NCBI GenBank assembly: GCA_902521655.1 | Contig: CABYSM010000003.1 | Coordinates: 15,297 to 79,296, forward strand | Reading direction: 5' to 3' | Source of the DNA: an uncultured Pelagibacteraceae bacterium | GTDB lineage: Bacteria; Pseudomonadota; Alphaproteobacteria; Pelagibacterales; AG-422-B15 | Length of the DNA: 64,000 nucleotides | Notes under the pieces: generated by a model | The model's database searches: none | What the model was told of the DNA's origin: nothing | Seen by the model: only the letters and a program-made list of their open reading frames with translations | Position numbers and translations under genes: made by a program | In this document: piece after piece, positions 1-64,000 of the stretch | Numbering within the stretch: position 1 is the first letter of the stretch | Layout of the letters: every line of letters starts with the position of its first letter

Positions 1-157
1 GTTTGATATTCCCAGCTATTATGTTGAATAATGTTGTTTTTCCTGCTCCATTAGGACCGATGAGACCTGTGATTTTTCCGGTCTCAATCTTCATACTGGC
101 TTTGTTGACAGCTTTGATGCCTCCGAAATTTACTGAAACATCTTTTATATTTAACAT
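1..157 (-). CDS. ABC transporter ATP-binding protein, LivG-like, N-terminal fragment (continues past window start)
   Basis: Hand translation of the minus strand from the ATG at 157-155 gives [52 protein letters not shown]. Walker A is GPNGAGKTT. It is truncated, so it is absent from the ORF track. The + ORF 3..200 is its antisense shadow. Confidence 0.8.
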
Positions 158-161
158 TTTC

Positions 162-1061
162 TTACCTGTTAGAAATATGATTGAGATACAAAGCCAATAG
201 TATCATAGACAGGGAAACTAGTACATTCACTCTTATGATTTCTCCTAGAAATATAACTCCAGAAAAATAAGCTATTAAAGGCACTAAAAAATTAATTAGT
301 GATAAAAAAACAGGCCCTCTTGTTTCAATGATTTTAAAAAAAAGTAAACTGGCTATCGCTGTAGCAAATATACCCTGTATCAATAATGACACAACTGTTG
401 GCGAACTGTAACTTTCTAACCAAAAAGGCTGATAGAAAATAGAAAAGGGCAACATTAATAATGTCGCTGCTATTGTCACACCAGTTGCAAGTGAAATAAA
501 ATTTATTTTTGGTACAAGTTTAGATATAACTGCATTTAATGCATAAGAACACGCCCCAACCAAAGCTGCAATCTGACTATAAAATTCAATTTTGTTTTCA
601 CCTCCAAGTTGATTTAAATTTTCAAAACCAAAGAGAATAAGTAAGCCAAGAAAAGCTATAATAAAACTCATTGACTTAAAAATATTAATTTTCTCATCTC
701 TCAAAATAATTGCCGAAAGCGCTAAGGTTATTAAAGGCATAGGAGACATCAGAACGCCTGCTATACCTGCATCAATGTTGATTTCTGCTGTTGAAATTAA
801 AAAAAATGGAATTGCATTACCTAATGCTCCAATAACGAAATAAAAAAAGAGATAATGAATACTTAATTGAAGTCTATTTCCTGTAAATCTCATATAGAAA
901 TAAAGTATTGTTGATGCCAAAATTAATCTTAGAAAAACATTATTAACAGGACTTATTTCTAATACTGCAATTTTAATAAACAGGAAGTTTACTCCCCAGA
1001 TTAATGCTAATAAAAAAATGAATATATAACTAATGACAATAGGTTGATTTATTTGTTTCAT
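162..1061 (-). CDS. EamA/DMT-family permease
   Basis: 299 aa and almost wholly hydrophobic, with about 10 TM segments in two similar halves. Its stop lies 4 nt upstream of the livG-like start. Confidence 0.7.
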
Positions 1062-1114
1062 TTGATGTTGGAGAAAGGTATTATTTAAAACTTTTAAAGT
1101 AAATGAGTAAATAA

Positions 1115-1717
1115 ATGAGAGTATTCATACTAATACTAATTAGTTTTTTTTTATTATTCAGTTGTGCAAGTAAGCCGCCTGCAAAACAAGAGAATATTTG
1201 CTCTATCTTTGAACAAAAATCCTCATGGTATAGATTGGCAAATAAATCATACGAAAAATGGGGTGCCCCCATTCATGTTCAAATGTCAATTTTAAGACAA
1301 GAATCTGCATTTCAAAATAGAGTTAAACCGGAGAGAACCAAGATTTTAGGTGTTATACCCTGGAAAAGAAAATCTAGTGCATTTGGTTATACCCAAGCAA
1401 TTGATGCAACTTGGGATTGGTATAGAACTGAGAATAAGAAACCTTTAGCATCGCGAGTTAATTTTGCAGATGCCATAGACTTTACGGGTTGGTATATAAA
1501 TAAGTCTAATAAAATTAATGGGATAAGCAAAAGTGATGCTTATAGCCAATATTTAGCATACCATGAAGGACACGGTGGGTACAAAAAGAAATCCTATAAA
1601 AATCAAAACTGGTTGATTGATGTTGCCAATAAAGTCAAACTTCGATCTGAAAAGTATAGAAGCCAGCTCAATGAGTGTGAGCACAAATTTAAGAAAAAGT
1701 TTCTAGGAATTTTTTAA
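1115..1717 (+). CDS. Lipoprotein with lysozyme-like (SLT transglycosylase-type) domain
   Basis: Signal peptide with lipobox-like LFSC. Motifs QESAF, GYTQA and AYHEGHGG resemble the ES / GLMQ / AYNxG triad of SLT-fold enzymes. Confidence 0.55.
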   Translation: MRVFILILISFFLLFSCASKPPAKQENICSIFEQKSSWYRLANKSYEKWGAPIHVQMSILRQESAFQNRVKPERTKILGVIPWKRKSSAFGYTQAIDATWDWYRTENKKPLASRVNFADAIDFTGWYINKSNKINGISKSDAYSQYLAYHEGHGGYKKKSYKNQNWLIDVANKVKLRSEKYRSQLNECEHKFKKKFLGIF

Positions 1718-2715
1718 TGAGTAAAAATAAAAATTTAATTGCGGTCACCATGGGAGACCCATCAGGCATAGGTACAGAAATAACTATCAAAGCTTGGATA
1801 AAGAAAAATACAAACCTAAAATTTTTTTTAATTCACGACCCAGTCTATGTAAGTAGAGTTATAAAAAAAATGAAAGTAGGTTTAAAAGTTCAAATAATTA
1901 ATAATCCATCAGAGGCTTTAAGTGTAAATAAAAAATATTTACCAGTTATTCCTATAAAGATTGATGCAAAGACCCAGCTTGGTAAAAGAAATTATAGTAA
2001 TGCTGGTGCAATATTGCAGTCAATTGACATGGCCATTGATTTTGCAAAACAAAAAGTAATCTCTGGAATTGTTACAAACCCAATCAATAAAGAAGTTATT
2101 GCCAAAAAACTTAGGAGATTTAAAGGGCATACAGAATACCTTGCAAAAAAAGATAAAAAATCAAATGAACTGATGTTTTTGCTAAATAAGAAAATGAAAG
2201 TTATTCCAGTTACAACACATATTGCGTTAAAAGATGTTGCAAAAAAAATAAATAAAAAAAATATTACTAAATCGATTCTCAATGTTGACCAAACATTAAA
2301 AAAAGATTTTGGAGTTCGTAAACCCAAAATTGCTGTTAGTGGTCTCAATCCTCATTCGGGTGATGGGGGTATTTTAGGAAAAGAAGAGATCTTAAAAATA
2401 ATTCCTGCTATTAATGAATGTAAGAAAAAAGGTATAAATGTTTCTGGGCCTTATCCTGCGGACTCATTGTTTAGAAATTCAAATATTAAGAAATTTGATT
2501 CATTTATCTGCATGTATCATGACCAGGCTTTAATACCGATAAAGGTTGTTGACTTTGATAATACCGTTAATTACACAGCTGGACTGTCCTTTGTAAGAAC
2601 CAGTCCTGATCATGGAACAGGATTGGATATAGCAAAAAAGTTCGTTGCTTCATGTGATAGTTTGTTAACAGCTATTGGAATGGCCTTAAACATTGCTAAA
2701 AACAGAGGGTTATGA
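1717..2715 (+). CDS. pdxA: 4-hydroxythreonine-4-phosphate dehydrogenase
   Basis: 332 aa with motifs TMGDPSGIG, GHTEYLA, NPHSGDGG, MYHDQALIP and TSPDHGT. Confidence 0.9.
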   Translation: MSKNKNLIAVTMGDPSGIGTEITIKAWIKKNTNLKFFLIHDPVYVSRVIKKMKVGLKVQIINNPSEALSVNKKYLPVIPIKIDAKTQLGKRNYSNAGAILQSIDMAIDFAKQKVISGIVTNPINKEVIAKKLRRFKGHTEYLAKKDKKSNELMFLLNKKMKVIPVTTHIALKDVAKKINKKNITKSILNVDQTLKKDFGVRKPKIAVSGLNPHSGDGGILGKEEILKIIPAINECKKKGINVSGPYPADSLFRNSNIKKFDSFICMYHDQALIPIKVVDFDNTVNYTAGLSFVRTSPDHGTGLDIAKKFVASCDSLLTAIGMALNIAKNRGL

Positions 2716-3335
2716 CTCTCTCACTTTATCCAGCTTTCTTTATTTTTGCATTAATAATGGTTACAACGCCTGGACCTGCCAATCTGCTATTAATGAGTTC
2801 TGGAGCCCAGCACGGATTATATAAATCATTACCTTTTGTTGCGGGCGTTACTTTCGGAAAACTTTTTTTAACCATTGGGCTTGGATTTGGATTTTTGTCT
2901 TTATTAAATTCTAACCCATTTATAATTAATTTAATTAAAATTGCTGGAACGGGTTACATTTGCTGGTTGTCATATAAGATTATGTTCCTAAACCTAAAGC
3001 CAACTTCTAAGACAGAATTAGAAAGTATACCCAACTTTTTTAATGGTCTTTTAGTGCATCCCCTCAATCCTAAAGGGTGGGCTATGGTGATCGCCGCCTA
3101 TACTCAATTCACTTCTTTTGGAAGTGCAAGCCTAACTTCAAACTGGGCACTTGAAGTTTTAATTATAGCTTCAACATTCTTTTTAATACAATCAGTTTCC
3201 CACTCAGTATGGTGCTGGGCAGGAAGTCTCATTTTTAATTTTTTGAATCAAAAAAATCTTTTGCGTCAATCTATAGTTATTATTTTAGCAGTGCTAACAG
3301 TAGGTACTGTTATTTATAGTAACTTTTTTATCTAA
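2712..3335 (+). CDS. LysE/RhtB-family amino-acid exporter
   Basis: 207 aa with 5-6 TM segments and N-terminal TPGPANLL, typical of the LysE family. It overlaps the pdxA stop by 4 nt. Confidence 0.7.
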   Translation: MTLSLYPAFFIFALIMVTTPGPANLLLMSSGAQHGLYKSLPFVAGVTFGKLFLTIGLGFGFLSLLNSNPFIINLIKIAGTGYICWLSYKIMFLNLKPTSKTELESIPNFFNGLLVHPLNPKGWAMVIAAYTQFTSFGSASLTSNWALEVLIIASTFFLIQSVSHSVWCWAGSLIFNFLNQKNLLRQSIVIILAVLTVGTVIYSNFFI

Positions 3336-4092
3336 TTTTTTTTAAACTATTTTTTTCCACTGACTCACTAAAGCTTGCAAATAACTTTTTGGAAAAATCA
3401 TCAGTAGTCGCAGAATATTCAGGATGCCACTGTACGCCAAAAAAATATCCACTATAACCAGACAAACTGATTGCCTCTACTGTCTCATCTTTAGCAACTC
3501 CTTCAGCAACTAATTCGTTTGCTAATTCGTCAATTCCTTGTGTATGTAATGAATTTACCTCGATCGTCGGAGTGCCTGCTAATTTTTCAAATTTACCATT
3601 TTCTTTAAAATACACTTCATGCTGTTTAGAAAATTGTATATCAGGATCATCAGACTCTGGGCATCGGTGATCCATTCTGCCTGGTACCTCATGAATATCT
3701 GCAAACAGTGAACCTCCCATGGCAACATTAACTTCTTGAAAACCTCTGCATATTGCAAGCATAGGTATCTCATTTTGAAATATAAAATCAATCATTGGCA
3801 GTACTGTCTTATCTCTGTCAATATCTAATGGTTCAACAATTTTATCTTTATTATAAAATTCTGGATAAACATTTGAAAGGCTTCCAGTTAACAAAACTCC
3901 ATCAAATTTACGAAGTGTGTCTCTATAATCTACACTTGATCCAAATGCAGGAAGTATAACCGGTATACAGCTGGTAGCTTCAGAAACAGCTTTAATATAA
4001 TTGGTTCCAGATGCGTGATAAGTTCGGTGCAACTCCTCTTTCTTAATTACATCTGCAAAAACTGCAATAAGTGGCTTATTTTGGGTGTCCAT
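3328..4092 (-). CDS. Class-I glutamine amidotransferase-like / peptidase C26 hydrolase (PuuD-like gamma-glutamyl-amide hydrolase)
   Basis: 254 aa with nucleophile elbow LAICRGFQ and GVQWHPE (Cys-His pair of C26/GATase-1). Confidence 0.75.
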   Translation of the reverse strand: MDTQNKPLIAVFADVIKKEELHRTYHASGTNYIKAVSEATSCIPVILPAFGSSVDYRDTLRKFDGVLLTGSLSNVYPEFYNKDKIVEPLDIDRDKTVLPMIDFIFQNEIPMLAICRGFQEVNVAMGGSLFADIHEVPGRMDHRCPESDDPDIQFSKQHEVYFKENGKFEKLAGTPTIEVNSLHTQGIDELANELVAEGVAKDETVEAISLSGYSGYFFGVQWHPEYSATTDDFSKKLFASFSESVEKNSLKKIR

Positions 4093-4141
4093 AAAAGAAA
4101 TTAGTTTACTAGTATTACTATAATATCATATAACAATTTTA

Positions 4142-5347
4142 ATGGTTATTAATATTCAAAATAAAGAAACAGAAATAAAATCTCTTTCTGCTTGGGATGA
4201 TGTTCTTAATTTAGATGATCAGCTTTCAGCTGAAGAAAAAATATTGCAATCAACTGTGCGAGCATACTGTAAAGAAAAATTGCTCCCAAGAATAATTGAT
4301 GACAATAGAAATGAGAATTTTAGCAGGGAAATCTTTACTGAAATGGGAGAACTAGGACTTCTAGGATCGTACTTAGACGGCTATGGATGTGCGGGAAGTA
4401 ATTATGTCTCTTACGGACTAATTACTCGTGAGATAGAAAAAATCGACAGCGCATACCGATCTATAATGTCAGTGCAAACAAGCCTGGTAATGTACCCTAT
4501 ACATAAATTTGGAAGCAATGAACAAAAAGAACATTATCTACCGAAACTAGCAAAAGGAGAATTTATAGGTAGTTTTGGATTAACCGAACCTGATGCTGGT
4601 AGTGATCCAGGCGCCATGAAAACGAAAGCAGTAAAAGTAAAAGGTGGATATGAACTAAATGGAACAAAAACATGGATCAGTAATGCGCCTCATGCTGATG
4701 TGATAATTATTTGGGCTAAGGATGAAGAAAATGTAATTAGAGGTTTCATTGTTGATAGAGAGTCAAAAGGTCTCTCCACTCCGAAGATTGAAGGAAAATT
4801 GTCGCTAAGGGCATCGGCAACAGGACAAGTAATTATGGAAAATGTATTTTGCCCTGAAGATAAAATTTTACCTAAAACAACAGGTTTAAGTGGACCTTTT
4901 CAATGTTTAAATAGTGCCCGTTATGGAATTTCGTGGGGTGCAATTGGAGCAGCTGAATTTTGTCTGGCGACTGCAAGGCAATATGCTCTAGATAGAAAAA
5001 TGTTTGGGAAGCCAATTGCCGGGACACAGTTGGTTCAGTCTAAATTAGTAGATATGCAAACAGAAATTGCATTAGGGTTAGAGGCTGCATTAAGAGTCGG
5101 ACGCCTTATGGATAAAGGGCAATCTGATAGCAATATGGTAAGCTTAATTAAAAGAAATAATGTTTCTAAAAGTTTGGATATATGTCGTAACGCCAGAGAT
5201 ATTTTAGGTGGCAACGGTATTTCAGATGAGTATCATGTCATGAGACATATGGTTAACTTAGAAACTGTAAAAACCTATGAAGGAACTCACGATGTTCACA
5301 CATTAATAATGGGACGGAATTTAACAGGTATTCAGGCATTTAAATAA
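4142..5347 (+). CDS. gcdH: Glutaryl-CoA dehydrogenase (acyl-CoA dehydrogenase family)
   Basis: 401 aa with [16 protein letters not shown] and a C-terminal [14 protein letters not shown] typical of GCDH-type ACADs. Confidence 0.8.
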
Positions 5348-5351
5348 AATT

Positions 5352-6719
5352 ATGGCATATCTAAATAGAACTACTAAACAATGGCAGGAGATTGATACCA
5401 AACATCACCTCCATCCTTTTACTGACTATAAGTCTCTTGCTGAAGAAGGTAGTATCATTGTAACAAAAGCAGACGGCGTTCATCTGACCACATCTGATGA
5501 TAAGCAGCTATTGGATGCAATGTCTGGGCTTTGGTGTGTTAATGTGGGCTATGGCCGAAAAAATCTTGCTGAAGTTGCCTACAAGCAAATGCAAGAGCTT
5601 CCATATTATAATTCTTTTTTTAAAACTGCTACGCCTCCATCAATCGAGCTAGCAAGAGAATTAGCAGAGTTAAGTCCCCATGATCTAAATCATGCATTCT
5701 TTTCATCAAGCGGTTCAGAAGCCAACGACACAGTTGTGAGAATGGTGAGGAGATATTGGGATCTTAAAGGTAAGCCAAACAAGAAAACTTTTATAAGTAG
5801 AGAGTTTGCATACCATGGCAGTACAATGACAGGTATGAGCCTTGGTGGGATGACTGCAATGCATTCACAAGGTGATATGATGCCAGGTTTTGAGCATGTT
5901 TTACCACCATATTGGTACAAATACGGAAACGAAATGTCCCAAGATGATTTTGGAATTTTTGCAGCAAACAAAATTGAAGAGAAGATTAATGAAATAGGCG
6001 CTGATAATGTGGCGGCATTTATTGGTGAGCCAATCCAAGGTGCAGGTGGTGTAATCATTCCTCCTGATTCATATTGGCCTAGGGTCCAAGAAATCTGCAA
6101 TCAGTATGATATCCTTCTTGTAGTTGATGAGGTTATCTGTGGCTTTGGAAGAACAGGAAACTGGTTTGGATCTGATACATATAATATCAAGCCCGATATA
6201 ATCACAATGGCTAAGGGTATAACATCAGGCTACATACCGCTATCAGGCATCATGATTGGTGATCGCGTTAGTGATACAATTATTAATGAAGGTGGTGAGT
6301 TTTATCATGGTTATACGTATTCAGGTCATCCAGTAGCTTGTGCAGTAAGTCTTGAGAATTTAAAAGTTATAAAAGAAGAAAATCTTATCGAGCAGTCAAG
6401 TCAGGTGTCTGTCTATTTAGAGCAGCAAATGCGTGAGATTGAAAAGCACCCGCTAGTTGGAGAAGTCAGAATGAAAAGTTTTATAGGAGCTGTAGAATTG
6501 GTTAAAGATAAAGAGAAGATGGAAATGTTTGAGGACACGGGTGTTGTTGGAACAATTTGCAGAGATTACTGTATTGAAAATGGTTTAGTGATGAGAGCTG
6601 TGAGGGATGGAATGATTTTTTGCCCACCGCTAATTTTTAATAATTCCCATGTAGACGAATTATGTGAAAAGCTTAAAAAATCTTTAGATCAAACACATAA
6701 TCATATTTCTAAATCGTAA
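5352..6719 (+). CDS. Class-III PLP aminotransferase (omega-amine:pyruvate / SpuC-like)
   Basis: 455 aa with AYHGSTMTGMSLGG, DEVICGFGRTGNWFG and PLP-lysine context ITMAKGITSGY. Confidence 0.8.
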   Translation: MAYLNRTTKQWQEIDTKHHLHPFTDYKSLAEEGSIIVTKADGVHLTTSDDKQLLDAMSGLWCVNVGYGRKNLAEVAYKQMQELPYYNSFFKTATPPSIELARELAELSPHDLNHAFFSSSGSEANDTVVRMVRRYWDLKGKPNKKTFISREFAYHGSTMTGMSLGGMTAMHSQGDMMPGFEHVLPPYWYKYGNEMSQDDFGIFAANKIEEKINEIGADNVAAFIGEPIQGAGGVIIPPDSYWPRVQEICNQYDILLVVDEVICGFGRTGNWFGSDTYNIKPDIITMAKGITSGYIPLSGIMIGDRVSDTIINEGGEFYHGYTYSGHPVACAVSLENLKVIKEENLIEQSSQVSVYLEQQMREIEKHPLVGEVRMKSFIGAVELVKDKEKMEMFEDTGVVGTICRDYCIENGLVMRAVRDGMIFCPPLIFNNSHVDELCEKLKKSLDQTHNHISKS

Positions 6720-7147
6720 CTGTAGAACTCATTATCTCTAATGTATCCAAGTGACTCGTAAAGTGTTTGACCAGGCGTGTTTGATTTATTTGTGGAAAGT
6801 TCGATTGAGCCAAATTTATTTTCAGTAGCATAATTTTTAGCAGCATCCATTAACAACTTAGCAATACCTTTTCTTCTATACTCTTCTCTTACAAATAAGT
6901 CATATAGAACAATTTTTTTTCTTACATTCACCGAGTCAAAAGTAGGGTATAATTGGGTGAAACCTGCACAAGTACCCTCTTCTTCATGAAAAAAGATTAT
7001 TGATTCATCATTCTCAAGTCTTTGCTTGATATATTTTTGTGCAATTTCAAGATTTGATTCTTGATTATAGAAGATTCTATACAAATTAAAAACTTCTCCA
7101 ATGATATCGGAGTTTTCTTTAGTAGCTCTTTTAATACTTTCTTTCAT
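6701..7147 (-). CDS. GNAT-family N-acetyltransferase
   Basis: The ORF track gives 6701..7285, but the first 46 codons overlap the upstream MFS gene. The internal ATG at 7147 (MKESIKRATKE...) lies 2 nt after the MFS stop. The acetyl-CoA site is RRKGIAKLLM. Confidence 0.7.
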   Translation of the reverse strand: MKESIKRATKENSDIIGEVFNLYRIFYNQESNLEIAQKYIKQRLENDESIIFFHEEEGTCAGFTQLYPTFDSVNVRKKIVLYDLFVREEYRRKGIAKLLMDAAKNYATENKFGSIELSTNKSNTPGQTLYESLGYIRDNEFYSYDLEI

Positions 7148-7149
7148 TT

Positions 7150-8307
7150 CTAGTTTCTTATAGTTCGATAAATTGAAATCATTAAGAAAATAAAAGTAAA
7201 AAATACAATTGTATATATAAAACCAATAGGACCAAAAATATCCATAACTCTTCCCCCAATCAAAGGACCAATTAATGAACCGCACTCAAAAACCATCACC
7301 AATATTGCCGTTGCGCCCGCAACCTGTGAAGCAGTATATCTTTCTCCCAACATTGTAAGTGATATCGAGAATATTCCACTTGCTGCTCCTCCCCAAATAA
7401 AACAGCTCAATGCCACTAAATAGAAGTTTCCAAGAAAAACACCTATAATTATTGGACAAATAAAAGTACAGAAGACAGCAATATTCATAAGTAGTCTCTT
7501 ATTCATCCTATCAAGTAAAATACCAATTAGCGGCTGGCATATGACACCGCCAACTAACGTAATAGTGACAAACTGAAGAGCAATGTCTTGTGAAAACTGA
7601 TTCTTAATCATAAAGATTGGAAAAAATGACACGAACATAACATCGTCTAATCCACAGAGAATTGCAGCTCCAAAAATAGTTGGGGCAGCTATTATCGTCG
7701 CTAAAATCGGAAGAGACTTTTTCTCAGGCAATTCTTGATCTGCTATATTGAATGTTATGAGAGGAATAATTGCTATAAATGACATTGCTGCAATTACAAT
7801 AAATGGAAGCCATCCCTCAATCCCCGTTAAAGATATAACAAGAGGACCAATTGCAAAGCCAATAATAAATACGGTATTGTATATTGTTACAATTTTCCCC
7901 CTATTTGTATCATCTGCCATTGATAACATCCATGTATCAAAGGCATTCCATGCAAGTGCTCCTGCAAAACCGATAAGAAATCGTATAATAAACCATGCAG
8001 TTAAACTCTCAAATACGGGAAAGGTGAAATATAAAATAATTGTGACAATCTGAGCAATCACAATGGACCTAGACAATCCAATTGTGTGAATGATAATAGG
8101 AGTAATTCTAACAAATAAAATTACCGCCAACGGTTGGGCTACAACATTCAAACCGATCTGTGTATTGCTATAGCCTCTTGATTCAAGTATTAGAGATAAT
8201 AAGGGAATAAGTGTTCCTAGTTTTATGCCAATAATGAGTGCACATAAAAATAAAACAATATAAGTTTTATAGTTACTTCCAAGTATTGATTGAAAAGATG
8301 AAATCAC
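7150..8307 (-). CDS. MFS transporter
   Basis: 385 aa with about 12 TM segments. It overlaps the upstream TetR gene by 4 nt. Confidence 0.75.
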   Translation of the reverse strand: MISSFQSILGSNYKTYIVLFLCALIIGIKLGTLIPLLSLILESRGYSNTQIGLNVVAQPLAVILFVRITPIIIHTIGLSRSIVIAQIVTIILYFTFPVFESLTAWFIIRFLIGFAGALAWNAFDTWMLSMADDTNRGKIVTIYNTVFIIGFAIGPLVISLTGIEGWLPFIVIAAMSFIAIIPLITFNIADQELPEKKSLPILATIIAAPTIFGAAILCGLDDVMFVSFFPIFMIKNQFSQDIALQFVTITLVGGVICQPLIGILLDRMNKRLLMNIAVFCTFICPIIIGVFLGNFYLVALSCFIWGGAASGIFSISLTMLGERYTASQVAGATAILVMVFECGSLIGPLIGGRVMDIFGPIGFIYTIVFFTFIFLMISIYRTIRN

Positions 8308-8948
8308 ACAAACCGTTTTTCATCTGTATAAATATTTTTAAAGTATTTTTTTACTAGTCCTTTACAAAATACGTGTGAGTACATTTTAGGATCAAATAAA
8401 ATTCTTTGCCATAACCCATCTACCATTGAGAGATAAGTCTCACTTATTTCTTTTGGGGTAAGAAAAGATTGATTATTTAAAATATTTACTTCTTTAATTA
8501 ACTTTTCCATCTGAGATGAATATATTTCATCTTGTTTTTGACAGATTGATAAATAAGAAGGACGGAACTTTACTTCACTATAGAAAGATACCCAGACTGC
8601 AATTTTATTTCTATTTGCAATTTTACTACTGAAATCATTTTCGATTATCTTAATCACTCTACCAACAGGATCTAAGTTATTATCTTCAAATATTCGTTGC
8701 CAAGAATTTTTATATTCGTCTGACAGAAATTTTAGTGAACTTAGTAAAAGATTTTCTTTAGATTTAAATCTAAAATTTGCATAGCCTTGTGATACCATTG
8801 CTTTTTTAGCAACTTGTGCAATCGTAGTATCTCCAAGACCTCTTTTAGCTATAGTTTCAATTGTTGCATCAATCAGTTTTTGATGATTGATTGAGAATTC
8901 TTGATCTTCAAGTTGATGATCACTAATTTTTTTGGGACTTATATTCAT
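8304..8948 (-). CDS. TetR-family transcriptional regulator
   Basis: N-terminal HTH is IETIAKRGLGDTTIAQVAKKAMVSQGYANFRFKSKENLL. I prefer the ATG at 8948 (MNISPKK) over the GTG at 8963 used by the ORF track. It is the first gene of a TetR-MFS-GNAT string and is divergent from the 9044 operon. Confidence 0.8.
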   Translation of the reverse strand: MNISPKKISDHQLEDQEFSINHQKLIDATIETIAKRGLGDTTIAQVAKKAMVSQGYANFRFKSKENLLLSSLKFLSDEYKNSWQRIFEDNNLDPVGRVIKIIENDFSSKIANRNKIAVWVSFYSEVKFRPSYLSICQKQDEIYSSQMEKLIKEVNILNNQSFLTPKEISETYLSMVDGLWQRILFDPKMYSHVFCKGLVKKYFKNIYTDEKRFV

Positions 8949-8990
8949 AAAAGAACCATACACAAAGTTTAATCATATGGGTAGTTTTGT

Positions 8991-9008
8991 ATTGAATAAT
9001 CATTCAAT
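8991..9008. promoter_or_regulatory. Candidate operator: 7-N4-7 inverted repeat ATTGAAT-aatc-ATTCAAT
   Basis: Perfect 7-bp arms read directly from the sequence. It sits in the 95-nt divergent gap between the TetR gene and the 9044 operon. The half-site is shared with the palindrome at 13422-13439. Confidence 0.55.
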
Positions 9009-9043
9009 ATGAGTATCATAATAATTCAATATTCGTACATTTT

Positions 9044-10672
9044 ATGCCAAAAAATACTCATGATGTAATTGTTGTTGGAGCGGGCCATAACGGGCTTACT
9101 GCAGCTAGTTATATGGCTAAAGCAGGATTAGATGTCGTTGTCCTAGAAAAAAATGATTGGATTGGCGGCGCGGCAGTAAGTCGAGAGCTTTACCCAGGAT
9201 GGAAATATTCAAATTGTTCTTATGTATGTAGTTTATTAAGGCCAGAGATCATGCGGGACTTAGAGCTTTATAAGTATGGGCTACAAATTATCCCATACGA
9301 AGGCAGTGCCACGATGATGAAAAATGGAGATTATTACACTCATTACCATGATCATGACATGACTATAAATTCTATAAGGCGTCATTCTCATAAAGACGCA
9401 GAAGCATATGAAAGATACAGCCGAGACGTTCTTAGACAATGTAAAATTATTAAGCCTCTACTAAAAATGACACCGCCTGACTTAACATCATTTAAACCAA
9501 AAGATTTATTTGGTGCCCTCGAGTTTGCGAAACATTTTGCTGCAAAAGATGAACTAGATGGTCTTGGAGAAAAAGAGATTTATGAAACTATTCGTTTCTA
9601 TACGATGAGTATTAGAGATTACTTAGAGGAATATTTTGAAAGTGAAATAACTAAAGCCCATCTTGCTGGCAGTGCAATCATAGGCACAGCTTTGGGTCCA
9701 TGTTCGCCAGGATCAGCTTATGTGTTGCTGCACCATTATATGGGTGAAGTTGATGGATCAGTTGGCTCATGGGGCTATGCAAGAGGTGGCATGGGATCTA
9801 TTACTCAAGCAATGATGGGTTGTTTAAAAGACCATGGTGGTGAAGTAAAGCCTAGCAGCGAAGTAACTAACGTTATTACAAAAAATGGAAAAGCAATTGG
9901 GGTCGCAACACAAAATGGTGATGAATATTACGCAAAGAAAATTGTATCCAATCTTGATGTCAAACGAACATTTCTAAAGATTACTGAGGAGAAGGATCTT
10001 CCTGATGATTTTGTGAGAAGCGTGAAAAATTTCAAGATAAGGGGGTCATCTGGTAAATTAAATATTGCATTAGATGCATTACCAGATTTTCCATGCATAC
10101 CTGAAGGCGATCCAGGGGGTGGTGGAGACATGCACTTCACAGAAACAATTGAAGAGATGGAAGGCGCTTATGACGATTGGAAAAGGGGAGAATGGTCACG
10201 AAATCCTTATGTAGATATGTGTATTCCATCCAAAAGTGATCCGACAATGGCTGAGCCTGGTAAGCATTATATGTCTGTATTTATTCAGTATGTACCATTC
10301 AACCTCGCAAATGGCGGATGGAATGAAGAGAGAAAGCAAGAGTTTGGAAGACATATTGTTGATTGTATTTCAGAGTTTTCACCTAACTTTAAAGACTTAA
10401 TTAATCATTATGAGGTTCGTACACCACTAGAATTGGAAAACGAGGTTGGTCTGACAGAGGGTAATATTTTTCAAGGAGAGTTGACCATGGACCAATTAAT
10501 GTTCAATAGGCCAGTCCCAGGATATGCACAGTATCGGACTCCATTAAAAAATATGTATATATGCAGTTCTTCAACACATCCAGGCGGAGGTGTAATGGGT
10601 GCCCCAGGAGCTAACGCTGCTCGTGAAGTTTTACTAGACATGAACGTTCCACAAAAAGGAAATTATTATTAA
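9044..10672 (+). CDS. NAD(P)/FAD-dependent oxidoreductase, amine-oxidase / CrtI (phytoene desaturase) fold
   Basis: 542 aa with N-terminal dinucleotide fold VIVVGAGHNGLTAASYMAKAGLDVVVLEK and C-terminal HPGGGVMGAPG. Confidence 0.7.
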   Translation: MPKNTHDVIVVGAGHNGLTAASYMAKAGLDVVVLEKNDWIGGAAVSRELYPGWKYSNCSYVCSLLRPEIMRDLELYKYGLQIIPYEGSATMMKNGDYYTHYHDHDMTINSIRRHSHKDAEAYERYSRDVLRQCKIIKPLLKMTPPDLTSFKPKDLFGALEFAKHFAAKDELDGLGEKEIYETIRFYTMSIRDYLEEYFESEITKAHLAGSAIIGTALGPCSPGSAYVLLHHYMGEVDGSVGSWGYARGGMGSITQAMMGCLKDHGGEVKPSSEVTNVITKNGKAIGVATQNGDEYYAKKIVSNLDVKRTFLKITEEKDLPDDFVRSVKNFKIRGSSGKLNIALDALPDFPCIPEGDPGGGGDMHFTETIEEMEGAYDDWKRGEWSRNPYVDMCIPSKSDPTMAEPGKHYMSVFIQYVPFNLANGGWNEERKQEFGRHIVDCISEFSPNFKDLINHYEVRTPLELENEVGLTEGNIFQGELTMDQLMFNRPVPGYAQYRTPLKNMYICSSSTHPGGGVMGAPGANAAREVLLDMNVPQKGNYY

Positions 10673-12189
10673 TGTCTGACAATTCGAATTTTGATGCCAT
10701 CATAATCGGTGGAGGTCATAATGGATTGGTATGCGCAAATATCCTTGCTAGAAAAAATAAAAGAGTACTAATTTGTGAAGCACGAAAAGAGTGTGGTGGC
10801 ATGGTCAACAATGAAATCACAAACTATGTTCCTCCAGTAACAACAGCTGTTTCAAGTTCGTTAGGAGGTATGCAAGTAAATTATTTGCCAAAGACTACAA
10901 TCGCTTTATCTGAAACTGGGCAGCACATCCGACTAGTTGGCAATCAACACATTGACCATAAATCTATCTCAACATTTTCATCGCACGATGCTGACCGTTT
11001 TAATGATTTTCATGAGAAAATGTCAAAATTCTCAAAAACTCTGGGCTCCTTCATGATGGCATCACCTCCACGTATTATGAACAACAGCTTTTCTGACTAT
11101 TTTAAGCTCTTCAAGCTTGGATTAAATGTTAGGCTACTAGGAAAGAAAAATTTCAATGAGTTTGCCAGGATGATTGGTCTAAATATAGCTGATGAACTCG
11201 AAGATAATTTTGAAAATACATTACTTCAAGGGTTGATTGCACATGACTCAGTCATAGGGTCAAATTTAGGCCCACGTTCACCAGGCTCTCTCATAAACTT
11301 ATTATATAGAATGGCTATCCACAATAATTCATTATTTGGTGGCATATTTCAGATAGAGGGAGGCAACGATCAATTCACTAAACATCTAATTGAAAAATGT
11401 AAAAGCAATAATGTAGAAATAAAGACCTCAGCGTCTGTTAAAAATTGTATTGTTGAAGATGACTGTGCTGTAGGCGTTGAACTAATTAATGGTGAAAAGG
11501 TGTATGCTAAGAAAATTATTTCTAATGTAGATCCACGTTCAACATACTTTTCATTACTTGGCTCTCAAAACCTTGATACTGACGTAAAAAGGAAAATTAA
11601 GCATCATCGCTCCAAAGGACGAGTTGCTAAACTTATTTTAGATTTAAACAAGTTACCTAGTTTTAACAATTGTGATGATATTGATCTTGATAGCAGAATG
11701 GTTGTTGCTCCATCTATTGATTACATTGAAGAAACATTTAACCCTAGTAAGTTTGACAAGCTTTCACTAGAGCCAACACTTGAAATTTGTGTAAAGAAAG
11801 ACTCTGATCAAAATCCAAAATTAGACATTCAAGTTCAATATGCACCATATAAAACTGATCAAGGGTGGGAAAATGTAAAAGAAAATTATATTGAATCTAT
11901 AATCAAAATCATTAGTAAATATGCTCCCAATATTAATGAATGCATCGAGCATAAGAAATTAATAACCCCTGACGATATTGAATTAGAATATAATGTATCA
12001 GGTGGACACTGGCATCACGGCGAGATCCAAATTGATCAGCTTTTTATGATGCGCCCAATTCCAGGAGCCTCACAGTATAAAACGCATTTGGATGGTCTTT
12101 TTATGTGTGGCGCAGGAACACATCCAGGTGGTGGCTTAACCGGTATTTCAGGCAAAAATGCAGCCAAAGCAGTTTTGGACGATTTTTAA
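10672..12189 (+). CDS. NAD(P)/FAD-dependent oxidoreductase, amine-oxidase / CrtI fold (paralogue of 9044)
   Basis: 505 aa with IIIGGGHNGLVCANILA and C-terminal HPGGGLTGISG. Its start overlaps the upstream stop (TAATG at 10670-10674). Confidence 0.7.
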   Translation: MSDNSNFDAIIIGGGHNGLVCANILARKNKRVLICEARKECGGMVNNEITNYVPPVTTAVSSSLGGMQVNYLPKTTIALSETGQHIRLVGNQHIDHKSISTFSSHDADRFNDFHEKMSKFSKTLGSFMMASPPRIMNNSFSDYFKLFKLGLNVRLLGKKNFNEFARMIGLNIADELEDNFENTLLQGLIAHDSVIGSNLGPRSPGSLINLLYRMAIHNNSLFGGIFQIEGGNDQFTKHLIEKCKSNNVEIKTSASVKNCIVEDDCAVGVELINGEKVYAKKIISNVDPRSTYFSLLGSQNLDTDVKRKIKHHRSKGRVAKLILDLNKLPSFNNCDDIDLDSRMVVAPSIDYIEETFNPSKFDKLSLEPTLEICVKKDSDQNPKLDIQVQYAPYKTDQGWENVKENYIESIIKIISKYAPNINECIEHKKLITPDDIELEYNVSGGHWHHGEIQIDQLFMMRPIPGASQYKTHLDGLFMCGAGTHPGGGLTGISGKNAAKAVLDDF

Positions 12190-13389
12190 ATGACACAAGA
12201 TCTTAGATATTCAGCCTTAAAGAAGACACCTTTTCATTCCAGAACCAGTATGGCTTCTCGAACTAACAAATATTATAATTGGAATGGCTACACTGTACCC
12301 ACTGAATATTCAACAACCGAGCTAGAATATACAGCAGCAAGAAATGGTACATCAGTTATGGATCTTACCCCTATGGGCAAATATGAAATTACGGGTGATC
12401 ATGCGCATAGATTTGTTGATTACTTAGTTACCCGAGACCTATCAGAAATGAAGGACAATACAGTAGCTTACATCATCTGGTGCAATGAAGATGGAAAAGT
12501 GATTGACGATGGTACTATTTTTAAATTTTCTTCAACAAAATTTATGCTGTGCTGTGCTGTTAAAATATATAACTGGCTTAACGACTCAGCTTATGGCTTT
12601 GATGTTTCAATAAGCGATGTAACAGACACTATTGCAGCATTAGCAATTCAAGGGCCAACATCGTGCTCGACTTTAAAAAAATTTGGAGCAACTGATCTTG
12701 AAAAACTAAAACCTTTTGAAATGAGAGAATATAAAATTGATGGCTTTAATATTTTAATTTCACGCACAGGATTCACTGGTGATTTGGGTTACGAATTGTG
12801 GACTGATCCAAAAAATGCAGAAACTACATGGGACAATATTGAGATTGCTGGCAAGGAGCTAAAATTAAGACCTTTTGGAATGCATGCTCTCGAAATGACA
12901 AGAATTGAAGCTGGGTTTATTCAAACCAATACAGACTTTATGGCCGCAGAAGACTCATTAAGACCAACCAGAATGAGGTCACCTTATGAAATTGGAATGG
13001 GATGGCTCGTGCACTTAAACAAGAACTCATACTTCGTTGGAAAGAAAGCTCTTAAAAAAGAAAAAGAAGAAAACACTACTGAGAGATGTTTAGTAGGTTT
13101 GGATATAGATGGAGATAAGCCAGCACATGGTTCTGTGATCTATAACAGCAAAAAAGAAGACATTGGCATTGTAACTGCAGCTCTATGGTCTCCTATTATG
13201 AAAAAAAACATTGCACTGGCTTCACTCAAGAGACCTTACGGAATAAAAATAAAAGAAAATATATTTGCAGAAATTTATCACCCTGAAGAACTTGAGTACC
13301 GTAAGATATGGGCAAGATGCAAGGTAGTGAAAAGGCAATTTTTTAACCCTGAAAGAAGAAATAAAGTTCCTGCAGATCTATATGAATAG
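12190..13389 (+). CDS. GcvT-family aminomethyltransferase-like (folate-binding T-protein fold)
   Basis: 399 aa with typical T-protein stretches: TPFHSRT, AARNGTSVMDLTPMGKYEITG, ALAIQGP, ISRTGFTGDLGYELW and LRPFGMHALEMTRIEAG. Its ATG follows the upstream TAA directly. Confidence 0.75.
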   Translation: MTQDLRYSALKKTPFHSRTSMASRTNKYYNWNGYTVPTEYSTTELEYTAARNGTSVMDLTPMGKYEITGDHAHRFVDYLVTRDLSEMKDNTVAYIIWCNEDGKVIDDGTIFKFSSTKFMLCCAVKIYNWLNDSAYGFDVSISDVTDTIAALAIQGPTSCSTLKKFGATDLEKLKPFEMREYKIDGFNILISRTGFTGDLGYELWTDPKNAETTWDNIEIAGKELKLRPFGMHALEMTRIEAGFIQTNTDFMAAEDSLRPTRMRSPYEIGMGWLVHLNKNSYFVGKKALKKEKEENTTERCLVGLDIDGDKPAHGSVIYNSKKEDIGIVTAALWSPIMKKNIALASLKRPYGIKIKENIFAEIYHPEELEYRKIWARCKVVKRQFFNPERRNKVPADLYE

Positions 13390-13413
13390 CCAAAAAATAA
13401 GGATTATATAGTA

Positions 13414-13451
13414 ATTCAATTATTGAACAGCTGTTCAATTTAAGCTATAAT
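13414..13451 (+). promoter_or_regulatory. Candidate operator plus promoter: ATTCAAT-t-ATTGAACAGCTGTTCAAT overlapping TTGAAC-N17-TATAAT
   Basis: There is an 18-bp perfect palindrome at 13422-13439 and an extra half-site at 13414-13420. The -35-like TTGAAC is at 13423-13428 and the -10 TATAAT at 13446-13451. The ATG of the next gene is at 13457. Confidence 0.5.
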
Positions 13452-13456
13452 GATTC

Positions 13457-14860
13457 ATGCCTAAATCCACATCCCAGCCTCCTATAAAAGATTTAAAGAA
13501 TACCCTAGATGATCGAATTCTTCATCCATGGCAATACTTAGAATACAGAGGTGAAGATGATCGGACATTTATTGATAAGTCTGAGGGGATTTACCTTTAT
13601 GACAAAACAGGAAAAAAACTAATTGATGGACCTGGAGGCATGTGGAATGTCAATGTTGGTCATGGTGTTAAAGAAATTGCGGATGCAGTTTACAATCAAA
13701 TTACTAAAATGCCTTACGCAAGTCCGTTTACTGAATCAACAGAAATAGCTCACAATTATGCATCAAGACTTGTTCAATATGCACCTGGTGATTTAAAAAG
13801 GATTTTTTTTACTTCTGGTGGATCGTCTGCTGTGGACTCAGCATTACGATTTGTAATGTTCTATAATAATATTCTAGGCCGAAAAGAAAAAAAACAAATC
13901 ATATCAAGAAATGATGCTTACCACGGTAGCACATTTTTAGGAGCTTCTTGCTCAGGCAAAGAAAGAGATAAAAATAATTTTGATTTCGCAAGTAATATTG
14001 TTCACCATATTTCATCTCCTAATCCTTTTCGTAAACCTGATGATCTTACTGATGAAGAATTCTGTGATCTAAAGGTTCAAGAATTAGAAAACAAAATAAT
14101 TGAAATTGGCGCTGACAAGGTTGCTGCTTTTATAGCTGAGCCTATTTTAGCTTCAGGTGGTGTGATTGTCCCACCAAAAGGTTATCATAAGAAGACACAC
14201 GAAATTTGTAAGAGACATGATGTACTGTACATTTCAGACGAAATCGTTACTGGTTTTGGAAGACTTGGCCACATTTTTGCTTCAGAAAATTATTTTGATT
14301 TCACACCGGATATTATACTTCTCGCTAAGGGGATCACATCTGGATATGTGCCTTGCGGAGCTGTTGTTATATCAGAGCGATTGATGTCCAAATTAGATAA
14401 TAAAGAGAAAGTAATTTTTTCAAACGGTTTCACAGACTCAGGGCATCCTGTTAGCATGGCCGCCGCAACTGCAACTCTGGACTACATTGAAAAAACTCAC
14501 TTACTTGATCACGTAAAAGATGTTGGCCCTTATTTTCAAGCAAAATTGAGAGAGCTCACTGATTTACCAATTGTTGGTGAAGTTAGAGGTGAAGGTCTTA
14601 TGGCCGCAGTAGAATGTGTGGGTAATAAGGATAAAAAAGATCCACTGAATTTATCTTACGAGATTGGTTCTAGGATTAATGAGCATTGCCAGCAATTAGG
14701 TTTAATCGTACGACCATTATTTAGTACATGCGTCATGTCACCGTCATTAATTATCACGAAGGAACAAGTTGATGACCTTGTTTCTATTTTGCGTAAAGGC
14801 ATAGAGTTAGCAACAGATGATATCAAAAAAGAAGGTCTCTGGTCAGCAACTTCAAATTAA
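13457..14860 (+). CDS. Class-III PLP aminotransferase
   Basis: 467 aa with DAYHGSTFLGASCSG, DEIVTGFGRLGHIFAS and ILLAKGITSGYVPCG. Confidence 0.8.
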   Translation: MPKSTSQPPIKDLKNTLDDRILHPWQYLEYRGEDDRTFIDKSEGIYLYDKTGKKLIDGPGGMWNVNVGHGVKEIADAVYNQITKMPYASPFTESTEIAHNYASRLVQYAPGDLKRIFFTSGGSSAVDSALRFVMFYNNILGRKEKKQIISRNDAYHGSTFLGASCSGKERDKNNFDFASNIVHHISSPNPFRKPDDLTDEEFCDLKVQELENKIIEIGADKVAAFIAEPILASGGVIVPPKGYHKKTHEICKRHDVLYISDEIVTGFGRLGHIFASENYFDFTPDIILLAKGITSGYVPCGAVVISERLMSKLDNKEKVIFSNGFTDSGHPVSMAAATATLDYIEKTHLLDHVKDVGPYFQAKLRELTDLPIVGEVRGEGLMAAVECVGNKDKKDPLNLSYEIGSRINEHCQQLGLIVRPLFSTCVMSPSLIITKEQVDDLVSILRKGIELATDDIKKEGLWSATSN

Positions 14861-16098
14861 TGACCTTTTTTAATCAACTTAAAGAAAGATATGAAGAAGG
14901 AAAGACTCTTCCGCAAGAGTTTTATACTGACGAAGAAATATTTTCTGATGAAATGAAAAAAATTTATTTCAAGCAGTGGCTGATGGTTGATCATGTTAGC
15001 CGTATTCCAAATCCTGGAGATTATTTTTTATTTAATGCAGAAAAAGAGTCAATAATCCTAATACGTGGAAGGGATAGTCAAGTTAGAGCTTTTTACAACG
15101 TTTGTTCTCATCGTGGTTCAAGAATATGTTTGGAAGAAGAAGGAACAAAAAAACTGTTAGTTTGTCCATATCATGCTTGGAGTTTCTCCGCAGAAGGCGA
15201 GTTAAAGTCAGCACGCTACATGCCAGATGATTTTAAAATGGAAGATTGGGGTTTAAAGCCTTGTCATATGAATATCTATCAAGGCTTGATATTCATAAAT
15301 CTCTCAATGGATGAACCAATGGATTTCAATGAGTTTATTGCCCCATTGACTGAGCTTGTAAATTTTCATAATCCTGAAAAGGCAAAGATTGCTGCTAGAC
15401 GAAAATATCCTACGAAAGCTAATTTCAAACTTGTCCTAGAAAATTTCCAAGAATGCTATCACTGTGGTCCAGCACATCCAGAGCTATGCTCAGTACATGA
15501 AAAAGACTGGGTATACACAATGGGTGCCGGTGTTGGAACGGCCCCAGAAAAAGAAACACAAGAATATTTAAAAAAGATTCAACCATGGATTGAGGATTGC
15601 AAAACAAAAGGAATCCCCTCAAAAACATATTTAGAAACTGAAGAAGGATTAAGTAAGGGATTAAATCGATACGTAGACCGTACACCCATCGGTAATGGAA
15701 ATTTATCACAAACTAAAGATGGCAAACCAGCCTCTAAACTAATGGGTCAGTTTAAAGAATTTGATGGTGGTTTATCCCAAGTAAGTTTTAATCCTTTTAG
15801 CTGTTGTTACTTTACAAATGATTTTGGAGTTATGTTTATATTTAAACCATTATCAATTTTTCAGTCTGAAGTTGAATTGATTTGGTTAGTCAATGAGGAA
15901 GCTGAAGAAGGCAAAGATTTTAATGAAGAAAACCTTACTCACATATGGGACGTAACCACTGCACATGACACAACCATTATTGAAAATAATCAAAATGGTT
16001 TGTTGTCTCATTCATTTAGTCCTGGAGTACTCTCACAGAACGAGTCTGCCGTTACGTATTTTTATGATTGGTATTTTACCAATATGAGACTACCATGA
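14860..16098 (+). CDS. Rieske [2Fe-2S] non-haem-iron oxygenase, alpha-type subunit (GbcA/Stc2/CntA-like class)
   Basis: 412 aa. Rieske ligands are C82-S-H84 ... C102-P-Y-H105 (CSHRGSRIC...CPYHAWSF). The mononuclear-Fe motif is ENFQECYHCGPAH (H201-x4-H206). Its start overlaps the upstream stop (TAATG). Confidence 0.8.
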   Translation: MTFFNQLKERYEEGKTLPQEFYTDEEIFSDEMKKIYFKQWLMVDHVSRIPNPGDYFLFNAEKESIILIRGRDSQVRAFYNVCSHRGSRICLEEEGTKKLLVCPYHAWSFSAEGELKSARYMPDDFKMEDWGLKPCHMNIYQGLIFINLSMDEPMDFNEFIAPLTELVNFHNPEKAKIAARRKYPTKANFKLVLENFQECYHCGPAHPELCSVHEKDWVYTMGAGVGTAPEKETQEYLKKIQPWIEDCKTKGIPSKTYLETEEGLSKGLNRYVDRTPIGNGNLSQTKDGKPASKLMGQFKEFDGGLSQVSFNPFSCCYFTNDFGVMFIFKPLSIFQSEVELIWLVNEEAEEGKDFNEENLTHIWDVTTAHDTTIIENNQNGLLSHSFSPGVLSQNESAVTYFYDWYFTNMRLP

Positions 16099-16115
16099 TG
16101 TAGGACAAATTTCTT

Positions 16116-17471
16116 ATGAAACAGCTGTACAACAAGGATATTTACGACGTTAATAAACCAGTAGAAAGTTATTGGGAAGAGGTCAGCAGCATTGACCAAA
16201 ATAAGTATCCAGAATTAGTTGGAGATCAATCATGTGATGTATGTGTCATTGGAGGCGGTTTTACAGGCATTAGTACGGCTTATCATATTGCAAAAAATTA
16301 TGGTGGAGATGTAAGAGTGTTAGAATCTGGGCACTATGGTTTTGCAAGTAGTGCAAGGAATGCGGGTTTTTGCTGTCTACCAGCTACAAAGTTATCTACC
16401 ACACAATTAATAAAAAAGTTCGGTATGGAAGAGACTAAGAAATTTTTTTCATCTCAAATTGAAGGCGTTGATCTTCTTGCATCTATTATTTCAGAAAATA
16501 ATATTGATTGTGAAAAAGTAGGTGATGGCAACCTTGATGTAGCTCACCATCCAGGAAGCAGTGAAGAATTAAAAGAATGGGGAAATGAATTGAAAGAGTA
16601 TTTTGGTATTAATACAAAATGGATACCTAAAGAAGAATTTGATGAAGTTGGACATCAATCAACTGAACAATTTGGGGCAGTATTTACAGAGGCTGGATTT
16701 GCAATGAATCCCATGGCGTTTATGCGAGGCTTTGCATCAGCAACTGTAGATGCAGGTGCAAAATTACATAGTTTTTCAAGAGTAAAAAAATGGGAGAGAA
16801 ATGGGTCACATAAGCTAATAACAGATGGTGGATCAATTACTGCAAATAAAGTTGTAGTAGCAACAAATGGTTACACTGATGAGTCGCTCCATCCAAGTTT
16901 TGCTAATCGAATGATGCCAGTCCTATCAAATATTATTGTTACCAGAGAAATGAGTGATGATGAATTTAAGTTGCAAAACTACAAAACTTTAAATCCCATA
17001 TGTAATTCTAGAGAAATTTTATATTATTACAGAAGAATGCCTTCTAACAGAATGTTGTTTGGCACAAGAGGTGATACTTATGGTGATGATGCAAGTGCAC
17101 TAAAAATGAGAGAATTTATGACTCAAAAATTTAGAGGCGTTTTTCCTCATTGGAATAATATTGATATTGATCACTACTGGAGAGGTACAGTTGTTATGAC
17201 CAGAGATTTTGTACCTGCATTTGGCGCATTGGATGACGACAAGTCAGTCTTATTTTCATATGGCTATCAGGCAAATGGTAACAATACTACAGTTTATTGT
17301 GGAAAGAAGCTGGCTGAAATGATTTACGAGTCAAATAGTGGAGAAACGAATATATCAAAAGTCTATCAAGGACTCTCTCCAAAAATACCATTAGGTTTTT
17401 TAAGATTATGGTATTTAAGACTATATCTATGGTATTCAAACTTTACAGATAAAAGTAAAAAAGAAATATAA
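16116..17471 (+). CDS. FAD-dependent oxidoreductase, DAO family (PuuB-like gamma-glutamyl-amine oxidase type)
   Basis: 451 aa with the dinucleotide fold DVCVIGGGFTGISTAYHIAK. Length and layout fit PuuB/DadA-type flavoproteins. Confidence 0.65.
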   Translation: MKQLYNKDIYDVNKPVESYWEEVSSIDQNKYPELVGDQSCDVCVIGGGFTGISTAYHIAKNYGGDVRVLESGHYGFASSARNAGFCCLPATKLSTTQLIKKFGMEETKKFFSSQIEGVDLLASIISENNIDCEKVGDGNLDVAHHPGSSEELKEWGNELKEYFGINTKWIPKEEFDEVGHQSTEQFGAVFTEAGFAMNPMAFMRGFASATVDAGAKLHSFSRVKKWERNGSHKLITDGGSITANKVVVATNGYTDESLHPSFANRMMPVLSNIIVTREMSDDEFKLQNYKTLNPICNSREILYYYRRMPSNRMLFGTRGDTYGDDASALKMREFMTQKFRGVFPHWNNIDIDHYWRGTVVMTRDFVPAFGALDDDKSVLFSYGYQANGNNTTVYCGKKLAEMIYESNSGETNISKVYQGLSPKIPLGFLRLWYLRLYLWYSNFTDKSKKEI

Positions 17472-17507
17472 ATTGCATCTATTATTTATATAAATTAAAA
17501 TTTTCTA

Positions 17508-18392
17508 ATGTTACAAGTTTGGAAGTCTTTTTATGCAAGGAGTGATCCTGCAAAAGCTTATTCACTTCTTTCTCCTGCATTGATTCTAGTTACTTTAGCT
17601 ATGCTTATACCTTTAGGGCTAATGTTGAGTTTTAGCTTTTTCACTCAAGTTAGCTTTACTGAAATTGACTACTCTTTCACCATTCAAAGATATATTGATT
17701 TTTTTCAAAAGAACTTGCTTGTCTCTTTACTTATAAAATCAGTGAAGATTTCGTTTATCGTAACTTTCGTAACTCTCCTTACTGCATATCCTGTCTGTTA
17801 TTACATAGCTTTTTATGTAAAGAAAAATAAAATGTTATGGCTTGTTTTACTGACATTACCTTTCTGGACATCTTATCTTTTAAGGGTTTTTTCCTGGAAA
17901 ATTATACTTGGAACTAAGGGAGTTATTAATTCTTCTTTAATTAATGCAGGACTGCTTAGCGAACCTCTCACTTTTCTAATGTATTCTGAGACTGCAGTTA
18001 TCATAACGCTTACCCATGCATGGGCAGCATTTGCTTTATTACCTTTGTACGTATCATTGGATAAAATAGATTTTTCTCTAATTGAAGCCGCCAGAGACTT
18101 AGGATTGTCAAGATTAGAAACTTTTTGGAAAATTACACTTCCTTTATCTCTTCCTGGAATCATTGGTGCCATACTAATTATCTTTATTCCAACAGTAGGA
18201 GATTATGTTACTCCTGCTTTACTTGGAGGAACTGATGGGAGAATGCTATCAAATATGATCCAAGCTTACTTTGGAAAAGTAAACAATCTTCCTCTTGGTG
18301 CTGCGTCTGCAACCATTATGCTCATTACTGTTGCGATAGTGACAATGATCGTTTCATATACAACAAAAAAACTTACTCAAAGGATTTCTTAA
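17508..18392 (+). CDS. ABC transporter permease, PotB-like
   Basis: 294 aa with 6 TM segments and the EAA-loop region IEAARDLGLSRLETFWKITLP. Confidence 0.8.
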   Translation: MLQVWKSFYARSDPAKAYSLLSPALILVTLAMLIPLGLMLSFSFFTQVSFTEIDYSFTIQRYIDFFQKNLLVSLLIKSVKISFIVTFVTLLTAYPVCYYIAFYVKKNKMLWLVLLTLPFWTSYLLRVFSWKIILGTKGVINSSLINAGLLSEPLTFLMYSETAVIITLTHAWAAFALLPLYVSLDKIDFSLIEAARDLGLSRLETFWKITLPLSLPGIIGAILIIFIPTVGDYVTPALLGGTDGRMLSNMIQAYFGKVNNLPLGAASATIMLITVAIVTMIVSYTTKKLTQRIS

Positions 18393-19208
18393 GTGGAACA
18401 AAAGAACAATACATTGTTAATCTACACATTATTGTATTTTGCATTTTTATATATCCCTGTTTTATTCTTGCCAATATTTAGCTTTAATGATGCAAATTAT
18501 ATGTCATTTCCACTTTCAGGATTTACAACAGAGCATTATGAAGAAATGTGGGCAAAAACAAATTTACATAAAGCTCTTTGGGCTAGTATCAAAGTAGGTA
18601 TAGTTGCAAGTGTTGTCAGTACAACAATTGCACTTTTCGCAGCCAAAGCATTTGCACGTTATAAATTCAGAGGGCAAAATATTTCTTACGGGGCCATTAT
18701 GATTCCTTTTTTAATTCCAGAAATTATTTTAGCGGTTGCAATACTTGTTATTTGGTTAAGCCTTGGTTTTAAATTAGGACTTGTACCGGTAACTTTAGGA
18801 CATATTCTTTTTTGTACTCCATTTGCAATGCTTATTTTAATTGCTCGTATAGAAGGCTTTGATTTCTCACTAGAGGAAGCATCAAGAGACCTTGGGGAAA
18901 ATGCCTGGGGGACATTTTATCGAGTATCTCTTCCATTATATCTACCAGGTATAATTGCCTCACTTTTATTGAGTTTTATAATTTCATTTGATGAATTTGT
19001 TCTTGCGTTCTTCTTAACTGGAAGCGATGCAACATTGCCCATGTATATGTGGGCTCAAATGAGATTTATTCAGAAACTACCGCATGTGTTGGCTTTAGGT
19101 GCGGTTATAATTGTGTTTACTACTTTTATAGTTTTGTTAGCATTCTGGTTGAGAAACCTTGGTCAAGGAAAAGAGAAAGCTGAATTTGGAATAAAAATAC
19201 ATGAATAA
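18393..19208 (+). CDS. ABC transporter permease, PotC-like
   Basis: 271 aa with a GTG start directly after the upstream TAA. The EAA loop is EEASRDLGENAWGTFYRVSLP. Confidence 0.8.
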   Translation: MEQKNNTLLIYTLLYFAFLYIPVLFLPIFSFNDANYMSFPLSGFTTEHYEEMWAKTNLHKALWASIKVGIVASVVSTTIALFAAKAFARYKFRGQNISYGAIMIPFLIPEIILAVAILVIWLSLGFKLGLVPVTLGHILFCTPFAMLILIARIEGFDFSLEEASRDLGENAWGTFYRVSLPLYLPGIIASLLLSFIISFDEFVLAFFLTGSDATLPMYMWAQMRFIQKLPHVLALGAVIIVFTTFIVLLAFWLRNLGQGKEKAEFGIKIHE

Positions 19209-20283
19209 TTCTTTCATACAGATAAACGGAATTTCAAAGCATTTTGGAAATGTTAAAGCGGTAGATGATGTCTCTTTTCAAATCAAAGAGGGAGAGTTTT
19301 TCTCTCTACTCGGCCCATCGGGTTGTGGTAAAACAACTTTACTGAGATTGCTTGCCGGCTTTGAGTACCCAACTAGTGGCAACCTATTACTTGATGGCAG
19401 TGATATTACAGCATTACCTCCTGATAAAAGACCTACAAATATGGTTTTTCAGAATTATGCAATTTTCCCACATATCAATGTTGAAAAAAATGTTCAGTTT
19501 GGTTTGAGAAAACTTGGCTTAACAAACGATGAAATTATCAAAAGAGTTAAGGATGTTTTGTCGTTGGTTAAATTAGAAGGTTATGAGGAACGCTATAGCA
19601 GCCAACTATCCGGGGGTCAAAGACAAAGAGTGGCATTAGCGAGAGCTTTAGTAAGGCAGCCTAAAGTATTATTGCTGGATGAGCCACTTGGAGCATTAGA
19701 TAAAAAGTTACGTGATGAAATGCAACTCGAACTAAGAACTCTTCAAAAAGAGATTGGAATAACTTTTGTATTCGTTACACATGATCAGCAAGAAGCCATC
19801 AGTATGTCTGATCGAGTTGCGGTGATGAGTGAAGGCAAAATTCAGCAGATGTCATCTCCAAATGAGTTATATAAAAACCCTCAAAATATTTTCGTGAGTG
19901 ACTTTATTGGTGAAACTAATTTTTTAAAAGCTAATACAGGGTCAAAGGATGGAGAATATATTAATGTTAACATTGAAGATCTTGGTTCGTTCAAAATAAA
20001 GAATAATCTCAATATAAGTGAAAATGCCTCAGAAGTTATTTGCAGTGTTCGTCCAGAGACTATGATGATAGACACAGAAAAATCAGACTGGGATATTTGC
20101 TTAGAAGGTAAAATTAAGCAAACATCATATTTGGGTGAAATGACAAAATTTTATGTTGAAACAAAAGAAATAGAAAAAATTATAACTGTATCATCACAAT
20201 ATTTTGATAATCAGTCTTTCCAAGATAGCAAATGCTTTATCAGCATAAACTTAGCTGATATTTCCTTACTAAATAAAAAATAG
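19201..20283 (+). CDS. ABC transporter ATP-binding protein, PotA-like
   Basis: 360 aa with Walker A GPSGCGKTT, signature LSGGQRQRVALARAL and Walker B LLLDEPLGALD, plus a C-terminal regulatory/TOBE-like extension. Confidence 0.85.
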   Translation: MNNSFIQINGISKHFGNVKAVDDVSFQIKEGEFFSLLGPSGCGKTTLLRLLAGFEYPTSGNLLLDGSDITALPPDKRPTNMVFQNYAIFPHINVEKNVQFGLRKLGLTNDEIIKRVKDVLSLVKLEGYEERYSSQLSGGQRQRVALARALVRQPKVLLLDEPLGALDKKLRDEMQLELRTLQKEIGITFVFVTHDQQEAISMSDRVAVMSEGKIQQMSSPNELYKNPQNIFVSDFIGETNFLKANTGSKDGEYINVNIEDLGSFKIKNNLNISENASEVICSVRPETMMIDTEKSDWDICLEGKIKQTSYLGEMTKFYVETKEIEKIITVSSQYFDNQSFQDSKCFISINLADISLLNKK

Positions 20284-20334
20284 CCTGTCCTCAAGAGAGA
20301 ACAAGCTATTTTAAATTAGTTAACTAGTAGTGTA

Positions 20335-21423
20335 TTAGCCGCCAGCTACCATTTCAGCCCACTGAGCTTCCATGTAGTCAGTCACTTCGTCAGACGGCAT
20401 CACAGAGAACATTCCATTATTTAAATGTTCGATAGGATTTGATGCAACTCCACGTTCAGCTAATTCGTCAGCTGTAAGTGTGCTAAATCCAGCTTTATTA
20501 CTGTGTCCATAACCCCACTCACTTAATAAGTAAGCAGATGTTTCAGCACTAGTAGCACCATTGATCATCGCGTATGCTTTATCAAGGTCTGCACCTTTAA
20601 CAATCGCAAGACCACATGCCCAAGTCATTGTGCCATTGGAAGGCTGCATCATTTTTGCACCTGCACTCCATGCTATTTCGTTCCATCCAAGAGCTACGTC
20701 TATTTCTTCGTTACCTAGCGCTTCGATCATTGAAGAAGTATCTCCAAAGAATGCACGAATTTGACCATTGTCTCTCATTTCACGAAACTTATCGATACCT
20801 TGATCAATTGCAGCTTTTGTTAATTGATCTTGCTCTCTTATGTCAATTCCAAGATGGTGCATCATTAAAAATAATGAGTCTGCAGCAGAGTCTAAAATAC
20901 CTACTTTACCTTTTACTCTTGGGTCTTCCATTAGAGCAAAGCTTTCATTTGAGGCGTCCATCCAATCAATCCTGTCTGCCATGTAAAACAATGTAGTATC
21001 TCCCCAGTCGACTGGCGCAAAATAATGCTTACCATCAACCATGCCACTTGGCAGGTCTCTAACTTCAGGGAACATGTCATTCCAGTTTTCAATTCTTGAT
21101 GGATCAAGCGGCTCTAATACGCCTGCTCTTACCCATCTTTTTATTTCACCTTGACATGGCCATGCTAAGTCAACTTCAAAGCCTGCTTTTAGTTTTTGCA
21201 ATCCTTCTTCAGCATCACCAAATATTGAGTATTCAGGGGAACCGTGCTCTTCAGCGTATGTTCCAAATAGACCATCATCATCGTAGCCACCCCACAGGAA
21301 TACAGATCCTGGCTCATCTGCAAAAGCTTTAGTTGTTGACGTTACACCAGCGATAAAAACAAACGATAGTGATACAATCAAAGCTTTTACAAAAGAATTT
21401 TTCATTTCTTTGTATTTTGGCAT
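20335..21423 (-). CDS. Periplasmic substrate-binding protein of a PotD/PotF-type ABC importer
   Basis: 362 aa with a signal peptide ending TKAFA|DEPGS. It is an acidic, Trp-rich mature protein, convergent with the potBCA-like genes. A GAGGAAG Shine-Dalgarno lies 7 nt before the ATG. Confidence 0.7.
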   Translation of the reverse strand: MPKYKEMKNSFVKALIVSLSFVFIAGVTSTTKAFADEPGSVFLWGGYDDDGLFGTYAEEHGSPEYSIFGDAEEGLQKLKAGFEVDLAWPCQGEIKRWVRAGVLEPLDPSRIENWNDMFPEVRDLPSGMVDGKHYFAPVDWGDTTLFYMADRIDWMDASNESFALMEDPRVKGKVGILDSAADSLFLMMHHLGIDIREQDQLTKAAIDQGIDKFREMRDNGQIRAFFGDTSSMIEALGNEEIDVALGWNEIAWSAGAKMMQPSNGTMTWACGLAIVKGADLDKAYAMINGATSAETSAYLLSEWGYGHSNKAGFSTLTADELAERGVASNPIEHLNNGMFSVMPSDEVTDYMEAQWAEMVAGG

Positions 21424-21458
21424 AATTAATCTTCCTCTTTTTTTTATTTATACCAAAA

Positions 21459-21486
21459 ATTGTACACCTATAAGGTCGTTGGTCAA
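21459..21486 (-). promoter_or_regulatory. Candidate sigma70-type promoter for the binding-protein gene (TTGACC-N16-TACAAT on minus strand)
   Basis: The reverse complement of 21481-21486 is TTGACC and of 21459-21464 is TACAAT. It lies in the 67-nt gap between the amidase stop and the SBP start. Confidence 0.45.
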
Positions 21487-21490
21487 TATA

Positions 21491-22987
21491 TTAAAGGGGA
21501 ATCAAGGGACGATTTTTGTTTGAATTAAGCCATGGATCTAACATTTCGTAGTTGTACCCACCCTGGAATACTAATTCATCGCTGTAAGATCGAGCAATAA
21601 TTTGGATTCCTGTTGGAATATTGCTAGAACTTAATCCTGAAGGGACTGATAGGACCGGTAATTTACCTAACATATTAAATGGATGTGACATGACCCAAGA
21701 AAAATCTGCACACTTCTGCTCTTTATTATTGATAATGATATTTTCATTAACAATATCAATATCAGCCTTAATTGAAGGTAAGGAGTTTGTAGGACATATA
21801 AATAAATCGTAACTGTCTAATATTGGTCCAATTTCTGAATACATTCGGCCTGTGATCTCTGAGCTTTCAATAACATCATATCCAACATAAGCCCCTATTT
21901 GATCATGATAGTACTTCTCATTATTTTGTATCGCTCTGATATGTAATTCAGGGACTTCAGCAAACATTTTTGCATAATCAGTTAATAGTTTTTTTTCATC
22001 GTTTGAAAATTTTGCTATTAGGCCATAAAATGAATTAGCGTAATGACTAAAGCAAACTGAATTTACTTCATCTCGATTCCAATTTAATTTTACTTCTGTA
22101 ATTGTTGCACCAAGAGCCTCAAATTTTTTTAGAGCCTCCAATGTATTTTTTTCAACTTCTTCATCCACCTCAAAAAATCCAAGATCAAGTGAATAAGCAA
22201 TTTTCCAGTTCTTAATATTCTCAAACTTATTAGGAATAATTTTTTTGGGTCTGAGTGAAGCAATATCATTTTTATTTGGACCACTCATAACATTTTGCAT
22301 AAGGGCACAATCACTAACTGTTCTCGCAAGGGGACCAACAACACAATACGGATCGTGATTAAAAGGATAACCCATTGGATTTCTTCCATAGGGAGGTTTG
22401 TAACCAACGACTCCGCAGGCCCCAGCAGGGATACGAATTGATCCACCTATATCACTACCAGTTGCAAGTGATGCACAACCCGACGCTAGTGCAGCAGCAC
22501 TCCCCCCACTTGAACCTCCCGGTGTCATATCTAAGTTCCAGGGATTTCTTGTGACGCCATTAACTTTGGAATGGCAGAATGATGTAAGTGAAAATTCTGG
22601 GTTAGTTGTGCGTGCATGAATTATTGCACCAGAGCTTACAAGGGACTCTACATCTACATCAGTTCCTTCTGCTATTACGTCTTTATAGATTAAGCTTCCA
22701 TTCTTATTAGGTTGTCCCTTTATATTAACTTCATCTTTAATTGCTAAAGGTAAACCTTCCAAAGGCAAAGTAGATTTATCTTCTGTATATTTTAATTCTG
22801 AATGTTTCGCTTCTTTCAATGCTTCTTCAAAGCGAAAAAAATTAAAAGCATTAATTTTTGGGTTTACATTTTCAATTCTTTTTATTGTCTCATTTAATAG
22901 CTCAACTGGAGACAAAGATTTATTTTTAAATTTTTCCAGGGCTTCAGAAGCTGATAAATAACAAATATCGAGGTCTAAACTACTCAT
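21491..22987 (-). CDS. Amidase-signature (AS) family amidase
   Basis: 498 aa with the AS motif GGSSGGSAAALASG, GSDIGGSIRIPA and the upstream catalytic Lys context LAIKDEV. Confidence 0.85.
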   Translation of the reverse strand: MSSLDLDICYLSASEALEKFKNKSLSPVELLNETIKRIENVNPKINAFNFFRFEEALKEAKHSELKYTEDKSTLPLEGLPLAIKDEVNIKGQPNKNGSLIYKDVIAEGTDVDVESLVSSGAIIHARTTNPEFSLTSFCHSKVNGVTRNPWNLDMTPGGSSGGSAAALASGCASLATGSDIGGSIRIPAGACGVVGYKPPYGRNPMGYPFNHDPYCVVGPLARTVSDCALMQNVMSGPNKNDIASLRPKKIIPNKFENIKNWKIAYSLDLGFFEVDEEVEKNTLEALKKFEALGATITEVKLNWNRDEVNSVCFSHYANSFYGLIAKFSNDEKKLLTDYAKMFAEVPELHIRAIQNNEKYYHDQIGAYVGYDVIESSEITGRMYSEIGPILDSYDLFICPTNSLPSIKADIDIVNENIIINNKEQKCADFSWVMSHPFNMLGKLPVLSVPSGLSSSNIPTGIQIIARSYSDELVFQGGYNYEMLDPWLNSNKNRPLIPL

Positions 22988-23039
22988 AAGATTATTTTAT
23001 TTTAATTTATTAATTAATAAAATATATTGAATTCACACC

Positions 23040-24134
23040 ATGATTGATCAAAACATTAGAGACATTATTAAAAACCAAGACCCTTATACAGGAATGGATC
23101 AGCTTTTTTTCACTAACAAAGCATTGTTTGATCTAAGTTATGAGGCTGTTTTCAAGAAACAGTGGGTATTTCTTACTCATCTATCTTATTTTAATGAAAA
23201 CAATACATTCATTTATCAAATTAATGGCGGATTTGTTGAAATAAAAAAGTCTAAAGATAATAATTTAACTATCTCATCATCTTTACCTGATTTCAAATTT
23301 CATTTAAAAGTTTATGAAAGCTTAATTTTTGTCAACTTTTCTGAAGTACCATATTCATTTGAAGAATTCATAAAACCACTAGAACCATATATTAAAATTC
23401 ATGGCCTGAATGACGGCAAGATCGCATTTCAAAAAGACTTTATATTTAATGCTTCTCATCTCGCAACCATTCACAACTTCAAAGAATGTGCACATTGTTG
23501 GGGAGGCGAGTTTACTCACAAAGATTATTTAAGTGTTCATGGAGAGGCGTATTGTAATTCTTATGGAGCTGGGGTTGGCTCAGGAATTGAATCTCCTGAA
23601 TTCAATCAACGTATAAAAGATTGGACATTTGAAAGTCAAAATAAAGGTTTGTTTGTTGGCGAGTACAGTGAAGACACCAATAAATATTTTAGAATTGCAG
23701 AGCGCACTCCTTTACCTGAAGGCATACTGTCTGAGACAATGGATGGTAGCTATTCATGCTCTTCATTAATGGGTGACTTTAAAACTATAGGACCAGATAA
23801 TGGTTATACCGCTATTGGTTTTAGCCCATTCAATAGCTTTGTTGCCAATAATGAATTTGTAATTCTTTTTTTATTTACTCCTGTTAGTCAAAATAAAACA
23901 ATCGTTACTCAATATTGGGTTACTCACAAAGATGCTGAAGTTGACATTGATAAAATGATTTTTCTTTGGGACCAAACATCAACAGAAGACTCCCAATTGT
24001 GTGAAATGAATCAAAAGGGCATTGAAAGTCGAGCTTATCAGCCTGGAAAGTATGGCGAACTTGAGACAAGTTTGGTTCAATATCAAAAGTTCTATCTAAG
24101 TCATTTACAAAATCACGTTAATGGACTGACTTAA
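23040..24134 (+). CDS. Rieske-oxygenase alpha-subunit paralogue lacking the Rieske cluster ligands (catalytic SRPBCC-type domain only)
   Basis: 364 aa and collinear with the 14860 protein (FKKQW, LIFVNF, NFKECAHC, ERTPLPEG..L..T.DG, WDQTSTED..NQ). It has no Cys in residues 1-149 and carries a deletion of about 40 aa where CxH...CxxH should be. The Fe motif is altered to H152-x7-H160. Confidence 0.65.
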   Translation: MIDQNIRDIIKNQDPYTGMDQLFFTNKALFDLSYEAVFKKQWVFLTHLSYFNENNTFIYQINGGFVEIKKSKDNNLTISSSLPDFKFHLKVYESLIFVNFSEVPYSFEEFIKPLEPYIKIHGLNDGKIAFQKDFIFNASHLATIHNFKECAHCWGGEFTHKDYLSVHGEAYCNSYGAGVGSGIESPEFNQRIKDWTFESQNKGLFVGEYSEDTNKYFRIAERTPLPEGILSETMDGSYSCSSLMGDFKTIGPDNGYTAIGFSPFNSFVANNEFVILFLFTPVSQNKTIVTQYWVTHKDAEVDIDKMIFLWDQTSTEDSQLCEMNQKGIESRAYQPGKYGELETSLVQYQKFYLSHLQNHVNGLT

Positions 24135-24148
24135 GTCAGAGATATAAA

Positions 24149-25519
24149 ATGAAAGTTGCTACACAAGCTGAATTTGATGAAGTATTAAGTCAGCACAATA
24201 ATATTCAATATGTCGATGCAATCTTCACAGATTTATGTGGTTATGTAAGAGGAAAACGTTTCCCCGTCCTTGAAGCAAATAAAATTTTTTCAGATGGCGT
24301 TCTTCTCCCATTCTCCGCATTTTATCTAGATGTTCTAGGAGGAGTAACAAACACCCTAAATCTAGGTTGGACAGATGGTGATCCTGATGGTGTTCTGGTT
24401 CCTGTTAAAGGAAGTATTAAGCCAGTCCCGTGGGATGAACGCTTCTTACAGGTATTAATCACAATGAGAAAAGAGCAAGAAAATTGGGGAGTGATACAAG
24501 ACCCATCTGAGGTTGACCCTAGAAATATTCTAAAAAAAGTTATGAAGAATTTTAAGAACACTGGATTGAAGCCTGTGGTTGCTTTTGAATTAGAATTTTA
24601 TCTTTTAGACAAAAATAGGGATGAGTTTGGGAAACCAATACCTGCTGAAGGTGCTAATAAAACTCATGTTTATGGCATACCAGACCTTGATCTCTTCGGT
24701 AAGTTATTTGATGATATTAACAAGAATTGCGAAATGCAAAATATACCAGCGACTACTGCTTCAAGTGAATTTGCTGCGGGACAGTATGAAATTAATCTAA
24801 AGCACACTGGAGATCTTCTAAAAGCCGCAGATGATGCTGCTTTATTAAGACGTATTATTAAAGAGACAAGTGAACGACATGGCTATGAAGCAACATTTAT
24901 GGCAAAACCCTTTCTAGATCAAACTGGTAATGGAATGCATCTTCATCTCTCCGTTTATGATGAAAATGAAAAAAATATATTTGCTACTTCCAATCGTTAC
25001 GGAAATAAAAAATTAAAAAGTGCTATAGCTGGTTTTCAATCAATGTTTTATGATAGTTTTCCAATCTTTATTCCAAATCGAAATGGTTACAGAAGAATAG
25101 AAACAAGAAATTTCGTTCCTGTTAATACAAGTTGGTCCTGGAATCGAAGAGATGTTTCATTAAGAATACCAGCTGGATCAAATGACACAAAAAGAATTGA
25201 ACATCGCGTAGCTTCATCAGATGCTAATCCTTATCTAGTCCTAGCATGCTTATTAGCAGGGTTGCATAATGGCCTTACTAATGAATTGACCCCATCGAAC
25301 CAAGTTGATTTCGATAATAATGAAGGAGCGGATAAAGAAGCTGATATTGATATGCCAAAAAATATGGACCAAGCGTTAGCGCGTTTCCAATCTTCCAAAC
25401 TATTAAAAAAATATCTTGGGAAAGAATATCTTGATCTTTACACTGCTGCAAAACAAGGTGAAATTGATCATGTCGAGTCAAGTTTTGTTCCTCGAGAGGA
25501 ATATGATCTCTATTTATAA
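24149..25519 (+). CDS. Glutamine synthetase-family ligase (PuuA/GmaS-like gamma-glutamyl-amine synthetase type)
   Basis: 456 aa with GS catalytic-domain stretches: EFAAGQYEINL, KPF..QTGNGMHLHLS, RIPAGS...RIEHRV.SSDANPYL. It has no GlnA-type adenylylation loop that I can recognise. Confidence 0.75.
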   Translation: MKVATQAEFDEVLSQHNNIQYVDAIFTDLCGYVRGKRFPVLEANKIFSDGVLLPFSAFYLDVLGGVTNTLNLGWTDGDPDGVLVPVKGSIKPVPWDERFLQVLITMRKEQENWGVIQDPSEVDPRNILKKVMKNFKNTGLKPVVAFELEFYLLDKNRDEFGKPIPAEGANKTHVYGIPDLDLFGKLFDDINKNCEMQNIPATTASSEFAAGQYEINLKHTGDLLKAADDAALLRRIIKETSERHGYEATFMAKPFLDQTGNGMHLHLSVYDENEKNIFATSNRYGNKKLKSAIAGFQSMFYDSFPIFIPNRNGYRRIETRNFVPVNTSWSWNRRDVSLRIPAGSNDTKRIEHRVASSDANPYLVLACLLAGLHNGLTNELTPSNQVDFDNNEGADKEADIDMPKNMDQALARFQSSKLLKKYLGKEYLDLYTAAKQGEIDHVESSFVPREEYDLYL

Positions 25520-25521
25520 TC

Positions 25522-26235
25522 ATGACTGAATTACTTTTTAACAATGACGCTTACCTCACTCAGTCTGAAGCAGTTGTTACAAACGTCGATCAAAACTCTA
25601 TTCAATTAAATCGAACAATTTTTTACGCTGAGTCAGGCGGACAGCCGGGTGATCAAGGAGAGATCATCCTAGGAGATCAAATTTATAAAGTTACTGACAC
25701 CCAGAAAGGTAATTCTCCAAATGAAATTATTCATTTAGTCGACGGTGATATTGATCAGAGCATTGTTGGTAAAGAATGTGAGATTAAAATTGATTGGGAA
25801 TTGAGACAAAGTCATATGAGAATGCATACCTCATGTCATATTCTGTGTAGTTTGATTGATGCTTTAATTACAGGTGCTTCAGTTGGAGCACAAAAAAGTA
25901 GAGTTGATTTTGATGTTGACCCGAGTTTGCTTGATAAAGAGGCAATGAATCAACAGATTGATGAAATTATTAAAAATAATTTTCCTGTATTCACAAAACA
26001 AATTTCTGGAGATGAATTTAGAGATAACCCTCATTTAGCAAAAGGCGCTGCTGTTAGCCCTCCTATAATTGATAACAAAGTACAAATTGTTCAAATCGGT
26101 GATGATAAAATTTTAGATATACAGGCGTGTGGAGGCACTCATGTGAAATCAACGGGTGAGATTGAAGGATTAGAGATTGGAAAAATTGAAAATAAAGGTA
26201 AAAGAAACCGAAGAGTAAACATAAGATTTAAATAA
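25522..26235 (+). CDS. AlaX-like protein (threonyl/alanyl-tRNA synthetase editing / SAD domain)
   Basis: 237 aa with zinc motifs H-x3-H (HTSCH) and C-x3-H (CGGTH). It starts 2 nt after the GS-like stop, and its own stop overlaps the next start (TAATG). Confidence 0.7.
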   Translation: MTELLFNNDAYLTQSEAVVTNVDQNSIQLNRTIFYAESGGQPGDQGEIILGDQIYKVTDTQKGNSPNEIIHLVDGDIDQSIVGKECEIKIDWELRQSHMRMHTSCHILCSLIDALITGASVGAQKSRVDFDVDPSLLDKEAMNQQIDEIIKNNFPVFTKQISGDEFRDNPHLAKGAAVSPPIIDNKVQIVQIGDDKILDIQACGGTHVKSTGEIEGLEIGKIENKGKRNRRVNIRFK

Positions 26236-27020
26236 TGACGAATATTCTCATCAGAAGTGATAAAAATTCAGTTGCTATACTAAGTTTGAATGACCTTCCA
26301 GCAAATAGTCTAAGTATGCCTATGATGGAAGAAATTCAAAATCAACTAACAACTATTGATCATGATGACTCAATTCGAGTTATAATCATAAAATCTGAAA
26401 GTGATAAAATATTTTCCTCAGGTCATAATTTAAAAGAGGTAAAAGGCTTTCTTGATAATAATGATACTAAATCTCAAGTTGATTTATTTTCAACGTGTTC
26501 CTCAATGATGAAACAAATTCAGGCTTTAAGTAAACCAGTCATTGCGCAGGTCAGAGGCATAGCAACTGCAGCTGGTGCCCAACTCGTTGCCTCATGTGAT
26601 TTAGCTTATGGATCATTAGATTCAAAATACGCAACTCCAGGAGTAAACATTGGATTATTTTGTCATACACCTCAAGTTGCTGTATCAAGGACAATTGGCA
26701 GAAAACCAATGATGGAAATGCTGTTAAGTGGAGAACCTATTTCGTCTGAAAGGGCTGTACAAATTGGATTGATCAATGCTGCGGTTGATAGTGCAGATTT
26801 AGAAAAAACAGTTCAGAAGTCATGCAATGATATTTGCAATAAATCAGCAGCTGTTATTGCCATGGGGAAAAAAAGTTTCTACCGTCAAAGTGAAATGCCT
26901 TTAACTGACGCATATGACTTTACAAGTGCAGAGATGGTAAGGAATTTAACACTTAATGATGGTAATGAGGGAATATCTTCTTTCCTTGAAAAAAGAGACC
27001 CGAACTGGTCTAACGATTAA
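26235..27020 (+). CDS. Enoyl-CoA hydratase/isomerase (crotonase) family protein
   Basis: 261 aa. Crotonase-fold stretches: IIIKSESDKIFSSGHNLKE and AQVRGIATAAGAQLVASCDLAY. Confidence 0.8.
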   Translation: MTNILIRSDKNSVAILSLNDLPANSLSMPMMEEIQNQLTTIDHDDSIRVIIIKSESDKIFSSGHNLKEVKGFLDNNDTKSQVDLFSTCSSMMKQIQALSKPVIAQVRGIATAAGAQLVASCDLAYGSLDSKYATPGVNIGLFCHTPQVAVSRTIGRKPMMEMLLSGEPISSERAVQIGLINAAVDSADLEKTVQKSCNDICNKSAAVIAMGKKSFYRQSEMPLTDAYDFTSAEMVRNLTLNDGNEGISSFLEKRDPNWSND

Positions 27021-27919
27021 CGTCTAATTACATATTTATCAGGCACAATTTCTTTTTTTAGTATTTTTTCTCGTCTTAGGATGGTTAATGACGAAACAAT
27101 TATAAAAAATGCACCTATATATGTATTCCAAGCAGGAATTTCATTCCAAATAAAATAGCCAAAGATTATTCCATAAATCAAACTTAAATATTTTAAAGGT
27201 GTTACAATTGATACTTCAGCATTTTTATACGCTTGAGTTAAAGCGAGGTTTCCAATGCCGCCACTGATCCCAACTAACGCCAGCATGCTAAAATCAAATA
27301 AAGATACTGGCCACCAATACCAGCCACCAAAAGGGATTGTAAACAGAGAAGCAATTATTCCGAAAATTGTAAAGTATAAGGCTATTAAGTATGTAGGCTC
27401 TGTTTCACTTAATTTGCGAATCGAAATAGCTACTATAGAAAAAAATATACAAAAAAATATTGGCAAGATCATATAAAAATTGAATCCAGATGATGTTGGA
27501 TTAACTATTACTAAAACTCCAACGAATCCAATTGCTATCGCAGTCCATCTTCTGCTACCAACTATTTCTCCAAGAATAAAAATTGATAATAATGTACTAA
27601 AAATAGGAGACGCGAACGTAAGTGACACTGTTGTAGCTAGAGGTAAGAAATGTAAGCTTGCGTAAACACAAAATAAGGCAATTGTACCAGCTAAACTTCT
27701 AATAAAATGAAGTCCAGGCTTTGATGTTGTTAAAAGGTGGGCCCACCGATCACGAGGTATTGTAAATACAAGTGGTATCAAACCTCCTATCATTCGCCAA
27801 AATACAACATAGCCAATACTGTAATCCTCAGTGGTCCATTTTACCGCTAAATCCATTAATGCAAATCCAGTCACACTGATAAGCATAAAAAAAGCACCAA
27901 CTTTTATATTATTTTCCAT
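27017..27919 (-). CDS. EamA/DMT-family permease
   Basis: 300 aa with about 10 TM segments. It has a 4-nt convergent overlap with the crotonase gene. Confidence 0.7.
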   Translation of the reverse strand: MENNIKVGAFFMLISVTGFALMDLAVKWTTEDYSIGYVVFWRMIGGLIPLVFTIPRDRWAHLLTTSKPGLHFIRSLAGTIALFCVYASLHFLPLATTVSLTFASPIFSTLLSIFILGEIVGSRRWTAIAIGFVGVLVIVNPTSSGFNFYMILPIFFCIFFSIVAISIRKLSETEPTYLIALYFTIFGIIASLFTIPFGGWYWWPVSLFDFSMLALVGISGGIGNLALTQAYKNAEVSIVTPLKYLSLIYGIIFGYFIWNEIPAWNTYIGAFFIIVSSLTILRREKILKKEIVPDKYVIRR

Positions 27920-27978
27920 ATATAAAATGATCTAAGATTGCGATTACAAATATTAAGAATTAGACTAGCATAAAAAGT

Positions 27979-28713
27979 ATGAACGTTTGGAAATATTTAC
28001 TCGCAGCTTCTCTTGGCAATATGATTGCAGGTCCTTTAGGTGCATTAGCTTTTACAGCTGGCGCCTTTTTTCTTGGGAAGAAAAGTAATTTTAGAAATCC
28101 TGGTGCAAATTTTAATACGCAGCAAGGTGTTTACGCTCTCGGTTTAGTTGTACTGTGTGCAAAGTTAGCTAAAGCGGATGGTAGAGTCACAGATGACGAA
28201 ATTAGAAAATTTAAAAAGATTTTTAAAATTCCTCAAGAAAATATGAAACAAGTTGGCGCTATCTGGAAAGAAGCTTCACAAACAAGTGCTGGATTTGAAC
28301 CGTATGCTCAGCAATTAAGGGATACTTTTAGCCGATCACCTCAAATCTTAGAGCAAGTAATCATAGGTCTCTTTGAAATTGGTTATGCAGACCATGATTT
28401 ATCTAATCCCGAACTAAAATATATAAAAAAAGTGAGTCAAATATTTGGAATTGATCAGGCAACGTTTAACAGACTGAGAAATTCAAGACCTGAGTTTGTA
28501 AAGGAAGACCCCTACAAAGTATTGGGAGTTAATAAATCACAATCAACATCAGAGATTAAGAAGATCTATCGAAACTTGGCTAGAAAAAATCACCCTGATA
28601 TTGTTAGGGCTAAGGGTATTACTGATAAGAGTTTAATAACTAAAGCTAAAGAAAATTTTCAACGCATTAATGATGCTTATGAACAAGTTCTAAAAATAAG
28701 AGGTGAAAAATAG
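27979..28713 (+). CDS. djlA: DjlA-like membrane co-chaperone (TerB-like domain + C-terminal J domain)
   Basis: 244 aa with an N-terminal TM segment, a TerB-like LAKADGRVTDDEI, and the J domain DPYKVLGVNKSQSTSEIKKIYRNLARKNHPD. Confidence 0.75.
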   Translation: MNVWKYLLAASLGNMIAGPLGALAFTAGAFFLGKKSNFRNPGANFNTQQGVYALGLVVLCAKLAKADGRVTDDEIRKFKKIFKIPQENMKQVGAIWKEASQTSAGFEPYAQQLRDTFSRSPQILEQVIIGLFEIGYADHDLSNPELKYIKKVSQIFGIDQATFNRLRNSRPEFVKEDPYKVLGVNKSQSTSEIKKIYRNLARKNHPDIVRAKGITDKSLITKAKENFQRINDAYEQVLKIRGEK

Positions 28714-28770
28714 GCATAATTTAAATTTTTTTATCAGTTTAAATTAAATGATCACGGGATATACTTAGTT

Positions 28771-28920
28771 ATGGAATTTTTGACATTTATTGCGGTTTGT
28801 ATCTTAATCTATCTTGTATATTTAATCCGTCAGGATTTTAAGGACCATTCAGTGCGTATTGAAAGTCAAATGCAGAGAGTTACTGAAGTGGTCATCAAAA
28901 GCCAAGACAAAGACGAATAA
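28771..28920 (+). CDS. Small single-pass membrane protein (49 aa), unannotated
   Basis: Hand translation gives MEFLTFIAVCILIYLVYLIRQDFKDHSVRIESQMQRVTEVVIKSQDKDE*. It is below the ORF-track size cut-off and has a hydrophobic N-terminal helix followed by a charged tail. Confidence 0.4.
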   Translation: MEFLTFIAVCILIYLVYLIRQDFKDHSVRIESQMQRVTEVVIKSQDKDE

Positions 28921-28923
28921 TAT

Positions 28924-29049
28924 TTATTTTTTCTTACCCCAACTATTTCTTTTTCTATTCCTTATTAATGGCGGATAAGTACCAGTTGATAAGAAGATCT
29001 TGATAAATCTCCACTGTAAGAACCATATTTTTTTTAAAACCTGAAACAT
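28924..29049 (-). CDS. Possible small basic protein (41 aa)
   Basis: Hand translation of the minus strand gives MFQVLKKIWFLQWRFIKIFLSTGTYPPLIRNRKRNSWGKKK*. It is convergent with the 49-aa ORF, 3 nt apart. There is no other support. Confidence 0.2.
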   Translation of the reverse strand: MFQVLKKIWFLQWRFIKIFLSTGTYPPLIRNRKRNSWGKKK

Positions 29050-29117
29050 TTTAGGACTCTTGTTTTAATTAATTATTTTAATTCAATATTTTGGCAAATT
29101 CATTATAAATAATCTTT

Positions 29118-29723
29118 ATGAATACCGACATATCATCTTTTAATCAATGGATAGAGGCTTGGAATCATTTTTATGACAAAGAGAAAGAGTTGGTTGACTT
29201 AGACCCCAACGCTGCACTGGTGTCATCCGTGAGTAGTGATGGTAAGCCTAATGCTAGAGTTATACTTATTAAAGATGTCAGCCAAGAAGGTTTCACTTTT
29301 TATACAAATTATGAATCACAAAAAGGAAAAGAACTTTTTCATAATTCAGAGGGACATTTAACATGGTACAGCCGTGCTCAAGGAGCTTCAATTAGGGTTC
29401 AAGGAAAAGTCGAAAAAATAAACTCAAACTTGTCTGATGAGTATTTTTCTTCACGTGATCGTAATGCACAAATATCAGCAAGTATTTCAAAACAATCTTA
29501 TGATGTTGATAGTCGTGAAGTACTGGATAAAGAATTTCAAGAGTTCGCAGACGCACATGAAGGAAAAGAAATAAAAAGACCCGATCATTGGGGAGGAATA
29601 ATCATTATGCCTTCAAGAGTAGAAGTATGGAAAAGCAGAGATGATTATAAAACTCGACTGCATGACAGAATTGTTTTCACACAATCAAATGATGCATGGA
29701 TAAAGACCAGACTTTACCCATAG
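29118..29723 (+). CDS. pdxH: Pyridoxamine 5'-phosphate oxidase
   Basis: 201 aa with ARVILIKDVSQEGFTFYTNYESQKGKEL, RPDHWGG, RLHDR and a C-terminal RLYP. Confidence 0.9.
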   Translation: MNTDISSFNQWIEAWNHFYDKEKELVDLDPNAALVSSVSSDGKPNARVILIKDVSQEGFTFYTNYESQKGKELFHNSEGHLTWYSRAQGASIRVQGKVEKINSNLSDEYFSSRDRNAQISASISKQSYDVDSREVLDKEFQEFADAHEGKEIKRPDHWGGIIIMPSRVEVWKSRDDYKTRLHDRIVFTQSNDAWIKTRLYP

Positions 29724-29735
29724 AGACTTTGTGAA

Positions 29736-30242
29736 ATGATAAAAATATTTTTAATATTTTCTCTCTCTATTCTGTGGTTACCCAATGTATCAGCAAATGA
29801 TTTGCCAACACCTCGATGGGTAACTTCAAAAAATACAATTAATTGTCGGGCATCATATATTACGGATGAAGAAGGAAAAGCTATGGGTTCTATAAAATAT
29901 CAATATGTAAAAAAATATTTTCCATGGGAAGTCGTCAGGAATATTGATGATCTCTGGGTTCAGGCTAGAGATCCTCTAACTGATGACTTATGTTTTCTTT
30001 TCAGGCCGATTCTATCACCTAAGAGAGCAGCAATTACAAAAGAAGCTGTATTGGGTTACAATAATCCCACAGAAAAGAAGGTCGTGGCTAAAGTTGAAAA
30101 AAATGTACATGGCATGATACTCAAAGCTGATTCAGCTTTTATCTTGTTTGAGGTTTATTTAGAGGAAGAGGGTAAAAAAAGTAAATTCTATATTCCAAAA
30201 AATAAAGTTTTTGGCATTTATCCTAATGAAATCATCAATTGA
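29736..30242 (+). CDS. Exported SH3-like domain protein (COG3807-type, alphaproteobacterial)
   Basis: 168 aa with a signal peptide. The pattern LPTPRWVTSKNTINCRA ... PWEVV...DDLWVQARDP ... SPKRAAIT matches the conserved LPLPRFVSLK..N.R.GP ... W..IRD ... RTA layout. Confidence 0.55.
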   Translation: MIKIFLIFSLSILWLPNVSANDLPTPRWVTSKNTINCRASYITDEEGKAMGSIKYQYVKKYFPWEVVRNIDDLWVQARDPLTDDLCFLFRPILSPKRAAITKEAVLGYNNPTEKKVVAKVEKNVHGMILKADSAFILFEVYLEEEGKKSKFYIPKNKVFGIYPNEIIN

Positions 30243-30247
30243 GTGGT

Positions 30248-30276
30248 TTGAAAAAACGCTTAATTTCTGATATAAT
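30248..30276 (+). promoter_or_regulatory. Near-consensus sigma70-type promoter TTGAAA-N17-TATAAT
   Basis: The -35 element is at 30248-30253 and the -10 at 30271-30276, with an exact 17-nt spacer. It lies about 85 nt upstream of the 30363 start and is followed by a relatively GC-rich leader and an AAAGGGGAAG ribosome-binding region. Confidence 0.55.
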
Positions 30277-30362
30277 CCTAATCTGAAGCGATACATAACT
30301 CACCATTAAAGGAAGCGGGATCGGTCGACTTTTTATTGTTAATTTAATAAAAGGGGAAGCTA

Positions 30363-31538
30363 ATGATTTTTTCTAAATTCCTAAACGCTACAAACTGGCA
30401 TAAGCGTCCATATACTGAAATTCTTGATGAAGTCAGGGAGATTACAGATTATTTAGATCAAAATAGTAATTTTAGACAAGTATGGTTGAGTGAACATCAC
30501 CTACAAACTACAAATAATTGGACAATGGAGTGCATACCCAATCCAATTCTACTGGGCTCAGATCTTGCAGCCCGCACAAAAAATATTCGTATCGGATTAG
30601 CCGCAGCTATCGCAACCTTTTGGAATCCTCTTAGATTAGCTGAGGATGTTGCGCTTTTAGATAACTTGTCATCAGGCAGGTTGGATGTTGGTCTTGGTCG
30701 AGGCGTATTTGGAAAAGAAGCTATTCACATGAACATTGAGGCCGATTTGAAAGATCAGCCAAAAAACTTTCGATTGTTTGTTGAAACACTAGACATATTA
30801 AAGAAGGCTTGGACGCAAGAATACTTTTCACATAAAGGTGAATTCTATGAGTACCCAGCTCCAGAATTTAAATATTCTAATCCACTGTTGAATGAAACAT
30901 CAGATGTTGTTGATCCGGAAACAAATGTCTTAAAGAAAATTAGTATAGTTCCTAAACCGTTTCAAAAAAATCTTCCTTTATGGCAAGTAGTTGATAGCCC
31001 TAGTTCAATTGAGTTTGCTGCAAAGAATGGTCTTAATTGCTTGATGTGGCTACCAACAATTGCTTCCTTGAAGTCACGCTTTGAGATTTATGCAAATACT
31101 AAATCTGAGGTTGAAAAGAGAGATGTTCCTATGGGCGAGGGAATTGCATTGGTTCGTGATTGCTTTATTGCCGATACAATGGAAGAAGCTAAAGAATTAG
31201 CGGGTGAGCATTTTTTAAGATATTTAGTATCTGTTTGTGGCGGAGGCAGAGGAGTAGGCATCTTTGCAAACCCTGGTGAGGAATTACCAAAAACAGATAA
31301 TCCAATTGATCTTTTAACATACGATTGGATCCATCCGAGAAACCAATTAGTAGGTACAGCTGAATTTGTAATCGATAAAATTCACGAATTAAAGTCAGAA
31401 TTAAATCTCCAGCAGTTGGCAATATGGTCAAATCCTCCTGGAATGCCTCACAATGCAGCGATGAAATCATTAAAATTATTTAATGAAAAAGTGGCTCCTC
31501 AATTTAGTGATGATAATTTAATTAAGAAAGTTTCTTAG
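30363..31538 (+). CDS. Luciferase-like (LLM class) flavin-dependent monooxygenase
   Basis: 391 aa. TIM-barrel LLM stretches: VWLSEHH, LAEDVALLDNLSSGRLDVGLGRG. The size is typical of SsuD/LadA-like group C monooxygenases. Confidence 0.7.
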   Translation: MIFSKFLNATNWHKRPYTEILDEVREITDYLDQNSNFRQVWLSEHHLQTTNNWTMECIPNPILLGSDLAARTKNIRIGLAAAIATFWNPLRLAEDVALLDNLSSGRLDVGLGRGVFGKEAIHMNIEADLKDQPKNFRLFVETLDILKKAWTQEYFSHKGEFYEYPAPEFKYSNPLLNETSDVVDPETNVLKKISIVPKPFQKNLPLWQVVDSPSSIEFAAKNGLNCLMWLPTIASLKSRFEIYANTKSEVEKRDVPMGEGIALVRDCFIADTMEEAKELAGEHFLRYLVSVCGGGRGVGIFANPGEELPKTDNPIDLLTYDWIHPRNQLVGTAEFVIDKIHELKSELNLQQLAIWSNPPGMPHNAAMKSLKLFNEKVAPQFSDDNLIKKVS

Positions 31539-33235
31539 TGTCTTCAAAAAAAATGACTGGCGGCGAAGCCGTTGTTGAAACTTTATTGGTAAATGAAGTT
31601 GAGGTGGTTACGGGGCTGATTGGCTCATCGACACTTGAGATCTTGGATGGCCTTTACAATAACGCTGAAAAAATCAGATATATAGGATGCAGACATGAGA
31701 GCAATGGGATGATCATGATGGATGCCTATGCCAGGTATACTGGGAAAAATGGGGTATTTCTGAGTGGCCAAGCAGGTCCGGGAGTAAGCAACACAGTGAC
31801 TGCGATGGCTCAGGCAAAGGCTGCTTTTTCACCAGTTGTTAACCTAGCTGGCGCAATTGCATCAGATCACAAAGGTAAGGATGCTTTTCAGGAAATAGAT
31901 CAAGTCAGTTTGATGCAAGCGGTTTCAAAAAAAGTTTTTGAAGTAAAAGAGGTTGAGTCAATACCAGAAGTTTTAAATGAAGCGATGCAAACAGCACTGA
32001 CACCACGGTGCGGCCCTGTTCATGTAGATATGCCTAGAGATGTTTTAGGTAAATCAGCTGAATTTAATCAGCCTACGAAATTTAAATCTATATCAACTTT
32101 AGCTGCTGATGAGGAAAGTTTAAAAAAAGCTGTAAAGCTTTTAAGTGAAGCACATAAACCTGTAATTCTAGTTGGAGCAGGAGTTAAGAATTACGGAACA
32201 AGTGCAGCAGATAGTGTTTTAAAGTTAGCTGAACTTCTCAATGCCCCATGTACCACTTCTCCAGGACACGGTGATGCAATTCCATATAGTCATCCGTTAA
32301 ATGCGGGATCAGCCGGCCCTCGTGGATCAGGGTTAGGAACAAAACTTTTAAGAGAGGCGGATGTGATTCTAGTTTTAGGAAGTCGATTAGGTTTTAATAC
32401 AACGTTCTATTCTTACGAGAACCTAAATGAAAAAGCTTCAATTATACAATGTGAAATAGATCTGAATTCGATAGGCCGATATTTTCCTGTTGAAGTAGGC
32501 ATACATGCTGATGCTAAAACTGTAACTGATGAGCTTTCTAAAATGCTTGAAGCACACAAGTCAAAAAAAGAAGTACAAGATTGGTCAGATCAATTCAAAG
32601 ACAATAGAAAAAATTATTTTGATAAAAGAGATGCTGACGCGGATACTAAAAGTGTACCAATTTTACCTTCAGGATTATTTAAAGAATTAAGGGGAGCCTT
32701 GCCGGAGGATTGTGTCGTAACTTTGGATGCAGGCACAATGTGCCTCCAGTTAACTGATGCACTTCAATATCATCAACCAAAGAGTTTATTTTCACCACTC
32801 GATTTTGGGCTGGTTGGATTTTCTTATCCTGCTGGACTAGGAATAAAACTTGCAGCCCCTGAAAGACCCGTAGTTTCTTTTCATGGAGATGGTGGCATGT
32901 CCATGGTTATCCCAGAGCTTTCAACTGCAATCGAAAATAATATTAATACTGTTATATGTGTCATGAATAACGGCACGTGGGGCGCTGAAGCGGCCTACCA
33001 AAAAGATTTTTTTGAGGGACGTTTTATTGGCGCTCATATCACAACTCCTGAGTTTGATAAAGTTGCTGAATTGTATGGATGTAAGGGCATAAAGGTTGAA
33101 AAAGCAGGAGAAATTGGAGATGCGATTAAAGCCGGAATTGAGGCTGACTGCCCAACAGTAATCGATGTTCAATGTTCCCCTGATGCACTATATTCATTCA
33201 GGCAGGACTCATTTAAACATAAAGTAAAACAGTAG
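31538..33235 (+). CDS. Thiamine-diphosphate-dependent enzyme (acetolactate-synthase-large-subunit-like)
   Basis: 565 aa with a GTG start sharing 1 nt with the upstream TAG. The N-terminal Pyr domain has GGEAVVETLL..VE.V.G and GPGVSN. The ThDP motif is GDGGMSMVIPELSTAIENNINTVICVMNNG. Confidence 0.8.
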   Translation: MSSKKMTGGEAVVETLLVNEVEVVTGLIGSSTLEILDGLYNNAEKIRYIGCRHESNGMIMMDAYARYTGKNGVFLSGQAGPGVSNTVTAMAQAKAAFSPVVNLAGAIASDHKGKDAFQEIDQVSLMQAVSKKVFEVKEVESIPEVLNEAMQTALTPRCGPVHVDMPRDVLGKSAEFNQPTKFKSISTLAADEESLKKAVKLLSEAHKPVILVGAGVKNYGTSAADSVLKLAELLNAPCTTSPGHGDAIPYSHPLNAGSAGPRGSGLGTKLLREADVILVLGSRLGFNTTFYSYENLNEKASIIQCEIDLNSIGRYFPVEVGIHADAKTVTDELSKMLEAHKSKKEVQDWSDQFKDNRKNYFDKRDADADTKSVPILPSGLFKELRGALPEDCVVTLDAGTMCLQLTDALQYHQPKSLFSPLDFGLVGFSYPAGLGIKLAAPERPVVSFHGDGGMSMVIPELSTAIENNINTVICVMNNGTWGAEAAYQKDFFEGRFIGAHITTPEFDKVAELYGCKGIKVEKAGEIGDAIKAGIEADCPTVIDVQCSPDALYSFRQDSFKHKVKQ

Positions 33236-33244
33236 GATCATATT

Positions 33245-33826
33245 ATGACACTTGAAATCAGGAAGATGTGTAAGTTTGTTGATACAACATATGTTGAAGA
33301 TTTTAAAAAATGTGATGAACCTGTAGTTTTAGTATCTGTCGCAGCAGTAATTACAAACCCATGGGTTGACCAAGGGTATGTAGAAGACCTGAAGCCTACA
33401 ATTTTAGAGATAGCCCCAAAGCTTGGTGATTTTTTAGTTGGTGAGCTATTAGATGAAATTGGTTCTCCAGAAAAAGTCTTAGCCTACGGTAAGGCGAGTA
33501 TGACAGGGATGCGTGGAAGCATACAACATGCAAGCGCACTGATTCATACGTTACATTTTGGCAATAAATTTCGAGATGCTGTTGGAGGAACATCCTATCT
33601 TTCATTTACCAATGTACGTGGACTTGCAGCTTCAAAAATATCAATCCCTATGATGCACAAAACAGATCCTGGTTTGAGACAATTTTATTTAACTCATGAG
33701 TTTACAATTCATGATGCTCCTGGTCCTGCTGAATTAGTTATAGCAATTGGCGCAAGTACTACTCCTCAAGCTCATCATCGTATCGGAAACCGTTATGAAG
33801 ATGAAAAGGAAATGGGACTGAAATAA
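33245..33826 (+). CDS. 'Amino acid synthesis' family protein (DUF1185/PF06684-like), function unknown
   Basis: 193 aa. The stretches AAVITNPW, YVEDLKP, HASALIHTLHFGN.FRDAVGG.SYL.FTN and IPMMHK match my recollection of this family. No profile search was run. Confidence 0.55.
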   Translation: MTLEIRKMCKFVDTTYVEDFKKCDEPVVLVSVAAVITNPWVDQGYVEDLKPTILEIAPKLGDFLVGELLDEIGSPEKVLAYGKASMTGMRGSIQHASALIHTLHFGNKFRDAVGGTSYLSFTNVRGLAASKISIPMMHKTDPGLRQFYLTHEFTIHDAPGPAELVIAIGASTTPQAHHRIGNRYEDEKEMGLK

Positions 33827-33831
33827 TATTC

Positions 33832-34617
33832 ATGTCATTTCGTGAAGGACTTGACGATCAAGGTACATATTATCAATTTAATGAAGTTGCTGGCACTACT
33901 CCCGTAGTATTTATTCACGGGGTTGGTTTAAGTTTAGAAATTTGGAACCCCCAAAGAGATTTTTTTAAAAATCATTCAACAATTGTATACGACTTATATA
34001 GTCATGGAAGAACCACGAGCGCTGATGACATTACCTTCGATAACTTTTCCAATCAAATTGATGGCCTCATGCAATACTTAAAATACCCTTCATGCCATTT
34101 AATAGGTTTTTCCTTAGGCGGGTTAATCGCTGCTCACTATGCTTCAACGAGATCAAATAAGATTAATAAATTAATTTTATTTGGGACCATCTATGGTCGA
34201 AGTGCCGAACAACAGCAAGAAGCCATTAAAAGGTATGAAAATGTTTCTAAAGACTATTTTGATATTCCTAAACAATTGAGCAGATGGTTTAATGAGGATT
34301 ATTTAAAAAAAAATCCTAATGAGAGCCAATTGATCGCAGCAATCTTAGAAAAAAATGATCATCAAGAGTTCTTAAAATCATACAAATTGTTCTCTTATTT
34401 CCAAGATAATATGATTTTGTTTAATCAAATTTCAGCTCCTACATTAATTGTAACCGGAGAGAATGAGGTGGGGTCAACTCCTGAAATGTCGAAAAAGATT
34501 GGGGAAATAGTTAAAAATAGTAAAGTAGAGATCATTCCTGATGGCAAACATATGTGTGGTATGGAATGTGCAGACAAGGTTAATCAAGTATTTGGAAACT
34601 TTTTAAATGACAGCTAA
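33832..34617 (+). CDS. Alpha/beta-fold hydrolase
   Basis: 261 aa with an oxyanion region VVFIHGVG, nucleophile elbow GFSLGG and a C-terminal His context DGKHMCGME. Confidence 0.75.
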   Translation: MSFREGLDDQGTYYQFNEVAGTTPVVFIHGVGLSLEIWNPQRDFFKNHSTIVYDLYSHGRTTSADDITFDNFSNQIDGLMQYLKYPSCHLIGFSLGGLIAAHYASTRSNKINKLILFGTIYGRSAEQQQEAIKRYENVSKDYFDIPKQLSRWFNEDYLKKNPNESQLIAAILEKNDHQEFLKSYKLFSYFQDNMILFNQISAPTLIVTGENEVGSTPEMSKKIGEIVKNSKVEIIPDGKHMCGMECADKVNQVFGNFLNDS

Positions 34618-36079
34618 CAATATCCAGAATTATCAAATGTTCATAGATGGTCAATGGACTGAAGCAGAAAACAATCAAAGATTCGAAAGTACTAATCCTG
34701 AGAATAATAAACCTTGGTCTTCATTTCCAAATGCAACAGTCAATGATGTTAACAATGCTGTTGCAGCCGCTAAAAATGCATTTAAGTCGTGGTCATCAAG
34801 TGATGTAAAAATAAGAGCTCAATATCTTCGGGCAATAGGGGATCAGCTTAAGAATAACGCTGAGCATATTGGAAAAATAGAAACTATAGATAGTGGTAAA
34901 CTATGGAAGGAAACAAAATTTCAAGCTGAATATATGAAAGATTATTTTTACTATTATGCAGAGTTAGCTGAGAAAATGGAAAATACAAAAATTATTTCTG
35001 ATATAGATAAGCCTGATATGGAAGTTACTGAAGTAAGTGAACCAATAGGTGTTATCGCATGTATCATTCCGTGGAATTCACAGATGTTTTTAACAGCGAC
35101 TAAAGTTGCACCTGCACTGGCTGCAGGGAATACAGTGGTGATAAAATCATCAGAACTTGCTCCAGCTCCTTTAGCTGAATTTGCAAAATTAACAGAACAA
35201 GTAGAATTACCAAAAGGTGTAATAAATCTAGTGAGCGGTGGTGCAGAAGTTGGGAAAAATTTAACATCCCATAAAGATATAGGCAAAGTACTCTTTACTG
35301 GCGGGACCGAAACAGGATCTCATGTAATAAGAAATACAGCTAAAAATTTTGCACAGTTAACCCTTGAACTTGGAGGGAAATCGCCGGTTATAGTATTTGA
35401 GGACGCAGATATAGAGAATGCATTAAATAATATTACGACTGCTATCTTTTCTGGAAATGGCTGCAGTTGCATAGCTGGATCAGTATTGCTTCTGCATGAT
35501 AAAATTTATGATGAATTTCTTCATCAATTAAAAAATAGAGCTGAGAGTATTAAATTGGGTTCACCGCTTGATGCAGAAACTCAAATGGGACCATTAAATA
35601 ATCTCAAACAAGTAGAGTTCATCGAAAAAAACATTGAGTTATCTATTAAACAAGGAGCTAAAATATTATGTGGTGGCAAGCGGCAAAATAATTGTTATTT
35701 CCCACCAACAATTATTGAGTGTCCAGACAAATCAATCAATACAGCTAACACAGAACTTTTTGGACCAGTTCTCTCTGTGATCAGATTTAGTTCTGAAGCA
35801 GAGGCCGTAAATTTAGCAAATGATAATCGCTATGGCCTTTCATCAGGTGTGTTTAGTGAAAATAAAGAAATATGTGAGAGAGTGAGCAAAAAGATTGAAG
35901 CTGGTATTTGTTTTACAAATTGTTATAGGTTTATTTCATACGCTGCAAGTTTTGGCGGTAGAAAAAATAGTGGCTATGGACGAGAGAGCGGAGCTGAAGC
36001 AATAAGAGATATGCAATTAAGAAAAACTATCTGGACCTCAACTGCAAGAGTAACAGAGGACCCATTTAAGATCAGATAA
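34607..36079 (+). CDS. NAD(P)+-dependent aldehyde dehydrogenase
   Basis: 490 aa with FTGGTETG, the catalytic-Glu context LELGGKSP, the Cys region GNGCSCIAGS and EEIFGP-like TELFGPV. Confidence 0.85.
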   Translation: MTANNIQNYQMFIDGQWTEAENNQRFESTNPENNKPWSSFPNATVNDVNNAVAAAKNAFKSWSSSDVKIRAQYLRAIGDQLKNNAEHIGKIETIDSGKLWKETKFQAEYMKDYFYYYAELAEKMENTKIISDIDKPDMEVTEVSEPIGVIACIIPWNSQMFLTATKVAPALAAGNTVVIKSSELAPAPLAEFAKLTEQVELPKGVINLVSGGAEVGKNLTSHKDIGKVLFTGGTETGSHVIRNTAKNFAQLTLELGGKSPVIVFEDADIENALNNITTAIFSGNGCSCIAGSVLLLHDKIYDEFLHQLKNRAESIKLGSPLDAETQMGPLNNLKQVEFIEKNIELSIKQGAKILCGGKRQNNCYFPPTIIECPDKSINTANTELFGPVLSVIRFSSEAEAVNLANDNRYGLSSGVFSENKEICERVSKKIEAGICFTNCYRFISYAASFGGRKNSGYGRESGAEAIRDMQLRKTIWTSTARVTEDPFKIR

Positions 36080-36090
36080 ATACTTTTATT

Positions 36091-36360
36091 ATGTCTAGTA
36101 AACTTGAACAAGATATCTCAAAACTTGATTATTTATTGAATCAAATAAAAGAACCAATTGTTTGTGTTAAATGCTCAGATGAATTAACTCAAGGCCTAAC
36201 AGATGCAAAATCTATTCAGGATTATTCTAGAATCGATGTGGGTTTTACGAATCGAGGCCTTCAAATTTGGTGTCAAAGACATCAACTAAACATATGCCAC
36301 ATTAATTTTGATGGAAGTGAGCCAGAAGCAGACTTCAGGTGCCTTGAAAAAATAAAATAA
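36091..36360 (+). CDS. Small Cys/His-containing protein, unknown function
   Basis: 89 aa with C25-x2-C28, then C61, H64, C69-H70 and C84. It is the last gene of the 30363 operon, 11 nt after the ALDH stop. Confidence 0.45.
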   Translation: MSSKLEQDISKLDYLLNQIKEPIVCVKCSDELTQGLTDAKSIQDYSRIDVGFTNRGLQIWCQRHQLNICHINFDGSEPEADFRCLEKIK

Positions 36361-36464
36361 AATTTCAGTCTTGTTTTTTTTAATTTGATGATAATATAAG
36401 AATCAAAGAATGGGGCAAACCCCCTGATTTCTTGAAATGCAATGTTTTAAGAGGGAGAAAAAAC

Positions 36465-37892
36465 ATGACAAAAATAGTAATTTACGACTTAGAAACTTCA
36501 GGCATCGACTCAGCTTTTTCATCAATTTTACAGGCCGCGGCAGTATGTGTTGATGAAAATTTTAACGAAATAGATAGATTTAATTTAAGAGGAAAAATGA
36601 AGAAAGAGTACCCAATTCCTCACCCTAAAGCTTTATTAGTTAATGATGTTAGTGTTGACCAACTGCAAAATCATGAAAATTCAAATTTTTCTCTCATCAG
36701 TGAGATTCAGAAAAAGTTTCTCTCTTGGGGAGAGTGTATTTTTATTGGTTATAATTCTATAGGATTTGACGAGCATCATTTAAGACAAAGTTTTTATCAA
36801 TCAGCACTACCACCTTATTTAACAAATACGAATGGAAATAAAAGAGGTGACGCTTTAAAGTTGCTCCACACAGCATCAGCTTCACACCCCAATGCCTTTG
36901 TACGACCTATAAACAATGATACAGGAAAGCCAACTTTCCAACTATCTGAATTTGCTCGAGTTAATAACATTTCACAAGAGAAAGCTCATGACGCATTATA
37001 TGACGTTGAAGCAACTTTAGAGGTTTGCAGATTAATAAAAGAAAGATGTCCTGATGTATGGGTATCCGCAATGCAAACTGCTTCTAAATCTGATGTTTAT
37101 GCAAAAATAGATCAGGATAAAGTTTTTTGTGCAAGTCGTTTCTTTAGGGGAAAAGAATATACACATGGTATCACTTACTTAACAAAAAACCCAAGTTACG
37201 AGAATCATATTTATTGTTTTGACTTAAAGCATGATCCAGAAACTATATTTGATTTAGATAGAGCTGATTTAAAGAAGTTGTTTAAAGGAAAAAATAAATG
37301 CTTTCATATTATTAAAGCTAACGAACAGCCCATATTACTCGATGAGCAGTATTTATACCAAAGCGAAGAGTATAAAAATGAAAACCCAGATACAATTGCT
37401 AAACGAATGAAAATGATTAGATCAAACAAATCATTTATTGAGAAATTTCAAAATTTATTGATCGATATGCAGGATGATAAAAATTTAAGTCAAGATCAGT
37501 CTGATAAACCACTCGAGAGGCAAATATATGATGGATTTCCAGACTCAAAAGATAATTATTTAATGTCAGATTTTCATGCTGCGATTCCTGAAAAAAAATT
37601 TGAAATTGCAGAGAAGATTAAGGATATGCGCTACAAAGAATTTGCGAAGAGGGTTATGTATAATGAATATTCAGACTATTTGCCCGAAAAAGAGCTAATA
37701 AAAAGAGATCAGCTAGTAGCAAGAAATCACCTCACCTTAGATGAGAAATCTTGGTGTACAATTCCACAAGCGCTTAATGCAATTGATGACTTAAGAGAGT
37801 CTGAAGAAGAAGTTAATCTGTCACGCCTTGATGAAATAGATGAATATATACAACGTTTAGGTAATGCGTTTGAGGAAAGGTTAAAGGGTTAA
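36465..37892 (+). CDS. sbcB: Exodeoxyribonuclease I
   Basis: DEDDh motifs: IVIYDLETSG, GYNSIGFDEHHLR and HDALYDV. Starting at the ATG at 36465 gives 475 aa and places GAGGGAG upstream. The track's TTG at 36432 is unlikely. Confidence 0.85.
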   Translation: MTKIVIYDLETSGIDSAFSSILQAAAVCVDENFNEIDRFNLRGKMKKEYPIPHPKALLVNDVSVDQLQNHENSNFSLISEIQKKFLSWGECIFIGYNSIGFDEHHLRQSFYQSALPPYLTNTNGNKRGDALKLLHTASASHPNAFVRPINNDTGKPTFQLSEFARVNNISQEKAHDALYDVEATLEVCRLIKERCPDVWVSAMQTASKSDVYAKIDQDKVFCASRFFRGKEYTHGITYLTKNPSYENHIYCFDLKHDPETIFDLDRADLKKLFKGKNKCFHIIKANEQPILLDEQYLYQSEEYKNENPDTIAKRMKMIRSNKSFIEKFQNLLIDMQDDKNLSQDQSDKPLERQIYDGFPDSKDNYLMSDFHAAIPEKKFEIAEKIKDMRYKEFAKRVMYNEYSDYLPEKELIKRDQLVARNHLTLDEKSWCTIPQALNAIDDLRESEEEVNLSRLDEIDEYIQRLGNAFEERLKG

Positions 37893-37895
37893 GTC

Positions 37896-38822
37896 ATGGA
37901 GAATTATTTATTATCAATTTTTATAATCATTATTATTGCGGTTATCAGTTTCTTAATTGGTCTCTACATGAGATCATCAAAATCACTTTCAGGAGTTGAC
38001 GAAATTTTTAAAAAATTAGACGAAGAAAGTGCTAAATGGGATGACCGATATCAGCCTGTAAGAGAATTATCTGATGCGCTTAAAGGCGGAACGAGGAGAG
38101 GTAAGCTTGGTGAAGTTGCCCTTGAAATACTTTTGGAAAGAGCACGCCTTCCTAAAATGATAGTTTTTGACCGAAATAAAAGATTTCAAGATAGTGAAAA
38201 TAAAATAAAAGAACCGGATTTTATAATCCATCTGCCTGATGAGAGACAACTGGTAATTGATTGCAAGTTTTCTTTTGATGACTGGGAAAAATATAATAAG
38301 GCTATAGAACAAGGGGAGTCAAAGAAACAAATTGAATTGTATCATAAAGAGTATATTCGTTCAGTAAAGAAGATGATAGATGATACACATGAACGTGATT
38401 ACTCAAAACTACCTGATATTAAATCTATAGACGCAACAATAATATATTTCCCTTTAGCAAACGTATTTGAATCATTTGAAGATCAATTTCAAGATCTTAT
38501 TGAATATGCTCAAGATAAAAATATTCTTTTATCAAATCCAACAATAATTATTTACATAATCAGCATAGTGAGAAAACTTTGGTCGCAGGAACAAAGAAAT
38601 AAAAACAATGATTTGGTAAAAACTTATGTTGAGCGTATCTATGACCAAATTGAGGGATTAGACTCTACTTTGAAAAAAAATATTAAAAGTCTAGAAGGTG
38701 TGACAGAGGATACTAGAAAGTTAAGAAAGAAACTGAGAGAAGGCAATAATAGCTTGGTCGAATTAGCTAAGAAAGTAATTGATTTGATAATTGGTACACC
38801 AAAAAAGAAAATGGATGATTAA
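37896..38822 (+). CDS. rmuC: DNA recombination protein RmuC (short form)
   Basis: 308 aa with an N-terminal TM segment, RGKLGEVALEILLE and PDFIIHLPDERQLVIDCKF (restriction-endonuclease-like core). Confidence 0.75.
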   Translation: MENYLLSIFIIIIIAVISFLIGLYMRSSKSLSGVDEIFKKLDEESAKWDDRYQPVRELSDALKGGTRRGKLGEVALEILLERARLPKMIVFDRNKRFQDSENKIKEPDFIIHLPDERQLVIDCKFSFDDWEKYNKAIEQGESKKQIELYHKEYIRSVKKMIDDTHERDYSKLPDIKSIDATIIYFPLANVFESFEDQFQDLIEYAQDKNILLSNPTIIIYIISIVRKLWSQEQRNKNNDLVKTYVERIYDQIEGLDSTLKKNIKSLEGVTEDTRKLRKKLREGNNSLVELAKKVIDLIIGTPKKKMDD

Positions 38823-38873
38823 AAAAATATAATAAAATCAATATTTTAATAACATTTTTAGTGGCCTTTAACC

Positions 38874-38902
38874 TTGACTTTAGGCCTCTCCGTACTTACA
38901 TT
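38874..38902 (+). promoter_or_regulatory. Candidate sigma70-type promoter TTGACT-N17-TACATT upstream of trxA
   Basis: The -35 element is at 38874-38879 and the -10 at 38897-38902. An AAAGGAA ribosome-binding region precedes the ATG at 38929. Confidence 0.45.
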
Positions 38903-38928
38903 ACAACCAACTCAATAAAGGAATCACT

Positions 38929-39252
38929 ATGGCTACGAAAAATATTACAGACGCAACTTTTGAGGAAGAAGTTTTAAAATCTGATAAACCTGTCGTACTC
39001 GATTTTTGGGCGCCTTGGTGCGGTCCTTGTAAAATGATTGGTCCATCTTTAGAAGAAATCTCAGACGAAATGGCTGATAAGATTACTGTTGCTAAAGTCA
39101 ACATTGATGAGAATCCAGAAACGCCTACTAAATATGGTGTAAGAGGAATCCCAACAATGCTTGTATTTAAAAATGGTGAAGCTGCAGCAACTAAAGTTGG
39201 AGCTGTATCAAAGACAGCTATCGTGGAGTGGATTGAAGACTCAATCGCCTAA
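38929..39252 (+). CDS. trxA: Thioredoxin
   Basis: 107 aa with the active site WAPWCGPCK. Confidence 0.95.
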   Translation: MATKNITDATFEEEVLKSDKPVVLDFWAPWCGPCKMIGPSLEEISDEMADKITVAKVNIDENPETPTKYGVRGIPTMLVFKNGEAAATKVGAVSKTAIVEWIEDSIA

Positions 39253-40535
39253 TTAACTTCTAAAACTTTTCCAGCTAGATATAGAGAGCCGCAAATTAAT
39301 ATGCGTGTATTCTCATTTGCTTCATTAACACTTTTTACTGCTTCAGAAATTGAACTTGAAATTGTAACTTTGGAACATTGATCTTTAAGTTTATTTTTGA
39401 GTTCATCTGCTGGGATTGCATTGTCCTCACTCGGAATCGTTATTGTTGTAATCGAGAAGCAATTGCTAAATTGTCTGATATAGGCTTCAGGATCTTTTGT
39501 ATTAATCATTCCAATAATGATGCATAACTTTTTTTCTGGCAAATTCTTGAGTGTCTTATTCAAATTAAATGCAGCATCAACATTATGTGATCCATCTAAG
39601 TAAAGTTCATTTGATGGTTTCATTTTTGAATATAACTTACCATCCTCTATTTTTTGCATTCGGCCAGGGAAATAAATAGATTTATGTTTTTGGTCTTTTA
39701 AGAATTCTCTTACCTCTATGTTTGGTAATTGAGATATTGCAGCAATTGCAAGCCCAATATTTTTCTTTTGAAATTCATTTTGATCATCGAAATTAGAAAA
39801 TTCTAATGTACTTGTATCGTCTTCATAAATGAGGGCGCCATTTTGTTCCGTCATGTTCCAGTGTATTCCATGAGCAAAAACAGGAGCTTCATTGTGCTCT
39901 GCTTGATTTATCAACATCTCTTTTGCTTCAGGATAGGGTTGATACCCAATAATTGCCGGAGTCTTAGGTTTAATAATACCAGATTTTTCGAATGCAATTT
40001 TCTCAATGCTATTCCCCAGGAAATCCTGGTGATCGAAAGATATTGATGAAATTATTGAGATTAATGGGTCTATTACATTACTGCTATCAAGTCTTCCGCC
40101 AAGCCCTACCTCTAGCAGAGTATAATCAGTACGTGAGTTTGATGCCGCCTCAAAAAATGCTCCAGAAGTACTTTCAAAAAATGTTATTTCTGAACCTTCA
40201 TTTATGTTCTTAATTTTGTTTAAAAGATCAAATAAGTCTTCATTTGTTATTTGTTTATCATTTAACTCAAAACGTTCATTAAATCTGACCAGATGAGGAG
40301 ATATGTAGGCATTGGTAGACTTATTATTGTATCTGAGTATTTCTTGAATAAATCTTAGTGTAGAATATTTTCCATTAGTACCTGCTATATGCAATATATT
40401 GTTAATTTTGTTTTGTGGATTTCCTAACTTATTTAAAAGTATTTTAATTCGATCTAAAGAAAGATCGATTTTCTTAGGGTGTAGTTTTAATAATTCTTCT
40501 AAAAGATTATCGATTTGAACATTAGAGATACTCAA
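39249..40535 (-). CDS. folC: Bifunctional folylpolyglutamate synthase / dihydrofolate synthase
   Basis: 428 aa with the P-loop HIAGTNGKYST and Mur-ligase layout. It has a 4-nt convergent overlap with trxA. Confidence 0.85.
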   Translation of the reverse strand: MSISNVQIDNLLEELLKLHPKKIDLSLDRIKILLNKLGNPQNKINNILHIAGTNGKYSTLRFIQEILRYNNKSTNAYISPHLVRFNERFELNDKQITNEDLFDLLNKIKNINEGSEITFFESTSGAFFEAASNSRTDYTLLEVGLGGRLDSSNVIDPLISIISSISFDHQDFLGNSIEKIAFEKSGIIKPKTPAIIGYQPYPEAKEMLINQAEHNEAPVFAHGIHWNMTEQNGALIYEDDTSTLEFSNFDDQNEFQKKNIGLAIAAISQLPNIEVREFLKDQKHKSIYFPGRMQKIEDGKLYSKMKPSNELYLDGSHNVDAAFNLNKTLKNLPEKKLCIIIGMINTKDPEAYIRQFSNCFSITTITIPSEDNAIPADELKNKLKDQCSKVTISSSISEAVKSVNEANENTRILICGSLYLAGKVLEVN

Positions 40536-41390
40536 TTAAGCAACTCGTTTTAATAACAGTGAAATAATTTGAGATAATTTATTTTTTAAATCTTTTCTAT
40601 GTACTACTTGATCTATAAATCCATGATCAAGCAAATATTCAGATCGCTGGAAACCATCAGGAAGAGTTTCGCCAACAGTATTAGATATAACTCTAGGTCC
40701 AGCAAAACAAATTAGTGCATTCGGTTCAGCCAATGTAACAGATCCAAGGGATCCAAATGAAGCAGTTACCCCGCCACTTGTTGGATTAGTATTTACTACG
40801 ATGTAAGGTAATTTAGCGTCCTTAACCATTTGACAAGCAATGGTTGTTTTTGGAAGTGACTGAAGTGAGTGCTGATTTTCATCCATTCTTGCTCCGCCTG
40901 AGCAGGTAAAAACAATTAATGGTGTATGATTTGTCACTGAGTGCTCTGCAGCTTTTATCATGGCTTCTGCTGCGGAAGCCCCAACGGAGCCCCCCATGAA
41001 ATGAAAATTCTGGGCAGCAATTGTTACATTCATATTATCTATCTTGCCAAAACCGATCAAAAAGCAATCGTCCATATCTGTTTTAGAGCGAGCCTCACTG
41101 AACCTTTCTTTGTAAGTCTTTAGGGCCTTGAAATTTAATGGGTCACTAAAACCTGAGGGATATTTTATTTCTTCAAAAACTCCTCCATCAAAGAGACCTT
41201 TAAACCTAGCACGGGGATGGATTTGCAAATGCTCGTCGCAATTGGGACATACAAATAATGTTGATTCTAGATCACTTGAATAGAGCATAGTTTGGCACTG
41301 AGGACATTTAATCCAGGAATTCTCGGCGATATCTAAACTTTTTTTCTTACGTGGGAAAACTTTTGATATTGTTCTTGTAAGCCAATTCAT
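40536..41390 (-). CDS. accD: Acetyl-CoA carboxylase carboxyltransferase beta subunit
   Basis: 284 aa with the N-terminal zinc ribbon CPQC...CPNC and GGSVGASAAE. Confidence 0.9.
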   Translation of the reverse strand: MNWLTRTISKVFPRKKKSLDIAENSWIKCPQCQTMLYSSDLESTLFVCPNCDEHLQIHPRARFKGLFDGGVFEEIKYPSGFSDPLNFKALKTYKERFSEARSKTDMDDCFLIGFGKIDNMNVTIAAQNFHFMGGSVGASAAEAMIKAAEHSVTNHTPLIVFTCSGGARMDENQHSLQSLPKTTIACQMVKDAKLPYIVVNTNPTSGGVTASFGSLGSVTLAEPNALICFAGPRVISNTVGETLPDGFQRSEYLLDHGFIDQVVHRKDLKNKLSQIISLLLKRVA

Positions 41391-42181
41391 GATTTTAATT
41401 TATTTGTAAGTTTTTTAACCATTGCACCAATATTGGTGGCTGGATTCTGTCCCTCACTCACTGACTTAGATATTTCCCTGCAAAGAGCGGATCCTACTAC
41501 ACAAGCGTCAGTGTCTTTAAACTCTCCAATTGTTTCTTCAGTAATCCCAAATCCAATAATACATTTCTTCTCAGGTGCTATTGTCTTAATTAAATTAAAC
41601 CTGTCCTTGATTTCACGTGGACTCACTTTTAATTTTTGTCCAGTGGTTGATAACATAGAAATATAATAAACAATATCATGAGCATCGTTCAAAATTAATT
41701 TTAACCTCTTCTCATTTGTTGTGGGACAAAGTAGTTGAATGAAATCTATATTACTGTTTTTACATTTAGCTGCAAAATTAAGGTTAAGAGGCCATGGCCA
41801 ATCCACACAAATAATTCCTGCCACCTTGCTCTCTACACACTTGCTTAAAAAACTATCTTCACCGTATGACATTATTTTATTTTGATAGGTCATTATGATT
41901 ACATTCGTATCAAATTCATTTCTTAATGTTTTAATTATATCAAATACATCGTCTGTTTTTATACCGTTAGAAAGTGCTCTGTATGTGCCATCTTGAATTG
42001 CACCTCCATCACCAATGTTTGCACCATGGCCCAGTCCACATTCAATAACATCAGCTCCTGATCGGGCTATTTCCCTGAAAATTTCAAGGGAAGTTTCTTT
42101 GTTTGGATCTCCGCCAACTGTATAGGTCAAGAAAGCTACATTATTTTGATTAAAAGCATCTAATAACGGTGAGTTGGTCAT
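41387..42181 (-). CDS. trpA: Tryptophan synthase alpha chain
   Basis: 264 aa. It sits in a trpF-trpB-trpA string and has TIM-barrel stretches: ADVIECG and GFGI. Confidence 0.85.
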   Translation of the reverse strand: MTNSPLLDAFNQNNVAFLTYTVGGDPNKETSLEIFREIARSGADVIECGLGHGANIGDGGAIQDGTYRALSNGIKTDDVFDIIKTLRNEFDTNVIIMTYQNKIMSYGEDSFLSKCVESKVAGIICVDWPWPLNLNFAAKCKNSNIDFIQLLCPTTNEKRLKLILNDAHDIVYYISMLSTTGQKLKVSPREIKDRFNLIKTIAPEKKCIIGFGITEETIGEFKDTDACVVGSALCREISKSVSEGQNPATNIGAMVKKLTNKLKS

Positions 42182-43410
42182 ATCTTATATCCTAAACGTT
42201 CAGCTATTATTCTAGAATCTTTTGCGGAGTCTCCGCACGAGTCGACTACAATGACTGTGTCCTTACTTAAAGATGGAGCAATTTTTATTGCTTCAGCAAA
42301 GGCATGAGAAGGTTCTAGAGAAGGACTTACAAAACCTTCCATTCTACTTACCAATTGAAAAGCACTAATCGCTTCCTCATCAGTTGCAGAAGTATATCTT
42401 GCTCTACCAGACTCTTTAAGAAAACAGTGCAGCGGTGAAACACCTGGATAGTCTAATCCTGCGCTAATAGACGCTGTTTCTTCAATCTCTCCTTGATTAT
42501 CTTGAATTACATATTGTGTTGCTCCGTGAAGAACGCCTAAAGGAGAATTATTAGTAAGAGGGGCTGCATGCATTGAGGACCCTTCAGGCCCACCAGCTTC
42601 TACTCCAATTAATTCAACATTATCATGATCTATCCATTCATTCCAAAACCCAGCTGCAGAGGATCCTCCTCCAACACAGTTAATCAGTTTCATGTCTTTA
42701 GGGATCTCACCAAATTCATCAATCACTTGTTTTTTCATTTCCCGAGAAATTTGCGCAGTAGACCATGCACATATTTTTACAAATATTGTTGGTCCAACCG
42801 TACTGCCAACACACATGTGTGCCTGCTCGTTTTCACTAGTCCACCATCTCATACATTCTGAAACAGCATCCACAAGTGTTTGAGATCCTGAATCAACAGG
42901 AATAACTTCTGCACCATAACTTCTCATTGAAAATACATTAATCGATTGTCGCTCAATGTCTTTAGAACCCATAAATATTTTACATTTCAAATTGAATTTT
43001 GCAGCAGCCATACTCAACATCTTTCCTGCATAACCTGCGCCTGTATCTCCACCAATATAAGTTTTTCCTAATCTCTTACAGATGAGACTATGAACTACGG
43101 CGTTATATGCTTTATGTGCTCCACCAGTAGCTTTTGAAACGAGCTTGCAATAAATTTGTGCTCCACCAAGGTGTTTAGTAAGGTTTTCTAGTTTTATGAA
43201 AGGAGTTGGAGCTCCTATAAAGTTTTCAAAATAAAAATCTCTCTCAGCAATGAACGTTTCGTCATTTCTCAGTTTCTCAAACTCTTTAGTTAATTCTTCA
43301 ATGGGGTGATTTAAACTTTCCGCAATCTGATTTCCACCAAACTTTCCTCCCCAGTAACCGTTTTCATCATGCTGATCAATAAGTGGAGTGCCCTTTTGTA
43401 ATTCGATCAT
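42178..43410 (-). CDS. trpB: Tryptophan synthase beta chain
   Basis: 410 aa with GYWGGKFGGNQI, PLP-Lys context GGAHKAYN, DTGAGYAG, RQSINVFSMRSYGAEV and GGGSSAAG. Confidence 0.85.
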   Translation of the reverse strand: MIELQKGTPLIDQHDENGYWGGKFGGNQIAESLNHPIEELTKEFEKLRNDETFIAERDFYFENFIGAPTPFIKLENLTKHLGGAQIYCKLVSKATGGAHKAYNAVVHSLICKRLGKTYIGGDTGAGYAGKMLSMAAAKFNLKCKIFMGSKDIERQSINVFSMRSYGAEVIPVDSGSQTLVDAVSECMRWWTSENEQAHMCVGSTVGPTIFVKICAWSTAQISREMKKQVIDEFGEIPKDMKLINCVGGGSSAAGFWNEWIDHDNVELIGVEAGGPEGSSMHAAPLTNNSPLGVLHGATQYVIQDNQGEIEETASISAGLDYPGVSPLHCFLKESGRARYTSATDEEAISAFQLVSRMEGFVSPSLEPSHAFAEAIKIAPSLSKDTVIVVDSCGDSAKDSRIIAERLGYKI

Positions 43411-44045
43411 ATAATATTTTTTGCTTTATCAATAAATTCAGTAATTAATTGTTTATCTTTTATACCCTCTGAATCCTCAACACCAGAACTAACATCAAAA
43501 TAACTAGTCTTTTTAAGGTTTATAGCTGAGATTATATTGTCTTTGTTAAGTCCTCCTGAAAGAAAAAAGTTCTTAGTTATCGATAAATTCTTAATTATCT
43601 TCCAATCAAATCTATGGCCAGTCCCGCCTTGAGTATTAGCTTGAGGAGGTGAATCAAGTAAGAAATATTCTACAAATGGTTCATATTTAACTAATTCATC
43701 TAAGTCATGAGAAGAAGAAATTCCAAAGGCTTTAATAATCTTAAAACCAAACTTTAATTTTATTCTTTCGACCATTTCAAGAGTTTCGTGACCATGTAGT
43801 TGAATATATTGAAAACCAATTCTCAATAAATCATCTAATAAATTATCATCTGGATTAACTGTAACGGCAACAGGTATGGTTTGATCTTTTATCTTAGATA
43901 AAATTTCCTCGCAATTTTCAACAGTAATGTTTCTGTGGGATTTTTCATAAAAAATAAACCCTATAAAGCTTGCACCAGCATCAATTGCATGCTGTGCCAT
44001 TTCTTGGTTTTTTACGCCACAAATTTTAATTTGGATATCACTCAC
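43407..44045 (-). CDS. trpF: Phosphoribosylanthranilate isomerase
   Basis: 212 aa with IKICGV, IQLHG, and the expected position upstream of trpBA. Confidence 0.85.
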   Translation of the reverse strand: MSDIQIKICGVKNQEMAQHAIDAGASFIGFIFYEKSHRNITVENCEEILSKIKDQTIPVAVTVNPDDNLLDDLLRIGFQYIQLHGHETLEMVERIKLKFGFKIIKAFGISSSHDLDELVKYEPFVEYFLLDSPPQANTQGGTGHRFDWKIIKNLSITKNFFLSGGLNKDNIISAINLKKTSYFDVSSGVEDSEGIKDKQLITEFIDKAKNII

Positions 44046-44734
44046 GATATTTCTGAATAAATATCTTCAGCAGCTTTAGCAGGATCTTTAGCATCTGTTA
44101 TTGGCCTGCCTATAACTAAAATATCAGCACCAGCCTCAATAGCTTCCTTCGCTGAAAGTGTTCTTTTTTGATCATTTGATGCATTTTCATTACCTCTAAT
44201 TCCTGGAGAAATTATCTGTAGATTGCTTCCATGAGTATTTTTTACTTCAGAAATTTCCAGAGGACTACAAACAATGCCATCCATACCACAATTGACCGCA
44301 AGTTGAGTTAGCTGTTTTACATTCTCATTGATTGACTTTTCAATACCAATTTCTGAAATAAGTTTATCATTGAAGCTGGTCAGCATGGTTACACCGATCA
44401 ATTTAGTTTTACTATTAAGTTTGTTTTTAATGTTTACACTCTCTATAAGCATTTCTGAACCCCCTGAAAGATGCAAAGTAGTATATTTTGGTTCAAATTG
44501 TAAAATATTACTTAGCGCTTGTTTTACTGTATTTGGAATATCATATAATTTTAGATCTATAAAAATCGGAATTTCCAATTTTTTTATTTTTTCCAGTCCT
44601 AAAAGACCACATGAGGTAAAAAATTCTAAGCCTACTTTAATACCGCCTATATGAGGAGAAATTTGATCAACTAATGCAACTGCGTTATCAATATCACTTG
44701 TATCGATAGCGCAAAAAATAGGATTATTAGTCAA
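44042..44734 (-). CDS. pyrF: Orotidine 5'-phosphate decarboxylase
   Basis: 230 aa with IFIDLKLYDIPNTV and VIGRPIT. Confidence 0.9.
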   Translation of the reverse strand: MTNNPIFCAIDTSDIDNAVALVDQISPHIGGIKVGLEFFTSCGLLGLEKIKKLEIPIFIDLKLYDIPNTVKQALSNILQFEPKYTTLHLSGGSEMLIESVNIKNKLNSKTKLIGVTMLTSFNDKLISEIGIEKSINENVKQLTQLAVNCGMDGIVCSPLEISEVKNTHGSNLQIISPGIRGNENASNDQKRTLSAKEAIEAGADILVIGRPITDAKDPAKAAEDIYSEIS

Positions 44735-44748
44735 AACAAAATTATAGG

Positions 44749-45069
44749 TTAATCACCTTCTTCTTGTGAAACAGAGGTATTGTTTTTAGAGTTTAATTTT
44801 AGTCTTAATTCTTTACCAGTTTTAAATCTTGGAATAAACTTTTCATCTACTTGAACAGCTTCCCCAGTTCTTGGATTTCTTCCCGTTCTTTCTTTTCTGT
44901 GTTGAACTGAAAATGCTCCAAAACCTCTTAATTCTACTCTTTTCCCCTCAGCTAAGGAATGTGTGATTTCATTAAATATCGTATTAACTATTCTTTCTAC
45001 GTCTCTGACAAATAAATGAGGGTTAGCTTCAGTAATATTTTGTATAAGTTTAGATTTAATTAAGCTCAT
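44749..45069 (-). CDS. ihfB: Integration host factor beta subunit
   Basis: 106 aa with [23 protein letters not shown]. It lies downstream of cmk-rpsA, as in many proteobacteria. Confidence 0.9.
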
Positions 45070-45123
45070 ACAATAATTATATTATATTAAGACTTATTGT
45101 AAATAATTGAATGTAAAGAATAT

Positions 45124-46821
45124 TTAGTCTTCTTTTTTGTCCCTACCAAGTGCTTTACCTAAGATAGCTCCTAGGCTGGCTCCACTATCCTTTGAACCAT
45201 ACTTTTCCATAGCTTCGCGTTCTATAGTTTCTTCCATTATACGTACAGATAAACTAATTTTATAACTTGATTGATCTATATTAGTGATTGCTGCGTCTAA
45301 CTTATCATTTTTTGCCCATCTTTCAGGACGTGCATCAGGTTTTCGTAGTGCTAACTCATTTCTTTTAATAATAGATACAGGTCCTTTTTCTCCAACACGT
45401 ACTTTTAATCCGAAATCGCCTGTCTCTATTACATTACAGGTGACTATATCACCCTTTACTTTACCCTCTAATTCATCAAATGGATTGCCGTCAATTTCTC
45501 TTACAGAAAGAGATACTTTATCATTATCATTGGTAATGATTTTTGCTTTGATTTTATCACCTACGTTATATTTTTTAATCTCTTCTTTAGGGTCCATATC
45601 CCATGAGAGATCTTTACTGAATATTGCCCCATCGATTTCCCCTTCGAGATTACAGAATATGATATTGTCTTTAATATTTGTAATATTCGTTTCAATTACA
45701 GTTCCGACAGGATTGGACTCATTAAATTTCTGCCAAGGATTTGGTGATAATTGTTTAATTCCAAGGCTTAATCTTCTTTTTTCGTGGTCAATTTCTAAGA
45801 TCTGACAATCAACGGCTTGTGATCTAGCATAAAGATTTCCTGGCTTTGAATTTTGCCTCTGACTCCAGGTAAGCATATCTTTATGGCATAGTCCCTCTAC
45901 TCCATTTTCAATTTCAATAAAAATTCCATAATCTGTGACATTAGTTACGACACCTTTTACTCTATCATCAACATTAAATTTTGCCTTAACTTGGAGCCAT
46001 GGATCATCTTCAAGTTGCTTCATTCCAACAGAAACTCTATTTTTTTCTGGATCAACTTTTATAATCTTTACTTTTACCTGCTGGTCTATTTTAAGCACTT
46101 CTGATGGATGACCTATTCTTTTATATGTAATATCACTACTATGAAGTAATGAGTCATATCCTCCCAAGTCAACGAAAGCTCCGTAGTCTGTTATCGCTTT
46201 TATTTTGCCCTCAACTACATCTTCTAGTTTAAGCTGCAAGAAACGCTCTTCTCGGACCTCTTTGTGCATTTCCTCTAAAACAGCTCTGCGACTTACAACA
46301 ATATTATTTCTCTTTAAATCCATCTTAAGTATTTTAAACTTTTGTGGAACATCTAGTAAGTGACTTACATCTCTTACGGGCCTTGTATCTATTTGACTAC
46401 CAGGCAAAAAAGCTGTGACACCAATTTCACAGGATAATCCGCCTTTCACTTTTCCGGTAATAACTCCTTCAACTAACTCACCTGCTTCAAAGGACTTCTC
46501 TATCTCAGCCCAGATTTCTTTTGATTTTGCCTTAGAGCGCGAAAGAATACACTCACCATTATGGTTCTCAATTTTGTCTAAATAAACATCAATTTCATCG
46601 CCAACAGAGAGTTCTTTCTGGTCCTTTCTAAATGCAAATTCACGTTTCGAAATTCTACCTTCAACTTTTGCCCCTATATCAACTATTACAGCATCATCTT
46701 CAATTTCAGAAATAGTTCCTTTAATTATAGTACCTTCTTTTAATTTTGAATTGCTGATTGACTCTGCGAGAATTGAATCAAACTCTGTCATTTGATTATT
46801 ATCTATGGACTCTTGATTCAT
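45124..46821 (-). CDS. rpsA: 30S ribosomal protein S1
   Basis: 565 aa with six S1-domain repeats (recurrent G.V..ITDYGAFV/GIFIE-type cores). Confidence 0.95.
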   Translation of the reverse strand: MNQESIDNNQMTEFDSILAESISNSKLKEGTIIKGTISEIEDDAVIVDIGAKVEGRISKREFAFRKDQKELSVGDEIDVYLDKIENHNGECILSRSKAKSKEIWAEIEKSFEAGELVEGVITGKVKGGLSCEIGVTAFLPGSQIDTRPVRDVSHLLDVPQKFKILKMDLKRNNIVVSRRAVLEEMHKEVREERFLQLKLEDVVEGKIKAITDYGAFVDLGGYDSLLHSSDITYKRIGHPSEVLKIDQQVKVKIIKVDPEKNRVSVGMKQLEDDPWLQVKAKFNVDDRVKGVVTNVTDYGIFIEIENGVEGLCHKDMLTWSQRQNSKPGNLYARSQAVDCQILEIDHEKRRLSLGIKQLSPNPWQKFNESNPVGTVIETNITNIKDNIIFCNLEGEIDGAIFSKDLSWDMDPKEEIKKYNVGDKIKAKIITNDNDKVSLSVREIDGNPFDELEGKVKGDIVTCNVIETGDFGLKVRVGEKGPVSIIKRNELALRKPDARPERWAKNDKLDAAITNIDQSSYKISLSVRIMEETIEREAMEKYGSKDSGASLGAILGKALGRDKKED

Positions 46822-47462
46822 ATGGTTTTAGTTTTTAATATTATCCGTTTTATTGCCTTAAAAGCCTGTTCTATATCAATATAACTGGTATCTAGCAATA
46901 CCGAATTTGCGGCTGGCATTAGAGGGGCAATTTCTCTTGTCATATCCTTTTGATCGCGAACGTTAATTTCCCTAAAAATCTTACTATAGCTTGCATTTTT
47001 ACCATTTTTTCTTAGCTGATCGTATCTTCTTTTGGCCCTCACCTCCGACACCGCCCAAAGAAAAATCTTATAGTTTGCTTTTGGAAAGATAATTGTACCA
47101 ATATCTCTACCCTCAATAATCGCAAATTTAATGTTGTTGCCGTACTTTTTTGGGAAACTCCTTTGGAAAGTAATTAGTTTATTTCTTACTTGTTTCTTCG
47201 CTGATATTATTGAGGATACGCTATCTACTTGACTAGAGTAAAGCTCTGCAGAGCTTAAATTACCTGGATCGATAGAGGTGATGGATCTTAAAATTTCTTC
47301 GGTATTATTTAAATTGATTTTTCTTTTTATGATTTCTAGTGCCAATGCTCGGTATAGCTTGCCACTAAATAATACAGGTGCTTTGAATTTCTTCGCGATT
47401 TTCTTAGCCAATGTTGACTTTCCAACAGAGGCGGGTCCATCAATTGCAATTATTTTTGTCAT
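46818..47462 (-). CDS. cmk: Cytidylate kinase
   Basis: 214 aa with the P-loop IAIDGPASVGKST and EGRDIGT. Confidence 0.9.
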   Translation of the reverse strand: MTKIIAIDGPASVGKSTLAKKIAKKFKAPVLFSGKLYRALALEIIKRKINLNNTEEILRSITSIDPGNLSSAELYSSQVDSVSSIISAKKQVRNKLITFQRSFPKKYGNNIKFAIIEGRDIGTIIFPKANYKIFLWAVSEVRAKRRYDQLRKNGKNASYSKIFREINVRDQKDMTREIAPLMPAANSVLLDTSYIDIEQAFKAIKRIILKTKTI

Positions 47463-48751
47463 TAATTAGTAGATAACTTTTTTAAATGTTTCTTAAAATC
47501 AGGATAACTTATTGAAATGCAGGACTCATCATCAATAATTAATTTATTTTTATAGAGTAGACTTAAGATTGCAAACGACATAGCAATTCTATGGTCACCG
47601 TATGTTTTTATTTTTTTTCGATTAATAACCTGTAATTCGTTTGATCCTTTAATAGATATATCGTCATTCTTAGAAATAACTTTAAAGCCTATTTTAGATA
47701 AATTCGTTGTTATACTTTTTATTCGATCACTTTCTTTATGTCTAAGTTCTGACAATCCCTTCATAACTGTAACACCTTTTGCTTGTGATGCGGCAATAGA
47801 GAGTATTGGATACTCGTCTATTAAATAAGGAGATGAGGATGCTTTTACTTCAATTGCATTTAGTAAGCTATATGATACTTGAACGTTGCCAACATCTTCG
47901 CCAGATATTGTTTTAGTTTTTTTTACTTTTATCTTACCTCCCATCTTCTTAAGGACATCGATGAAAGCAATTCTAGATTTGTTAAGTGCTATATTTTTTA
48001 GAGTAATCATAGATTTTGGAATTATAAGGGCTCCCACAATAAAAAAAGCCGCACTTGATGGATCACCTGCAACTATAATATCTCTTGGCTTAATTTCATA
48101 AGGACCATTAAGTTCAATTGAAGTTGAACTTTTGCTTAATATTTTCTTTTTGAAGTTTATTTTGAGATAACGCATTAGTCTTTCAGTATGATCGCGTGTA
48201 TTTCTTTTTTCGATTATTCTTGTCTTCCCTTTCAAGTTGAGAGCTGCCAGTATTATAGCAGATTTAACCTGGGCTGATGCTTTTTGCATAACATGCTCCA
48301 TAGGAATTAGATTTATGTCACCATCTATATGGAGTGGTAAAAAATCTTTTTTAGTAAGTTTTATTCCCGCGCCCATTTTTTCAAGAAATATTGATAGTCT
48401 TGACATTGAACGTTTACTTAGCGAATTGTCACCTATGAATGTACAGTTTATAGGATTTGATGAAACTGCTCCCATCATCAAACGTGAGGTTGTACCACTA
48501 TTGCCACAATCAAGTACTTGCGACGGTTGAATATAGCCCCCAGTTCCATTGCCGTATACAGTCCATTGCGTTTTTTTCTTAACAATCTTTATACCCAACT
48601 CTTTTAGAATATTTAGAGTTCGCATAACATCATCTGACTCTAGTAAATTTGAAATTTTTACTCTTCCCGTAGAAAGTGAGGCAAAAATTAGTGCTCTATG
48701 TGAAATAGACTTATCGCCAGATATTTTGATTGAACCTTTTAATTTCAGCAC
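47462..48751 (-). CDS. aroA: 3-phosphoshikimate 1-carboxyvinyltransferase (EPSP synthase)
   Basis: 429 aa with a GTG start. Motifs are SGDKSISHRALIFASL, DCGNSGTTSRLMMG and DHRIAMSFA. Confidence 0.9.
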   Translation of the reverse strand: MLKLKGSIKISGDKSISHRALIFASLSTGRVKISNLLESDDVMRTLNILKELGIKIVKKKTQWTVYGNGTGGYIQPSQVLDCGNSGTTSRLMMGAVSSNPINCTFIGDNSLSKRSMSRLSIFLEKMGAGIKLTKKDFLPLHIDGDINLIPMEHVMQKASAQVKSAIILAALNLKGKTRIIEKRNTRDHTERLMRYLKINFKKKILSKSSTSIELNGPYEIKPRDIIVAGDPSSAAFFIVGALIIPKSMITLKNIALNKSRIAFIDVLKKMGGKIKVKKTKTISGEDVGNVQVSYSLLNAIEVKASSSPYLIDEYPILSIAASQAKGVTVMKGLSELRHKESDRIKSITTNLSKIGFKVISKNDDISIKGSNELQVINRKKIKTYGDHRIAMSFAILSLLYKNKLIIDDESCISISYPDFKKHLKKLSTN

Positions 48752-48852
48752 TTTTGTATTGTCAATTTAATAAGTTAGGATATTCTTTAATAATACTGTA
48801 TATTTTTTTAAATTGTCAAAATTTTAACCAATAAATTATTAAGAGATAAAAT

Positions 48853-49221
48853 ATGCCAAAACCAGAGTTTGGAAAAAAAGTAATTTGTAACAATTGTGAA
48901 GCTAAATTTTATGATCTTAATCGAAAACCTGCTATTTGCCCGCATTGTGGCACTGAATATGTGGACCCTTTAAATGAGACAATATCAACTACAGCTAAAC
49001 AAGTATTTATCGATGATGTTGATACAGTTGCTGATAATAACTTAGTAGGAAGCGATGCAACGGAGTCGATGGCTGATGTAGTTGAAATAGATATAGAAGA
49101 TGAAATAGACGAGGATACAATTAGCCTTGAAGATACTGAAGATGACAATGAAGTTATTACTAGTGATGTTGATATCGATTTGGATAATGGCGAAACTGAT
49201 GGAGGAATTGATCACAACTAA
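48853..49221 (+). CDS. TIGR02300 (FYDLN_acid) family zinc-ribbon protein with acidic tail
   Basis: 122 aa with CNNCEAKFYDLNRKPAICPHCG followed by a long D/E-rich C-terminus. Confidence 0.75.
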   Translation: MPKPEFGKKVICNNCEAKFYDLNRKPAICPHCGTEYVDPLNETISTTAKQVFIDDVDTVADNNLVGSDATESMADVVEIDIEDEIDEDTISLEDTEDDNEVITSDVDIDLDNGETDGGIDHN

Positions 49222-49225
49222 ATAT

Positions 49226-49301
49226 GGGGCTGTAGCTCAGCTGGGAGAGCATCAGCATGGCATGTTGAGGGTCACCGGTTCGATCCCGGTCAGCTCCACC
49301 A
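49226..49301 (+). tRNA. tRNA-Ala (anticodon GGC), CCA encoded
   Basis: Hand-folded cloverleaf. Acceptor is GGGGCTG/CAGCTCC with the G3:U70 alanine identity pair. D stem is GCTC/GAGC. Anticodon stem is TCAGC/GTTGA with loop AT-GGC-AT. T arm is ACCGG-TTCGATC-CCGGT, with terminal ACCA. Confidence 0.95.
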
Positions 49302-50054
49302 TTAGAACTTGAATGTGTCACCCAAATAAAATTTTCTTGCTTCTTTGCTACCGAGAATTTTTTCACTCGTTCCATGTGCGATAATCTCTCCACTGAAGAG
49401 TAGGTAGCTGTAATCGCTAATATCTAATACTTCTCTTACTTGGTGGTCCGTGATTATAACAGATATACCTTTCGTTTTGAGCCTATTGATTTCAGACTTG
49501 ATATCATTTATCGAAATAGGGTCTAATGCAGAAAATGGCTCATCAAATAGCACATAAGAAGGATTAGTTCCAAGCAATCTTGCACATTCACATTTTCGCC
49601 TTTCACCGCCTGATAATTGATGAGGCATCGCATTTCGTAAATGAGTTAAATTAAATTCAGCTAATAACTCCTCAAGTCTATTTATTCTTTGATCTAAGTT
49701 GAGATTAGTTGTTTCTAATATTGCCATTATGTTGTTTTCAACACTTAAACCCCTAAATATACTTGGTTGTTGTGGAAGATAACCAAGTCCTGCTTTAGCT
49801 CTTTTCCACATTGGAAGAGTTGTAATATTATTATTGTTTAATTTTATTTCACCACTATCGCAACTAATAAGACCCATAATACAATATAAAGCTGTACTTT
49901 TTCCTGCCCCATTTGGACCAAGTAAACCTATTACTTTTCCTTTTTCAACTTTCATTGAAATATTTCTTACGATTTGTTTCCCTGAAAGTGATTTTCTTAA
50001 GTTATTAACTTCAAGTCCAGGATTTGAGGAAACTAATTTGGGTTTTTTAGTCAT
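49302..50054 (-). CDS. lptB: LPS export ABC transporter ATP-binding protein
   Basis: 250 aa with Walker A GPNGAGKST, signature LSGGERRKCECARLL and Walker B VLFDEPFSALD. It lies downstream of lptC-lptA. Confidence 0.9.
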   Translation of the reverse strand: MTKKPKLVSSNPGLEVNNLRKSLSGKQIVRNISMKVEKGKVIGLLGPNGAGKSTALYCIMGLISCDSGEIKLNNNNITTLPMWKRAKAGLGYLPQQPSIFRGLSVENNIMAILETTNLNLDQRINRLEELLAEFNLTHLRNAMPHQLSGGERRKCECARLLGTNPSYVLFDEPFSALDPISINDIKSEINRLKTKGISVIITDHQVREVLDISDYSYLLFSGEIIAHGTSEKILGSKEARKFYLGDTFKF

Positions 50055-50061
50055 TATATTT

Positions 50062-50511
50062 TTAATTTTCGTTGATTATTAATGCTTCCACTCTTTTACT
50101 TGACTCACTGCTCATAATACTTGAAGAATTTTCTAGATCTACAATTATTTTATCACAAAAGATGGTACTCTGATTTTGCAACACTTCAACTTTACCAAAG
50201 ACAGATAATTTATTCTGAACGGGATCATACCTCGCCTTATCGCCATTAATGGATAATTCTTCTCTTACTATTTTTACATTACCGTTAGCATTGATTTCCT
50301 TAATTTCATTTTCATCTTTGCTTGAAGTAACAATTAATTCTTTAGACCAAATTTCTAAATTATCTTCTACTGCATATACGTTTCCAGAAAAAATTGAAAC
50401 ATGCTCTGCTCTTATGATTTCTAATTTATCAGATGTTATTTTTATTTGTTTAGCGCTAGCTGAATTTACAAATAAAATGAATAAGAAAGTAATAAAAAAA
50501 TTTTTAAACAT
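50062..50511 (-). CDS. lptA: LPS transport periplasmic protein LptA (OstA-like)
   Basis: 149 aa with a signal peptide and beta-jellyroll-type repeats (ITSDKLEI ... GNVKIV ... GKVEVLQ). Its position is between lptC and lptB. Confidence 0.75.
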   Translation of the reverse strand: MFKNFFITFLFILFVNSASAKQIKITSDKLEIIRAEHVSIFSGNVYAVEDNLEIWSKELIVTSSKDENEIKEINANGNVKIVREELSINGDKARYDPVQNKLSVFGKVEVLQNQSTIFCDKIIVDLENSSSIMSSESSKRVEALIINEN

Positions 50512-50514
50512 AAA

Positions 50515-51036
50515 TTAATCTACACTATAGAAAGTACTCACATTACCCTTGTAGATAATATGATTAAAATTACTTTTTATTTTTGACTCATCGGCAGTTA
50601 TAATACTGCTGCCTCTAAAATGTTTTACATTTTTATTGAACTCGACTAAATCATCATTGATATAAAACAGTGCACTATCAGACTGGAACCTATCTTCTTC
50701 GTCAGTATAGAAGTTAATGTCGCCTTTAAGTTCTATTAAATTTTCTATTTGATCAAAGTTACCCTTTTTAGCATTTAAATAGATCCAGATACCAGAATCA
50801 GTTCTTAGTTTGCCCTCGACAATAAATAATTCCAAATGACCTTCTTTTTGAATACCTTTCTCAGCCTTGATTTCATAAAGTCTATTATCAAGCCCTTTTT
50901 CAGAAAATTTTGGTTTGTCTATTTCAATTTCAAGGTTCTCATCGGAAAAAATCTTAGACTGAAATAAAAATAATATAAATAAAAAGAAAATAGATAATTT
51001 AAAAATATTCTTAATTAACATATCGAATGCAGTCAT
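50515..51036 (-). CDS. lptC: LPS export system protein LptC
   Basis: 173 aa with an N-terminal membrane anchor and synteny kpsF-lptC-lptA-lptB. The start is uncertain (ATG at 51036 or 51021), and both overlap the kpsF stop. Confidence 0.65.
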   Translation of the reverse strand: MTAFDMLIKNIFKLSIFFLFILFLFQSKIFSDENLEIEIDKPKFSEKGLDNRLYEIKAEKGIQKEGHLELFIVEGKLRTDSGIWIYLNAKKGNFDQIENLIELKGDINFYTDEEDRFQSDSALFYINDDLVEFNKNVKHFRGSSIITADESKIKSNFNHIIYKGNVSTFYSVD

Positions 51037-51976
51037 GGATATGGATAATACCTATTGGTTTTTTTTCTTTTAAATTGTTTACTACAAATAAACATGTAAT
51101 TTTATTTGCATTCATTTTTTGTAGCACATTAATAACTAGTTCTTCTTTGCATATTAGCATTGGTTTTGAGGACATAATTTCTTTTACATTTACATCTAAT
51201 AAGGCTTTTCTAATATGTCTCCTTAAATCTCCGTCAGTAATTATTCCTATCAGTCTGTTTTCTTTGCTTTTTATTGCTACGTGGCCAAATGATTTTTTTG
51301 TCATTTCAACAATGACAGATTTCATTGAAGAATTTTCACGAACTATTGGTATTTTCCCCCCTGTATGCATTATGTCTTCAACCTGAAGCATATTGGCGCC
51401 CAAAGCGCCTCCAGGATGTATCATCTTGTAGTCTTTAAGTTTGAAATTCTTAACCTTCATTAAAGATACACAGATTGCGTCACCTAAAATTAATGACATA
51501 GTGGTTGAAGTTGTGGGAGCCAAGCCTATTGAACATGCTTCTTTTGAATTTGGAATTAATAATGGAATATCACATAATTTGTATAGAGTACTTTTTGCAT
51601 TTGATGTGATCCCTATAACAAAAACCTTATTTTTTTGTGCAAAATCTAATAAAGATATGAATTCCTCACTCTTGCCAGAATTAGATATAATTATTATGGC
51701 ATCATTTTTTGATATTATTCCTAAATCACCATGGCTCATATCTGTTGGGGAGCAATATTGAGAAAGTGTACCAGTTGAGCTCATTGTACTTGAAATTTTA
51801 CTGGCAATATGTCCTGATTTTCCTACGCCAGTGATTATTACCTTACCTTTAATTTTTGATAGCTTTTCAATTACTTTTGCAAAATCTAAATTTATTGTTT
51901 TATAAAGTTTTTTAGCTCCAGATATTTCTGTTTCTATGACAGCTTTTCCGTAACTTTTAATTTTATTTTTGCTCAT
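51011..51976 (-). CDS. kpsF: Arabinose-5-phosphate isomerase (KpsF/GutQ family)
   Basis: 321 aa with a SIS domain (ITGVGKSGHIA) plus a C-terminal CBS pair. Confidence 0.9.
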   Translation of the reverse strand: MSKNKIKSYGKAVIETEISGAKKLYKTINLDFAKVIEKLSKIKGKVIITGVGKSGHIASKISSTMSSTGTLSQYCSPTDMSHGDLGIISKNDAIIIISNSGKSEEFISLLDFAQKNKVFVIGITSNAKSTLYKLCDIPLLIPNSKEACSIGLAPTTSTTMSLILGDAICVSLMKVKNFKLKDYKMIHPGGALGANMLQVEDIMHTGGKIPIVRENSSMKSVIVEMTKKSFGHVAIKSKENRLIGIITDGDLRRHIRKALLDVNVKEIMSSKPMLICKEELVINVLQKMNANKITCLFVVNNLKEKKPIGIIHIHDCIRYVN

Positions 51977-51984
51977 GTATAATA

Positions 51985-52596
51985 TTAATTGGAATGAGAA
52001 AAAATATCATTTTCCCATCCCCTTAAATCGAGTTCAACTCTAATTGGTAGAAACTTGATACACGACTCGACAAGTAGTTCTCTATTTTGCCTCTTAAGAA
52101 TTTCATCTAGTTTTATCTTTATAGCATGCAAGTGAATTACATCAGTTGCAGCATAGTTGATTTGTTCTTTGGTTAAATCAGGATTTGACCAGTCGCTTGA
52201 TTGCTGTTTTTTTGAAATATCAATGTTTAGAAGTTCTTTACATAAATCTTTATATCCATGACCTTGTGAGTACGTTCGGGCAATTTTTGAACTTAGTTTT
52301 GTGCAGTAAACACTTTTAATCATTATATCTAAGTCATGCTTTATCGCAGCTAAATCATGCCTTGCATAATGAAAAATGAATGTCTTATTGCTACTCAGTA
52401 GTTTTTTAAGATTGGGAGCGTCAAATTTTTTATCAATAAATTGAACTAAATGACAATCGCCTTGGCCGTCATATAGTTGTATTAGACATAAAGGATCTCT
52501 ATCAGGTTGCAAACCCATCATTTCACAATCGGCAGCTATAAGATCTGAAAATTCAACACCATCTGCCAAATCGTTTTTATGTAAAATTGTTTGCAT
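51985..52596 (-). CDS. rnd: Short RNase D-like 3'-5' exonuclease (DEDDy domain only)
   Basis: 203 aa with IAADCEMMGL, IFHYARHDL and YAATDVIHL. Confidence 0.75.
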   Translation of the reverse strand: MQTILHKNDLADGVEFSDLIAADCEMMGLQPDRDPLCLIQLYDGQGDCHLVQFIDKKFDAPNLKKLLSSNKTFIFHYARHDLAAIKHDLDIMIKSVYCTKLSSKIARTYSQGHGYKDLCKELLNIDISKKQQSSDWSNPDLTKEQINYAATDVIHLHAIKIKLDEILKRQNRELLVESCIKFLPIRVELDLRGWENDIFSHSN

Positions 52597-52648
52597 TGTA
52601 TGAAAATTAACTTATTTCAGAGAAGTACATAAGGTATATTTGTCAAAT

Positions 52649-53554
52649 ATGAAGCAAAAAAGAATTACTATAGTTGGAGGTTCTGGTTTTTTAGCCAAAT
52701 ATTGCATTTCAGAATTACTAAAACTCGGGCATAAATTAAAAATTATATGCAGAAATACCCATCTTGCTGGGCATATAAGAATGATGGGTCCCATTGATCA
52801 ACTAGATATAATTAAGGGAAATATTAACTTAAAACACACTATTGAACCTCATATAATTGGATCTGATATTGTCATTAATTTAGTAGGTATACTTAATGAA
52901 TCTTCAGGTGATCAGACTTTTAATAATTGCCATGCAGTTGGACCAAAAAACATTGCAGAAATTTGTTCTGAACACAAAATCGAGCGTTTAATTCACTTTT
53001 CATCTATAGGCGCTGATGTTGATAGCGATGCAAAATACCAAGTATCTAAAGGAATAGGTGAAAAGAATATTTTAGATAATTTTTCGCATGCAACAATAAT
53101 TAGGCCATCGATTGTTTTTGGGCCTGGCGATGGATTTTTCAGCTTACAGTCAAAATTGGTAAAGCTTCTTCCAATCGTTCCCTTGTTTAGCAATAACAAG
53201 TTCCAATGCGTGTATGTAAAGGATATAGCTGAGGGGCTAATCAAGCTTTTAGAGGATAAAGAAGCAGCAGGAAAGATCTATGAATTTGGAGGACCCGAAG
53301 TCATGACGCTTAAAGAAATTTATCAATTAATTTTAAACACGTTAAAAATTAAAAGAATCATCCTTCCTCTGCCTCTATCTTTTGCAAATGTTACTGCATT
53401 ATTAATGAAATTATCACCATCTCCTATGATTACATTTGATCAAGTTAAGATGTTAAAGAAAGACAACATAGTATCTGATACTCCATACAATCTCAGTTCG
53501 CTAGGAATAACTGCAAAATCATCAAGAGATATCATAAGTAATTATATTTTTTAA
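52649..53554 (+). CDS. NDUFA9-like NAD(P)-binding epimerase/dehydratase-fold protein (complex I 39-kDa subunit family)
   Basis: ITIVGGSGFLAKY, VINLVGIL, YQVSKGIGE and RPSIVFGPGDGFF. I prefer the ATG at 52649; the track starts at the TTG at 52640. Confidence 0.75.
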   Translation: MKQKRITIVGGSGFLAKYCISELLKLGHKLKIICRNTHLAGHIRMMGPIDQLDIIKGNINLKHTIEPHIIGSDIVINLVGILNESSGDQTFNNCHAVGPKNIAEICSEHKIERLIHFSSIGADVDSDAKYQVSKGIGEKNILDNFSHATIIRPSIVFGPGDGFFSLQSKLVKLLPIVPLFSNNKFQCVYVKDIAEGLIKLLEDKEAAGKIYEFGGPEVMTLKEIYQLILNTLKIKRIILPLPLSFANVTALLMKLSPSPMITFDQVKMLKKDNIVSDTPYNLSSLGITAKSSRDIISNYIF

Positions 53555-53557
53555 TTT

Positions 53558-54352
53558 CTAAAGATAAATTAATATAAGCGTTCCTATAACAATTCGGTAG
53601 ATAACAAATGGTTTCATAGTATTTTTTTTCAACCACTTAAGTAAATAGTCGATTGAAAGATAAGCTACAAAAAAAGAGATAAAAAATCCAAAACAGCTAG
53701 AAGAAATATTAGTACTTGTTGGTGACTCTATGAGTTTAAGAATTGGTATAGCAGAAGAAATTAAAATTACTGGAATTGATAGTAAAATGGAAAGCTTTGC
53801 AGCTTCAATTCTATTTAAACCAATTATTCTTGAACCTGAATACACAACTCCCGCTCTACTTGCCCCAGGTATAATCGCTAGTATTTGAAAAAGACCAATG
53901 ATGAGAGCACTTTTTATTGATAATCTCTCAATGCCTTTAGTGTTGGCATTAGTGTAACTATCAGAATAATAGAGAAGAAGTCCAAAAATTATTGTTGCTA
54001 GTCCAACAATTTTTATATTCCTTAAAATATCAGCATAACCTGTAAGAAAAAGTAAGCCTCCAACAATCACAACAGGCAATGTTCCAACAATGAGACAGAA
54101 AGCTAAATTTTTCTCATCCTTACTTAATTTGATGCTGAATGGTAAAAGCAGAAAAACTAATACTTTAATATCATTTCTAAAATAGATGATGACAGCCAAA
54201 AGAGAGCCCAAATGCAGACTTACATCCAACATCAGACTTTCGGGAATACTCATTATTTCAGCGGCAATTAATAAATGTCCGGAACTTGAAATAGGCAAAA
54301 ACTCTGAAATACCCTGAATAATTCCTAATAGTAGTATTGGTAAAAAAGCCAT
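53558..54352 (-). CDS. uppP: Undecaprenyl-diphosphate phosphatase
   Basis: 264 aa with 8 TM segments, an N-terminal GISEFLPISSSGHL and PGASRAG. Confidence 0.9.
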   Translation of the reverse strand: MAFLPILLLGIIQGISEFLPISSSGHLLIAAEIMSIPESLMLDVSLHLGSLLAVIIYFRNDIKVLVFLLLPFSIKLSKDEKNLAFCLIVGTLPVVIVGGLLFLTGYADILRNIKIVGLATIIFGLLLYYSDSYTNANTKGIERLSIKSALIIGLFQILAIIPGASRAGVVYSGSRIIGLNRIEAAKLSILLSIPVILISSAIPILKLIESPTSTNISSSCFGFFISFFVAYLSIDYLLKWLKKNTMKPFVIYRIVIGTLILIYL

Positions 54353-54406
54353 AAGAATTAAAAAAATACTGTTTTACGCCATTTAGGCAAGAAAAACTTA
54401 AACTGT

Positions 54407-54421
54407 GTCATACTATATGAC
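54407..54421. promoter_or_regulatory. Palindrome GTCAT-actat-ATGAC (site 1) upstream of gltD
   Basis: Read directly from the sequence. It can also be written as 6-bp arms GTCATA/TATGAC with a 3-nt spacer. Its core and spacing match site 2. Confidence 0.4.
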
Positions 54422-54476
54422 TATTATTATATATTTTAAATGTTATAAAAAGTTTAACTAGACGAGAGGAATCCAA

Positions 54477-54499
54477 ATATGTCATGAATTATGACATAT
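54477..54499. promoter_or_regulatory. Palindrome ATATGTCAT-gaatt-ATGACATAT (site 2), 10 nt upstream of the gltD ATG
   Basis: Perfect 9-bp arms with a 5-nt spacer. The core is GTCAT-N5-ATGAC, as in site 1, and the site centres are 74 bp apart. Confidence 0.45.
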
Positions 54500-54509
54500 A
54501 GAAGACGTT

Positions 54510-55949
54510 ATGCTTAAATTTACTAATTTAAATCAAGAATACCCTGAAAAAAGGTCCTCAGAAAATAGAAAAAAAGATTTTGGGGAGATTTATGAGAACT
54601 TTATAAAGAACAGCGCCAAAGAGCAGTCAAGTCGTTGTTCTCAATGCGGGGTTCCTTACTGCACCGTCCATTGTCCCTTGCATAATCATATTCCTGATTG
54701 GCTTAAGCTTGCGGCGGAGGACCGACTTGAAGAGGCTTACCAAATATCTTCGAGCACAAATAATATGCCAGAGATATGCGGAAGAATTTGCCCGCAAGAT
54801 CGATTATGTGAAGGAAACTGTGTTATTGAGCAATCAGGGCATGGTTCGGTCACTATTGGATCAGTAGAAAAATATCTAACTGACAATGCGTTCGAAAAGG
54901 GATGGATTAAACCGATCAAAGTTCCTGAGTACTTAGAAAAAGAAAATAGCATTGGTATCATTGGTGCGGGTCCCGCAGGTCTCGCTGCCGCTGAGGAATT
55001 AAGAAAAAGGGGTTACAAAATTGATGTATATGATCGTTATGACCGCGCTGGAGGTTTACTGATTTATGGAATCCCAAATTTTAAACTGGAAAAAGATATT
55101 GTTCAAAGAAGAATGAAATACCTTGAGGACTCAAATATTAAGATTCATCTAAATACTGAAATTGGAAAAGATATTCATTTTTTGGATCTTCAAAAAAAAC
55201 ATGACGCTGTATTAATTGCAACGGGAGTCTATAAAGCGAGAGAAATTTCCCTAGAAGGCGATGCATCCGAAGTAGTTCCTGCTTTGGATTTTCTAACTGC
55301 ATCAAACCGAAAAGGCTTGGGAGATAGCTTAGAGGCTTTTGATAATGGATTGCTCAACGCCAAAGGTAAGAATGTAGTTGTAATTGGTGGAGGGGATACA
55401 GCTATGGACTGCGTAAGAACAGCTATTAGACAGGAGGCAAAATCCGTTAAGTGTCTTTACCGAAGAGATAAAGAGAATATGCCTGGCTCGGCCAGAGAAG
55501 TTAACAATGCTGAGGAAGAGGGAGTAGAATTTTTATGGCAATCTCTCCCAAAAAAAATTGAAAGAAATAATAATAGTAGCCTCTTAAATTGTATAAAAAT
55601 GAAGTTAAGTGAACCAGAGTCCGATGGCAGAAGAATACCTCAAGAGATAGCAGGTTCTGATTTTGAATTAGAGACCGATTTAGTAATTGCTGCTCTGGGT
55701 TTTTCTCCTGAAAATTTGCCAAAAATGTTTGAAGTCGAAGAACTTCCAGTCACAAAATGGGGTACGGTTCGTGTAGGATTTAATACCATGATGACCAGTC
55801 TTGAGGGTGTATTTGCTGCAGGAGATATTGTCAGAGGAGCTTCCCTGGTAGTTTGGGGAATCAGAGATGGGCGAGATGTAGCAAATTCTATTCATGATTA
55901 TATTGAAGAAAAAAATAATGCAAAAAATCTAAATATTAAAGCATCATGA
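54510..55949 (+). CDS. gltD: Glutamate synthase (NADPH) small subunit
   Basis: 479 aa with Fe-S Cys clusters CSQCGVPYC and CPQDRLCEGNC, plus the dinucleotide folds GAGPAGLAAA and VIGGGDTAMDC. Confidence 0.95.
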   Translation: MLKFTNLNQEYPEKRSSENRKKDFGEIYENFIKNSAKEQSSRCSQCGVPYCTVHCPLHNHIPDWLKLAAEDRLEEAYQISSSTNNMPEICGRICPQDRLCEGNCVIEQSGHGSVTIGSVEKYLTDNAFEKGWIKPIKVPEYLEKENSIGIIGAGPAGLAAAEELRKRGYKIDVYDRYDRAGGLLIYGIPNFKLEKDIVQRRMKYLEDSNIKIHLNTEIGKDIHFLDLQKKHDAVLIATGVYKAREISLEGDASEVVPALDFLTASNRKGLGDSLEAFDNGLLNAKGKNVVVIGGGDTAMDCVRTAIRQEAKSVKCLYRRDKENMPGSAREVNNAEEEGVEFLWQSLPKKIERNNNSSLLNCIKMKLSEPESDGRRIPQEIAGSDFELETDLVIAALGFSPENLPKMFEVEELPVTKWGTVRVGFNTMMTSLEGVFAAGDIVRGASLVVWGIRDGRDVANSIHDYIEEKNNAKNLNIKAS

Positions 55950-58900
55950 CAAATGAATTAAAAAGATATTTAAAAAATAAAAAAAATTTAGAGGATGCAT
56001 TTTTATATAATCCGGGACATGAACATGACTCTTGCGGCGTAGGTTTTGTAGCATCTACAGATGGCAAACAAAGACGTGAAGTTGTCCAAGGTGGTATTGA
56101 CGCCCTCAAGGCTGTATGGCATCGAGGTGCAGTTGATGCTGACGGAAAGACTGGTGATGGAGCAGGCATACTTACTCAGATACCTTATAATTTTTTTGAC
56201 GATGAGATAGCTAAGACAGGCCATGAAAAAAGAGATGAACCTCTCGGTATTGGCATGATGTTCCTTCCAAGGAATGATTATGCCGCACTTGAAAAATGTA
56301 GAACAATTATTGAGTCCGAACTGCTTGATCATGGTTATTACATCTATGGTTGGAGACAGGTTCCAATAAATAACGGTGTAATTGGGGAAAAAGCAAACTC
56401 TACTCGCCCTGAGATCGAGCAAGTTATGTTCGTAAATACTATAGAAAGAGATAAAGAATTTGATTTTGCAAAAGAGTTATACCTTGTTAGAAGAAGGCTA
56501 GAAAAAAGAATAGCAAAACAGCAAATCAATGGTTTCTATGTTTGTTCATTGAGTTTCGAGTCAATTATCTACAAAGGACTTTTCTTAGCCGAACAACTAT
56601 CAATTTTTTATCCTGACTTAGCGAATGAAGAATTTATTTCATCTTTTGCCGTATTTCATCAAAGGTACTCAACAAATACTTTTCCGTCCTGGGGTTTAGC
56701 ACAACCTTTTAGAATGTTAGCTCATAACGGTGAAATTAATACAATATCAGGAAATACTAACTGGATGAGAAACCACCAAACACGAATTACTACTGAAATT
56801 TTTGGAGATGACAGTGAGCAAGTTAAGCCAATTATTGAAAAGAATGTTTCAGACTCATCAGCCTTAGACGCAGCTTTTGAGCTATATGTAAGGGCAGGAA
56901 GATCAGTTCCTCTTGTAAAAACTCTTTTAATACCAGAAGCCTGGTCAAAAAGAAGTGAGCTTATGCCGATTGAGCATAGAAATATGTATGAATTTTCAAA
57001 TGCTATTGTTGAACCTTGGGATGGTCCTGCTGCAATAGCAGCAGTTGATGGCAATTGGATCGTCGGAGGTATGGACAGAAATGGGTTGCGGCCTATGAGA
57101 TACTCAATTTCTCGAGATAATCTCATATATGTAGGTTCTGAGACAGGGATGGTGACAGTTGATGAATCTAAAATAATAGAAAAAGGTAAACTAGGACCAG
57201 GTGAAATTATTGGTATCAATCTTAAAGAAGGTAAAATATTTAGAGATCATGAAATGAAGGAACGATTGGCATCTGAAGCACCATATGAAGAGTATGTCAA
57301 AAAAATAATACGATTAGACAAACGAGTTAAAATTTCTAAAGAATCAACGGTTACTGATCAAGCCAAGTTAAGAAAGAAAATGATTGCTGCTGGGTATACG
57401 ATGGAGGAACTTGAACTCATCCTGCACCCAATGGTTTCGGATGCGAAAGAATCTACTGGCAGCATGGGTGATGATACGCCAATAGCGGTATTGTCGGATA
57501 AGTACAGACCATTGTCACACTTTTTTAGACAAAAATTTAGCCAAGTTACAAATCCTCCCATCGACAGCCTAAGAGAGCAAAGTAGAATGAGTTTAAAAAC
57601 GAGATTTGGAAATCTTCAGGATATTTTGAATCCAAATCCATATGAAGAAAATGTTTTTGTAATAGATAGTCCTTTTATTACTAATGGCTTCTTCAAAAAA
57701 ATTTCTATACGTGGTCAACAGACAACAACAAATATTGATTGTACTGTAGAAAAAAAGTCATTTGATTTAAAAAAAGAAATTAAGCGTATTCAATTAGAAG
57801 CTGAAACTGCGGTTCTAAGTGGAAAGTCTCACATAGTCTTATCAGATATTAATGCCGATGAAGAAAAGATTGCATTACCATTAATTCTCATTACTGCTGC
57901 AGTTCATACAGATCTTACTCGAAAAGGAATAAGATCATTTGTCTCGTTACATGTGAGATCTTCAGAATGCATTGATACTCATTACTTCGCTGTATTAATT
58001 GGTGTTGGGGCAACAACTGTGAATCCTTATTTAGCGCAAGACTGTATCTATGAGAGGCACCAGAAAGGGTTATTTGGAAATATATCCTATGAAGAATGTG
58101 TTGATCGATACAAAAAAGCAATTGATCAAGGACTCCTCAAAGTAATGTCTAAGCTTGGTATATCTGTAATTAGTGCATATAGAGGAGGTTTTAATTTTGA
58201 AGCAGTAGGTCTAAGTCGATCTACAGTAAATGAATATTTTCTTGGTGTTCAAAGTCGAATGTCAGGAATAGGTCTTACTGGAATTGAAAAAAAACTTACT
58301 GAACTTCATGATTACGCTTATTCAGATACTGTTCAAACACTGCCTATAGGTGGAATATACCGATATCGAAGTGGAGGAGAGACACACGCTTATGAAGGAA
58401 AATTAATACACCTTCTTCAAACAGCGGTCGCTGAGGACTCTTATGATATGTATAAAAAATACTCTAGCTCAATGGGGAATTTTGCACCAATCAACATAAG
58501 AGATCTTCTTGAATTCAAAGAGGCAGAGACTGATCTAGATCTTTCTGAAGTTGAATCTATAACGTCAATTAGAAAAAGATTTGGAACAGGAAGTATGTCC
58601 CATGGTGCTTTATCAAAAGAAGCCCATGAAACTCTTGCAATTGCAATGAATAGAATTGGAGGAGCATCTTGTTCGGGTGAAGGCGGTGAATCGATTGAAC
58701 GATCATATCCACTTGAGAACGGAGATAGCGCAAATTCAAGAGTTAAACAAGTAGCTTCTGCAAGATTTGGGGTCACTACAGAATATCTTAACAATTGTGA
58801 AGAAATTGAAATTAAGATTGCACAAGGGGCAAAGCCTGGAGAGGGAGGCCAATTACCAGGTTTTAAAGTCACAGCAGAAATTGCTAAATTAAGACATTCA

Positions 58901-60466
58901 ACTCAAGGAGTAACATTAATCAGTCCTCCTCCACACCACGACATCTATTCTATCGAAGATCTTGCTCAGCTTATTTATGATTTGAAGCAGGTAAACTCAA
59001 ATGCGAGAGTATGTGTTAAATTAGTTGCTTCTTCTGGAATAGGAACAATTGCTGCTGGAGTTGCTAAGGCAAAAGCTGATGTAATCCTAATTTCTGGTCA
59101 CAATGGTGGCACTGGGGCGAGCCCACAAACAAGTATTAAATATGCAGGTATCCCCTGGGAAATGGGCTTGACTGAAGTAAATCAAGTCCTGACATTAAAT
59201 GGCTTGCGTCAGAATGTAGTTCTCCGAACAGACGGTGGGATAAAGACGGGTCGAGACGTAGTCATCGCTGCGATGATGGGAGCTGAAGAGTTTGGAGTTG
59301 GCACGACATCTTTAGTGGCTATGGGATGTATTATGGTTAGGCAATGCCATTCAAATACATGTCCAGTAGGTGTTTGTACGCAAGATGATGATTTGAGAGC
59401 AAGGTTTTCAGGCAGTCCAGAAAAAGTAGTTAATCTGTTTAGCTTTATAGCAGAAGAGGTTAGGGAAATTTTAGCAGACTTAGGTGTGAAAAGTTTAAAT
59501 GATGTTATTGGAAGAACAGATTTATTGTATCAAATATCAAGGGGATCAATGCATTTAGATGATTTAGATTTGAATTCACTTTTAATTCAAGCTGAGAAGG
59601 ATCCAGATGTTGAGTACTTTAATCACTCTGTAATTAATGATGTAGGCTCTACGCTTGATGAAAAAATTATTCAAGATGCCTCAAAATTTTTACAGACCGG
59701 ACAGAAAACTGAATTAAATTATCCAATTAAAAATACTGATAGAGCGGTAGGTACTAGATTATCATCAACTATTTACCGAACATTCAAAAATACTGAAGTT
59801 AATAAGGAGCACTTGACTATCAATCTCACAGGATCAGCTGGACAATCACTTGGCGCTTTTGGGATTAAAGGTTTAAAAATAAGCCTTTTTGGCGATTCAA
59901 ATGACTATGTTGGAAAAGGGCTATCAGGTGCTACAATTTCAATTAGGCCTCACAAAAATAGTTCTTTGATTAGTAATGAAAATACAATCATTGGAAACAC
60001 TGTACTTTACGGGGCAACGTCTGGTGAATTGTATGCTGCTGGTGAAGCGGGTGAAAGATTTGCTGTTAGAAACTCGGGTGCAACAACGGTAGTGGAAGGA
60101 TGTGGTTCAAATGGATGTGAATACATGACTGGCGGTACTGTTGTAATATTAGGAAAAACAGGAGATAATTTTGGGGCCGGAATGACTGGTGGTATGGCAT
60201 TTATATATGATGAGGATCAAAATTTTAATTTAAGAGTAAATCCAGAGACTTTAATCTTTGATACAATTTCCTCGGATTATTGGACAAATGAGCTTTACCA
60301 AATTATTCTTTGTCATCATCAAAATACTTTAAGTTTGCATGCCAAAAATATATTAGATAATTGGGAAACAGAAAAATTAAAATTCATTCACGTATGTCCG
60401 AAAGAGATAGCCAACATATTAGTTCAACCTCTGGGTTTCGAAAAAAAATTGAAGCAGGTCAATTAA
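55946..60466 (+). CDS. gltB: Glutamate synthase large subunit
   Basis: 1506 aa with an Ntn amidotransferase Cys after a propeptide (EHDSCGVGFVA), FMN/3Fe-4S region and a C-terminal GXGXG beta-helix. It overlaps the gltD stop by 4 nt. Confidence 0.97.
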   Translation: MTNELKRYLKNKKNLEDAFLYNPGHEHDSCGVGFVASTDGKQRREVVQGGIDALKAVWHRGAVDADGKTGDGAGILTQIPYNFFDDEIAKTGHEKRDEPLGIGMMFLPRNDYAALEKCRTIIESELLDHGYYIYGWRQVPINNGVIGEKANSTRPEIEQVMFVNTIERDKEFDFAKELYLVRRRLEKRIAKQQINGFYVCSLSFESIIYKGLFLAEQLSIFYPDLANEEFISSFAVFHQRYSTNTFPSWGLAQPFRMLAHNGEINTISGNTNWMRNHQTRITTEIFGDDSEQVKPIIEKNVSDSSALDAAFELYVRAGRSVPLVKTLLIPEAWSKRSELMPIEHRNMYEFSNAIVEPWDGPAAIAAVDGNWIVGGMDRNGLRPMRYSISRDNLIYVGSETGMVTVDESKIIEKGKLGPGEIIGINLKEGKIFRDHEMKERLASEAPYEEYVKKIIRLDKRVKISKESTVTDQAKLRKKMIAAGYTMEELELILHPMVSDAKESTGSMGDDTPIAVLSDKYRPLSHFFRQKFSQVTNPPIDSLREQSRMSLKTRFGNLQDILNPNPYEENVFVIDSPFITNGFFKKISIRGQQTTTNIDCTVEKKSFDLKKEIKRIQLEAETAVLSGKSHIVLSDINADEEKIALPLILITAAVHTDLTRKGIRSFVSLHVRSSECIDTHYFAVLIGVGATTVNPYLAQDCIYERHQKGLFGNISYEECVDRYKKAIDQGLLKVMSKLGISVISAYRGGFNFEAVGLSRSTVNEYFLGVQSRMSGIGLTGIEKKLTELHDYAYSDTVQTLPIGGIYRYRSGGETHAYEGKLIHLLQTAVAEDSYDMYKKYSSSMGNFAPINIRDLLEFKEAETDLDLSEVESITSIRKRFGTGSMSHGALSKEAHETLAIAMNRIGGASCSGEGGESIERSYPLENGDSANSRVKQVASARFGVTTEYLNNCEEIEIKIAQGAKPGEGGQLPGFKVTAEIAKLRHSTQGVTLISPPPHHDIYSIEDLAQLIYDLKQVNSNARVCVKLVASSGIGTIAAGVAKAKADVILISGHNGGTGASPQTSIKYAGIPWEMGLTEVNQVLTLNGLRQNVVLRTDGGIKTGRDVVIAAMMGAEEFGVGTTSLVAMGCIMVRQCHSNTCPVGVCTQDDDLRARFSGSPEKVVNLFSFIAEEVREILADLGVKSLNDVIGRTDLLYQISRGSMHLDDLDLNSLLIQAEKDPDVEYFNHSVINDVGSTLDEKIIQDASKFLQTGQKTELNYPIKNTDRAVGTRLSSTIYRTFKNTEVNKEHLTINLTGSAGQSLGAFGIKGLKISLFGDSNDYVGKGLSGATISIRPHKNSSLISNENTIIGNTVLYGATSGELYAAGEAGERFAVRNSGATTVVEGCGSNGCEYMTGGTVVILGKTGDNFGAGMTGGMAFIYDEDQNFNLRVNPETLIFDTISSDYWTNELYQIILCHHQNTLSLHAKNILDNWETEKLKFIHVCPKEIANILVQPLGFEKKLKQVN

Positions 60467-61578
60467 TTACAGAGAGCGATTATCAAAAACTTGATCAATT
60501 AATCAGAGAAAATGGTTTTGATGTTTTTGGAGTTGTGCCAGCAAGCTCTAAATTAGATTTTAAAAAACATCTTAATGAATTTTTAGATAACAACCATCAT
60601 GGTGATATGAAATGGATGTATGAAAGATCACATCTGAGATCTAATCCAAAATCACTATGGGCTCAAACAAAATCAATAATAGTACTTGGAGTAAATTATA
60701 ATTTTAATTGTAATTCACTTGAGCTTTTATCAAATAAGGAAAAAGGAATTGTATCAGTATACTCAAGAAATAATGACTATCATAAAATTATCAAAAAAAA
60801 CTTGAAACATTTATCAGTACAAATTTCAGATTTGTATGATTGTGATTATAAATATTTCATTGATACAGCACCAGTAATGGAAAAACCTATAGGTATGTTA
60901 GGAGGAATTGGTTGGCAAGGAAAACACACAAATCTTGTTTCAAAAGACTTTGGATCCTGGCTGTTCCTTTCAACAATATTTGTCGATAAAGAAATTGTAT
61001 CTTCAGAACCTGAAATAAATCATTGTGGCTCCTGTTCGGATTGTATAGACACATGTCCTACTGGTGCAATAATTGAACCTTATAAGTTAGATGCAAGAAA
61101 ATGTATTTCCTATCTCACCATAGAACATAAAGGTAAAATAGATAAAAATTTAAGATCTTTAATAGGAAATAGAATTTATGGATGTGATGACTGTTTAGCT
61201 GTGTGCCCGTGGAATAAATTTGCAAAATTATCCAATGAAACAAATTTTCATCCCAAAGCAGAACTAATAGAACCTGATCTCAAATCCTTTATTAAACTTG
61301 ATGATGCACAATTTAGAGATAAATTTAGTGGATCAAGTATAAAAAGAATTGGAAGAGATCGATTTATAAGAAATGTATTGATTGCAGCGGGTAATAGTAA
61401 AAATAAGGTTTTTATTGAGGATGTAAAAGACCTTCTTCATGATGAGTCAAGTTTAGTTAGGTCAATGGCTGTGTGGGCTCTTAAACAAATAGTTGATACT
61501 CATGATTTCAATAATTTCAAAAAAGATCATATGTCTTACGAGGTAGATAAAGATGTAAAAGCAGAATGGTTAGATTAG
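60394..61578 (+). CDS. queG: tRNA epoxyqueuosine(34) reductase
   Basis: Ferredoxin motifs are CGSCSDCIDTCPTGAI and CDDCLAVCPWNKF. HHGDMKWM is present, with a HEAT-like C-terminus. The start is uncertain: ATG at 60394 or TTG at 60361 both overlap gltB, and homology to known QueG N-termini begins only near 60460. Confidence 0.8.
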   Translation: MSERDSQHISSTSGFRKKIEAGQLITESDYQKLDQLIRENGFDVFGVVPASSKLDFKKHLNEFLDNNHHGDMKWMYERSHLRSNPKSLWAQTKSIIVLGVNYNFNCNSLELLSNKEKGIVSVYSRNNDYHKIIKKNLKHLSVQISDLYDCDYKYFIDTAPVMEKPIGMLGGIGWQGKHTNLVSKDFGSWLFLSTIFVDKEIVSSEPEINHCGSCSDCIDTCPTGAIIEPYKLDARKCISYLTIEHKGKIDKNLRSLIGNRIYGCDDCLAVCPWNKFAKLSNETNFHPKAELIEPDLKSFIKLDDAQFRDKFSGSSIKRIGRDRFIRNVLIAAGNSKNKVFIEDVKDLLHDESSLVRSMAVWALKQIVDTHDFNNFKKDHMSYEVDKDVKAEWLD

Positions 61579-61582
61579 CATC

Positions 61583-62425
61583 ATGATTTTTATTTATGGA
61601 TATGGTTATACTTCTCAACATTTGTGTAGGCTATTAATTAGTAACAAGATAATTGCAACTTCTCGGAATTTTGAGGAGAAAAAATCAATCAATGATAATG
61701 TTGAACTAATTGCTCCGAGTGAATCAAGTTTAATAATAAAGGAATACGGTGATAAAATAACCCATCTATTGATTTCAGTCCCACCCAGTGAAGATGGGGA
61801 TCTTTTTTTAAATAATTTCAATAAAGATTTACAATCTCTTAAAAATTTAAAGTGGATAGGATATTTATCAGCTACAAGTGTATATGGAGATCATAAAGGT
61901 GAATTTGTAAATGAGAACTCTGAACTTCTTACAAAGTCCACTAGAGGTATCAATAGAAAACTTGCAGAAGATCAATGGATTGATATTTCAAATAAATATA
62001 ATCTTCCTCTTCATATATTTAGGATTGCAGGCATATATGGACCACAAAGAAGTATTATAGATAGAATGAGTTCAGGGAATTTTATTAATGTAATTAAAGA
62101 TAATCATTTTTTTTCGAGAATTTATATTGATGACTTAGTAAATATAATTCATGCTTCAATGAATAAACCAAATCCCATAAGTATTTACAATGTTGCTGAT
62201 GATCTACCATCATCTTTAAATGATGTTGTTAGATATATATCTGATCAAACAGGAATAATAATTGATCGAGAAATGCAATACTCAGAATTAAGTAAAGATG
62301 AAAAAAGAGAAAGTTTCTTCACTGAAAATAAAAAAATTAACAATAAAACAATAAAGAACGAATTAGGTATAATATTAGAGTACCCAACATATATTGAGGG
62401 TTATAATAAACTTATTAATTGTTAA
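61583..62425 (+). CDS. NAD(P)-binding Rossmann-fold (SDR/epimerase-like) protein
   Basis: 280 aa with an N-terminal IFIYGYGYTSQHL in place of a canonical GxxGxxG, then STSVYGD and RIAGIYGPQR, typical of atypical SDRs. Confidence 0.5.
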   Translation: MIFIYGYGYTSQHLCRLLISNKIIATSRNFEEKKSINDNVELIAPSESSLIIKEYGDKITHLLISVPPSEDGDLFLNNFNKDLQSLKNLKWIGYLSATSVYGDHKGEFVNENSELLTKSTRGINRKLAEDQWIDISNKYNLPLHIFRIAGIYGPQRSIIDRMSSGNFINVIKDNHFFSRIYIDDLVNIIHASMNKPNPISIYNVADDLPSSLNDVVRYISDQTGIIIDREMQYSELSKDEKRESFFTENKKINNKTIKNELGIILEYPTYIEGYNKLINC

Positions 62426-62429
62426 TTTC

Positions 62430-63320
62430 TTAAATTCCAGAACTTGACTCAACTTGTAAACGGCTTATTGCAATACCAATCACAACTAAAATAACCCCAA
62501 TTAAAAGTGAAAATTTCAACGGCTCATTCATCAACGCCCATCCATAAAATATCCCAAAAACAGGTATTAAATATGCAACTTGCATCATGAATGTAGTCCC
62601 TGCAGAGCGTATTAAAACTTGCCTTAAGCTAAAAGCTAAACCCGTTGGTATAATTCCTAAATAAATAACAGCAGTTATTGCTGCTGTATTTAACTCATAA
62701 CTCATTGGTTGCGCATAAAAGAACATAAACGGAATAAGCCAAATGCTTCCCCATGCTAGCGTATTCATTGTTACCATGTCAGAAGGCAAGTCTGAGACTT
62801 TTCTGATGATTAAATTTGATACCACATATGAACAACCTGCCAGATATATAGCAAGGGCACCAATAAAACTCGACATGTCTGTAACAAAAACCTGCACGCC
62901 TACAGCAAAAACGACTCCTGAAAAGCCTATAATTGTACCAATTGTTTTCCTTAAATTAAGTTTTTCATCTTCAGTAAAATAGTGTGCGAGCACAAGAGCT
63001 AAGAAAGGATTAGCAGACATAATAATAACTCCAATATTACTTGGCAGCGACATAAGCCCATACGGAATTAATGTAAAAGGTATTGCTGCATTAAATAATC
63101 CTATGATTGCGTAAGTAAATGAATTTTTCTGAAAAAGTTCTAAATTTCCTGAACGAAAAAGGACAGCTAATAATAATATTAAAGCACCAATAAAGGTTCT
63201 AAAAAAACCAACTTCAATTGGGTTAAACATTAAATTACAAAATTTTATTGCAACAAATGATGCACCCCATACAGCACCTAAAAAGATTAGTAGAAAATAA
63301 TTATTTAATGTGGAATTCAC
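62430..63320 (-). CDS. EamA/DMT-family permease
   Basis: 296 aa with about 10 TM segments. This is the third EamA-type gene in the window. Confidence 0.7.
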   Translation of the reverse strand: MNSTLNNYFLLIFLGAVWGASFVAIKFCNLMFNPIEVGFFRTFIGALILLLAVLFRSGNLELFQKNSFTYAIIGLFNAAIPFTLIPYGLMSLPSNIGVIIMSANPFLALVLAHYFTEDEKLNLRKTIGTIIGFSGVVFAVGVQVFVTDMSSFIGALAIYLAGCSYVVSNLIIRKVSDLPSDMVTMNTLAWGSIWLIPFMFFYAQPMSYELNTAAITAVIYLGIIPTGLAFSLRQVLIRSAGTTFMMQVAYLIPVFGIFYGWALMNEPLKFSLLIGVILVVIGIAISRLQVESSSGI

Positions 63321-64000
63321 AAAACTAATTCCGTAATTACTTGAAATAATATTTTTAGATCTTGATCTCTAGACAAACTATGATCACCATCTTCAATTAT
63401 ATTCAATTGTTTATTTTTGCTTTCAATCTTATTAATAATTTTTTCTGATGTCTCAAAACTTACAACTTGGTCTAGTCGCCCATGAAGCAATCTTATAGGG
63501 CAGTTTATTTTAATTGGCTCGTGCAGTATCTTATTCTTCTTGCCGTCTTCTAAGAATTTATAAGTTATCGTGTAATCTTCTGAATATTTATCCCAATTGA
63601 TAATTATTTTTCCTTCTTTTTTAATTTTATTTTTTTGTTCTTCACTTAACCTATTCCACTCTCCAACTACAAAGTCAGGAGCCGATGCGATGCCTACTAA
63701 TCCATTGATCGTTAAAGGGTTTCTCCTTGCTACTATTAAGGAAATCCAACCTCCCATACTTGACCCAATAATTATATTAATCTTTGATTTACACAAATTG
63801 AATATTTCGTGAGCTTCTTCTGACCACTTGCTAATACCTCCATCTTCAAACTCCCCCTCCGATGATCCATGGCCCGAATAATCGAATCTTATGAAATTTA
63901 AATTATTTGTTTTACACCATGAACTTAAAGCAGTTGCTTTTGTTCCAGTCATACTGGAGCTGTAGCCTCCGAAAAAAAATATTGAAATCTCAGAATTATG
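63317..64000 (-). CDS. Alpha/beta-fold hydrolase, N-terminus beyond window end
   Basis: The nucleophile elbow is GSSMGG, with a C-terminal DGDHSL. The reading frame stays open upstream of the listed Met to base 64000 (…HNSEISIFFFGGYSSSMTGTKA), so the true start is outside the window. Confidence 0.7.
   Translation of the reverse strand, partial: HNSEISIFFFGGYSSSMTGTKATALSSWCKTNNLNFIRFDYSGHGSSEGEFEDGGISKWSEEAHEIFNLCKSKINIIIGSSMGGWISLIVARRNPLTINGLVGIASAPDFVVGEWNRLSEEQKNKIKKEGKIIINWDKYSEDYTITYKFLEDGKKNKILHEPIKINCPIRLLHGRLDQVVSFETSEKIINKIESKNKQLNIIEDGDHSLSRDQDLKILFQVITELVL

Follow-up and report, generated by a model that had tools for sequence, protein, structure and literature searches.

A conserved SAR11 gene island with a widespread core, probably for the import and breakdown of an N-methylated amine

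In an uncultured Pelagibacteraceae bacterium, about 18.7 kb of closely packed genes join parts of several amine-degrading systems, which raises the question of whether these genes form one pathway and which substrate they would serve. A sequence-only reading of the window, the whole 64-kb stretch of DNA analysed here, had treated 14 genes as one unit under one regulator, with a substrate not yet assigned. On the last point it agrees with our literature and annotation searches, which found no published or annotated function, substrate included, for the core trio described below or for the island.

Layout and conservation in Pelagibacteraceae

Genes lie on the plus strand of the window unless marked minus. 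The open reading frames and junctions given earlier match the ORF listing of the window exactly, the sole exception being the TetR start, a GTG at 8963 as against an ATG at 8948. Overlaps occur at CrtI1/CrtI2 and aminotransferase/Rieske (1 nt each), PotC/PotA and AlaX/crotonase; CrtI2/GcvT and PotB/PotC abut (0 nt), and short gaps separate the Rieske and DAO genes (17 nt), the Rieske-less oxygenase and GS-like genes (14 nt), and the GS-like and AlaX genes (2 nt). Wider gaps precede 13457 (67 nt) and 17508 (36 nt) and surround the binding-protein and amidase genes (52-67 nt). A collinear block from the MFS gene to the crotonase gene is found in 34 species-level representatives of Pelagibacteraceae at 60-100% amino-acid identity, and dN/dS values of ~0.02-0.1 for every island gene indicate strong purifying selection.

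Proteins were assigned to families with Pfam and NCBIfam profiles. All earlier family labels were confirmed, but the term amine oxidase for the two flavoproteins went beyond the matches, which by sequence and fold lie nearest to carotenoid desaturases. The left boundary at the TetR gene proved too tight, as five genes (3328-8307) lie directly upstream. These encode a PuuD-like gamma-glutamyl-amide hydrolase (3328-4092, minus; Pfam Peptidase_C26, 194 bits), an acyl-CoA dehydrogenase family protein (4142-5347; Pfam Acyl-CoA_dh N/M/1), a second class-III (omega-)aminotransferase of PRK07480 type (5352-6719; NCBIfam PRK07480, 736.9 bits, cutoff 510), a weakly called small GNAT-like acetyltransferase ORF (6701-7285, minus; NCBIfam AAC(3)-I, 44.8 bits) that overlaps the next ORF, and an MFS transporter (7150-8307, minus; Pfam MFS_1). 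The MFS gene runs in the same direction as the TetR gene, overlaps it and is syntenic with it in SAR11 loci. Membership of the acyl-CoA dehydrogenase, outside the region first delimited, is uncertain; it has only 26% identity to the type adjoining TetR in 10/23 other loci. In Parasedimentitalea, a GNAT gene likewise follows the aminotransferase gene.

The demethylation-type and gamma-glutamylation-type modules named earlier are present, together with a PotF-family importer. The GS-like, PuuA-like gamma-glutamyl-amine ligase (24149-25519; Gln-synt_C, 299 bits) is 38.7% identical to E. coli PuuA over 447 aa (E 3e-106), and the PuuB-like DAO-family FAD oxidase (16116-17471; DAO, 176 bits) is 30.9% identical to E. 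coli PuuB (E 3e-44). The C26 hydrolase, 33% identical to E. coli PuuD and with 128.8 bits on the NCBIfam gamma-glutamyl-GABA hydrolase model (cutoff 266), probably belongs to the gamma-glutamylation route, judging by these matches. The Puu set invoked earlier thus has its hydrolase and its ALDH (34607-36079) in the window, both outside the island as first drawn.

Three other genes vary even within SAR11. The amidase-signature amidase (21491-22987, minus; Amidase, 294 bits; GGSSGGS motif) is a SAR11-specific accessory missing from L046/L047, and the AlaX-like zinc protein (25522-26235; tRNA_SAD; HTSCH and CGGTH motifs; AlaXM 201.6 bits, cutoff 300) is a variable accessory missing in L015, L029 and L046; a SAR11 lineage at 60% identity has neither. 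The slot of the crotonase, an enoyl-CoA hydratase family protein (26235-27020; ECH_1, 158.7 bits; PRK08139, 316.8 bits, cutoff 313), is kept in SAR11, where a 41% paralogue fills it in many loci. An oxygenase alpha-subunit paralogue (23040-24134; Ring_hydroxyl_A, no Rieske domain) has lost the CxH and CxxH motifs of the Rieske [2Fe-2S] centre to a deletion of ~49 aa, and its iron-site residues E149, H152, H160, D311 and D317 are invariant (alignment A1). All members of this family that were found (364-366 aa, 60-98% identity) are on SAR11-like contigs. The gene has a dN/dS of 0.046, and the fold of its product matches 3n0q/Stc2 at TM 0.78-0.79.

A core trio and its partners

The most conserved island gene encodes CrtI1, a CrtI/CrtO-like flavoprotein (9044-10672) with at least 93% identity across SAR11 loci and 58-73% in other alpha-/gammaproteobacterial and soil loci. 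Its paralogue CrtI2 (10672-12189), also a CrtI/CrtO-like profile match, evolves much faster (74% identity within SAR11, 31-41% elsewhere) and keeps the GxGxxG and C-terminal HPGGG motifs. The third member is a free-standing, tetrahydrofolate-binding T-protein of the GcvT family (12190-13389; GCV_T, 200.9 bits, and GCV_T_C), which among the NCBIfam models is most similar to TMAO demethylase, in the C-terminal half that binds tetrahydrofolate (274 bits). Start and stop codons of the three genes overlap or abut. Outside SAR11, the order CrtI1, CrtI2, GcvT is found in 51/51 metagenomic loci with GC contents of 30-67%, and the trio also occurs in Rhodobacterales, Rhizobiaceae, one gammaproteobacterial MAG and one Rhodospirillaceae MAG; co-occurrence therefore reaches well beyond the source genome.

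Partners were counted over 23 well-flanked loci outside SAR11. A GbcA-like Rieske oxygenase accompanies the trio in 19, a class-III aminotransferase in 15, a PotFGHI-like importer (PotABC) in 13 and an acyl-CoA dehydrogenase in 10; GS-like and DAO genes follow with 4 each and a crotonase with 1, and the amidase and AlaX are in none. That all 14 genes, some of which are lost or replaced within SAR11 itself, form one unit is accordingly not supported; the set combines a conserved core with additions that differ by lineage and is not one fixed pathway.

The core aminotransferase, a class-III omega-aminotransferase of PRK07036 type (13457-14860; NCBIfam PRK07036, 651.5 bits, cutoff 618; Aminotran_3), has orthologues of 49-59% identity beside the trio in Parasedimentitalea, Rhizobium and the gammaproteobacterial and Rhodospirillaceae MAGs. 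Two non-orthologous types occupy this role, the PRK07036 type downstream or a GntE/GSA-aminomutase-like type directly upstream (31 loci). The Rieske non-haem-iron monooxygenase alpha subunit (14860-16098; Rieske and Ring_hydroxyl_A) is of GbcA/Stc2 type, with CSHRG...CPYHAW and ECYHCGPAH motifs and PDB matches to 3n0q and Stc2 (3vca, 4qup) at E ~1e-71. The PotBCA-like ABC importer (17508-20283; two BPD_transp_1 and ABC_tran) comprises permeases at 17508-18392 and 18393-19208 and an ATPase at 19201-20283 (PotA subfamily TIGR01187, 375 bits, cutoff 355.6). A terminator-like hairpin with a 16-bp stem (20277-20312) separates it from the convergent gene for a PotF-family periplasmic binding protein (20335-21423, minus; SBP_bac_8), which has its own promoter-like TTGACC-16-TACAAT (21486-21459). 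In this protein the PotF aromatics W37, Y40, W244 and Y314 are invariant, and D247 and D278 are replaced (alignment A2).

A BetI-like regulator and two candidate operators

The regulator is a BetI-like TetR-family repressor (8304-8963, minus) with TetR_N and the BetI-type C-terminal domain TetR_C_6; it scores 95 bits on the NCBIfam BetI model (cutoff 201) and is 23% identical to E. coli BetI over 201 aa (E 9e-18). Its gene and the CrtI1 operon diverge in every lineage in which the gene was seen. Candidate operator O1 (8990-9009) is a perfect palindrome, TATTGAAT-aatc-ATTCAATA, overlapping a -35/-10-like promoter (8992-9019) of the CrtI1 operon. It is invariant in all SAR11 loci, ~52 nt before the CrtI1 start and between diverging flanks, and has no second perfect match anywhere in the 64-kb window; related TGAAT-N4-ATTCA dyads occur in L040, Rhizobium and Shinella. 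Candidate operator O2 (13421-13451, plus strand), TATTGAAC-agct-GTTCAAT, stands before 13457 and overlaps the region's best promoter-like site, TTGAAC-17-TATAAT; its TTGAACAGCTGTTCAA is found in 28 SAR11 loci. Since the ATG at 13457 lies ~6 nt past the -10 box, this transcript is predicted to be near-leaderless.

Judged by their conservation, these candidate operators are phylogenetic footprints. The outer half-sites and spacing of O1 are those of a dyad in the E. coli betI-betT spacer, where BetI binds (PMC5934670), and this dyad, O1 and O2 have TATTGA-N8-TCAAT in common. The repressor may thus bind both sites and would act through TATTGA-N8-TCAATA dyads overlapping the promoters of operons 9044-13389 and 13457-20283, the extent of the latter being assumed from gene spacing. 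This conserved dyad precedes the operons at 9044 and 13457 only and is absent before 23040 (the second module), the amidase gene and the binding-protein gene, so that one regulator for the whole island is not borne out.

Candidate pathway and competing readings

With a probability of roughly 0.5, the island serves to catabolise one cationic N-methylated amine or a small group of related ones. A widespread core and SAR11-specific accessories would carry out tetrahydrofolate-coupled, stepwise N-demethylation and transamination, with gamma-glutamylation as a side route. The amine would be taken up by the PotF-family ABC system. The GbcA/Stc2-type monooxygenase would hydroxylate a methyl group on a quaternary or tertiary nitrogen, leading to its removal; CrtI1 and CrtI2, which probably form a heteromer in which CrtI1 is catalytic, would oxidise a remaining N-methyl (or N-alkyl) C-N bond, and the adjoining T-protein would capture the C1 unit as 5,10-methylene-tetrahydrofolate. 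C1 units are trapped in this way in dimethylglycine and sarcosine dehydrogenases, heterotetrameric sarcosine oxidase and DmmD. DmmD, like the island T-protein a free-standing GcvT-domain protein, adjoins an N-demethylase and is a precedent for formaldehyde capture (PMC5520151). The class-III aminotransferase would convert the primary amine product to an aldehyde.

In SAR11, the ligase at 24149, the oxidase at 16116 and the hydrolase at 3328 and/or the amidase may add a Puu-like protecting-group side route. GS-like ligases and Rieske-type oxygenases are paired repeatedly in the loci compared, and such a pair is characterised from aryl-amine degradation: a dioxygenase system encoded in the same five-gene cluster oxidises the gamma-glutamylated amine (PMC11335346). 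The Rieske-less paralogue may take electrons from its Rieske-bearing paralogue in a mixed oligomer, and the crotonase may process the carbon skeleton. Candidate substrates are methylated di-/polyamines, methylated ethanolamines (choline family) and omega-amino-acid betaines; nothing favours the amide-linked osmolyte suggested earlier.

Several observations count against this reading. As modelled, CrtI1 falls within the CrtI/flavin-amine-oxidase superfamily, nearest to 4rep/4dgk and then to the flavin amine oxidases NicA2, MAO and putrescine oxidase, but the model is of no more than moderate confidence (pLDDT 70). In sequence, the nearest relatives of both flavoproteins are carotenoid ketolases/desaturases, not known amine oxidases, and we know of no CrtI-type enzyme with an amine substrate. 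The 64-kb window holds no GbcB/CntB-type reductase for the Rieske protein, and the specific NCBIfam equivalog cutoffs for GbcA, BetI, PuuA-type, PuuD, PotB/C/F and AlaXM are all missed. The neighbours of the trio also diverge among lineages (acyl-CoA dehydrogenases being a further example beside those named below), and it may serve different substrates in different hosts.

Ordinary polyamine utilisation is the most likely of the competing readings, though improbable. Putrescine, spermidine, norspermidine and similar compounds would be imported, the CrtI-fold pair would be a polyamine oxidase or dehydrogenase splitting secondary amines, and aminotransferases and Puu-like enzymes would finish the route; methyl groups would be irrelevant and the T-protein structural or detoxifying. 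The PotA/B/C-like importer and the PuuA-, PuuB- and PuuD-like genes agree with this, as does the binding protein, all of whose solved relatives bind polyamines; in the Fuscovulum cluster its counterpart, 39% identical to PotF, retains D247 and D278. Other lineages have HDAC-like genes, and agmatine deiminase with N-carbamoylputrescine amidase, in the neighbourhood of the trio, and an ALDH inside soil clusters is 49% identical to PuuC. However, the aldehydes released when a polyamine C-N bond is cleaved (C3 or C4) are no substrate for a T-protein, and the T-protein is nevertheless present in every one of the 51 loci. The constant partners are Rieske oxygenases of quaternary-ammonium type (19/23), regulator and operator are BetI-like, the SAR11 binding-protein subfamily lacks two amine-binding aspartates of PotF, and a SAR11 polyamine study is silent on the island genes.

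It is less likely still that the 18.7 kb merely juxtaposes independent operons, namely the core (8304-21423), a gamma-glutamyl/oxygenase operon (23040-27020) and a stray amidase, with no shared substrate. The second module, before which no operator was found, may indeed be unrelated to the core, which also counts against the N-methylated-amine reading. The rarity of amidase, AlaX and crotonase beside the core elsewhere, the SAR11 lineage devoid of the first two, and dS against L020, lower from amidase to crotonase (1.0-1.4) than for most core genes (1.4-3.5), point the same way. In L048, a Rieske-bearing relative of the Rieske-less protein stands with GS-like and adjoining DAO genes and without the trio. 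Against separate origins, the oxygenase, GS-like and crotonase genes directly follow the importer in every sampled SAR11 lineage, including that at 60% identity, and GS-like and DAO genes adjoin the trio in the unrelated L040, L042, L083, L086 and L113 (GS-like homologues at 45-47% identity in L040 and L042, next to DAO in L042). Since the PuuB-like oxidase belongs to the core operon and its PuuA-like partner to the second module, a valid Puu analogy would place both halves in one pathway.

Least probable is an alternative demethylation route for glycine betaine (or a betaine derived from carnitine or gamma-butyrobetaine) under the BetI-like repressor, with a GbcA-like Rieske protein turning betaine into dimethylglycine and the flavoprotein pair plus T-protein acting as a dimethylglycine/sarcosine demethylase. 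It is true that GbcA is the top-scoring model for the Rieske proteins (307 and 304 bits), repressor and operator are BetI-like, several metagenomic loci, as well as Parasedimentitalea and Shinella, have OYE/DgcA-like 680-aa flavoproteins adjoining the trio, a soil clade has a carnitine-3-dehydrogenase-like fusion (585 bits, cutoff 592) beside it, and folD and purU are ~15 kb from the Rhizobium cluster. Yet the GbcA cutoff (670) is missed twofold and the reductase is absent; the importer is of Pot type and not ProU/OpuA/BCCT type, and neither the near-constant omega-aminotransferase, idle after glycine, nor the GS-like and DAO partners would have a role.

For SAR11, the island is thus a real and conserved gene set, probably for the import and breakdown of a cationic, probably N-methylated amine. 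Its conserved unit is smaller than first thought and much more widespread, from soil to sea.

Content and conservation of the island in SAR11

The island (8304-27020) opens with a minus-strand gene for a TetR regulator with a BetI-type C-terminal domain (8304-8963), whose start is ambiguous between GTG at 8963 and ATG at 8948, the codon taken earlier. It is followed by two CrtI/CrtO-like flavoproteins (CrtI1, 9044-10672, and CrtI2, 10672-12189), a free-standing T-protein of the GcvT family (12190-13389), a class-III aminotransferase (from 13457), a Rieske oxygenase alpha subunit (14860-16098), a DAO-family oxidase (from 16116), two Pot-type permeases with their ATPase (17508-20283) and a convergent gene for a PotF-family binding protein (20335-21423). 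The remainder comprises an amidase-signature amidase on the minus strand (21491-22987), an oxygenase catalytic domain without a Rieske domain (23040-24134), a GS-like ligase (from 24149), an AlaX-like protein (from 25522) and a crotonase (26235-27020). Pfam and NCBIfam profile scans bear out the family label that the sequence-only reading had attached to each of these genes, and the ORF listing of the window agrees exactly with its gene coordinates and shows the same tight junctions.

The left border had been drawn too narrowly, and the stretch directly upstream (3328-8307) holds a gene for a PuuD-like C26 hydrolase (3328-4092). After it come genes for an acyl-CoA dehydrogenase (4142-5347) and another class-III aminotransferase (5352-6719), a GNAT-like ORF of small size (6701-7285) and the gene for an MFS transporter (7150-8307), which has the orientation of the TetR gene and shares synteny with it in SAR11 loci. 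On the right, the island is followed by EamA, TerB-DnaJ and PNP-oxidase genes and then by a separate conserved operon ending in an aldehyde dehydrogenase (30363-36079). This operon encodes a luciferase-like monooxygenase, a TPP enzyme, an AA_synth (PF06684) protein, an alpha/beta hydrolase and the aldehyde dehydrogenase, and its gene order is repeated in a diverged SAR11 lineage (L046 16636-21101). The top match of the TPP enzyme is the sulfoacetaldehyde acetyltransferase Xsc, at 425 bits against a cutoff of 620 (scores here and below are set against curated NCBIfam equivalog or subfamily thresholds). EamA-family transporter genes occur three times in the 64-kb window (162-1061, 27017-27919 and 62430-63320), and the second converges on the end of the crotonase gene with a 4-nt overlap. 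The remaining genes of the window are housekeeping genes (trp, pyrF, rpsA, aroA, lpt, gltBD).

The source lineage, one of the Pelagibacteraceae (SAR11), is known from single-cell genomes. We scanned one genome per species, using the central DAO protein as query, and recovered 35 Pelagibacterales loci. The gene order from the MFS transporter to the crotonase is identical in 34 of these as far as the contigs extend, at 60-100% amino acid identity, and dN/dS against one diverged relative is roughly 0.02-0.1 for every island gene. The conserved order and the low dN/dS together rule out a chance arrangement and mark the island as functional and conserved. An exact-sequence look-up of the DAO protein in the assembly collection returned no match.

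Within SAR11 the accessory genes vary. The diverged lineage L046, whose Rieske-less protein is 60% identical, carries CrtI2-GcvT-aminotransferase-Rieske-DAO-PotBCA-binding protein-(Rieske-less)-GS-crotonase at the same chromosomal site and lacks the amidase and AlaX genes; AlaX is missing from two further loci (L015, L029). The crotonase slot is occupied by a 41%-identical paralogue in about 20 related genomes (L012-L034) whose neighbouring genes are 68-80% identical, a pattern suggesting that a non-orthologous gene took over the slot in place. The importer genes show mosaic identities: among those of L012-L037 whose enzyme genes match the window uniformly at 74-90%, values for PotB/C/A and the binding protein are 41-67% in L012, 68-87% in most loci and 96-99% in L013 and L014, suggesting recombinational exchange of transporter cassettes.

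A flavoprotein pair and a T-protein within and beyond SAR11

CrtI1 is by far the best-conserved gene of the island, at 93% identity among SAR11 loci and 58-73% in other lineages. CrtI2 evolves rapidly, with corresponding identities of 74% and 31-41%, but retains its dinucleotide-binding and C-terminal motifs. Both have CrtI/CrtO/CrtN desaturases and ketolases as their top full-length sequence and fold matches. The predicted CrtI1 fold (pLDDT 70) lies nearest the carotenoid desaturases 4dgk and 4rep and next to the flavin amine oxidases NicA2, MAO and putrescine oxidase. On the CrtO model the two proteins score 285.7 (CrtI1) and 169.6 bits (CrtI2), far below the cutoff of 1000, and the crtI_fam subfamily score of 93.9 bits is below its cutoff of 238. 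Unlike the carotenoid enzymes, however, they stand apart from carotenoid genes, as profile scans of the 64-kb window found no crtB, crtY or blh, and the genes that constantly accompany them encode a T-protein, an aminotransferase and an amine importer. Source annotations of the core flavoprotein are all generic: ‘phytoene dehydrogenase-like protein’, ‘phytoene desaturase family protein’ or ‘NAD(P)/FAD-dependent oxidoreductase’.

The T-protein matches the Pfam families GCV_T (200.9 bits) and GCV_T_C, its top NCBIfam match is the folate-binding half of TMAO demethylase, and its gene abuts that of CrtI2 with a gap of 0 nt. The arrangement recalls the tetrahydrofolate (THF)-coupled flavin N-demethylases, namely dimethylglycine and sarcosine dehydrogenases and the heterotetrameric sarcosine oxidase SoxABDG, in which a GcvT-family folate-binding protein is likewise tied to an oxidizing enzyme. 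It differs in that the predicted oxidizing pair are CrtI-fold paralogues instead of DAO/SoxB-type proteins and that gamma and delta subunits are absent. No DAO/SoxB-type oxidizing subunit adjoins the T-protein; the DAO gene at 16116 is PuuB-like. Another parallel is DmmD, a free-standing GcvT-domain protein encoded beside an N-demethylase and proposed to capture the formaldehyde released by dimethylamine monooxygenase (PMC5520151). The trio of CrtI1, CrtI2 and GcvT is not itself a DmmDABC system: its flavoproteins differ from the DmmABC subunits, no DmmABC-type genes were found beside it, and dimethylamine would leave the constant aminotransferase and ALDH partners unexplained. The two share only the logic of a free-standing GcvT.

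A tblastn search of plasmids with CrtI1 found orthologues of about 60% identity in Parasedimentitalea marina W43 (pW43C), Fuscovulum ytuae, Rhizobium sp. SL42, Shinella (S. zoogloeoides) and Ensifer (E. adhaerens). Their annotated neighborhoods are alike. The TetR gene is divergent, two proteins are annotated as ‘NAD(P)/FAD-dependent oxidoreductases’ and another as an ‘aminomethyltransferase family protein’, and genes for an aminotransferase, for one or two Rieske alpha subunits and for a Pot-type ABC importer complete the set. Comparable gene sets occur in two MAGs, one gammaproteobacterial and one of the Rhodospirillaceae, and, at 72% identity, on marine contigs. A metagenome scan with the CrtI1 alignment yielded 80 loci of 30-67% GC, with sample identifiers that we take to denote peat, soil, sediment and seawater. 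Downstream sequence of at least 3 kb is present in 51 loci, and CrtI1 is followed by CrtI2 and the T-protein in every one. Partners were counted in 23 loci outside SAR11 with at least 8 kb on both sides: a Rieske alpha subunit accompanies the trio in 19, a class-III aminotransferase in 15, PotABC in 13, an acyl-CoA dehydrogenase in 10, a TetR gene in nine (an undercount, because that gene is divergent), an ALDH in five, GS-like and DAO genes in four each and a crotonase in one, with no amidase, AlaX or C26 gene in any.

The association of the trio with Rieske, aminotransferase and PotABC genes thus reaches far beyond SAR11. The 14 genes that the sequence-only reading had treated as one set hold together in part: the trio is widely kept, but the amidase, AlaX and crotonase genes are nearly or wholly absent beside it outside SAR11. 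An invariant trio with varying partners describes a widely distributed core plus accessories. Two non-orthologous aminotransferases occur, a PRK07036 type in SAR11, Rhodobacterales and Rhizobiaceae and a GntE/glutamate-semialdehyde-aminomutase-like type directly before CrtI1 in 31 loci; that both fill one role argues that transamination belongs to the pathway. Orthology between the acyl-CoA dehydrogenase of the window and the one flanking TetR elsewhere is unsupported, at 26% identity.

Several loci depart from the common layout. Three (L113, L128, L131) carry two trio copies a few kb apart or less, the second ordered CrtI2-CrtI1-GcvT and about 55% identical to the query. In a high-GC soil and peat clade, the trio and an ATPase gene are followed by a fused 3-hydroxyacyl dehydrogenase-thioesterase (L079 15682-17187; also L060, L062, L068, L070, L074) and then an acyl-CoA dehydrogenase; against the carnitine 3-dehydrogenase model the fusion reaches 585 bits, below the cutoff of 592. 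Rhizobium sp. SL42 has MocD/MocE/MocF-like genes, for a fatty-acid-desaturase-family hydroxylase, a Rieske-type ferredoxin and a reductase, together with folD/purU near the trio (L039 10236-14748), and a desaturase-family gene lies beside the trio in the Rhodospirillaceae MAG (L044 17911-18768).

From these genomic associations, stepwise oxidative N-demethylation of a methylated amine, with transfer of the C1 units onto THF and subsequent transamination, emerges as our main reading, with a probability of about one half. It builds on the invariant pairing of the flavoproteins with the T-protein and the near-constant presence of quaternary-ammonium-type Rieske oxygenases, and also on the aminotransferase, the amine-type importer and the BetI-like control. 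For C1 capture by the T-protein, the role proposed for DmmD is a direct precedent (PMC5520151).

Oxygenases, importer and regulator

The Rieske protein (14860-16098) contains the Pfam domains Rieske and Ring_hydroxyl_A and all metal ligands (CSHRG, CPYHAW, ECYHCGPAH). Its closest solved relatives are TM1040_3219 (3n0q) and the stachydrine demethylase Stc2 (E ~1e-71), followed by the carnitine oxygenase CntA. It resembles GbcA, Stc2 and CntA in its two domains, its Rieske ligands and its E-x2-H-x4-H iron motif, but differs in missing the cutoff of the GbcA model (307.4 bits against 670) and in having no reductase partner near the island: no ferredoxin reductase of the GbcB/CntB/Stc3-4 kind (FAD_binding_6/NAD_binding_1/Fer2-type) was found among ORFs of at least 110 aa in the 64-kb window.

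The protein at 23040-24134 had been called a Rieske-less oxygenase paralogue, and the oxygenase alignment agrees: CxH and CxxH are both lost through a clean deletion of about 49 residues. One glutamate, two histidines and two aspartates are invariant, and four residues are inserted between the iron-binding histidines, which are spaced H-x7-H. The invariant glutamate aligns with what we take to be the inter-subunit bridging residue of CntA. Members of the family are 364-366 aa long, 60-98% identical and found in SAR11-like contigs only; their nearest Rieske-bearing relatives are 36-40% identical. On another contig, a Rieske-bearing relative lies with a GS-like gene and two DAO genes. The gene is under purifying selection, and the predicted fold has a TM score of 0.78-0.79 to Stc2 and 3n0q, and model confidence is low for residues 153-184, which lie between and beyond the two histidines. 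Oligomers of this class pass electrons from the Rieske center of one subunit to the iron site of the next; a mixed oligomer of the Rieske-less paralogue and the Rieske protein from 14860 is therefore a reasonable hypothesis. Recurrence of Rieske-less paralogues beside the trio in Rhodobacterales was considered and rejected, as the two ‘SRPBCC family protein’ genes next to TetR on Parasedimentitalea marina pW43C (L038 14698-17142) encode CxH...CxxH and are under-annotated Rieske alpha subunits.

The importer matches polyamine systems in part. Its ATPase scores 375.2 bits on the PotA subfamily model TIGR01187, above the cutoff of 355.6, and 373.9 on the aminoethylphosphonate model PhnT2; the permeases miss the PotB and PotC cutoffs (191 against 348 and 176 against 326). 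A phosphonate substrate, suggested by the PhnT2-like ATPase and Phn_aa_oxid-like DAO scores, was set aside in view of the lack of phosphonatase or C-P-cleaving genes in the window. All solved relatives of the binding protein bind polyamines. In the binding-protein alignment W37, Y40, W244 and Y314 of PotF, which belong to what we take to be its ligand-binding residues, are invariant. In the SAR11, Rhizobium and Parasedimentitalea proteins D247 is replaced by I/T/S, with Glu one position earlier, and D278 by Cys; both aspartates are kept in Fuscovulum.

Homologues of the gamma-glutamylation route accompany this importer. The GS-like protein is 38.7% identical to Escherichia coli PuuA over 447 aa (E 3e-106) and the DAO protein 30.9% identical to PuuB over 379 aa (E 3e-44), and the upstream C26 hydrolase and a distant ALDH are 33% and 36% identical to PuuD and PuuC. 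The last two, which had been named earlier as components of the Puu route, lie outside the island in other transcription units (3328-4092 and, for the generic ALDH, 34607-36079), and no operator common to either gene and the island was found in the window. A plain polyamine locus on the E. coli Puu or Pseudomonas Pau pattern, for putrescine or other polyamines, would accommodate both the four homologues and the Pot-type importer. We nevertheless consider it unlikely, as it leaves the T-protein without a task. The likeness to Puu/Pau is also incomplete: here the homologues are spread across 33 kb and at least four transcription units, none attains an equivalog cutoff (the GS-like protein scores 187.6 bits against 650 for gamma-glutamylputrescine synthetase), the PuuA-like gene is paired with an oxygenase subunit, and an amidase-signature enzyme is encoded in addition to the C26 hydrolase.

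Pairing of a GS-like gene with an oxygenase has its own parallel. In aryl-amine degradation, the gamma-glutamylated amine is oxidized by the dioxygenase system of the same five-gene cluster (PMC11335346). As with the GS-like AtdA1/NpaA1 of aniline and 1-naphthylamine dioxygenases, the island gene adjoins an oxygenase alpha-subunit gene, with a 14-nt gap. The island oxygenase is, however, of the quaternary-ammonium (GbcA/Stc2) and not the aromatic lineage, the SAR11 protein has no Rieske cluster, and profile scans found no beta subunit, reductase or glutamine-amidotransferase-like gene in the island. Among the other accessories, the AlaX-like protein retains the zinc motifs HTSCH and CGGTH (HxxxH, CxxxH) and scores 201.6 bits on the AlaXM model (cutoff 300).

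The regulator combines TetR_N with the BetI-type domain TetR_C_6. Like BetI, the choline-responsive repressor of betIBA/betT, it is transcribed divergently from its putative target and has an operator dyad; it differs in being 23% identical to E. coli BetI, in scoring 95.1 bits on the BetI equivalog model (cutoff 201.3) and in that the genes after the island dyads are not betA, betB or betT. The first putative operator (O1) is a perfect palindrome, TATTGAAT-aatc-ATTCAATA (8990-9009), about 52 nt before the CrtI1 start. No other perfect match to it occurs in the 64-kb window, and it is invariant in all SAR11 loci, where the surrounding intergenic DNA has diverged; related TGAAT-N4-ATTCA dyads precede the trio on the 72% contig and in Rhizobium and Shinella. 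From the CrtI1 promoter, the leader would be roughly 20 nt long and lacks a clear Shine-Dalgarno sequence (9010-9046). A second palindrome (O2), ATTGAAC-agct-GTTCAAT (13422-13439), lies in the 67-nt gap before the aminotransferase and is kept in about 30 loci. The strongest promoter-like site of the region, TTGAAC-17-TATAAT, overlaps this palindrome, and the aminotransferase start codon follows about 6 nt past the -10 box (13440-13460), suggesting a leaderless or near-leaderless mRNA. O1 can be written TATTGA-ATAATCAT-TCAATA and O2 TATTGA-ACAGCTGT-TCAAT, with the common form TATTGA-N8-TCAAT. The E. coli betI-betT spacer holds TATTGA-TTGGACGT-TCAATA, with the same half-sites and spacing, and we assume that this dyad is the actual BetI footprint. 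BetI is known to bind the betI-betT spacer region (PMC5934670).

We infer that a BetI-like repressor would control 9044-13389 and the unit from 13457, which by gene spacing would extend to 20283. The single regulator proposed earlier for the whole island would thus govern these units, with no sign of its control over the second module (23040-27020): a window search found no dyad of the TATTGA-N8-TCAAT type before the Rieske-less, amidase or binding-protein genes, the last of which has its own conserved promoter, TTGACC-16-TACAAT. Independent operons that are merely adjacent would agree with this operator distribution and with the co-occurrence counts. That explanation has to contend with the placement of the PuuB-like gene in the core and its PuuA-like partner in the second module, and with a gene order that is constant in every SAR11 lineage sampled, and we regard it as quite improbable. 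An alternative demethylation route for glycine betaine or a carnitine-derived betaine, for which the BetI-like control, the GbcA-like enzymes and the OYE/DgcA-like neighbors speak, is more improbable still, as the importer and aminotransferase do not fit and the carnitine-3-dehydrogenase-like fusion that would favor carnitine is limited to the one soil clade (six loci).

Candidate pathway, substrates and implications

In the N-demethylation reading, tetrahydrofolate would take up the C1 units released from the methylated amine, and transamination of the primary amine thus formed would follow. A gamma-glutamyl protecting-group route may run in parallel, as the PuuA-, PuuB- and PuuD-like genes suggest, and would be most plausible for a substrate carrying two or more amino groups. 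Each of three classes of compound agrees with part of the evidence: methylated di- or polyamines, methylated ethanolamines and omega-amino-acid betaines. Algal biosilica contains long-chain polyamines that are methylated to varying degrees (PMC12206195), and no description of a bacterial route for their breakdown was found in the literature; a link from the island to these compounds is speculative.

A more specific proposal, which we hold tentatively and think somewhat doubtful, is that the trio is an unrecognized three-component THF-coupled amine N-demethylase built on the CrtI fold, serving a widespread methylated-amine pathway in which the SAR11 Rieske-less subunit is reduced by a partner. 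The trio would then be a functional analogue of heterotetrameric sarcosine oxidase, to which the pathway would add GbcA-type Rieske oxygenases, an omega-transaminase and a BetI-like repressor, from soil to the open ocean. Candidate substrates for such an enzyme are N-methylated di- and polyamines, methylated algal biosilica long-chain polyamines among them, and methylated ethanolamines.

The enzyme families involved are individually well known; their combination is new: a T-protein accompanies a CrtI-fold pair, a BetI-type regulon lacks bet genes, and one oxygenase subunit is Rieske-less. No published description of the cluster was found in a literature of which coverage was incomplete, and prior characterization is possible; the island genes are unmentioned in a paper on SAR11 polyamine use (PMC8437039) and in ‘Pelagibacter, resolved’. 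The core flavoprotein is common in metagenomes, with more than 8000 candidates, of which 7997 of 8000 scored at E <=1e-60, and single 90%-identity clusters hold 750-770 member sequences. The trio spans 30-67% GC and occurs in peat and soil as well as in the open sea.

SAR11 is the most abundant heterotroph of the ocean, and methylated amines and polyamines are major labile forms of dissolved organic nitrogen. With a substrate assigned, models of the sea and of soils would gain a flux of carbon, nitrogen and C1 units. Should the island handle ordinary polyamines or betaines, the result would be a useful correction of annotation and no surprise. The Rieske-less subunit, if active, would be unusual in its enzyme class for its obligatory supply of electrons from another subunit. 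The island gains in interest if the trio is a new type of THF-coupled N-demethylase for an abundant methylated amine; the CrtI fold joined to a T-protein would then represent a new enzymatic solution for oxidative N-demethylation.

Follow-up and report, generated by a model that had tools for sequence, protein, structure and literature searches.

Does the gap between a TetR-type regulator gene and the divergent gene string beside it hold the operator of that regulator, in a lineage for which little control of this kind has been described? According to published reports (PMC8437039, PMC11485210), many carbon-oxidation and transport functions of SAR11 are not under transcriptional control, and we found no description of a SAR11 TetR/BetI regulator or operator in the literature searched. 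The locus considered here lies in a 64-kb stretch of Pelagibacteraceae DNA, which we call the window and take at its full length (34% G+C, 96.5% coding, 3.5% non-coding).

Two palindromes with one half-site and one spacing

A sequence-only reading of the window had put forward a palindrome in the 95-bp gap, here O1, as the site through which the regulator controls both itself and the neighbouring genes, and had pointed to a second copy, here O2, further along the plus strand. On re-reading the window we recovered the same coordinates and sequences for both (Table 1), and the same distances from O1 to the start codons on either side, 43 nt on the tetR side (ATG 8948) and 36 nt on the flavoprotein side (ATG 9044). 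O2 does recur with the same 7-N4-7 geometry, and the gap that contains it (13390–13456) is, as had been said, the sole other sizeable one in the plus-strand gene string, no other exceeding 40 bp. The arms of O1 grow to 8 bp through the pair T8990/A9009, giving a 20-bp site (8990–9009), and O2 is a perfect 18-bp palindrome with its spacer, AGCT, included. What had been missed is a further ATTCAAT next to O2, which forms with the O2 left arm a second, everted palindrome, TTCAAT-T-ATTGAA, the central half-site being common to both.

Table 1 Features of the locus, with positions in the window
Feature	Positions	Strand	Sequence or composition	Context or basis
Candidate operator O1	8991–9008		ATTGAAT-AATC-ATTCAAT (ATTGAATaatcATTCAAT)	95-bp tetR/flavoprotein divergent gap
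Candidate operator O2	13422–13439		ATTGAAC-AGCT-GTTCAAT (ATTGAACagctGTTCAAT)	gcvT-like/aminotransferase gap
Extra half-site	13414–13420	+	ATTCAAT	One base upstream of O2
Third copy	9024–9032	+	ATTCAATAT	Clade-specific
Flavoprotein-operon promoter-like element	8992–9019	+	TTGAAT (8992–8997), 16 nt, TATCAT (9014–9019)	
Internal promoter-like element	13423–13451	+	TTGAAC (13423–13428), 17 nt, TATAAT (13446–13451)	
Possible tetR promoter, weak	8978–9007	−	TTGAAT (9007–9002), 18 nt, TACCCA	
BetI-like TetR-family regulator, 214 aa	8304–8948	−	ATG 8948; stop 8304–8306	
MFS transporter and GNAT acetyltransferase	6701–8307	−	MFS 7150–8307; GNAT within 6701–7285	Pfam
Target gene string	9044–20283	+		Domain content; synteny conserved in related loci

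A 7-N4-7 palindrome is not significant by itself, since the window holds 12 perfect inverted repeats of this form against 8.2 ± 2.9 expected in first-order Markov simulations; those with 8-N4-8 geometry number 3 against 2.3 expected. The remaining ten 7-N4-7 palindromes are A/T-rich and unrelated to O1 and O2. Single ATTCAAT half-sites are not enriched either, and are if anything fewer than expected (26 against 39.7), which bears out the caution that the sequence-only reading had attached to lone copies. The informative point is that one half-site recurs at one spacing. The pattern ATTGAAY-N4-RTTCAAT has exactly two matches in 64 kb, where 0.007 (analytic) to 0.015 (simulation) are expected, and both are intergenic, that is, within the small non-coding part of the window; the corresponding Poisson probability of two or more matches, about 2 × 10−5, is post hoc and, like the expectations, indicative only, because the pattern was derived from the two sites themselves. 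When the pattern is relaxed, matches with one or two mismatches appear at 11890, 11977, 44327 and 56548, all of them coding and at chance frequency.

Within the window we found no further members of a regulon, the gaps upstream of the PotD-like/amidase genes and of the Rieske-like gene at 23040 holding at most a lone half-site, and the 64 kb contain no canonical 7-0-7 betI box (a spacer-0 pair). Inside that Rieske-like gene (23040–24134), ATTGAATctcctgaATTCAAT at 23586–23606 has both half-sites inverted with a 7-nt spacer, and may be chance.

Conservation in related loci

For comparison we used 44 Pelagibacteraceae loci from different species-level genomes, 574 kb in total, in which gene order is conserved; all come from this one family, with regulator identity of at least 61%, and they and the regulator homologues derive from SAR11 single-cell or metagenome-assembled genomes. 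Phylogenetic footprinting and a count of matches in coding DNA had been named in advance as ways to check the operator reading, and both came out in its favour.

First, the motif is conserved in the orthologous gaps of every related locus that has the gap. The tetR/flavoprotein gap is contained in 42 loci, all of which carry O1; O2 is found in every locus with the gcvT/aminotransferase gap, and the 4-bp spacer is kept at both window sites and in all 44 loci. O2 is absent only from one clade (L040 and L042), where the two genes abut with no gap, so that loss of the site coincides with loss of the gap and hence of the internal promoter.

Second, the conservation is concentrated on the motif. In an alignment of 14 representatives, 16 of the 18 columns inside O1 are invariant, while the rest of the gap has 16 such columns in 103 (Fisher 2 × 10−9, a value that treats columns as independent and ignores shared ancestry), and identity to the window is 0.89–1.00 inside the motif against 0.50–0.74 outside it. 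O1 is kept even in the clade in which the regulator is 61–64% identical and the intergenic flanks are about 50–60% identical. At O2, in 15 representatives, the outer 6 bp of each arm are invariant, while arm position 7 (C/T, G/A) and the spacer vary, and the extra half-site is kept in 14 of the 15.

Third, the pattern has no coding matches in the 64-kb window or in the 574 kb of related loci, where only the two orthologous positions match. These data contradict a chance palindrome in AT-rich DNA. Perfect 7-N4-7 inverted repeats do arise here at about 8–12 per 64 kb, but one half-site recurring at one spacing, solely between genes and conserved in all related loci, makes this explanation extremely improbable.

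The third copy, ATTCAATAT, fared differently. It is present where the sequence-only reading had placed it, but it is not conserved outside the closest clade: it is limited to loci with regulator identity of at least 88%, and other clades have unrelated sequence at this place. We therefore left it out of the element, and it is probably not part of the operator.

Conservation of a palindrome might also reflect a hairpin in RNA, such as a terminator, attenuator or processing site, instead of a site in DNA. The computed fold of O1 with its flanks has −7.6 kcal/mol (z = −3.1), that of O2 has −5.5 kcal/mol (z = −1.35), and one locus, L038, carries a symmetric double change at arm position 7 that would preserve pairing. 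The stems are, however, weak and AU-rich, and the O2 hairpin is equalled by 21 of 200 shuffles. The L038 change is a single event and asymmetric C/A combinations at position 7 occur freely elsewhere, so that we read this position as degenerate, not covarying. There is no T-run, 8200–13600 contains 0 terminator-like sites, the palindromes have no Rfam match, and O1 would not be transcribed, because it overlaps the predicted −35. An RNA element is, on these grounds, very improbable.

Conservation across clades also extends to two more blocks on the tetR side of the gap, ATACACAAAG and G(A/G)TAG-TTTTGT (window 8958–8967 and 8980–8990). The second lies directly left of O1; the first lies between O1 and the tetR start, at a variable distance from the ATG. 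They may be the tetR −10, a 5′ UTR element or extended operator contacts. Separately, in one single-cell locus (L039, 3045–4504; QBZD01000027.1) residues 1–362 of the gcvT-like product run into residues 80–214 of the tetR product on the same strand. This junction contradicts the gene order of all other loci and is probably an amplification or assembly chimera.

The regulator and the promoter-like elements

The regulator matches the Pfam domains TetR_N (37.9 bits, cut-off 24, 1.5 × 10−9) and TetR_C_6 (34.6 bits, cut-off 27, 2.3 × 10−8). Among NCBIfam families its best match by far is BetI, at 95 bits against 39.5 for the next family, but both BetI models score under their cut-offs (TIGR03384, 95.1 bits against 201.3; NF001978, 94.4 against 118), so that it is not a BetI equivalog. 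It is 23% identical to Escherichia coli BetI overall, with 24 of the first 50 aligned residues identical in the HTH region. Its homologues are 214–215 aa long. In an alignment of 17 homologues, 58–95% identical, the recognition-helix region VSQGYANFRFKSK is invariant except for R60, which is kept in at least 90%; this invariant region would match the invariant operator arms. The window holds no TetR paralogue. The closest solved structures are distant TetR proteins, FadR, TtgR and RcdA (E ≥ 6 × 10−7), and none of them offers a DNA complex usable as a template. A profile search with the 17-homologue alignment for regulators outside Pelagibacteraceae returned the same 120 top proteins among the matches listed.

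The tetR stop overlaps the MFS start (GTGA, 8304–8307) and the GNAT acetyltransferase gene comes next, an order also seen in four further contigs (L047–L050); the three genes probably form a single transcription unit. An MFS exporter paired in this way with an acetyltransferase is reminiscent of amine or polyamine acetylation-efflux pairs. All regulator homologues listed are of single-cell, metagenome or MAG origin, with no UniRef or isolate-genome source among them, and for this reason the locus may be missing from the classical cultured strains HTCC1062 and HTCC7211.

With conservation, the absence of coding matches, a TetR-family neighbour and a betI half-site all in support of the original proposal, we consider it likely that O1 and O2, written jointly as ATTGAAY-N4-RTTCAAT, are bound as operators by the adjacent BetI-like TetR-family repressor. 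That the regulator would repress rather than activate, that it would control its own gene and that it would respond to a ligand are predictions.

Assignment to the adjacent gene is by proximity, and 64 kb of the genome are in view, so the sites might instead serve a different transcription factor, for instance a global regulator encoded elsewhere. Boxes of the FNR/FixK type have the form TTGA-N6-TCAA. Both sites here have the spacing TTGA-N8-TCAA, and we rejected an FNR/FixK-type box because the spacer is N8, not N6, at O1 and at O2. In the 574 kb of related DNA, moreover, the motif stands only beside the regulator and inside its target operon, and its half-site matches that of the closest characterised family of the regulator. 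We regard a different factor as decidedly improbable, and continue with the adjacent repressor.

At both sites the left arm coincides with a −35-like hexamer (TTGAAY), the right arm falls within the spacer and a conserved −10-like hexamer follows. The internal element, TTGAAC-17-TATAAT, is the best match in a consensus scan of 5.4 kb (10/12), and its −10 is invariant as TATAnT in the 15 representatives; on the O1 side, T9014, A9015, A9018 and T9019 are invariant across clades (TAnnAT). Promoter-like matches are not enriched in the region over shuffles (18 against 21.3), and the promoter assignment therefore stands on position and conservation.

The right arm of O1 is again TTGAAT when read on the minus strand, and 18 nt on there is TATCTT or TACCAT in most other clades. 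The corresponding TACCCA of the window is poor, only the TA at 8982–8983 is invariant in this −10 candidate, and in one clade the spacer would have to be 19 nt long. That the O1 right arm serves as the −35 of tetR is only a possibility; wherever exactly it lies, the tetR promoter has to be inside this 95-bp gap and no more than about 50 bp from O1.

Ahead of the aminotransferase gene (window 13446–13459), 5 nt separate the end of the conserved TATAAT, which another clade has as TATACT, from the ATG in all clades, and no Shine–Dalgarno-like sequence is visible before that ATG. Because the predicted start is at or beside the A of the ATG, the aminotransferase mRNA may be leaderless.

This overlap raises the alternative that the palindrome is a by-product of two crossing divergent promoters, with −35 hexamers (TTGAAT) as its arms and no repressor. 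Each arm of O1 reads TTGAAT on its own strand, with a −10-like hexamer 16 nt on for the plus strand and, in most clades, 18 nt on for the minus strand. Yet the −10 hexamers vary (TATCAT, TATGAT, TAAAAT, TATTAT, TAATAT) and the arms, which are far more conserved, are invariant together with the flanking A and T that lie outside the hexamers. The half-site is, besides, that of a footprinted BetI box. The strongest point against this alternative is O2, which keeps both arms with no divergent gene to serve and with the right one placed inside the spacer; since that arm is conserved like the left, we read a symmetric protein site and not promoter hexamers only. Crossing promoters by themselves are quite unlikely to account for the sites.

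For repression by the adjacent regulator, the arrangement suggests the following course. When no ligand is bound, one or two dimers of the repressor would occupy O1, where the left arm is the predicted −35 and the right arm fills the spacer, so that RNA polymerase would be excluded from the flavoprotein-operon promoter. As the right arm reads TTGAAT on the other strand, the same bound protein would probably also shut the tetR-MFS-GNAT promoter; tetR is thus probably autoregulated, to judge by geometry only. O2 would act in the same arrangement at the internal promoter ahead of the aminotransferase, Rieske, DAO and ABC genes. Binding of a small amine-type ligand to the BetI-type C-terminal domain would release the repressor and induce both transcription units.

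Relation to betI systems, target genes and surroundings

The E. coli betI-betT gap contains ATTGGAC.GTTCAAT, of which the half-site GTTCAAT/ATTGAAC is identical to the O2 arm, and DNase footprinting of BetI1 from Ruegeria pomeroyi gave a box close to it, ATTGACG*CGTCAAT, that likewise lies over a −35 box (PMC12442346). From these box sequences, the SAR11 half-site (ATTGAAC/ATTGAAT) is the canonical betI half-site, ATTGA(A/C)(C/G) (ATTGGAC/ATTGAAC in E. coli, ATTGACG in R. pomeroyi). The likeness extends to the placement of O1, between the regulator gene and a divergent target and over a predicted −35, and to the regulator, a TetR-family protein with a TetR_C_6 domain. Unlike the betI boxes, however, which are abutting 14-bp palindromes (7-0-7), the SAR11 sites have four extra central base pairs (7-4-7); since all betI boxes defined by experiment differ from this spacing by 4 bp, the shared half-site could be partly coincidental.

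A further parallel is the betI2-betTA divergon of R. pomeroyi DSS-3. As the source describes it, BetI2 uses two non-consensus palindromes with a common AAACTTGAAC, of which box 2 overlaps the −35 of both divergent promoters, and an effector-dependent switch between the boxes is shown (PMC12442346). As far as that description goes, the BetI2 boxes resemble the SAR11 sites in being non-consensus BetI-type palindromes, with TTGAAC in them as in O2, and the O2 region is similar in having two palindromes with a common half-site, TTCAAT-T-ATTGAAC-AGCT-GTTCAAT; the likeness is drawn from the description of AAACTTGAAC as the element common to the BetI2 boxes.

With TetR-tetO, QacR-IR1 and AcrR the locus shares a divergent regulator gene, a palindrome of 15–30 bp over predicted promoter elements and the expectation of release by ligand. 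O1 and O2 have no sequence relation to tetO or IR1, and in contrast to generic TetR modules there is a second operator, at a putative internal promoter of the target operon. As a type, such a switch is ordinary for TetR proteins, though its comparative support is unusually clean; its distinguishing features are the widened spacing of a canonical half-site, the possible double −35 in one palindrome and its occurrence in SAR11.

The targets also differ from a BetI regulon. Before O2 the string encodes two CrtI/amine-oxidase-like flavoproteins and then a GcvT-like aminomethyltransferase, whose 274-bit match is to the C-terminal, THF-binding part of TMAO demethylase. After O2 come a class-III aminotransferase, omega-type by its match, a GbcA-like Rieske oxygenase, a DAO-type flavoprotein and PotB/C/A-like ABC components. 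No betA, betB or betT was recognised among the 14 scanned genes of the two transcription units and their neighbours. With the regulator under the equivalog cut-offs and targets that are not bet genes, we file O1 and O2 as the putative TetR-family operator of a BetI-like, not a BetI, regulator; by analogy they would work like a betI box without belonging to a choline regulon.

The gene content suggests uptake and demethylation or deamination of a methylated amine, polyamine or osmolyte; the labels ‘catabolic operon’ and ‘amine ligands’ that the locus had been given are taken entirely from domain content. A SAR11 ‘PotD’ has been found to bind glycine betaine and DMSP, not polyamines (PMC11485210), and the ‘polyamine’ label of the ABC genes is for that reason not to be trusted. 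A relation of these Pot-like genes to the characterised osmolyte-binding SAR11_1336 is conceivable.

One may go further and picture the regulator as a descendant of BetI that reads the betI half-site at +4 bp, a change of about 137 degrees in twist that would call for another dimer geometry or for two dimers; one 18-bp palindrome as the −35s of two crossing divergent promoters, both shut by one repressor; a second copy at an internal, possibly leaderless promoter; and the whole as a substrate-inducible system by which SAR11 takes up and catabolises a methylated amine or osmolyte. As a combined picture this is tentative, and we would sooner doubt it than assume it. If true, such substrate-inducible catabolism would contrast with the little transcriptional regulation described for SAR11 (PMC8437039, PMC11485210). 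SAR11 genomes are streamlined, and a clean repressor–operator pair in one of them, with its two operators and predicted promoters, would give a concrete system for a heterologous host, in which one could ask what dissolved amine or osmolyte acts as inducer of uptake and catabolism genes in a SAR11 subclade. With betI-type half-sites set 7-4-7, the locus would also be a small natural experiment on how far TetR/BetI proteins tolerate changes in half-site spacing.

Beyond the target string, the opposite strand carries an amidase and a PotF-like binding protein (20335–22987). Downstream of the operon, 23040–27020 encodes a second GbcA-like Rieske-domain protein, a glutamine-synthetase-like protein (type III GS/gamma-glutamyl-amine synthetase-like) and further genes. 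The stretch from 4 to 27 kb looks like an island of amine-catabolism genes.

Two non-coding gaps, 28714–29117 (404 nt) and 36080–36431 (352 nt), are unusually long for DNA that is 96.5% coding. Neither has an Rfam match at E ≤ 0.1, and the first holds a 49-aa hydrophobic ORF (28771–28920). The only Rfam match of the window at the gathering threshold is a tRNA gene at 49226–49298 (RF00005, 58.9 bits).

Follow-up and report, generated by a model that had tools for sequence, protein, structure and literature searches.

Dimethylglycine dehydrogenase/oxidase and sarcosine dehydrogenase couple FAD-dependent oxidation of an N-methyl group to capture of the carbon as methylene-tetrahydrofolate by a GcvT-family domain, and their DAO-fold flavin module is fused to this T-domain in one chain. 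Heterotetrameric sarcosine oxidase (SoxABDG) and N-methylglutamate dehydrogenase (MgdABCD) are multi-subunit N-demethylases with a T-protein-like folate site on the alpha subunit; their beta subunit is of the DAO type, SoxA joins Rossmann and T domains in one chain, and the delta and gamma subunits are small. Tdm, the trimethylamine N-oxide (TMAO) demethylase, is a non-flavin protein in which DUF1989 is fused to a GcvT domain. A separate T-protein-like partner is found in DmmDABC, where the stand-alone GcvT-domain protein DmmD is encoded with the dimethylamine monooxygenase; DmmD is proposed to join the released C1 unit to tetrahydrofolate, and catalysis in E. coli does not require it (PMC5520151). 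The dmmDABC genes are reported to be absent from SAR11.

The 64-kb stretch of DNA analysed here (hereafter, the window), from a marine SAR11 bacterium, contains a trio of genes for which similar chemistry can be proposed with different parts. Open reading frame calls delimit them as follows:

9044–10672, + strand: flavoprotein FP1, 542 aa, ATG start
10672–12189, + strand: flavoprotein FP2, 505 aa, ATG start
12190–13389, + strand: T-protein-like gene (hereafter, T-like), 399 aa, ATG start

The stop codon of FP1 and the start codon of FP2 have one base in common within TAATG at 10670–10674, and the TAA of FP2 at 12187–12189 is followed without a gap by the ATG of T-like at 12190. Reading frames, junctions and Pfam domains bear out the original prediction of two paralogous flavoproteins coupled to a stand-alone T-protein, and confirm the trio as two full-length CrtI-fold FAD proteins with a stand-alone GcvT-family protein. 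In contrast to dimethylglycine and sarcosine dehydrogenases, a CrtI/PYROXD2-fold pair is here combined with T-like as a separate polypeptide, and none of the distinguishing SoxABDG/MgdABCD components is present. The nearest precedent for this split architecture, compared by description, is DmmDABC, in which the T-protein-like gene is likewise separate; DmmABC is not known to be a flavoprotein pair of the CrtI/PYROXD2 type. The arrangement had not been recognised as a described one, but DmmD provides a precedent for a stand-alone T-like partner of an N-demethylase, and the split is therefore not a wholly new kind of architecture (PMC5520151). Public annotation of the three genes is generic, and our literature search found no paper describing the trio.

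Both flavoproteins have a GxGHNGL dinucleotide-binding motif at the N-terminal end and THPGGG at the C-terminal end. A full-length alignment of the two gives 29% identity (E = 6e-69), and each exceeds the Pfam Amino_oxidase cut-off of 19.8 bits (FP1 55.3, FP2 35.6). Orthologs of FP1 share a mean identity of 67%, and those of FP2 47%; motif analysis shows that FP2 retains an intact FAD motif and has its own invariant GGHWHH signature. In structural comparison, the AF2 model of FP1 (pLDDT 86.4) best matches the carotenoid desaturases 4rep (TM 0.73/0.81) and 4dgk; NicA2 and MAO come next, with TM values of 0.52–0.61 for MAO, putrescine oxidase and NicA2. The CrtI/CrtD desaturases thus have their fold and Pfam family (PF01593) in common with FP1, but identity is 18%, and all curated carotenoid models, among them the CrtO, CrtI and CrtD models that are the top NCBIfam matches of the flavoproteins, score far under cut-off (285.7 versus 1000; 93.9 versus 238.1). 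MAO, putrescine oxidase and NicA2 have the same superfamily fold and show that C–N bond oxidation is possible for it, although sequence matches to them are confined to the N-terminal Rossmann region and the substrate domain is nearer to CrtI. In NicA2, electrons go to a cytochrome c and not to O2. We know of no CrtI-family enzyme that oxidises amines. We propose that FP1 is the catalytic amine-oxidising subunit and that FP2, a diverged FP1 paralog, is a second subunit or a second-step oxidase.

The newly recognised and most interesting part of the trio finding is the kinship of FP1 with PYROXD2, a mammalian mitochondrial flavoprotein of unknown activity. FP1 aligns with primate PYROXD2 over its full length at 37% identity (373 bits, E = 2e-127) and has the LLHH, GNIF and HPGGG motifs in common with the mammalian protein, whereas FP2 is 26% identical to it. 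FP1 is sister to the PYROXD2 clade, and not to its own paralog FP2, in a neighbour-joining tree that was built without bootstrap from a biased sample and does not settle strict orthology. Human PYROXD2 variants are genetically associated with N6-methyl- and N6,N6-dimethyllysine (PMC9730628, PMC13352909) and with urinary trimethylamine (TMA) and plasma dimethylamine (DMA) (PMC3169529). Furthermore, higher PYROXD2 expression accompanies lower urinary TMA, and both TMA and DMA are higher with the low-expression haplotype (PMC3169529), a pattern of genetic association that would be expected if the enzyme consumes N-methyl amines. A search of the literature found no paper on PYROXD2 enzymology, and no PYROXD2 partner resembling FP2 or T-like is mentioned in the papers it covered.

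T-like matches Pfam GCV_T (200.9 bits) and GCV_T_C (38 bits) and has no Pfam flavin domain. Its top NCBIfam match is the C-terminal half of Tdm (274 bits, profile positions 376–722); T-like lacks the N-terminal catalytic half of Tdm. Structural database matches include 1woo (GcvT) and 9q59 (Tdm, 166 bits); T. maritima GcvT and the Tdm folate domain can each be aligned with the whole of T-like, whose IDDG and SRTG.TG..G.E motifs fall at the equivalent positions of 1woo and 9q59. The soxA model matches at 152 bits, and the folate domains of dimethylglycine and sarcosine dehydrogenases at approximately 80–95 bits. That T-like might be a known enzyme acting alone, such as DmdA, was not borne out, as it falls under the curated cut-offs for DmdA (136.6 versus 410), GcvT (169.2 versus 235.85 and 235.6 versus 300) and Tdm (274 versus 1100); LigM was rejected likewise (74 versus 580). 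We propose that T-like is a tetrahydrofolate-dependent acceptor of a C1 unit.

All 70 species loci with enough flanking sequence to be evaluated, from Alpha-, Beta- and Gammaproteobacteria, keep the order FP1–FP2–T-like. Carriers include SAR11, Rhizobiales, Rhodobacterales, Steroidobacteraceae, Woeseiaceae, Halieaceae, Burkholderiaceae and Comamonas; Shinella zoogloeoides, Rhizobium sp. SL42 and Parasedimentitalea marina W43 are culturable examples. The linkage of the three genes in other genomes, on which the original prediction had been staked, is thus far beyond chance and not a local accident. FP2 always lies directly downstream of FP1, and in most loci the start codon lies −14 to +7 bases from the upstream stop, distances that are biased downward by choosing the start nearest to the stop. 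No natural fusion involving FP1, FP2 or T-like occurs among the 150 best FP2 representatives, and there is therefore no Rosetta-stone support for a complex; a 904-aa fusion candidate proved to be a frameshift artefact.

The genes and sites flanking the trio suggest a wider regulated unit:

8304–8963, − strand: divergent TetR-family regulator with a BetI-type C-terminal domain (Pfam TetR_N and TetR_C_6)
8991–9008, no strand: operator-like perfect palindrome ATTGAATAATCATTCAAT, upstream of FP1 and over the −35 hexamer of a promoter-like site at 8992–9019
13422–13439, no strand: operator-like palindrome ATTGAACAGCTGTTCAAT, over the −35 hexamer of a promoter-like site at 13423–13451 (TTGAAC-17-TATAAT)
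13457–14860, + strand: class-III omega-amine:pyruvate-type aminotransferase (Pfam Aminotran_3; PRK07036, 651.5 bits, above the cut-off of 618)
14860–16098, + strand: Rieske non-haem iron oxygenase of the Stc2/GbcA type, that of betaine N-demethylases (Pfam Rieske and Ring_hydroxyl_A)
16116–17471, + strand: DAO-family FAD oxidoreductase of the PuuB/sarcosine-oxidase-beta/pipecolate-oxidase type (Pfam DAO, 176 bits)
17508–20283, + strand: PotB/PotC/PotA-like ABC importer, two permeases and an ATPase (top NCBIfam matches PotB, PotC and PotA)
20335–21423, − strand: importer solute-binding protein (Pfam SBP_bac_8)

The two palindromes are the only perfect matches in 64 kb (0.06 expected); one precedes the trio and the other the aminotransferase–Rieske–DAO–PotBCA genes. 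Their TTGAA-N6-TTCAA box recurs ahead of FP1 at 15 further loci, and 16 further loci have it between the divergent aminotransferase and PotB genes. This conserved putative operator would link the trio to the omega-aminotransferase and the Pot-type importer, and the common box makes co-regulation of the aminotransferase with the trio probable. The divergent TetR gene presumably encodes the repressor of the trio, and a TetR gene is adjacent in 38 loci; the top NCBIfam matches of the one in the window are BetI models, under cut-off (95.1 versus 201.3; 94.4 versus 118).

The aminotransferase has 3i5t as its top structural database match, followed by putrescine, GABA and polyamine transaminases. 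The Rieske oxygenase scores 307.4 bits against the GbcA model (cut-off 670) and matches 3n0q, 3vca and 4qup over its full length at approximately 245 bits; 3vca, a ring-hydroxylating dioxygenase, we take to be the stachydrine demethylase Stc2. Of 76 loci, 43 have homologs of this Stc2/GbcA type, and homologs of the importer genes occur in 41–50. The importer of the window scores above the cut-off of the potA subfamily model (375.2 versus 355.6). The solute-binding protein belongs to a small family (20 clusters at E ≤ 1e-30) and matches PotF weakly (46.5 bits versus 636). The top NCBIfam match of the DAO-family gene is AmaA (156 bits versus a cut-off of 600), and its glycine oxidase structure matches are weak. 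Among the genes of the window are GS-like, DAO and PuuD-like ones, and some trio loci have DgcA-like, FMO-like, carnitine-dehydrogenase-like or sulfatase neighbours. No electron-transfer partner is encoded near the trio, and no carotenoid or isoprenoid gene lies in any trio neighbourhood examined.

With a probability of roughly 55%, the trio is an oxidative N-demethylase module that is linked to tetrahydrofolate and acts on a methylated amine taken up by the importer. FP1 would oxidise an N-methyl group of this amine, secondary or tertiary, and so form an iminium, with FP2 as partner subunit or as oxidase for the next methyl group, and T-like with tetrahydrofolate would catch the carbon as 5,10-methylene-tetrahydrofolate, rather than its being freed as formaldehyde. 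The co-regulated omega-aminotransferase could then deaminate the demethylated primary amine, and the Rieske enzyme, where present, would probably take the first methyl group off a quaternary, betaine-type precursor. Folate-linked demethylation, as originally suggested, is thus partly supported: it gains from the operator box common to the trio, aminotransferase and importer, from the frequent Rieske neighbours and from FP1–PYROXD2 kinship with its N-methyl amine associations, whereas the chemistry, substrate class, stable complex and electron acceptor are what we infer. Further support comes from the invariant gene order with starts that abut or overlap stops in most loci, from the GcvT/Tdm motifs of a protein that fails curated models of stand-alone enzymes, from flavin amine dehydrogenases and oxidases as the next-nearest structural neighbours of FP1, and from the DmmD precedent (PMC5520151). 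Against it stand the polyamine-type importer and aminotransferase, since polyamines have no methyl groups, as well as the lack of a known amine-oxidising CrtI-family enzyme, of a fusion and of a nearby electron-transfer gene, and the purely genetic nature of the PYROXD2 associations.

The same importer and aminotransferase, together with the GS-like, DAO and PuuD-like genes, would fit a polyamine oxidase or dehydrogenase formed by FP1 and FP2, acting on spermidine- or norspermidine-like compounds and passing products to the aminotransferase, and in SAR11, which metabolises spermidine, no enzyme that cleaves it is known (PMC8437039). This alternative, also raised in the original prediction, is very improbable: polyamine cleavage frees no C1 unit, which leaves the invariably coupled T-like gene without a chemical role other than some function apart from C1 capture, and the weak PotF match, the BetI-like regulator and the frequent betaine-demethylase relatives point elsewhere. 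The nearest solved structures and top family models would instead suggest that the flavoproteins desaturate, saturate or isomerise C–C bonds of a substrate other than an amine, as CrtI/RetSat-type enzymes do, with T-like responsible for a separate demethylation elsewhere in that pathway. Given the low carotenoid model scores, neighbourhoods devoid of carotenoid and isoprenoid genes, and conserved neighbours that are all amine-handling, we regard this as decidedly unlikely.

Like DmdA or LigM, T-like could also act alone, moving a methyl group non-oxidatively to tetrahydrofolate from an osmolyte of the sulfonium or quaternary ammonium type, while the flavoproteins carry out unrelated redox chemistry on the product. 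Stand-alone GcvT-family methyltransferases exist, the DmdA and LigM/DesA models do match T-like, and the BetI-like regulator and nearby Rieske relatives make an osmolyte substrate plausible. We nevertheless consider it unlikely, as the DmdA and LigM scores are far under those for GcvT and Tdm, the strict order and coupled codons argue for one functional unit, and the PYROXD2 associations concern N-methyl amines, as would suit oxidation by a flavin enzyme.

The three genes form a real, widespread and uncharacterised arrangement. ORF calling placed them as follows:

9044-10672, forward strand: FP1, FAD protein of CrtI fold, 542 amino acids
10672-12189, forward strand: FP2, FAD protein paralogous to FP1, 505 amino acids
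12190-13389, forward strand: T-like protein, stand-alone member of the GcvT family, 399 amino acids

Both tight junctions on which the original prediction rested, TAATG at 10670-10674 and a TAA followed by ATG at 12187-12192, are present in the raw sequence. FP1 and FP2 align end to end (29% identity, E = 6e-69, 218 bits), which upholds their description as paralogues, and have in common an N-terminal GxGHNGL motif of dinucleotide-binding type and a C-terminal THPGGG. The third protein is, as had been claimed, of T-protein type without a flavin domain, and has the Pfam domains GCV_T and GCV_T_C.

A scan of one genome per species with two FP1-specific peptides, confirmed in 598 of 600 stretches, gave at least 598 species with an FP1 homologue. 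The best 80 of these loci (58-100% identity) were fetched. A locus at 100% identity, from the Pelagibacteraceae single-cell genome AG-333-C14, shows the window to be from a SAR11 bacterium. The loci include SAR11, Mesorhizobium, Rhizobium, Shinella, Kiloniella, Steroidobacteraceae, Woeseiaceae, Halieaceae, Porticoccaceae, Burkholderiaceae and Comamonas. The linkage on which the proposal depends holds throughout: FP1, FP2 and the T-like gene keep the same order and strand in all 70 of the 80 loci with enough flank, the other 10 being broken off at contig ends. Taking the start codon nearest to the upstream stop, which biases the counts downward, there is a start codon at -4, -8 or -14 from the stop of FP1 in 53 of 78 FP1/FP2 junctions, and at -4 from that of FP2 in 32 of 70 FP2/T junctions. 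FP1 is the slowest of the three to evolve, with a mean pairwise identity of 67%, against 52% in the T-like protein and 47% in FP2. The best 150 of 8406 HMMER matches to FP2 among 1.84 billion representatives are 284-591 amino acids long, and none is fused to FP1 or a T domain. A metagenomic protein of 904 amino acids, P0099, was considered as an FP1-FP2 fusion and set aside; its junction, …SSSHPRRRGDGCTGIQCC…, is out of frame, pointing to a frameshift or assembly artefact. Annotation is generic, with ‘phytoene dehydrogenase-like protein’ and ‘aminomethyltransferase’ in the protein collection, and ‘NAD(P)/FAD-dependent oxidoreductase’ and ‘aminomethyltransferase family protein’ on RefSeq plasmids of Rhizobium, Shinella and Parasedimentitalea. 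Culturable carriers include Shinella zoogloeoides, Parasedimentitalea marina W43, where the trio is EBB79_RS23545-23555 of plasmid pW43C, and Rhizobium sp. SL42, where it is IM739_RS21775-21785. Within SAR11, strain HTCC1062 is reported to have only four aminomethyltransferase paralogues, none mentioned together with such flavoproteins (PMC3160333), and the trio therefore probably lies outside the subgroup Ia core genome.

The T-like protein belongs to the GcvT superfamily, with its folate-binding aminomethyltransferase fold (GCV_T 200.9 bits, GCV_T_C 38 bits). Its alignments to Thermotoga maritima GcvT (1woo) and to Tdm (9q59) cover almost the whole protein, and the IDDG and SRTG.TG..G.E motifs, which we take to serve folate binding and catalysis, line up with both. 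Within the superfamily it scores below the curated cut-off of each named enzyme model that we compared. Three GcvT models remain out of reach (TIGR00528, 169.2 against 235.85 bits; PRK00389, 235.6 against 300; PRK13579, 118.2 against 459), and no GcvH or GcvP domain was found in the annotated ORFs of the 64-kb window or among the conserved neighbours. A known enzyme, such as a DmdA-type demethylase acting alone, had been named among the findings that would undo the proposal; the gene is not DmdA, given 136.6 bits against a cut-off of 410 and a PDB match to P. ubique DmdA (3tfh) of only 94.9 bits. The top NCBIfam match is the Tdm model, at 274.1 against 1100 bits; the match covers profile positions 376-722 of 763, the C-terminal folate half, and the N-terminal half is absent. 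The LigM cut-off was not reached either.

For the flavoproteins, sequence and structure comparisons lead to the CrtI side of a large superfamily. Both score above the gathering threshold of 19.8 bits for PF01593, the flavin-containing amine oxidoreductases (FP1 55.3, FP2 35.6), but this family also includes CrtI, and membership is therefore no proof of amine chemistry. In a PDB sequence search, the nearest solved relatives are CrtI (4dgk) and a carotenoid desaturase (4rep), and MAO-type oxidases align to the first 40-80 residues only. An AF2 model of FP1 built from a diverse alignment has a pLDDT of 86.4, and replaced one from a shallow alignment (62.6). Foldseek with this model retrieved 4rep (E = 3e-24, TM 0.73/0.81) and 4dgk (E = 1e-20) at the top; the flavin-dependent amine dehydrogenases and oxidases NicA2, MAO-A/B and putrescine oxidase come after them, with TM scores of 0.52-0.61. 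The predicted structure thus puts FP1 in the CrtI-like structural superfamily and bears out the original label of an amine-oxidase/CrtI fold, with CrtI the nearer of the two.

The motifs of FP1 prompted a comparison with human PYROXD2. The human sequence served as bait only; it matched database proteins named PYROXD2 in NCBI and UniRef at 98% identity, and one of these, the gibbon protein P0272 (NCBI name PYROXD2), was taken for comparison. FP1 aligns with it nearly end to end (37% identity, 373 bits, E = 2e-127), and FP2 at 26% identity and 188 bits. In a neighbour-joining tree without bootstrap, of 162 family members picked by similarity to FP2, FP1 forms one clade, sister to a PYROXD2 clade of four mammalian PYROXD2 proteins and three metagenomic representatives, and FP2 falls in a separate clade. 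By full-length homology and clade position, FP1 can be assigned at the sequence level to the PYROXD2 family. At 71 positions a residue is kept in FP1 and PYROXD2 but not in FP2; these include LLHH (228-231) and GNIF (473-476), in place of which FP2 carries GGHWHH and LLYR, invariant motifs of its own. FP2 is therefore no copy in decay but a constrained, enzyme-like protein.

Little is known of the function of PYROXD2, which is mitochondrial (PMC8777681). The gene is mutated in a severe infantile metabolic disorder and marked by a signature of recent positive selection; a search of papers open without subscription found no enzymology for the protein. Its locus is among the strongest in metabolite GWAS, for methyl-lysines, trimethylamine and dimethylamine. 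Variants associate with urinary trimethylamine and plasma dimethylamine, higher PYROXD2 expression going with lower urinary trimethylamine (PMC3169529), and the strongest and most reproducible associations are with N6-methyl- and N6,N6-dimethyl-lysine (PMC9730628, PMC13352909). The bacterial operon offers an independent, testable context for the human protein.

The surroundings of the trio were surveyed by unbiased clustering of neighbouring genes. It returned PotA (50 loci), a Rieske oxygenase (43), PotB/C (41), a TetR regulator (38), an aminotransferase (28) and two groups of solute-binding proteins (27 and 25). Fewer loci contain aldehyde dehydrogenase, acyl-CoA-dehydrogenase-like, glutamine-synthetase-like, DgcA/TMADH-like, FMO-like, carnitine-dehydrogenase-like or sulfatase genes. 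The Rieske protein of the window falls below the cut-off for the glycine betaine monooxygenase GbcA (307.4 against 670 bits). It has full-length PDB matches of about 245 bits to 3n0q, 3vca and 4qup, of which 3vca is the stachydrine demethylase Stc2; these matches place it in the Stc2/GbcA structural group, with the betaine N-demethylases.

Two operator-like sites tie the trio to some of these neighbours. The palindrome ATTGAA-N6-TTCAAT, located by pattern search and missed by a generic inverted-repeat finder, has two perfect copies in 64 kb, against 0.06 expected:

8991-9008: palindrome copy 1, between the divergent BetI-like TetR gene and FP1
13422-13439: palindrome copy 2, in a gap of 67 bp that follows the T-like gene

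A promoter-like site is present at each copy, its -35 hexamer overlapping the palindrome. In 15 other loci the same TTGAA-N6-TTCAA box precedes FP1, and in 16 loci, which range from SAR11 to Mesorhizobium, Rhizobium and Shinella, it stands between the divergent aminotransferase and PotB genes. Because both regions have this box, the trio seems to form one regulon with a class-III omega-aminotransferase and a Pot-type ABC importer, within which the three genes are a separate transcription unit. The regulator has the BetI-type TetR_C_6 domain (Pfam), but scores of 95.1 against 201.3 bits and 94.4 against 118 with the BetI models make it BetI-like, not BetI. The conserved operator, the TetR regulator and a dedicated solute-binding protein are three direct experimental routes to the substrate.

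We favour, at a probability of roughly 55%, the reading of the trio as a tetrahydrofolate-linked oxidative N-demethylase module, of which we infer all the chemical steps. The FAD of FP1 would oxidize an N-methyl group to an iminium, the T-like protein would catch the carbon on tetrahydrofolate, and the demethylated amine would pass to the co-regulated transaminase, which is of the omega-amine:pyruvate type. Were the starting substrate a quaternary amine, the Rieske enzyme could take off the first methyl group; FP2 may serve as a second subunit or oxidize the methyl group that comes next. SAR11 is known to depend on oxidizing methyl groups by way of folate (PMC3160333), which such a module would suit. 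As substrate, the gene context suggests a betaine derivative or an omega-amino compound with N-methyl groups. Candidates, none of them a finding, are N6-methylated lysines, the products left when gamma-butyrobetaine or beta-alanine betaine is demethylated, and taurines or diamines that are methylated. Two other readings of the flavoproteins were rejected as primary explanations. Carotenoid models are the top NCBIfam matches of both, and every one is far under its cut-off: the phytoene desaturase family crtI_fam (TIGR02734) gives 93.9 bits for FP1 and 84.6 for FP2 against 238.1, and the beta-carotene ketolase CrtO (NF045689) 285.7 and 169.6 against 1000. A pair of polyamine-oxidase-like enzymes, which the original prediction had offered as its alternative, would leave the T-like protein without work, as polyamine cleavage releases no C1 unit.

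Dimethylglycine and sarcosine dehydrogenases, SoxABDG and MgdABCD perform the chemistry proposed for this N-demethylase module, but their flavin modules are of DAO fold and their T domain is fused or resides in SoxA. In dimethylamine monooxygenase, DmmD is a separate T-domain protein encoded with the N-demethylase, which by its description the trio resembles in architecture only; DmmD is dispensable for catalysis and proposed to join the C1 unit with tetrahydrofolate (PMC5520151). The arrangement had not been recognised as a described one. This stands for the trio itself, no description of which was found in papers open without subscription, but the separate T-domain partner has its precedent in DmmD, and the split architecture alone is therefore not new. 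What is new is the pair of PYROXD2/CrtI-fold flavoproteins in a proposed folate-linked N-demethylase role.

Folate-linked N-demethylation is central to the gain of energy and nitrogen from methylated amines in SAR11 and many soil and marine bacteria. If the proposal is true, a widespread type of enzyme for this reaction, to judge by the many species with an FP1 homologue, now lies under generic annotation. It also adds a concrete, testable hypothesis on the activity of human PYROXD2. In this more specific form, which we hold to be doubtful, the trio would be a heterotrimeric, tetrahydrofolate-coupled N-demethylating dehydrogenase with a PYROXD2-type catalytic subunit, and PYROXD2 itself would demethylate N6-methylated lysines in free form, together with related tertiary or secondary methylamines; PYROXD2 would then be a candidate for the epsilon-alkyllysinase activity of rat kidney described in 1963-64 (PMC3936616). 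SAR11 and other marine bacteria would on this reading have an unrecognised route from methylated amines to folate-linked C1 oxidation, with possible relevance to the dimethylamine step reported as missing (PMC5520151).

The solute-binding protein of the Pot-type importer, at 20335-21423 (reverse strand), is of a very small family. A search of 5.8 billion proteins at E <= 1e-30 gave only 20 clusters, of which two have about 1000 members each, and no named member from a cultured strain; the protein is apparently a specialised marine one. The abundant SAR11 ‘PotD’, SAR11_1336, binds glycine betaine and DMSP (PMC11485210). Identity of the window protein with SAR11_1336 finds no support in so small a family without a named cultured-strain member, nor was a solved structure found for the comparison, and the ligand was not transferred.

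Several further features of the locus were observed. In this streamlined SAR11 genome, two class-III omega-aminotransferase paralogues lie at most 9 kb apart, at 5352-6719 and 13457-14860 (both forward); the former is preceded by an acyl-CoA dehydrogenase gene and passes the PRK07480 subfamily cut-off (736.9 against 510 bits). Around the locus lie genes for a PuuD-like gamma-glutamyl hydrolase (3328-4092, reverse), a DAO-type oxidoreductase (16116-17471, forward) and an amidase (21491-22987, reverse), and a glutamine-synthetase-like gene (24149-25519, forward), a set that resembles a gamma-glutamylation (Puu/Pau-type) amine pathway. Glutamine-synthetase-like genes lie directly 3′ of the trio in several Halieaceae and Porticoccaceae loci.

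A Rieske-less oxygenase paralogue recurs near the trio. The 364-amino-acid protein at 23040-24134 (forward) consists only of the C-terminal catalytic domain of a ring-hydroxylating oxygenase alpha subunit, aligning with GbcA 153-417 without the Rieske domain; the same is seen at 8698-11142 of a homologous locus (L085), and on a Parasedimentitalea plasmid two similar ‘SRPBCC family proteins’ adjoin the TetR gene and the trio. Another fetched locus (L014, 3998-5644, forward) and 14 other Steroidobacteraceae or gammaproteobacterial loci encode fusion proteins of about 550-570 amino acids, with an N-terminal BetI-like TetR DNA-binding domain and a Rieske/GbcA-like oxygenase domain, an unusual joining of a repressor to an oxygenase-type ligand domain.

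Elsewhere in the window, a QueG-like ORF with a TTG start (60361-61578, forward) overlaps the gene for the glutamate synthase large subunit (55946-60466, forward) by about 100 bases, and its real start is probably further downstream. Genes for a luciferase-like monooxygenase, a TPP-dependent enzyme, an alpha/beta hydrolase, an aldehyde dehydrogenase and an AA_synth protein (PF06684) lie in a compact cluster at 30363-36079 (forward).
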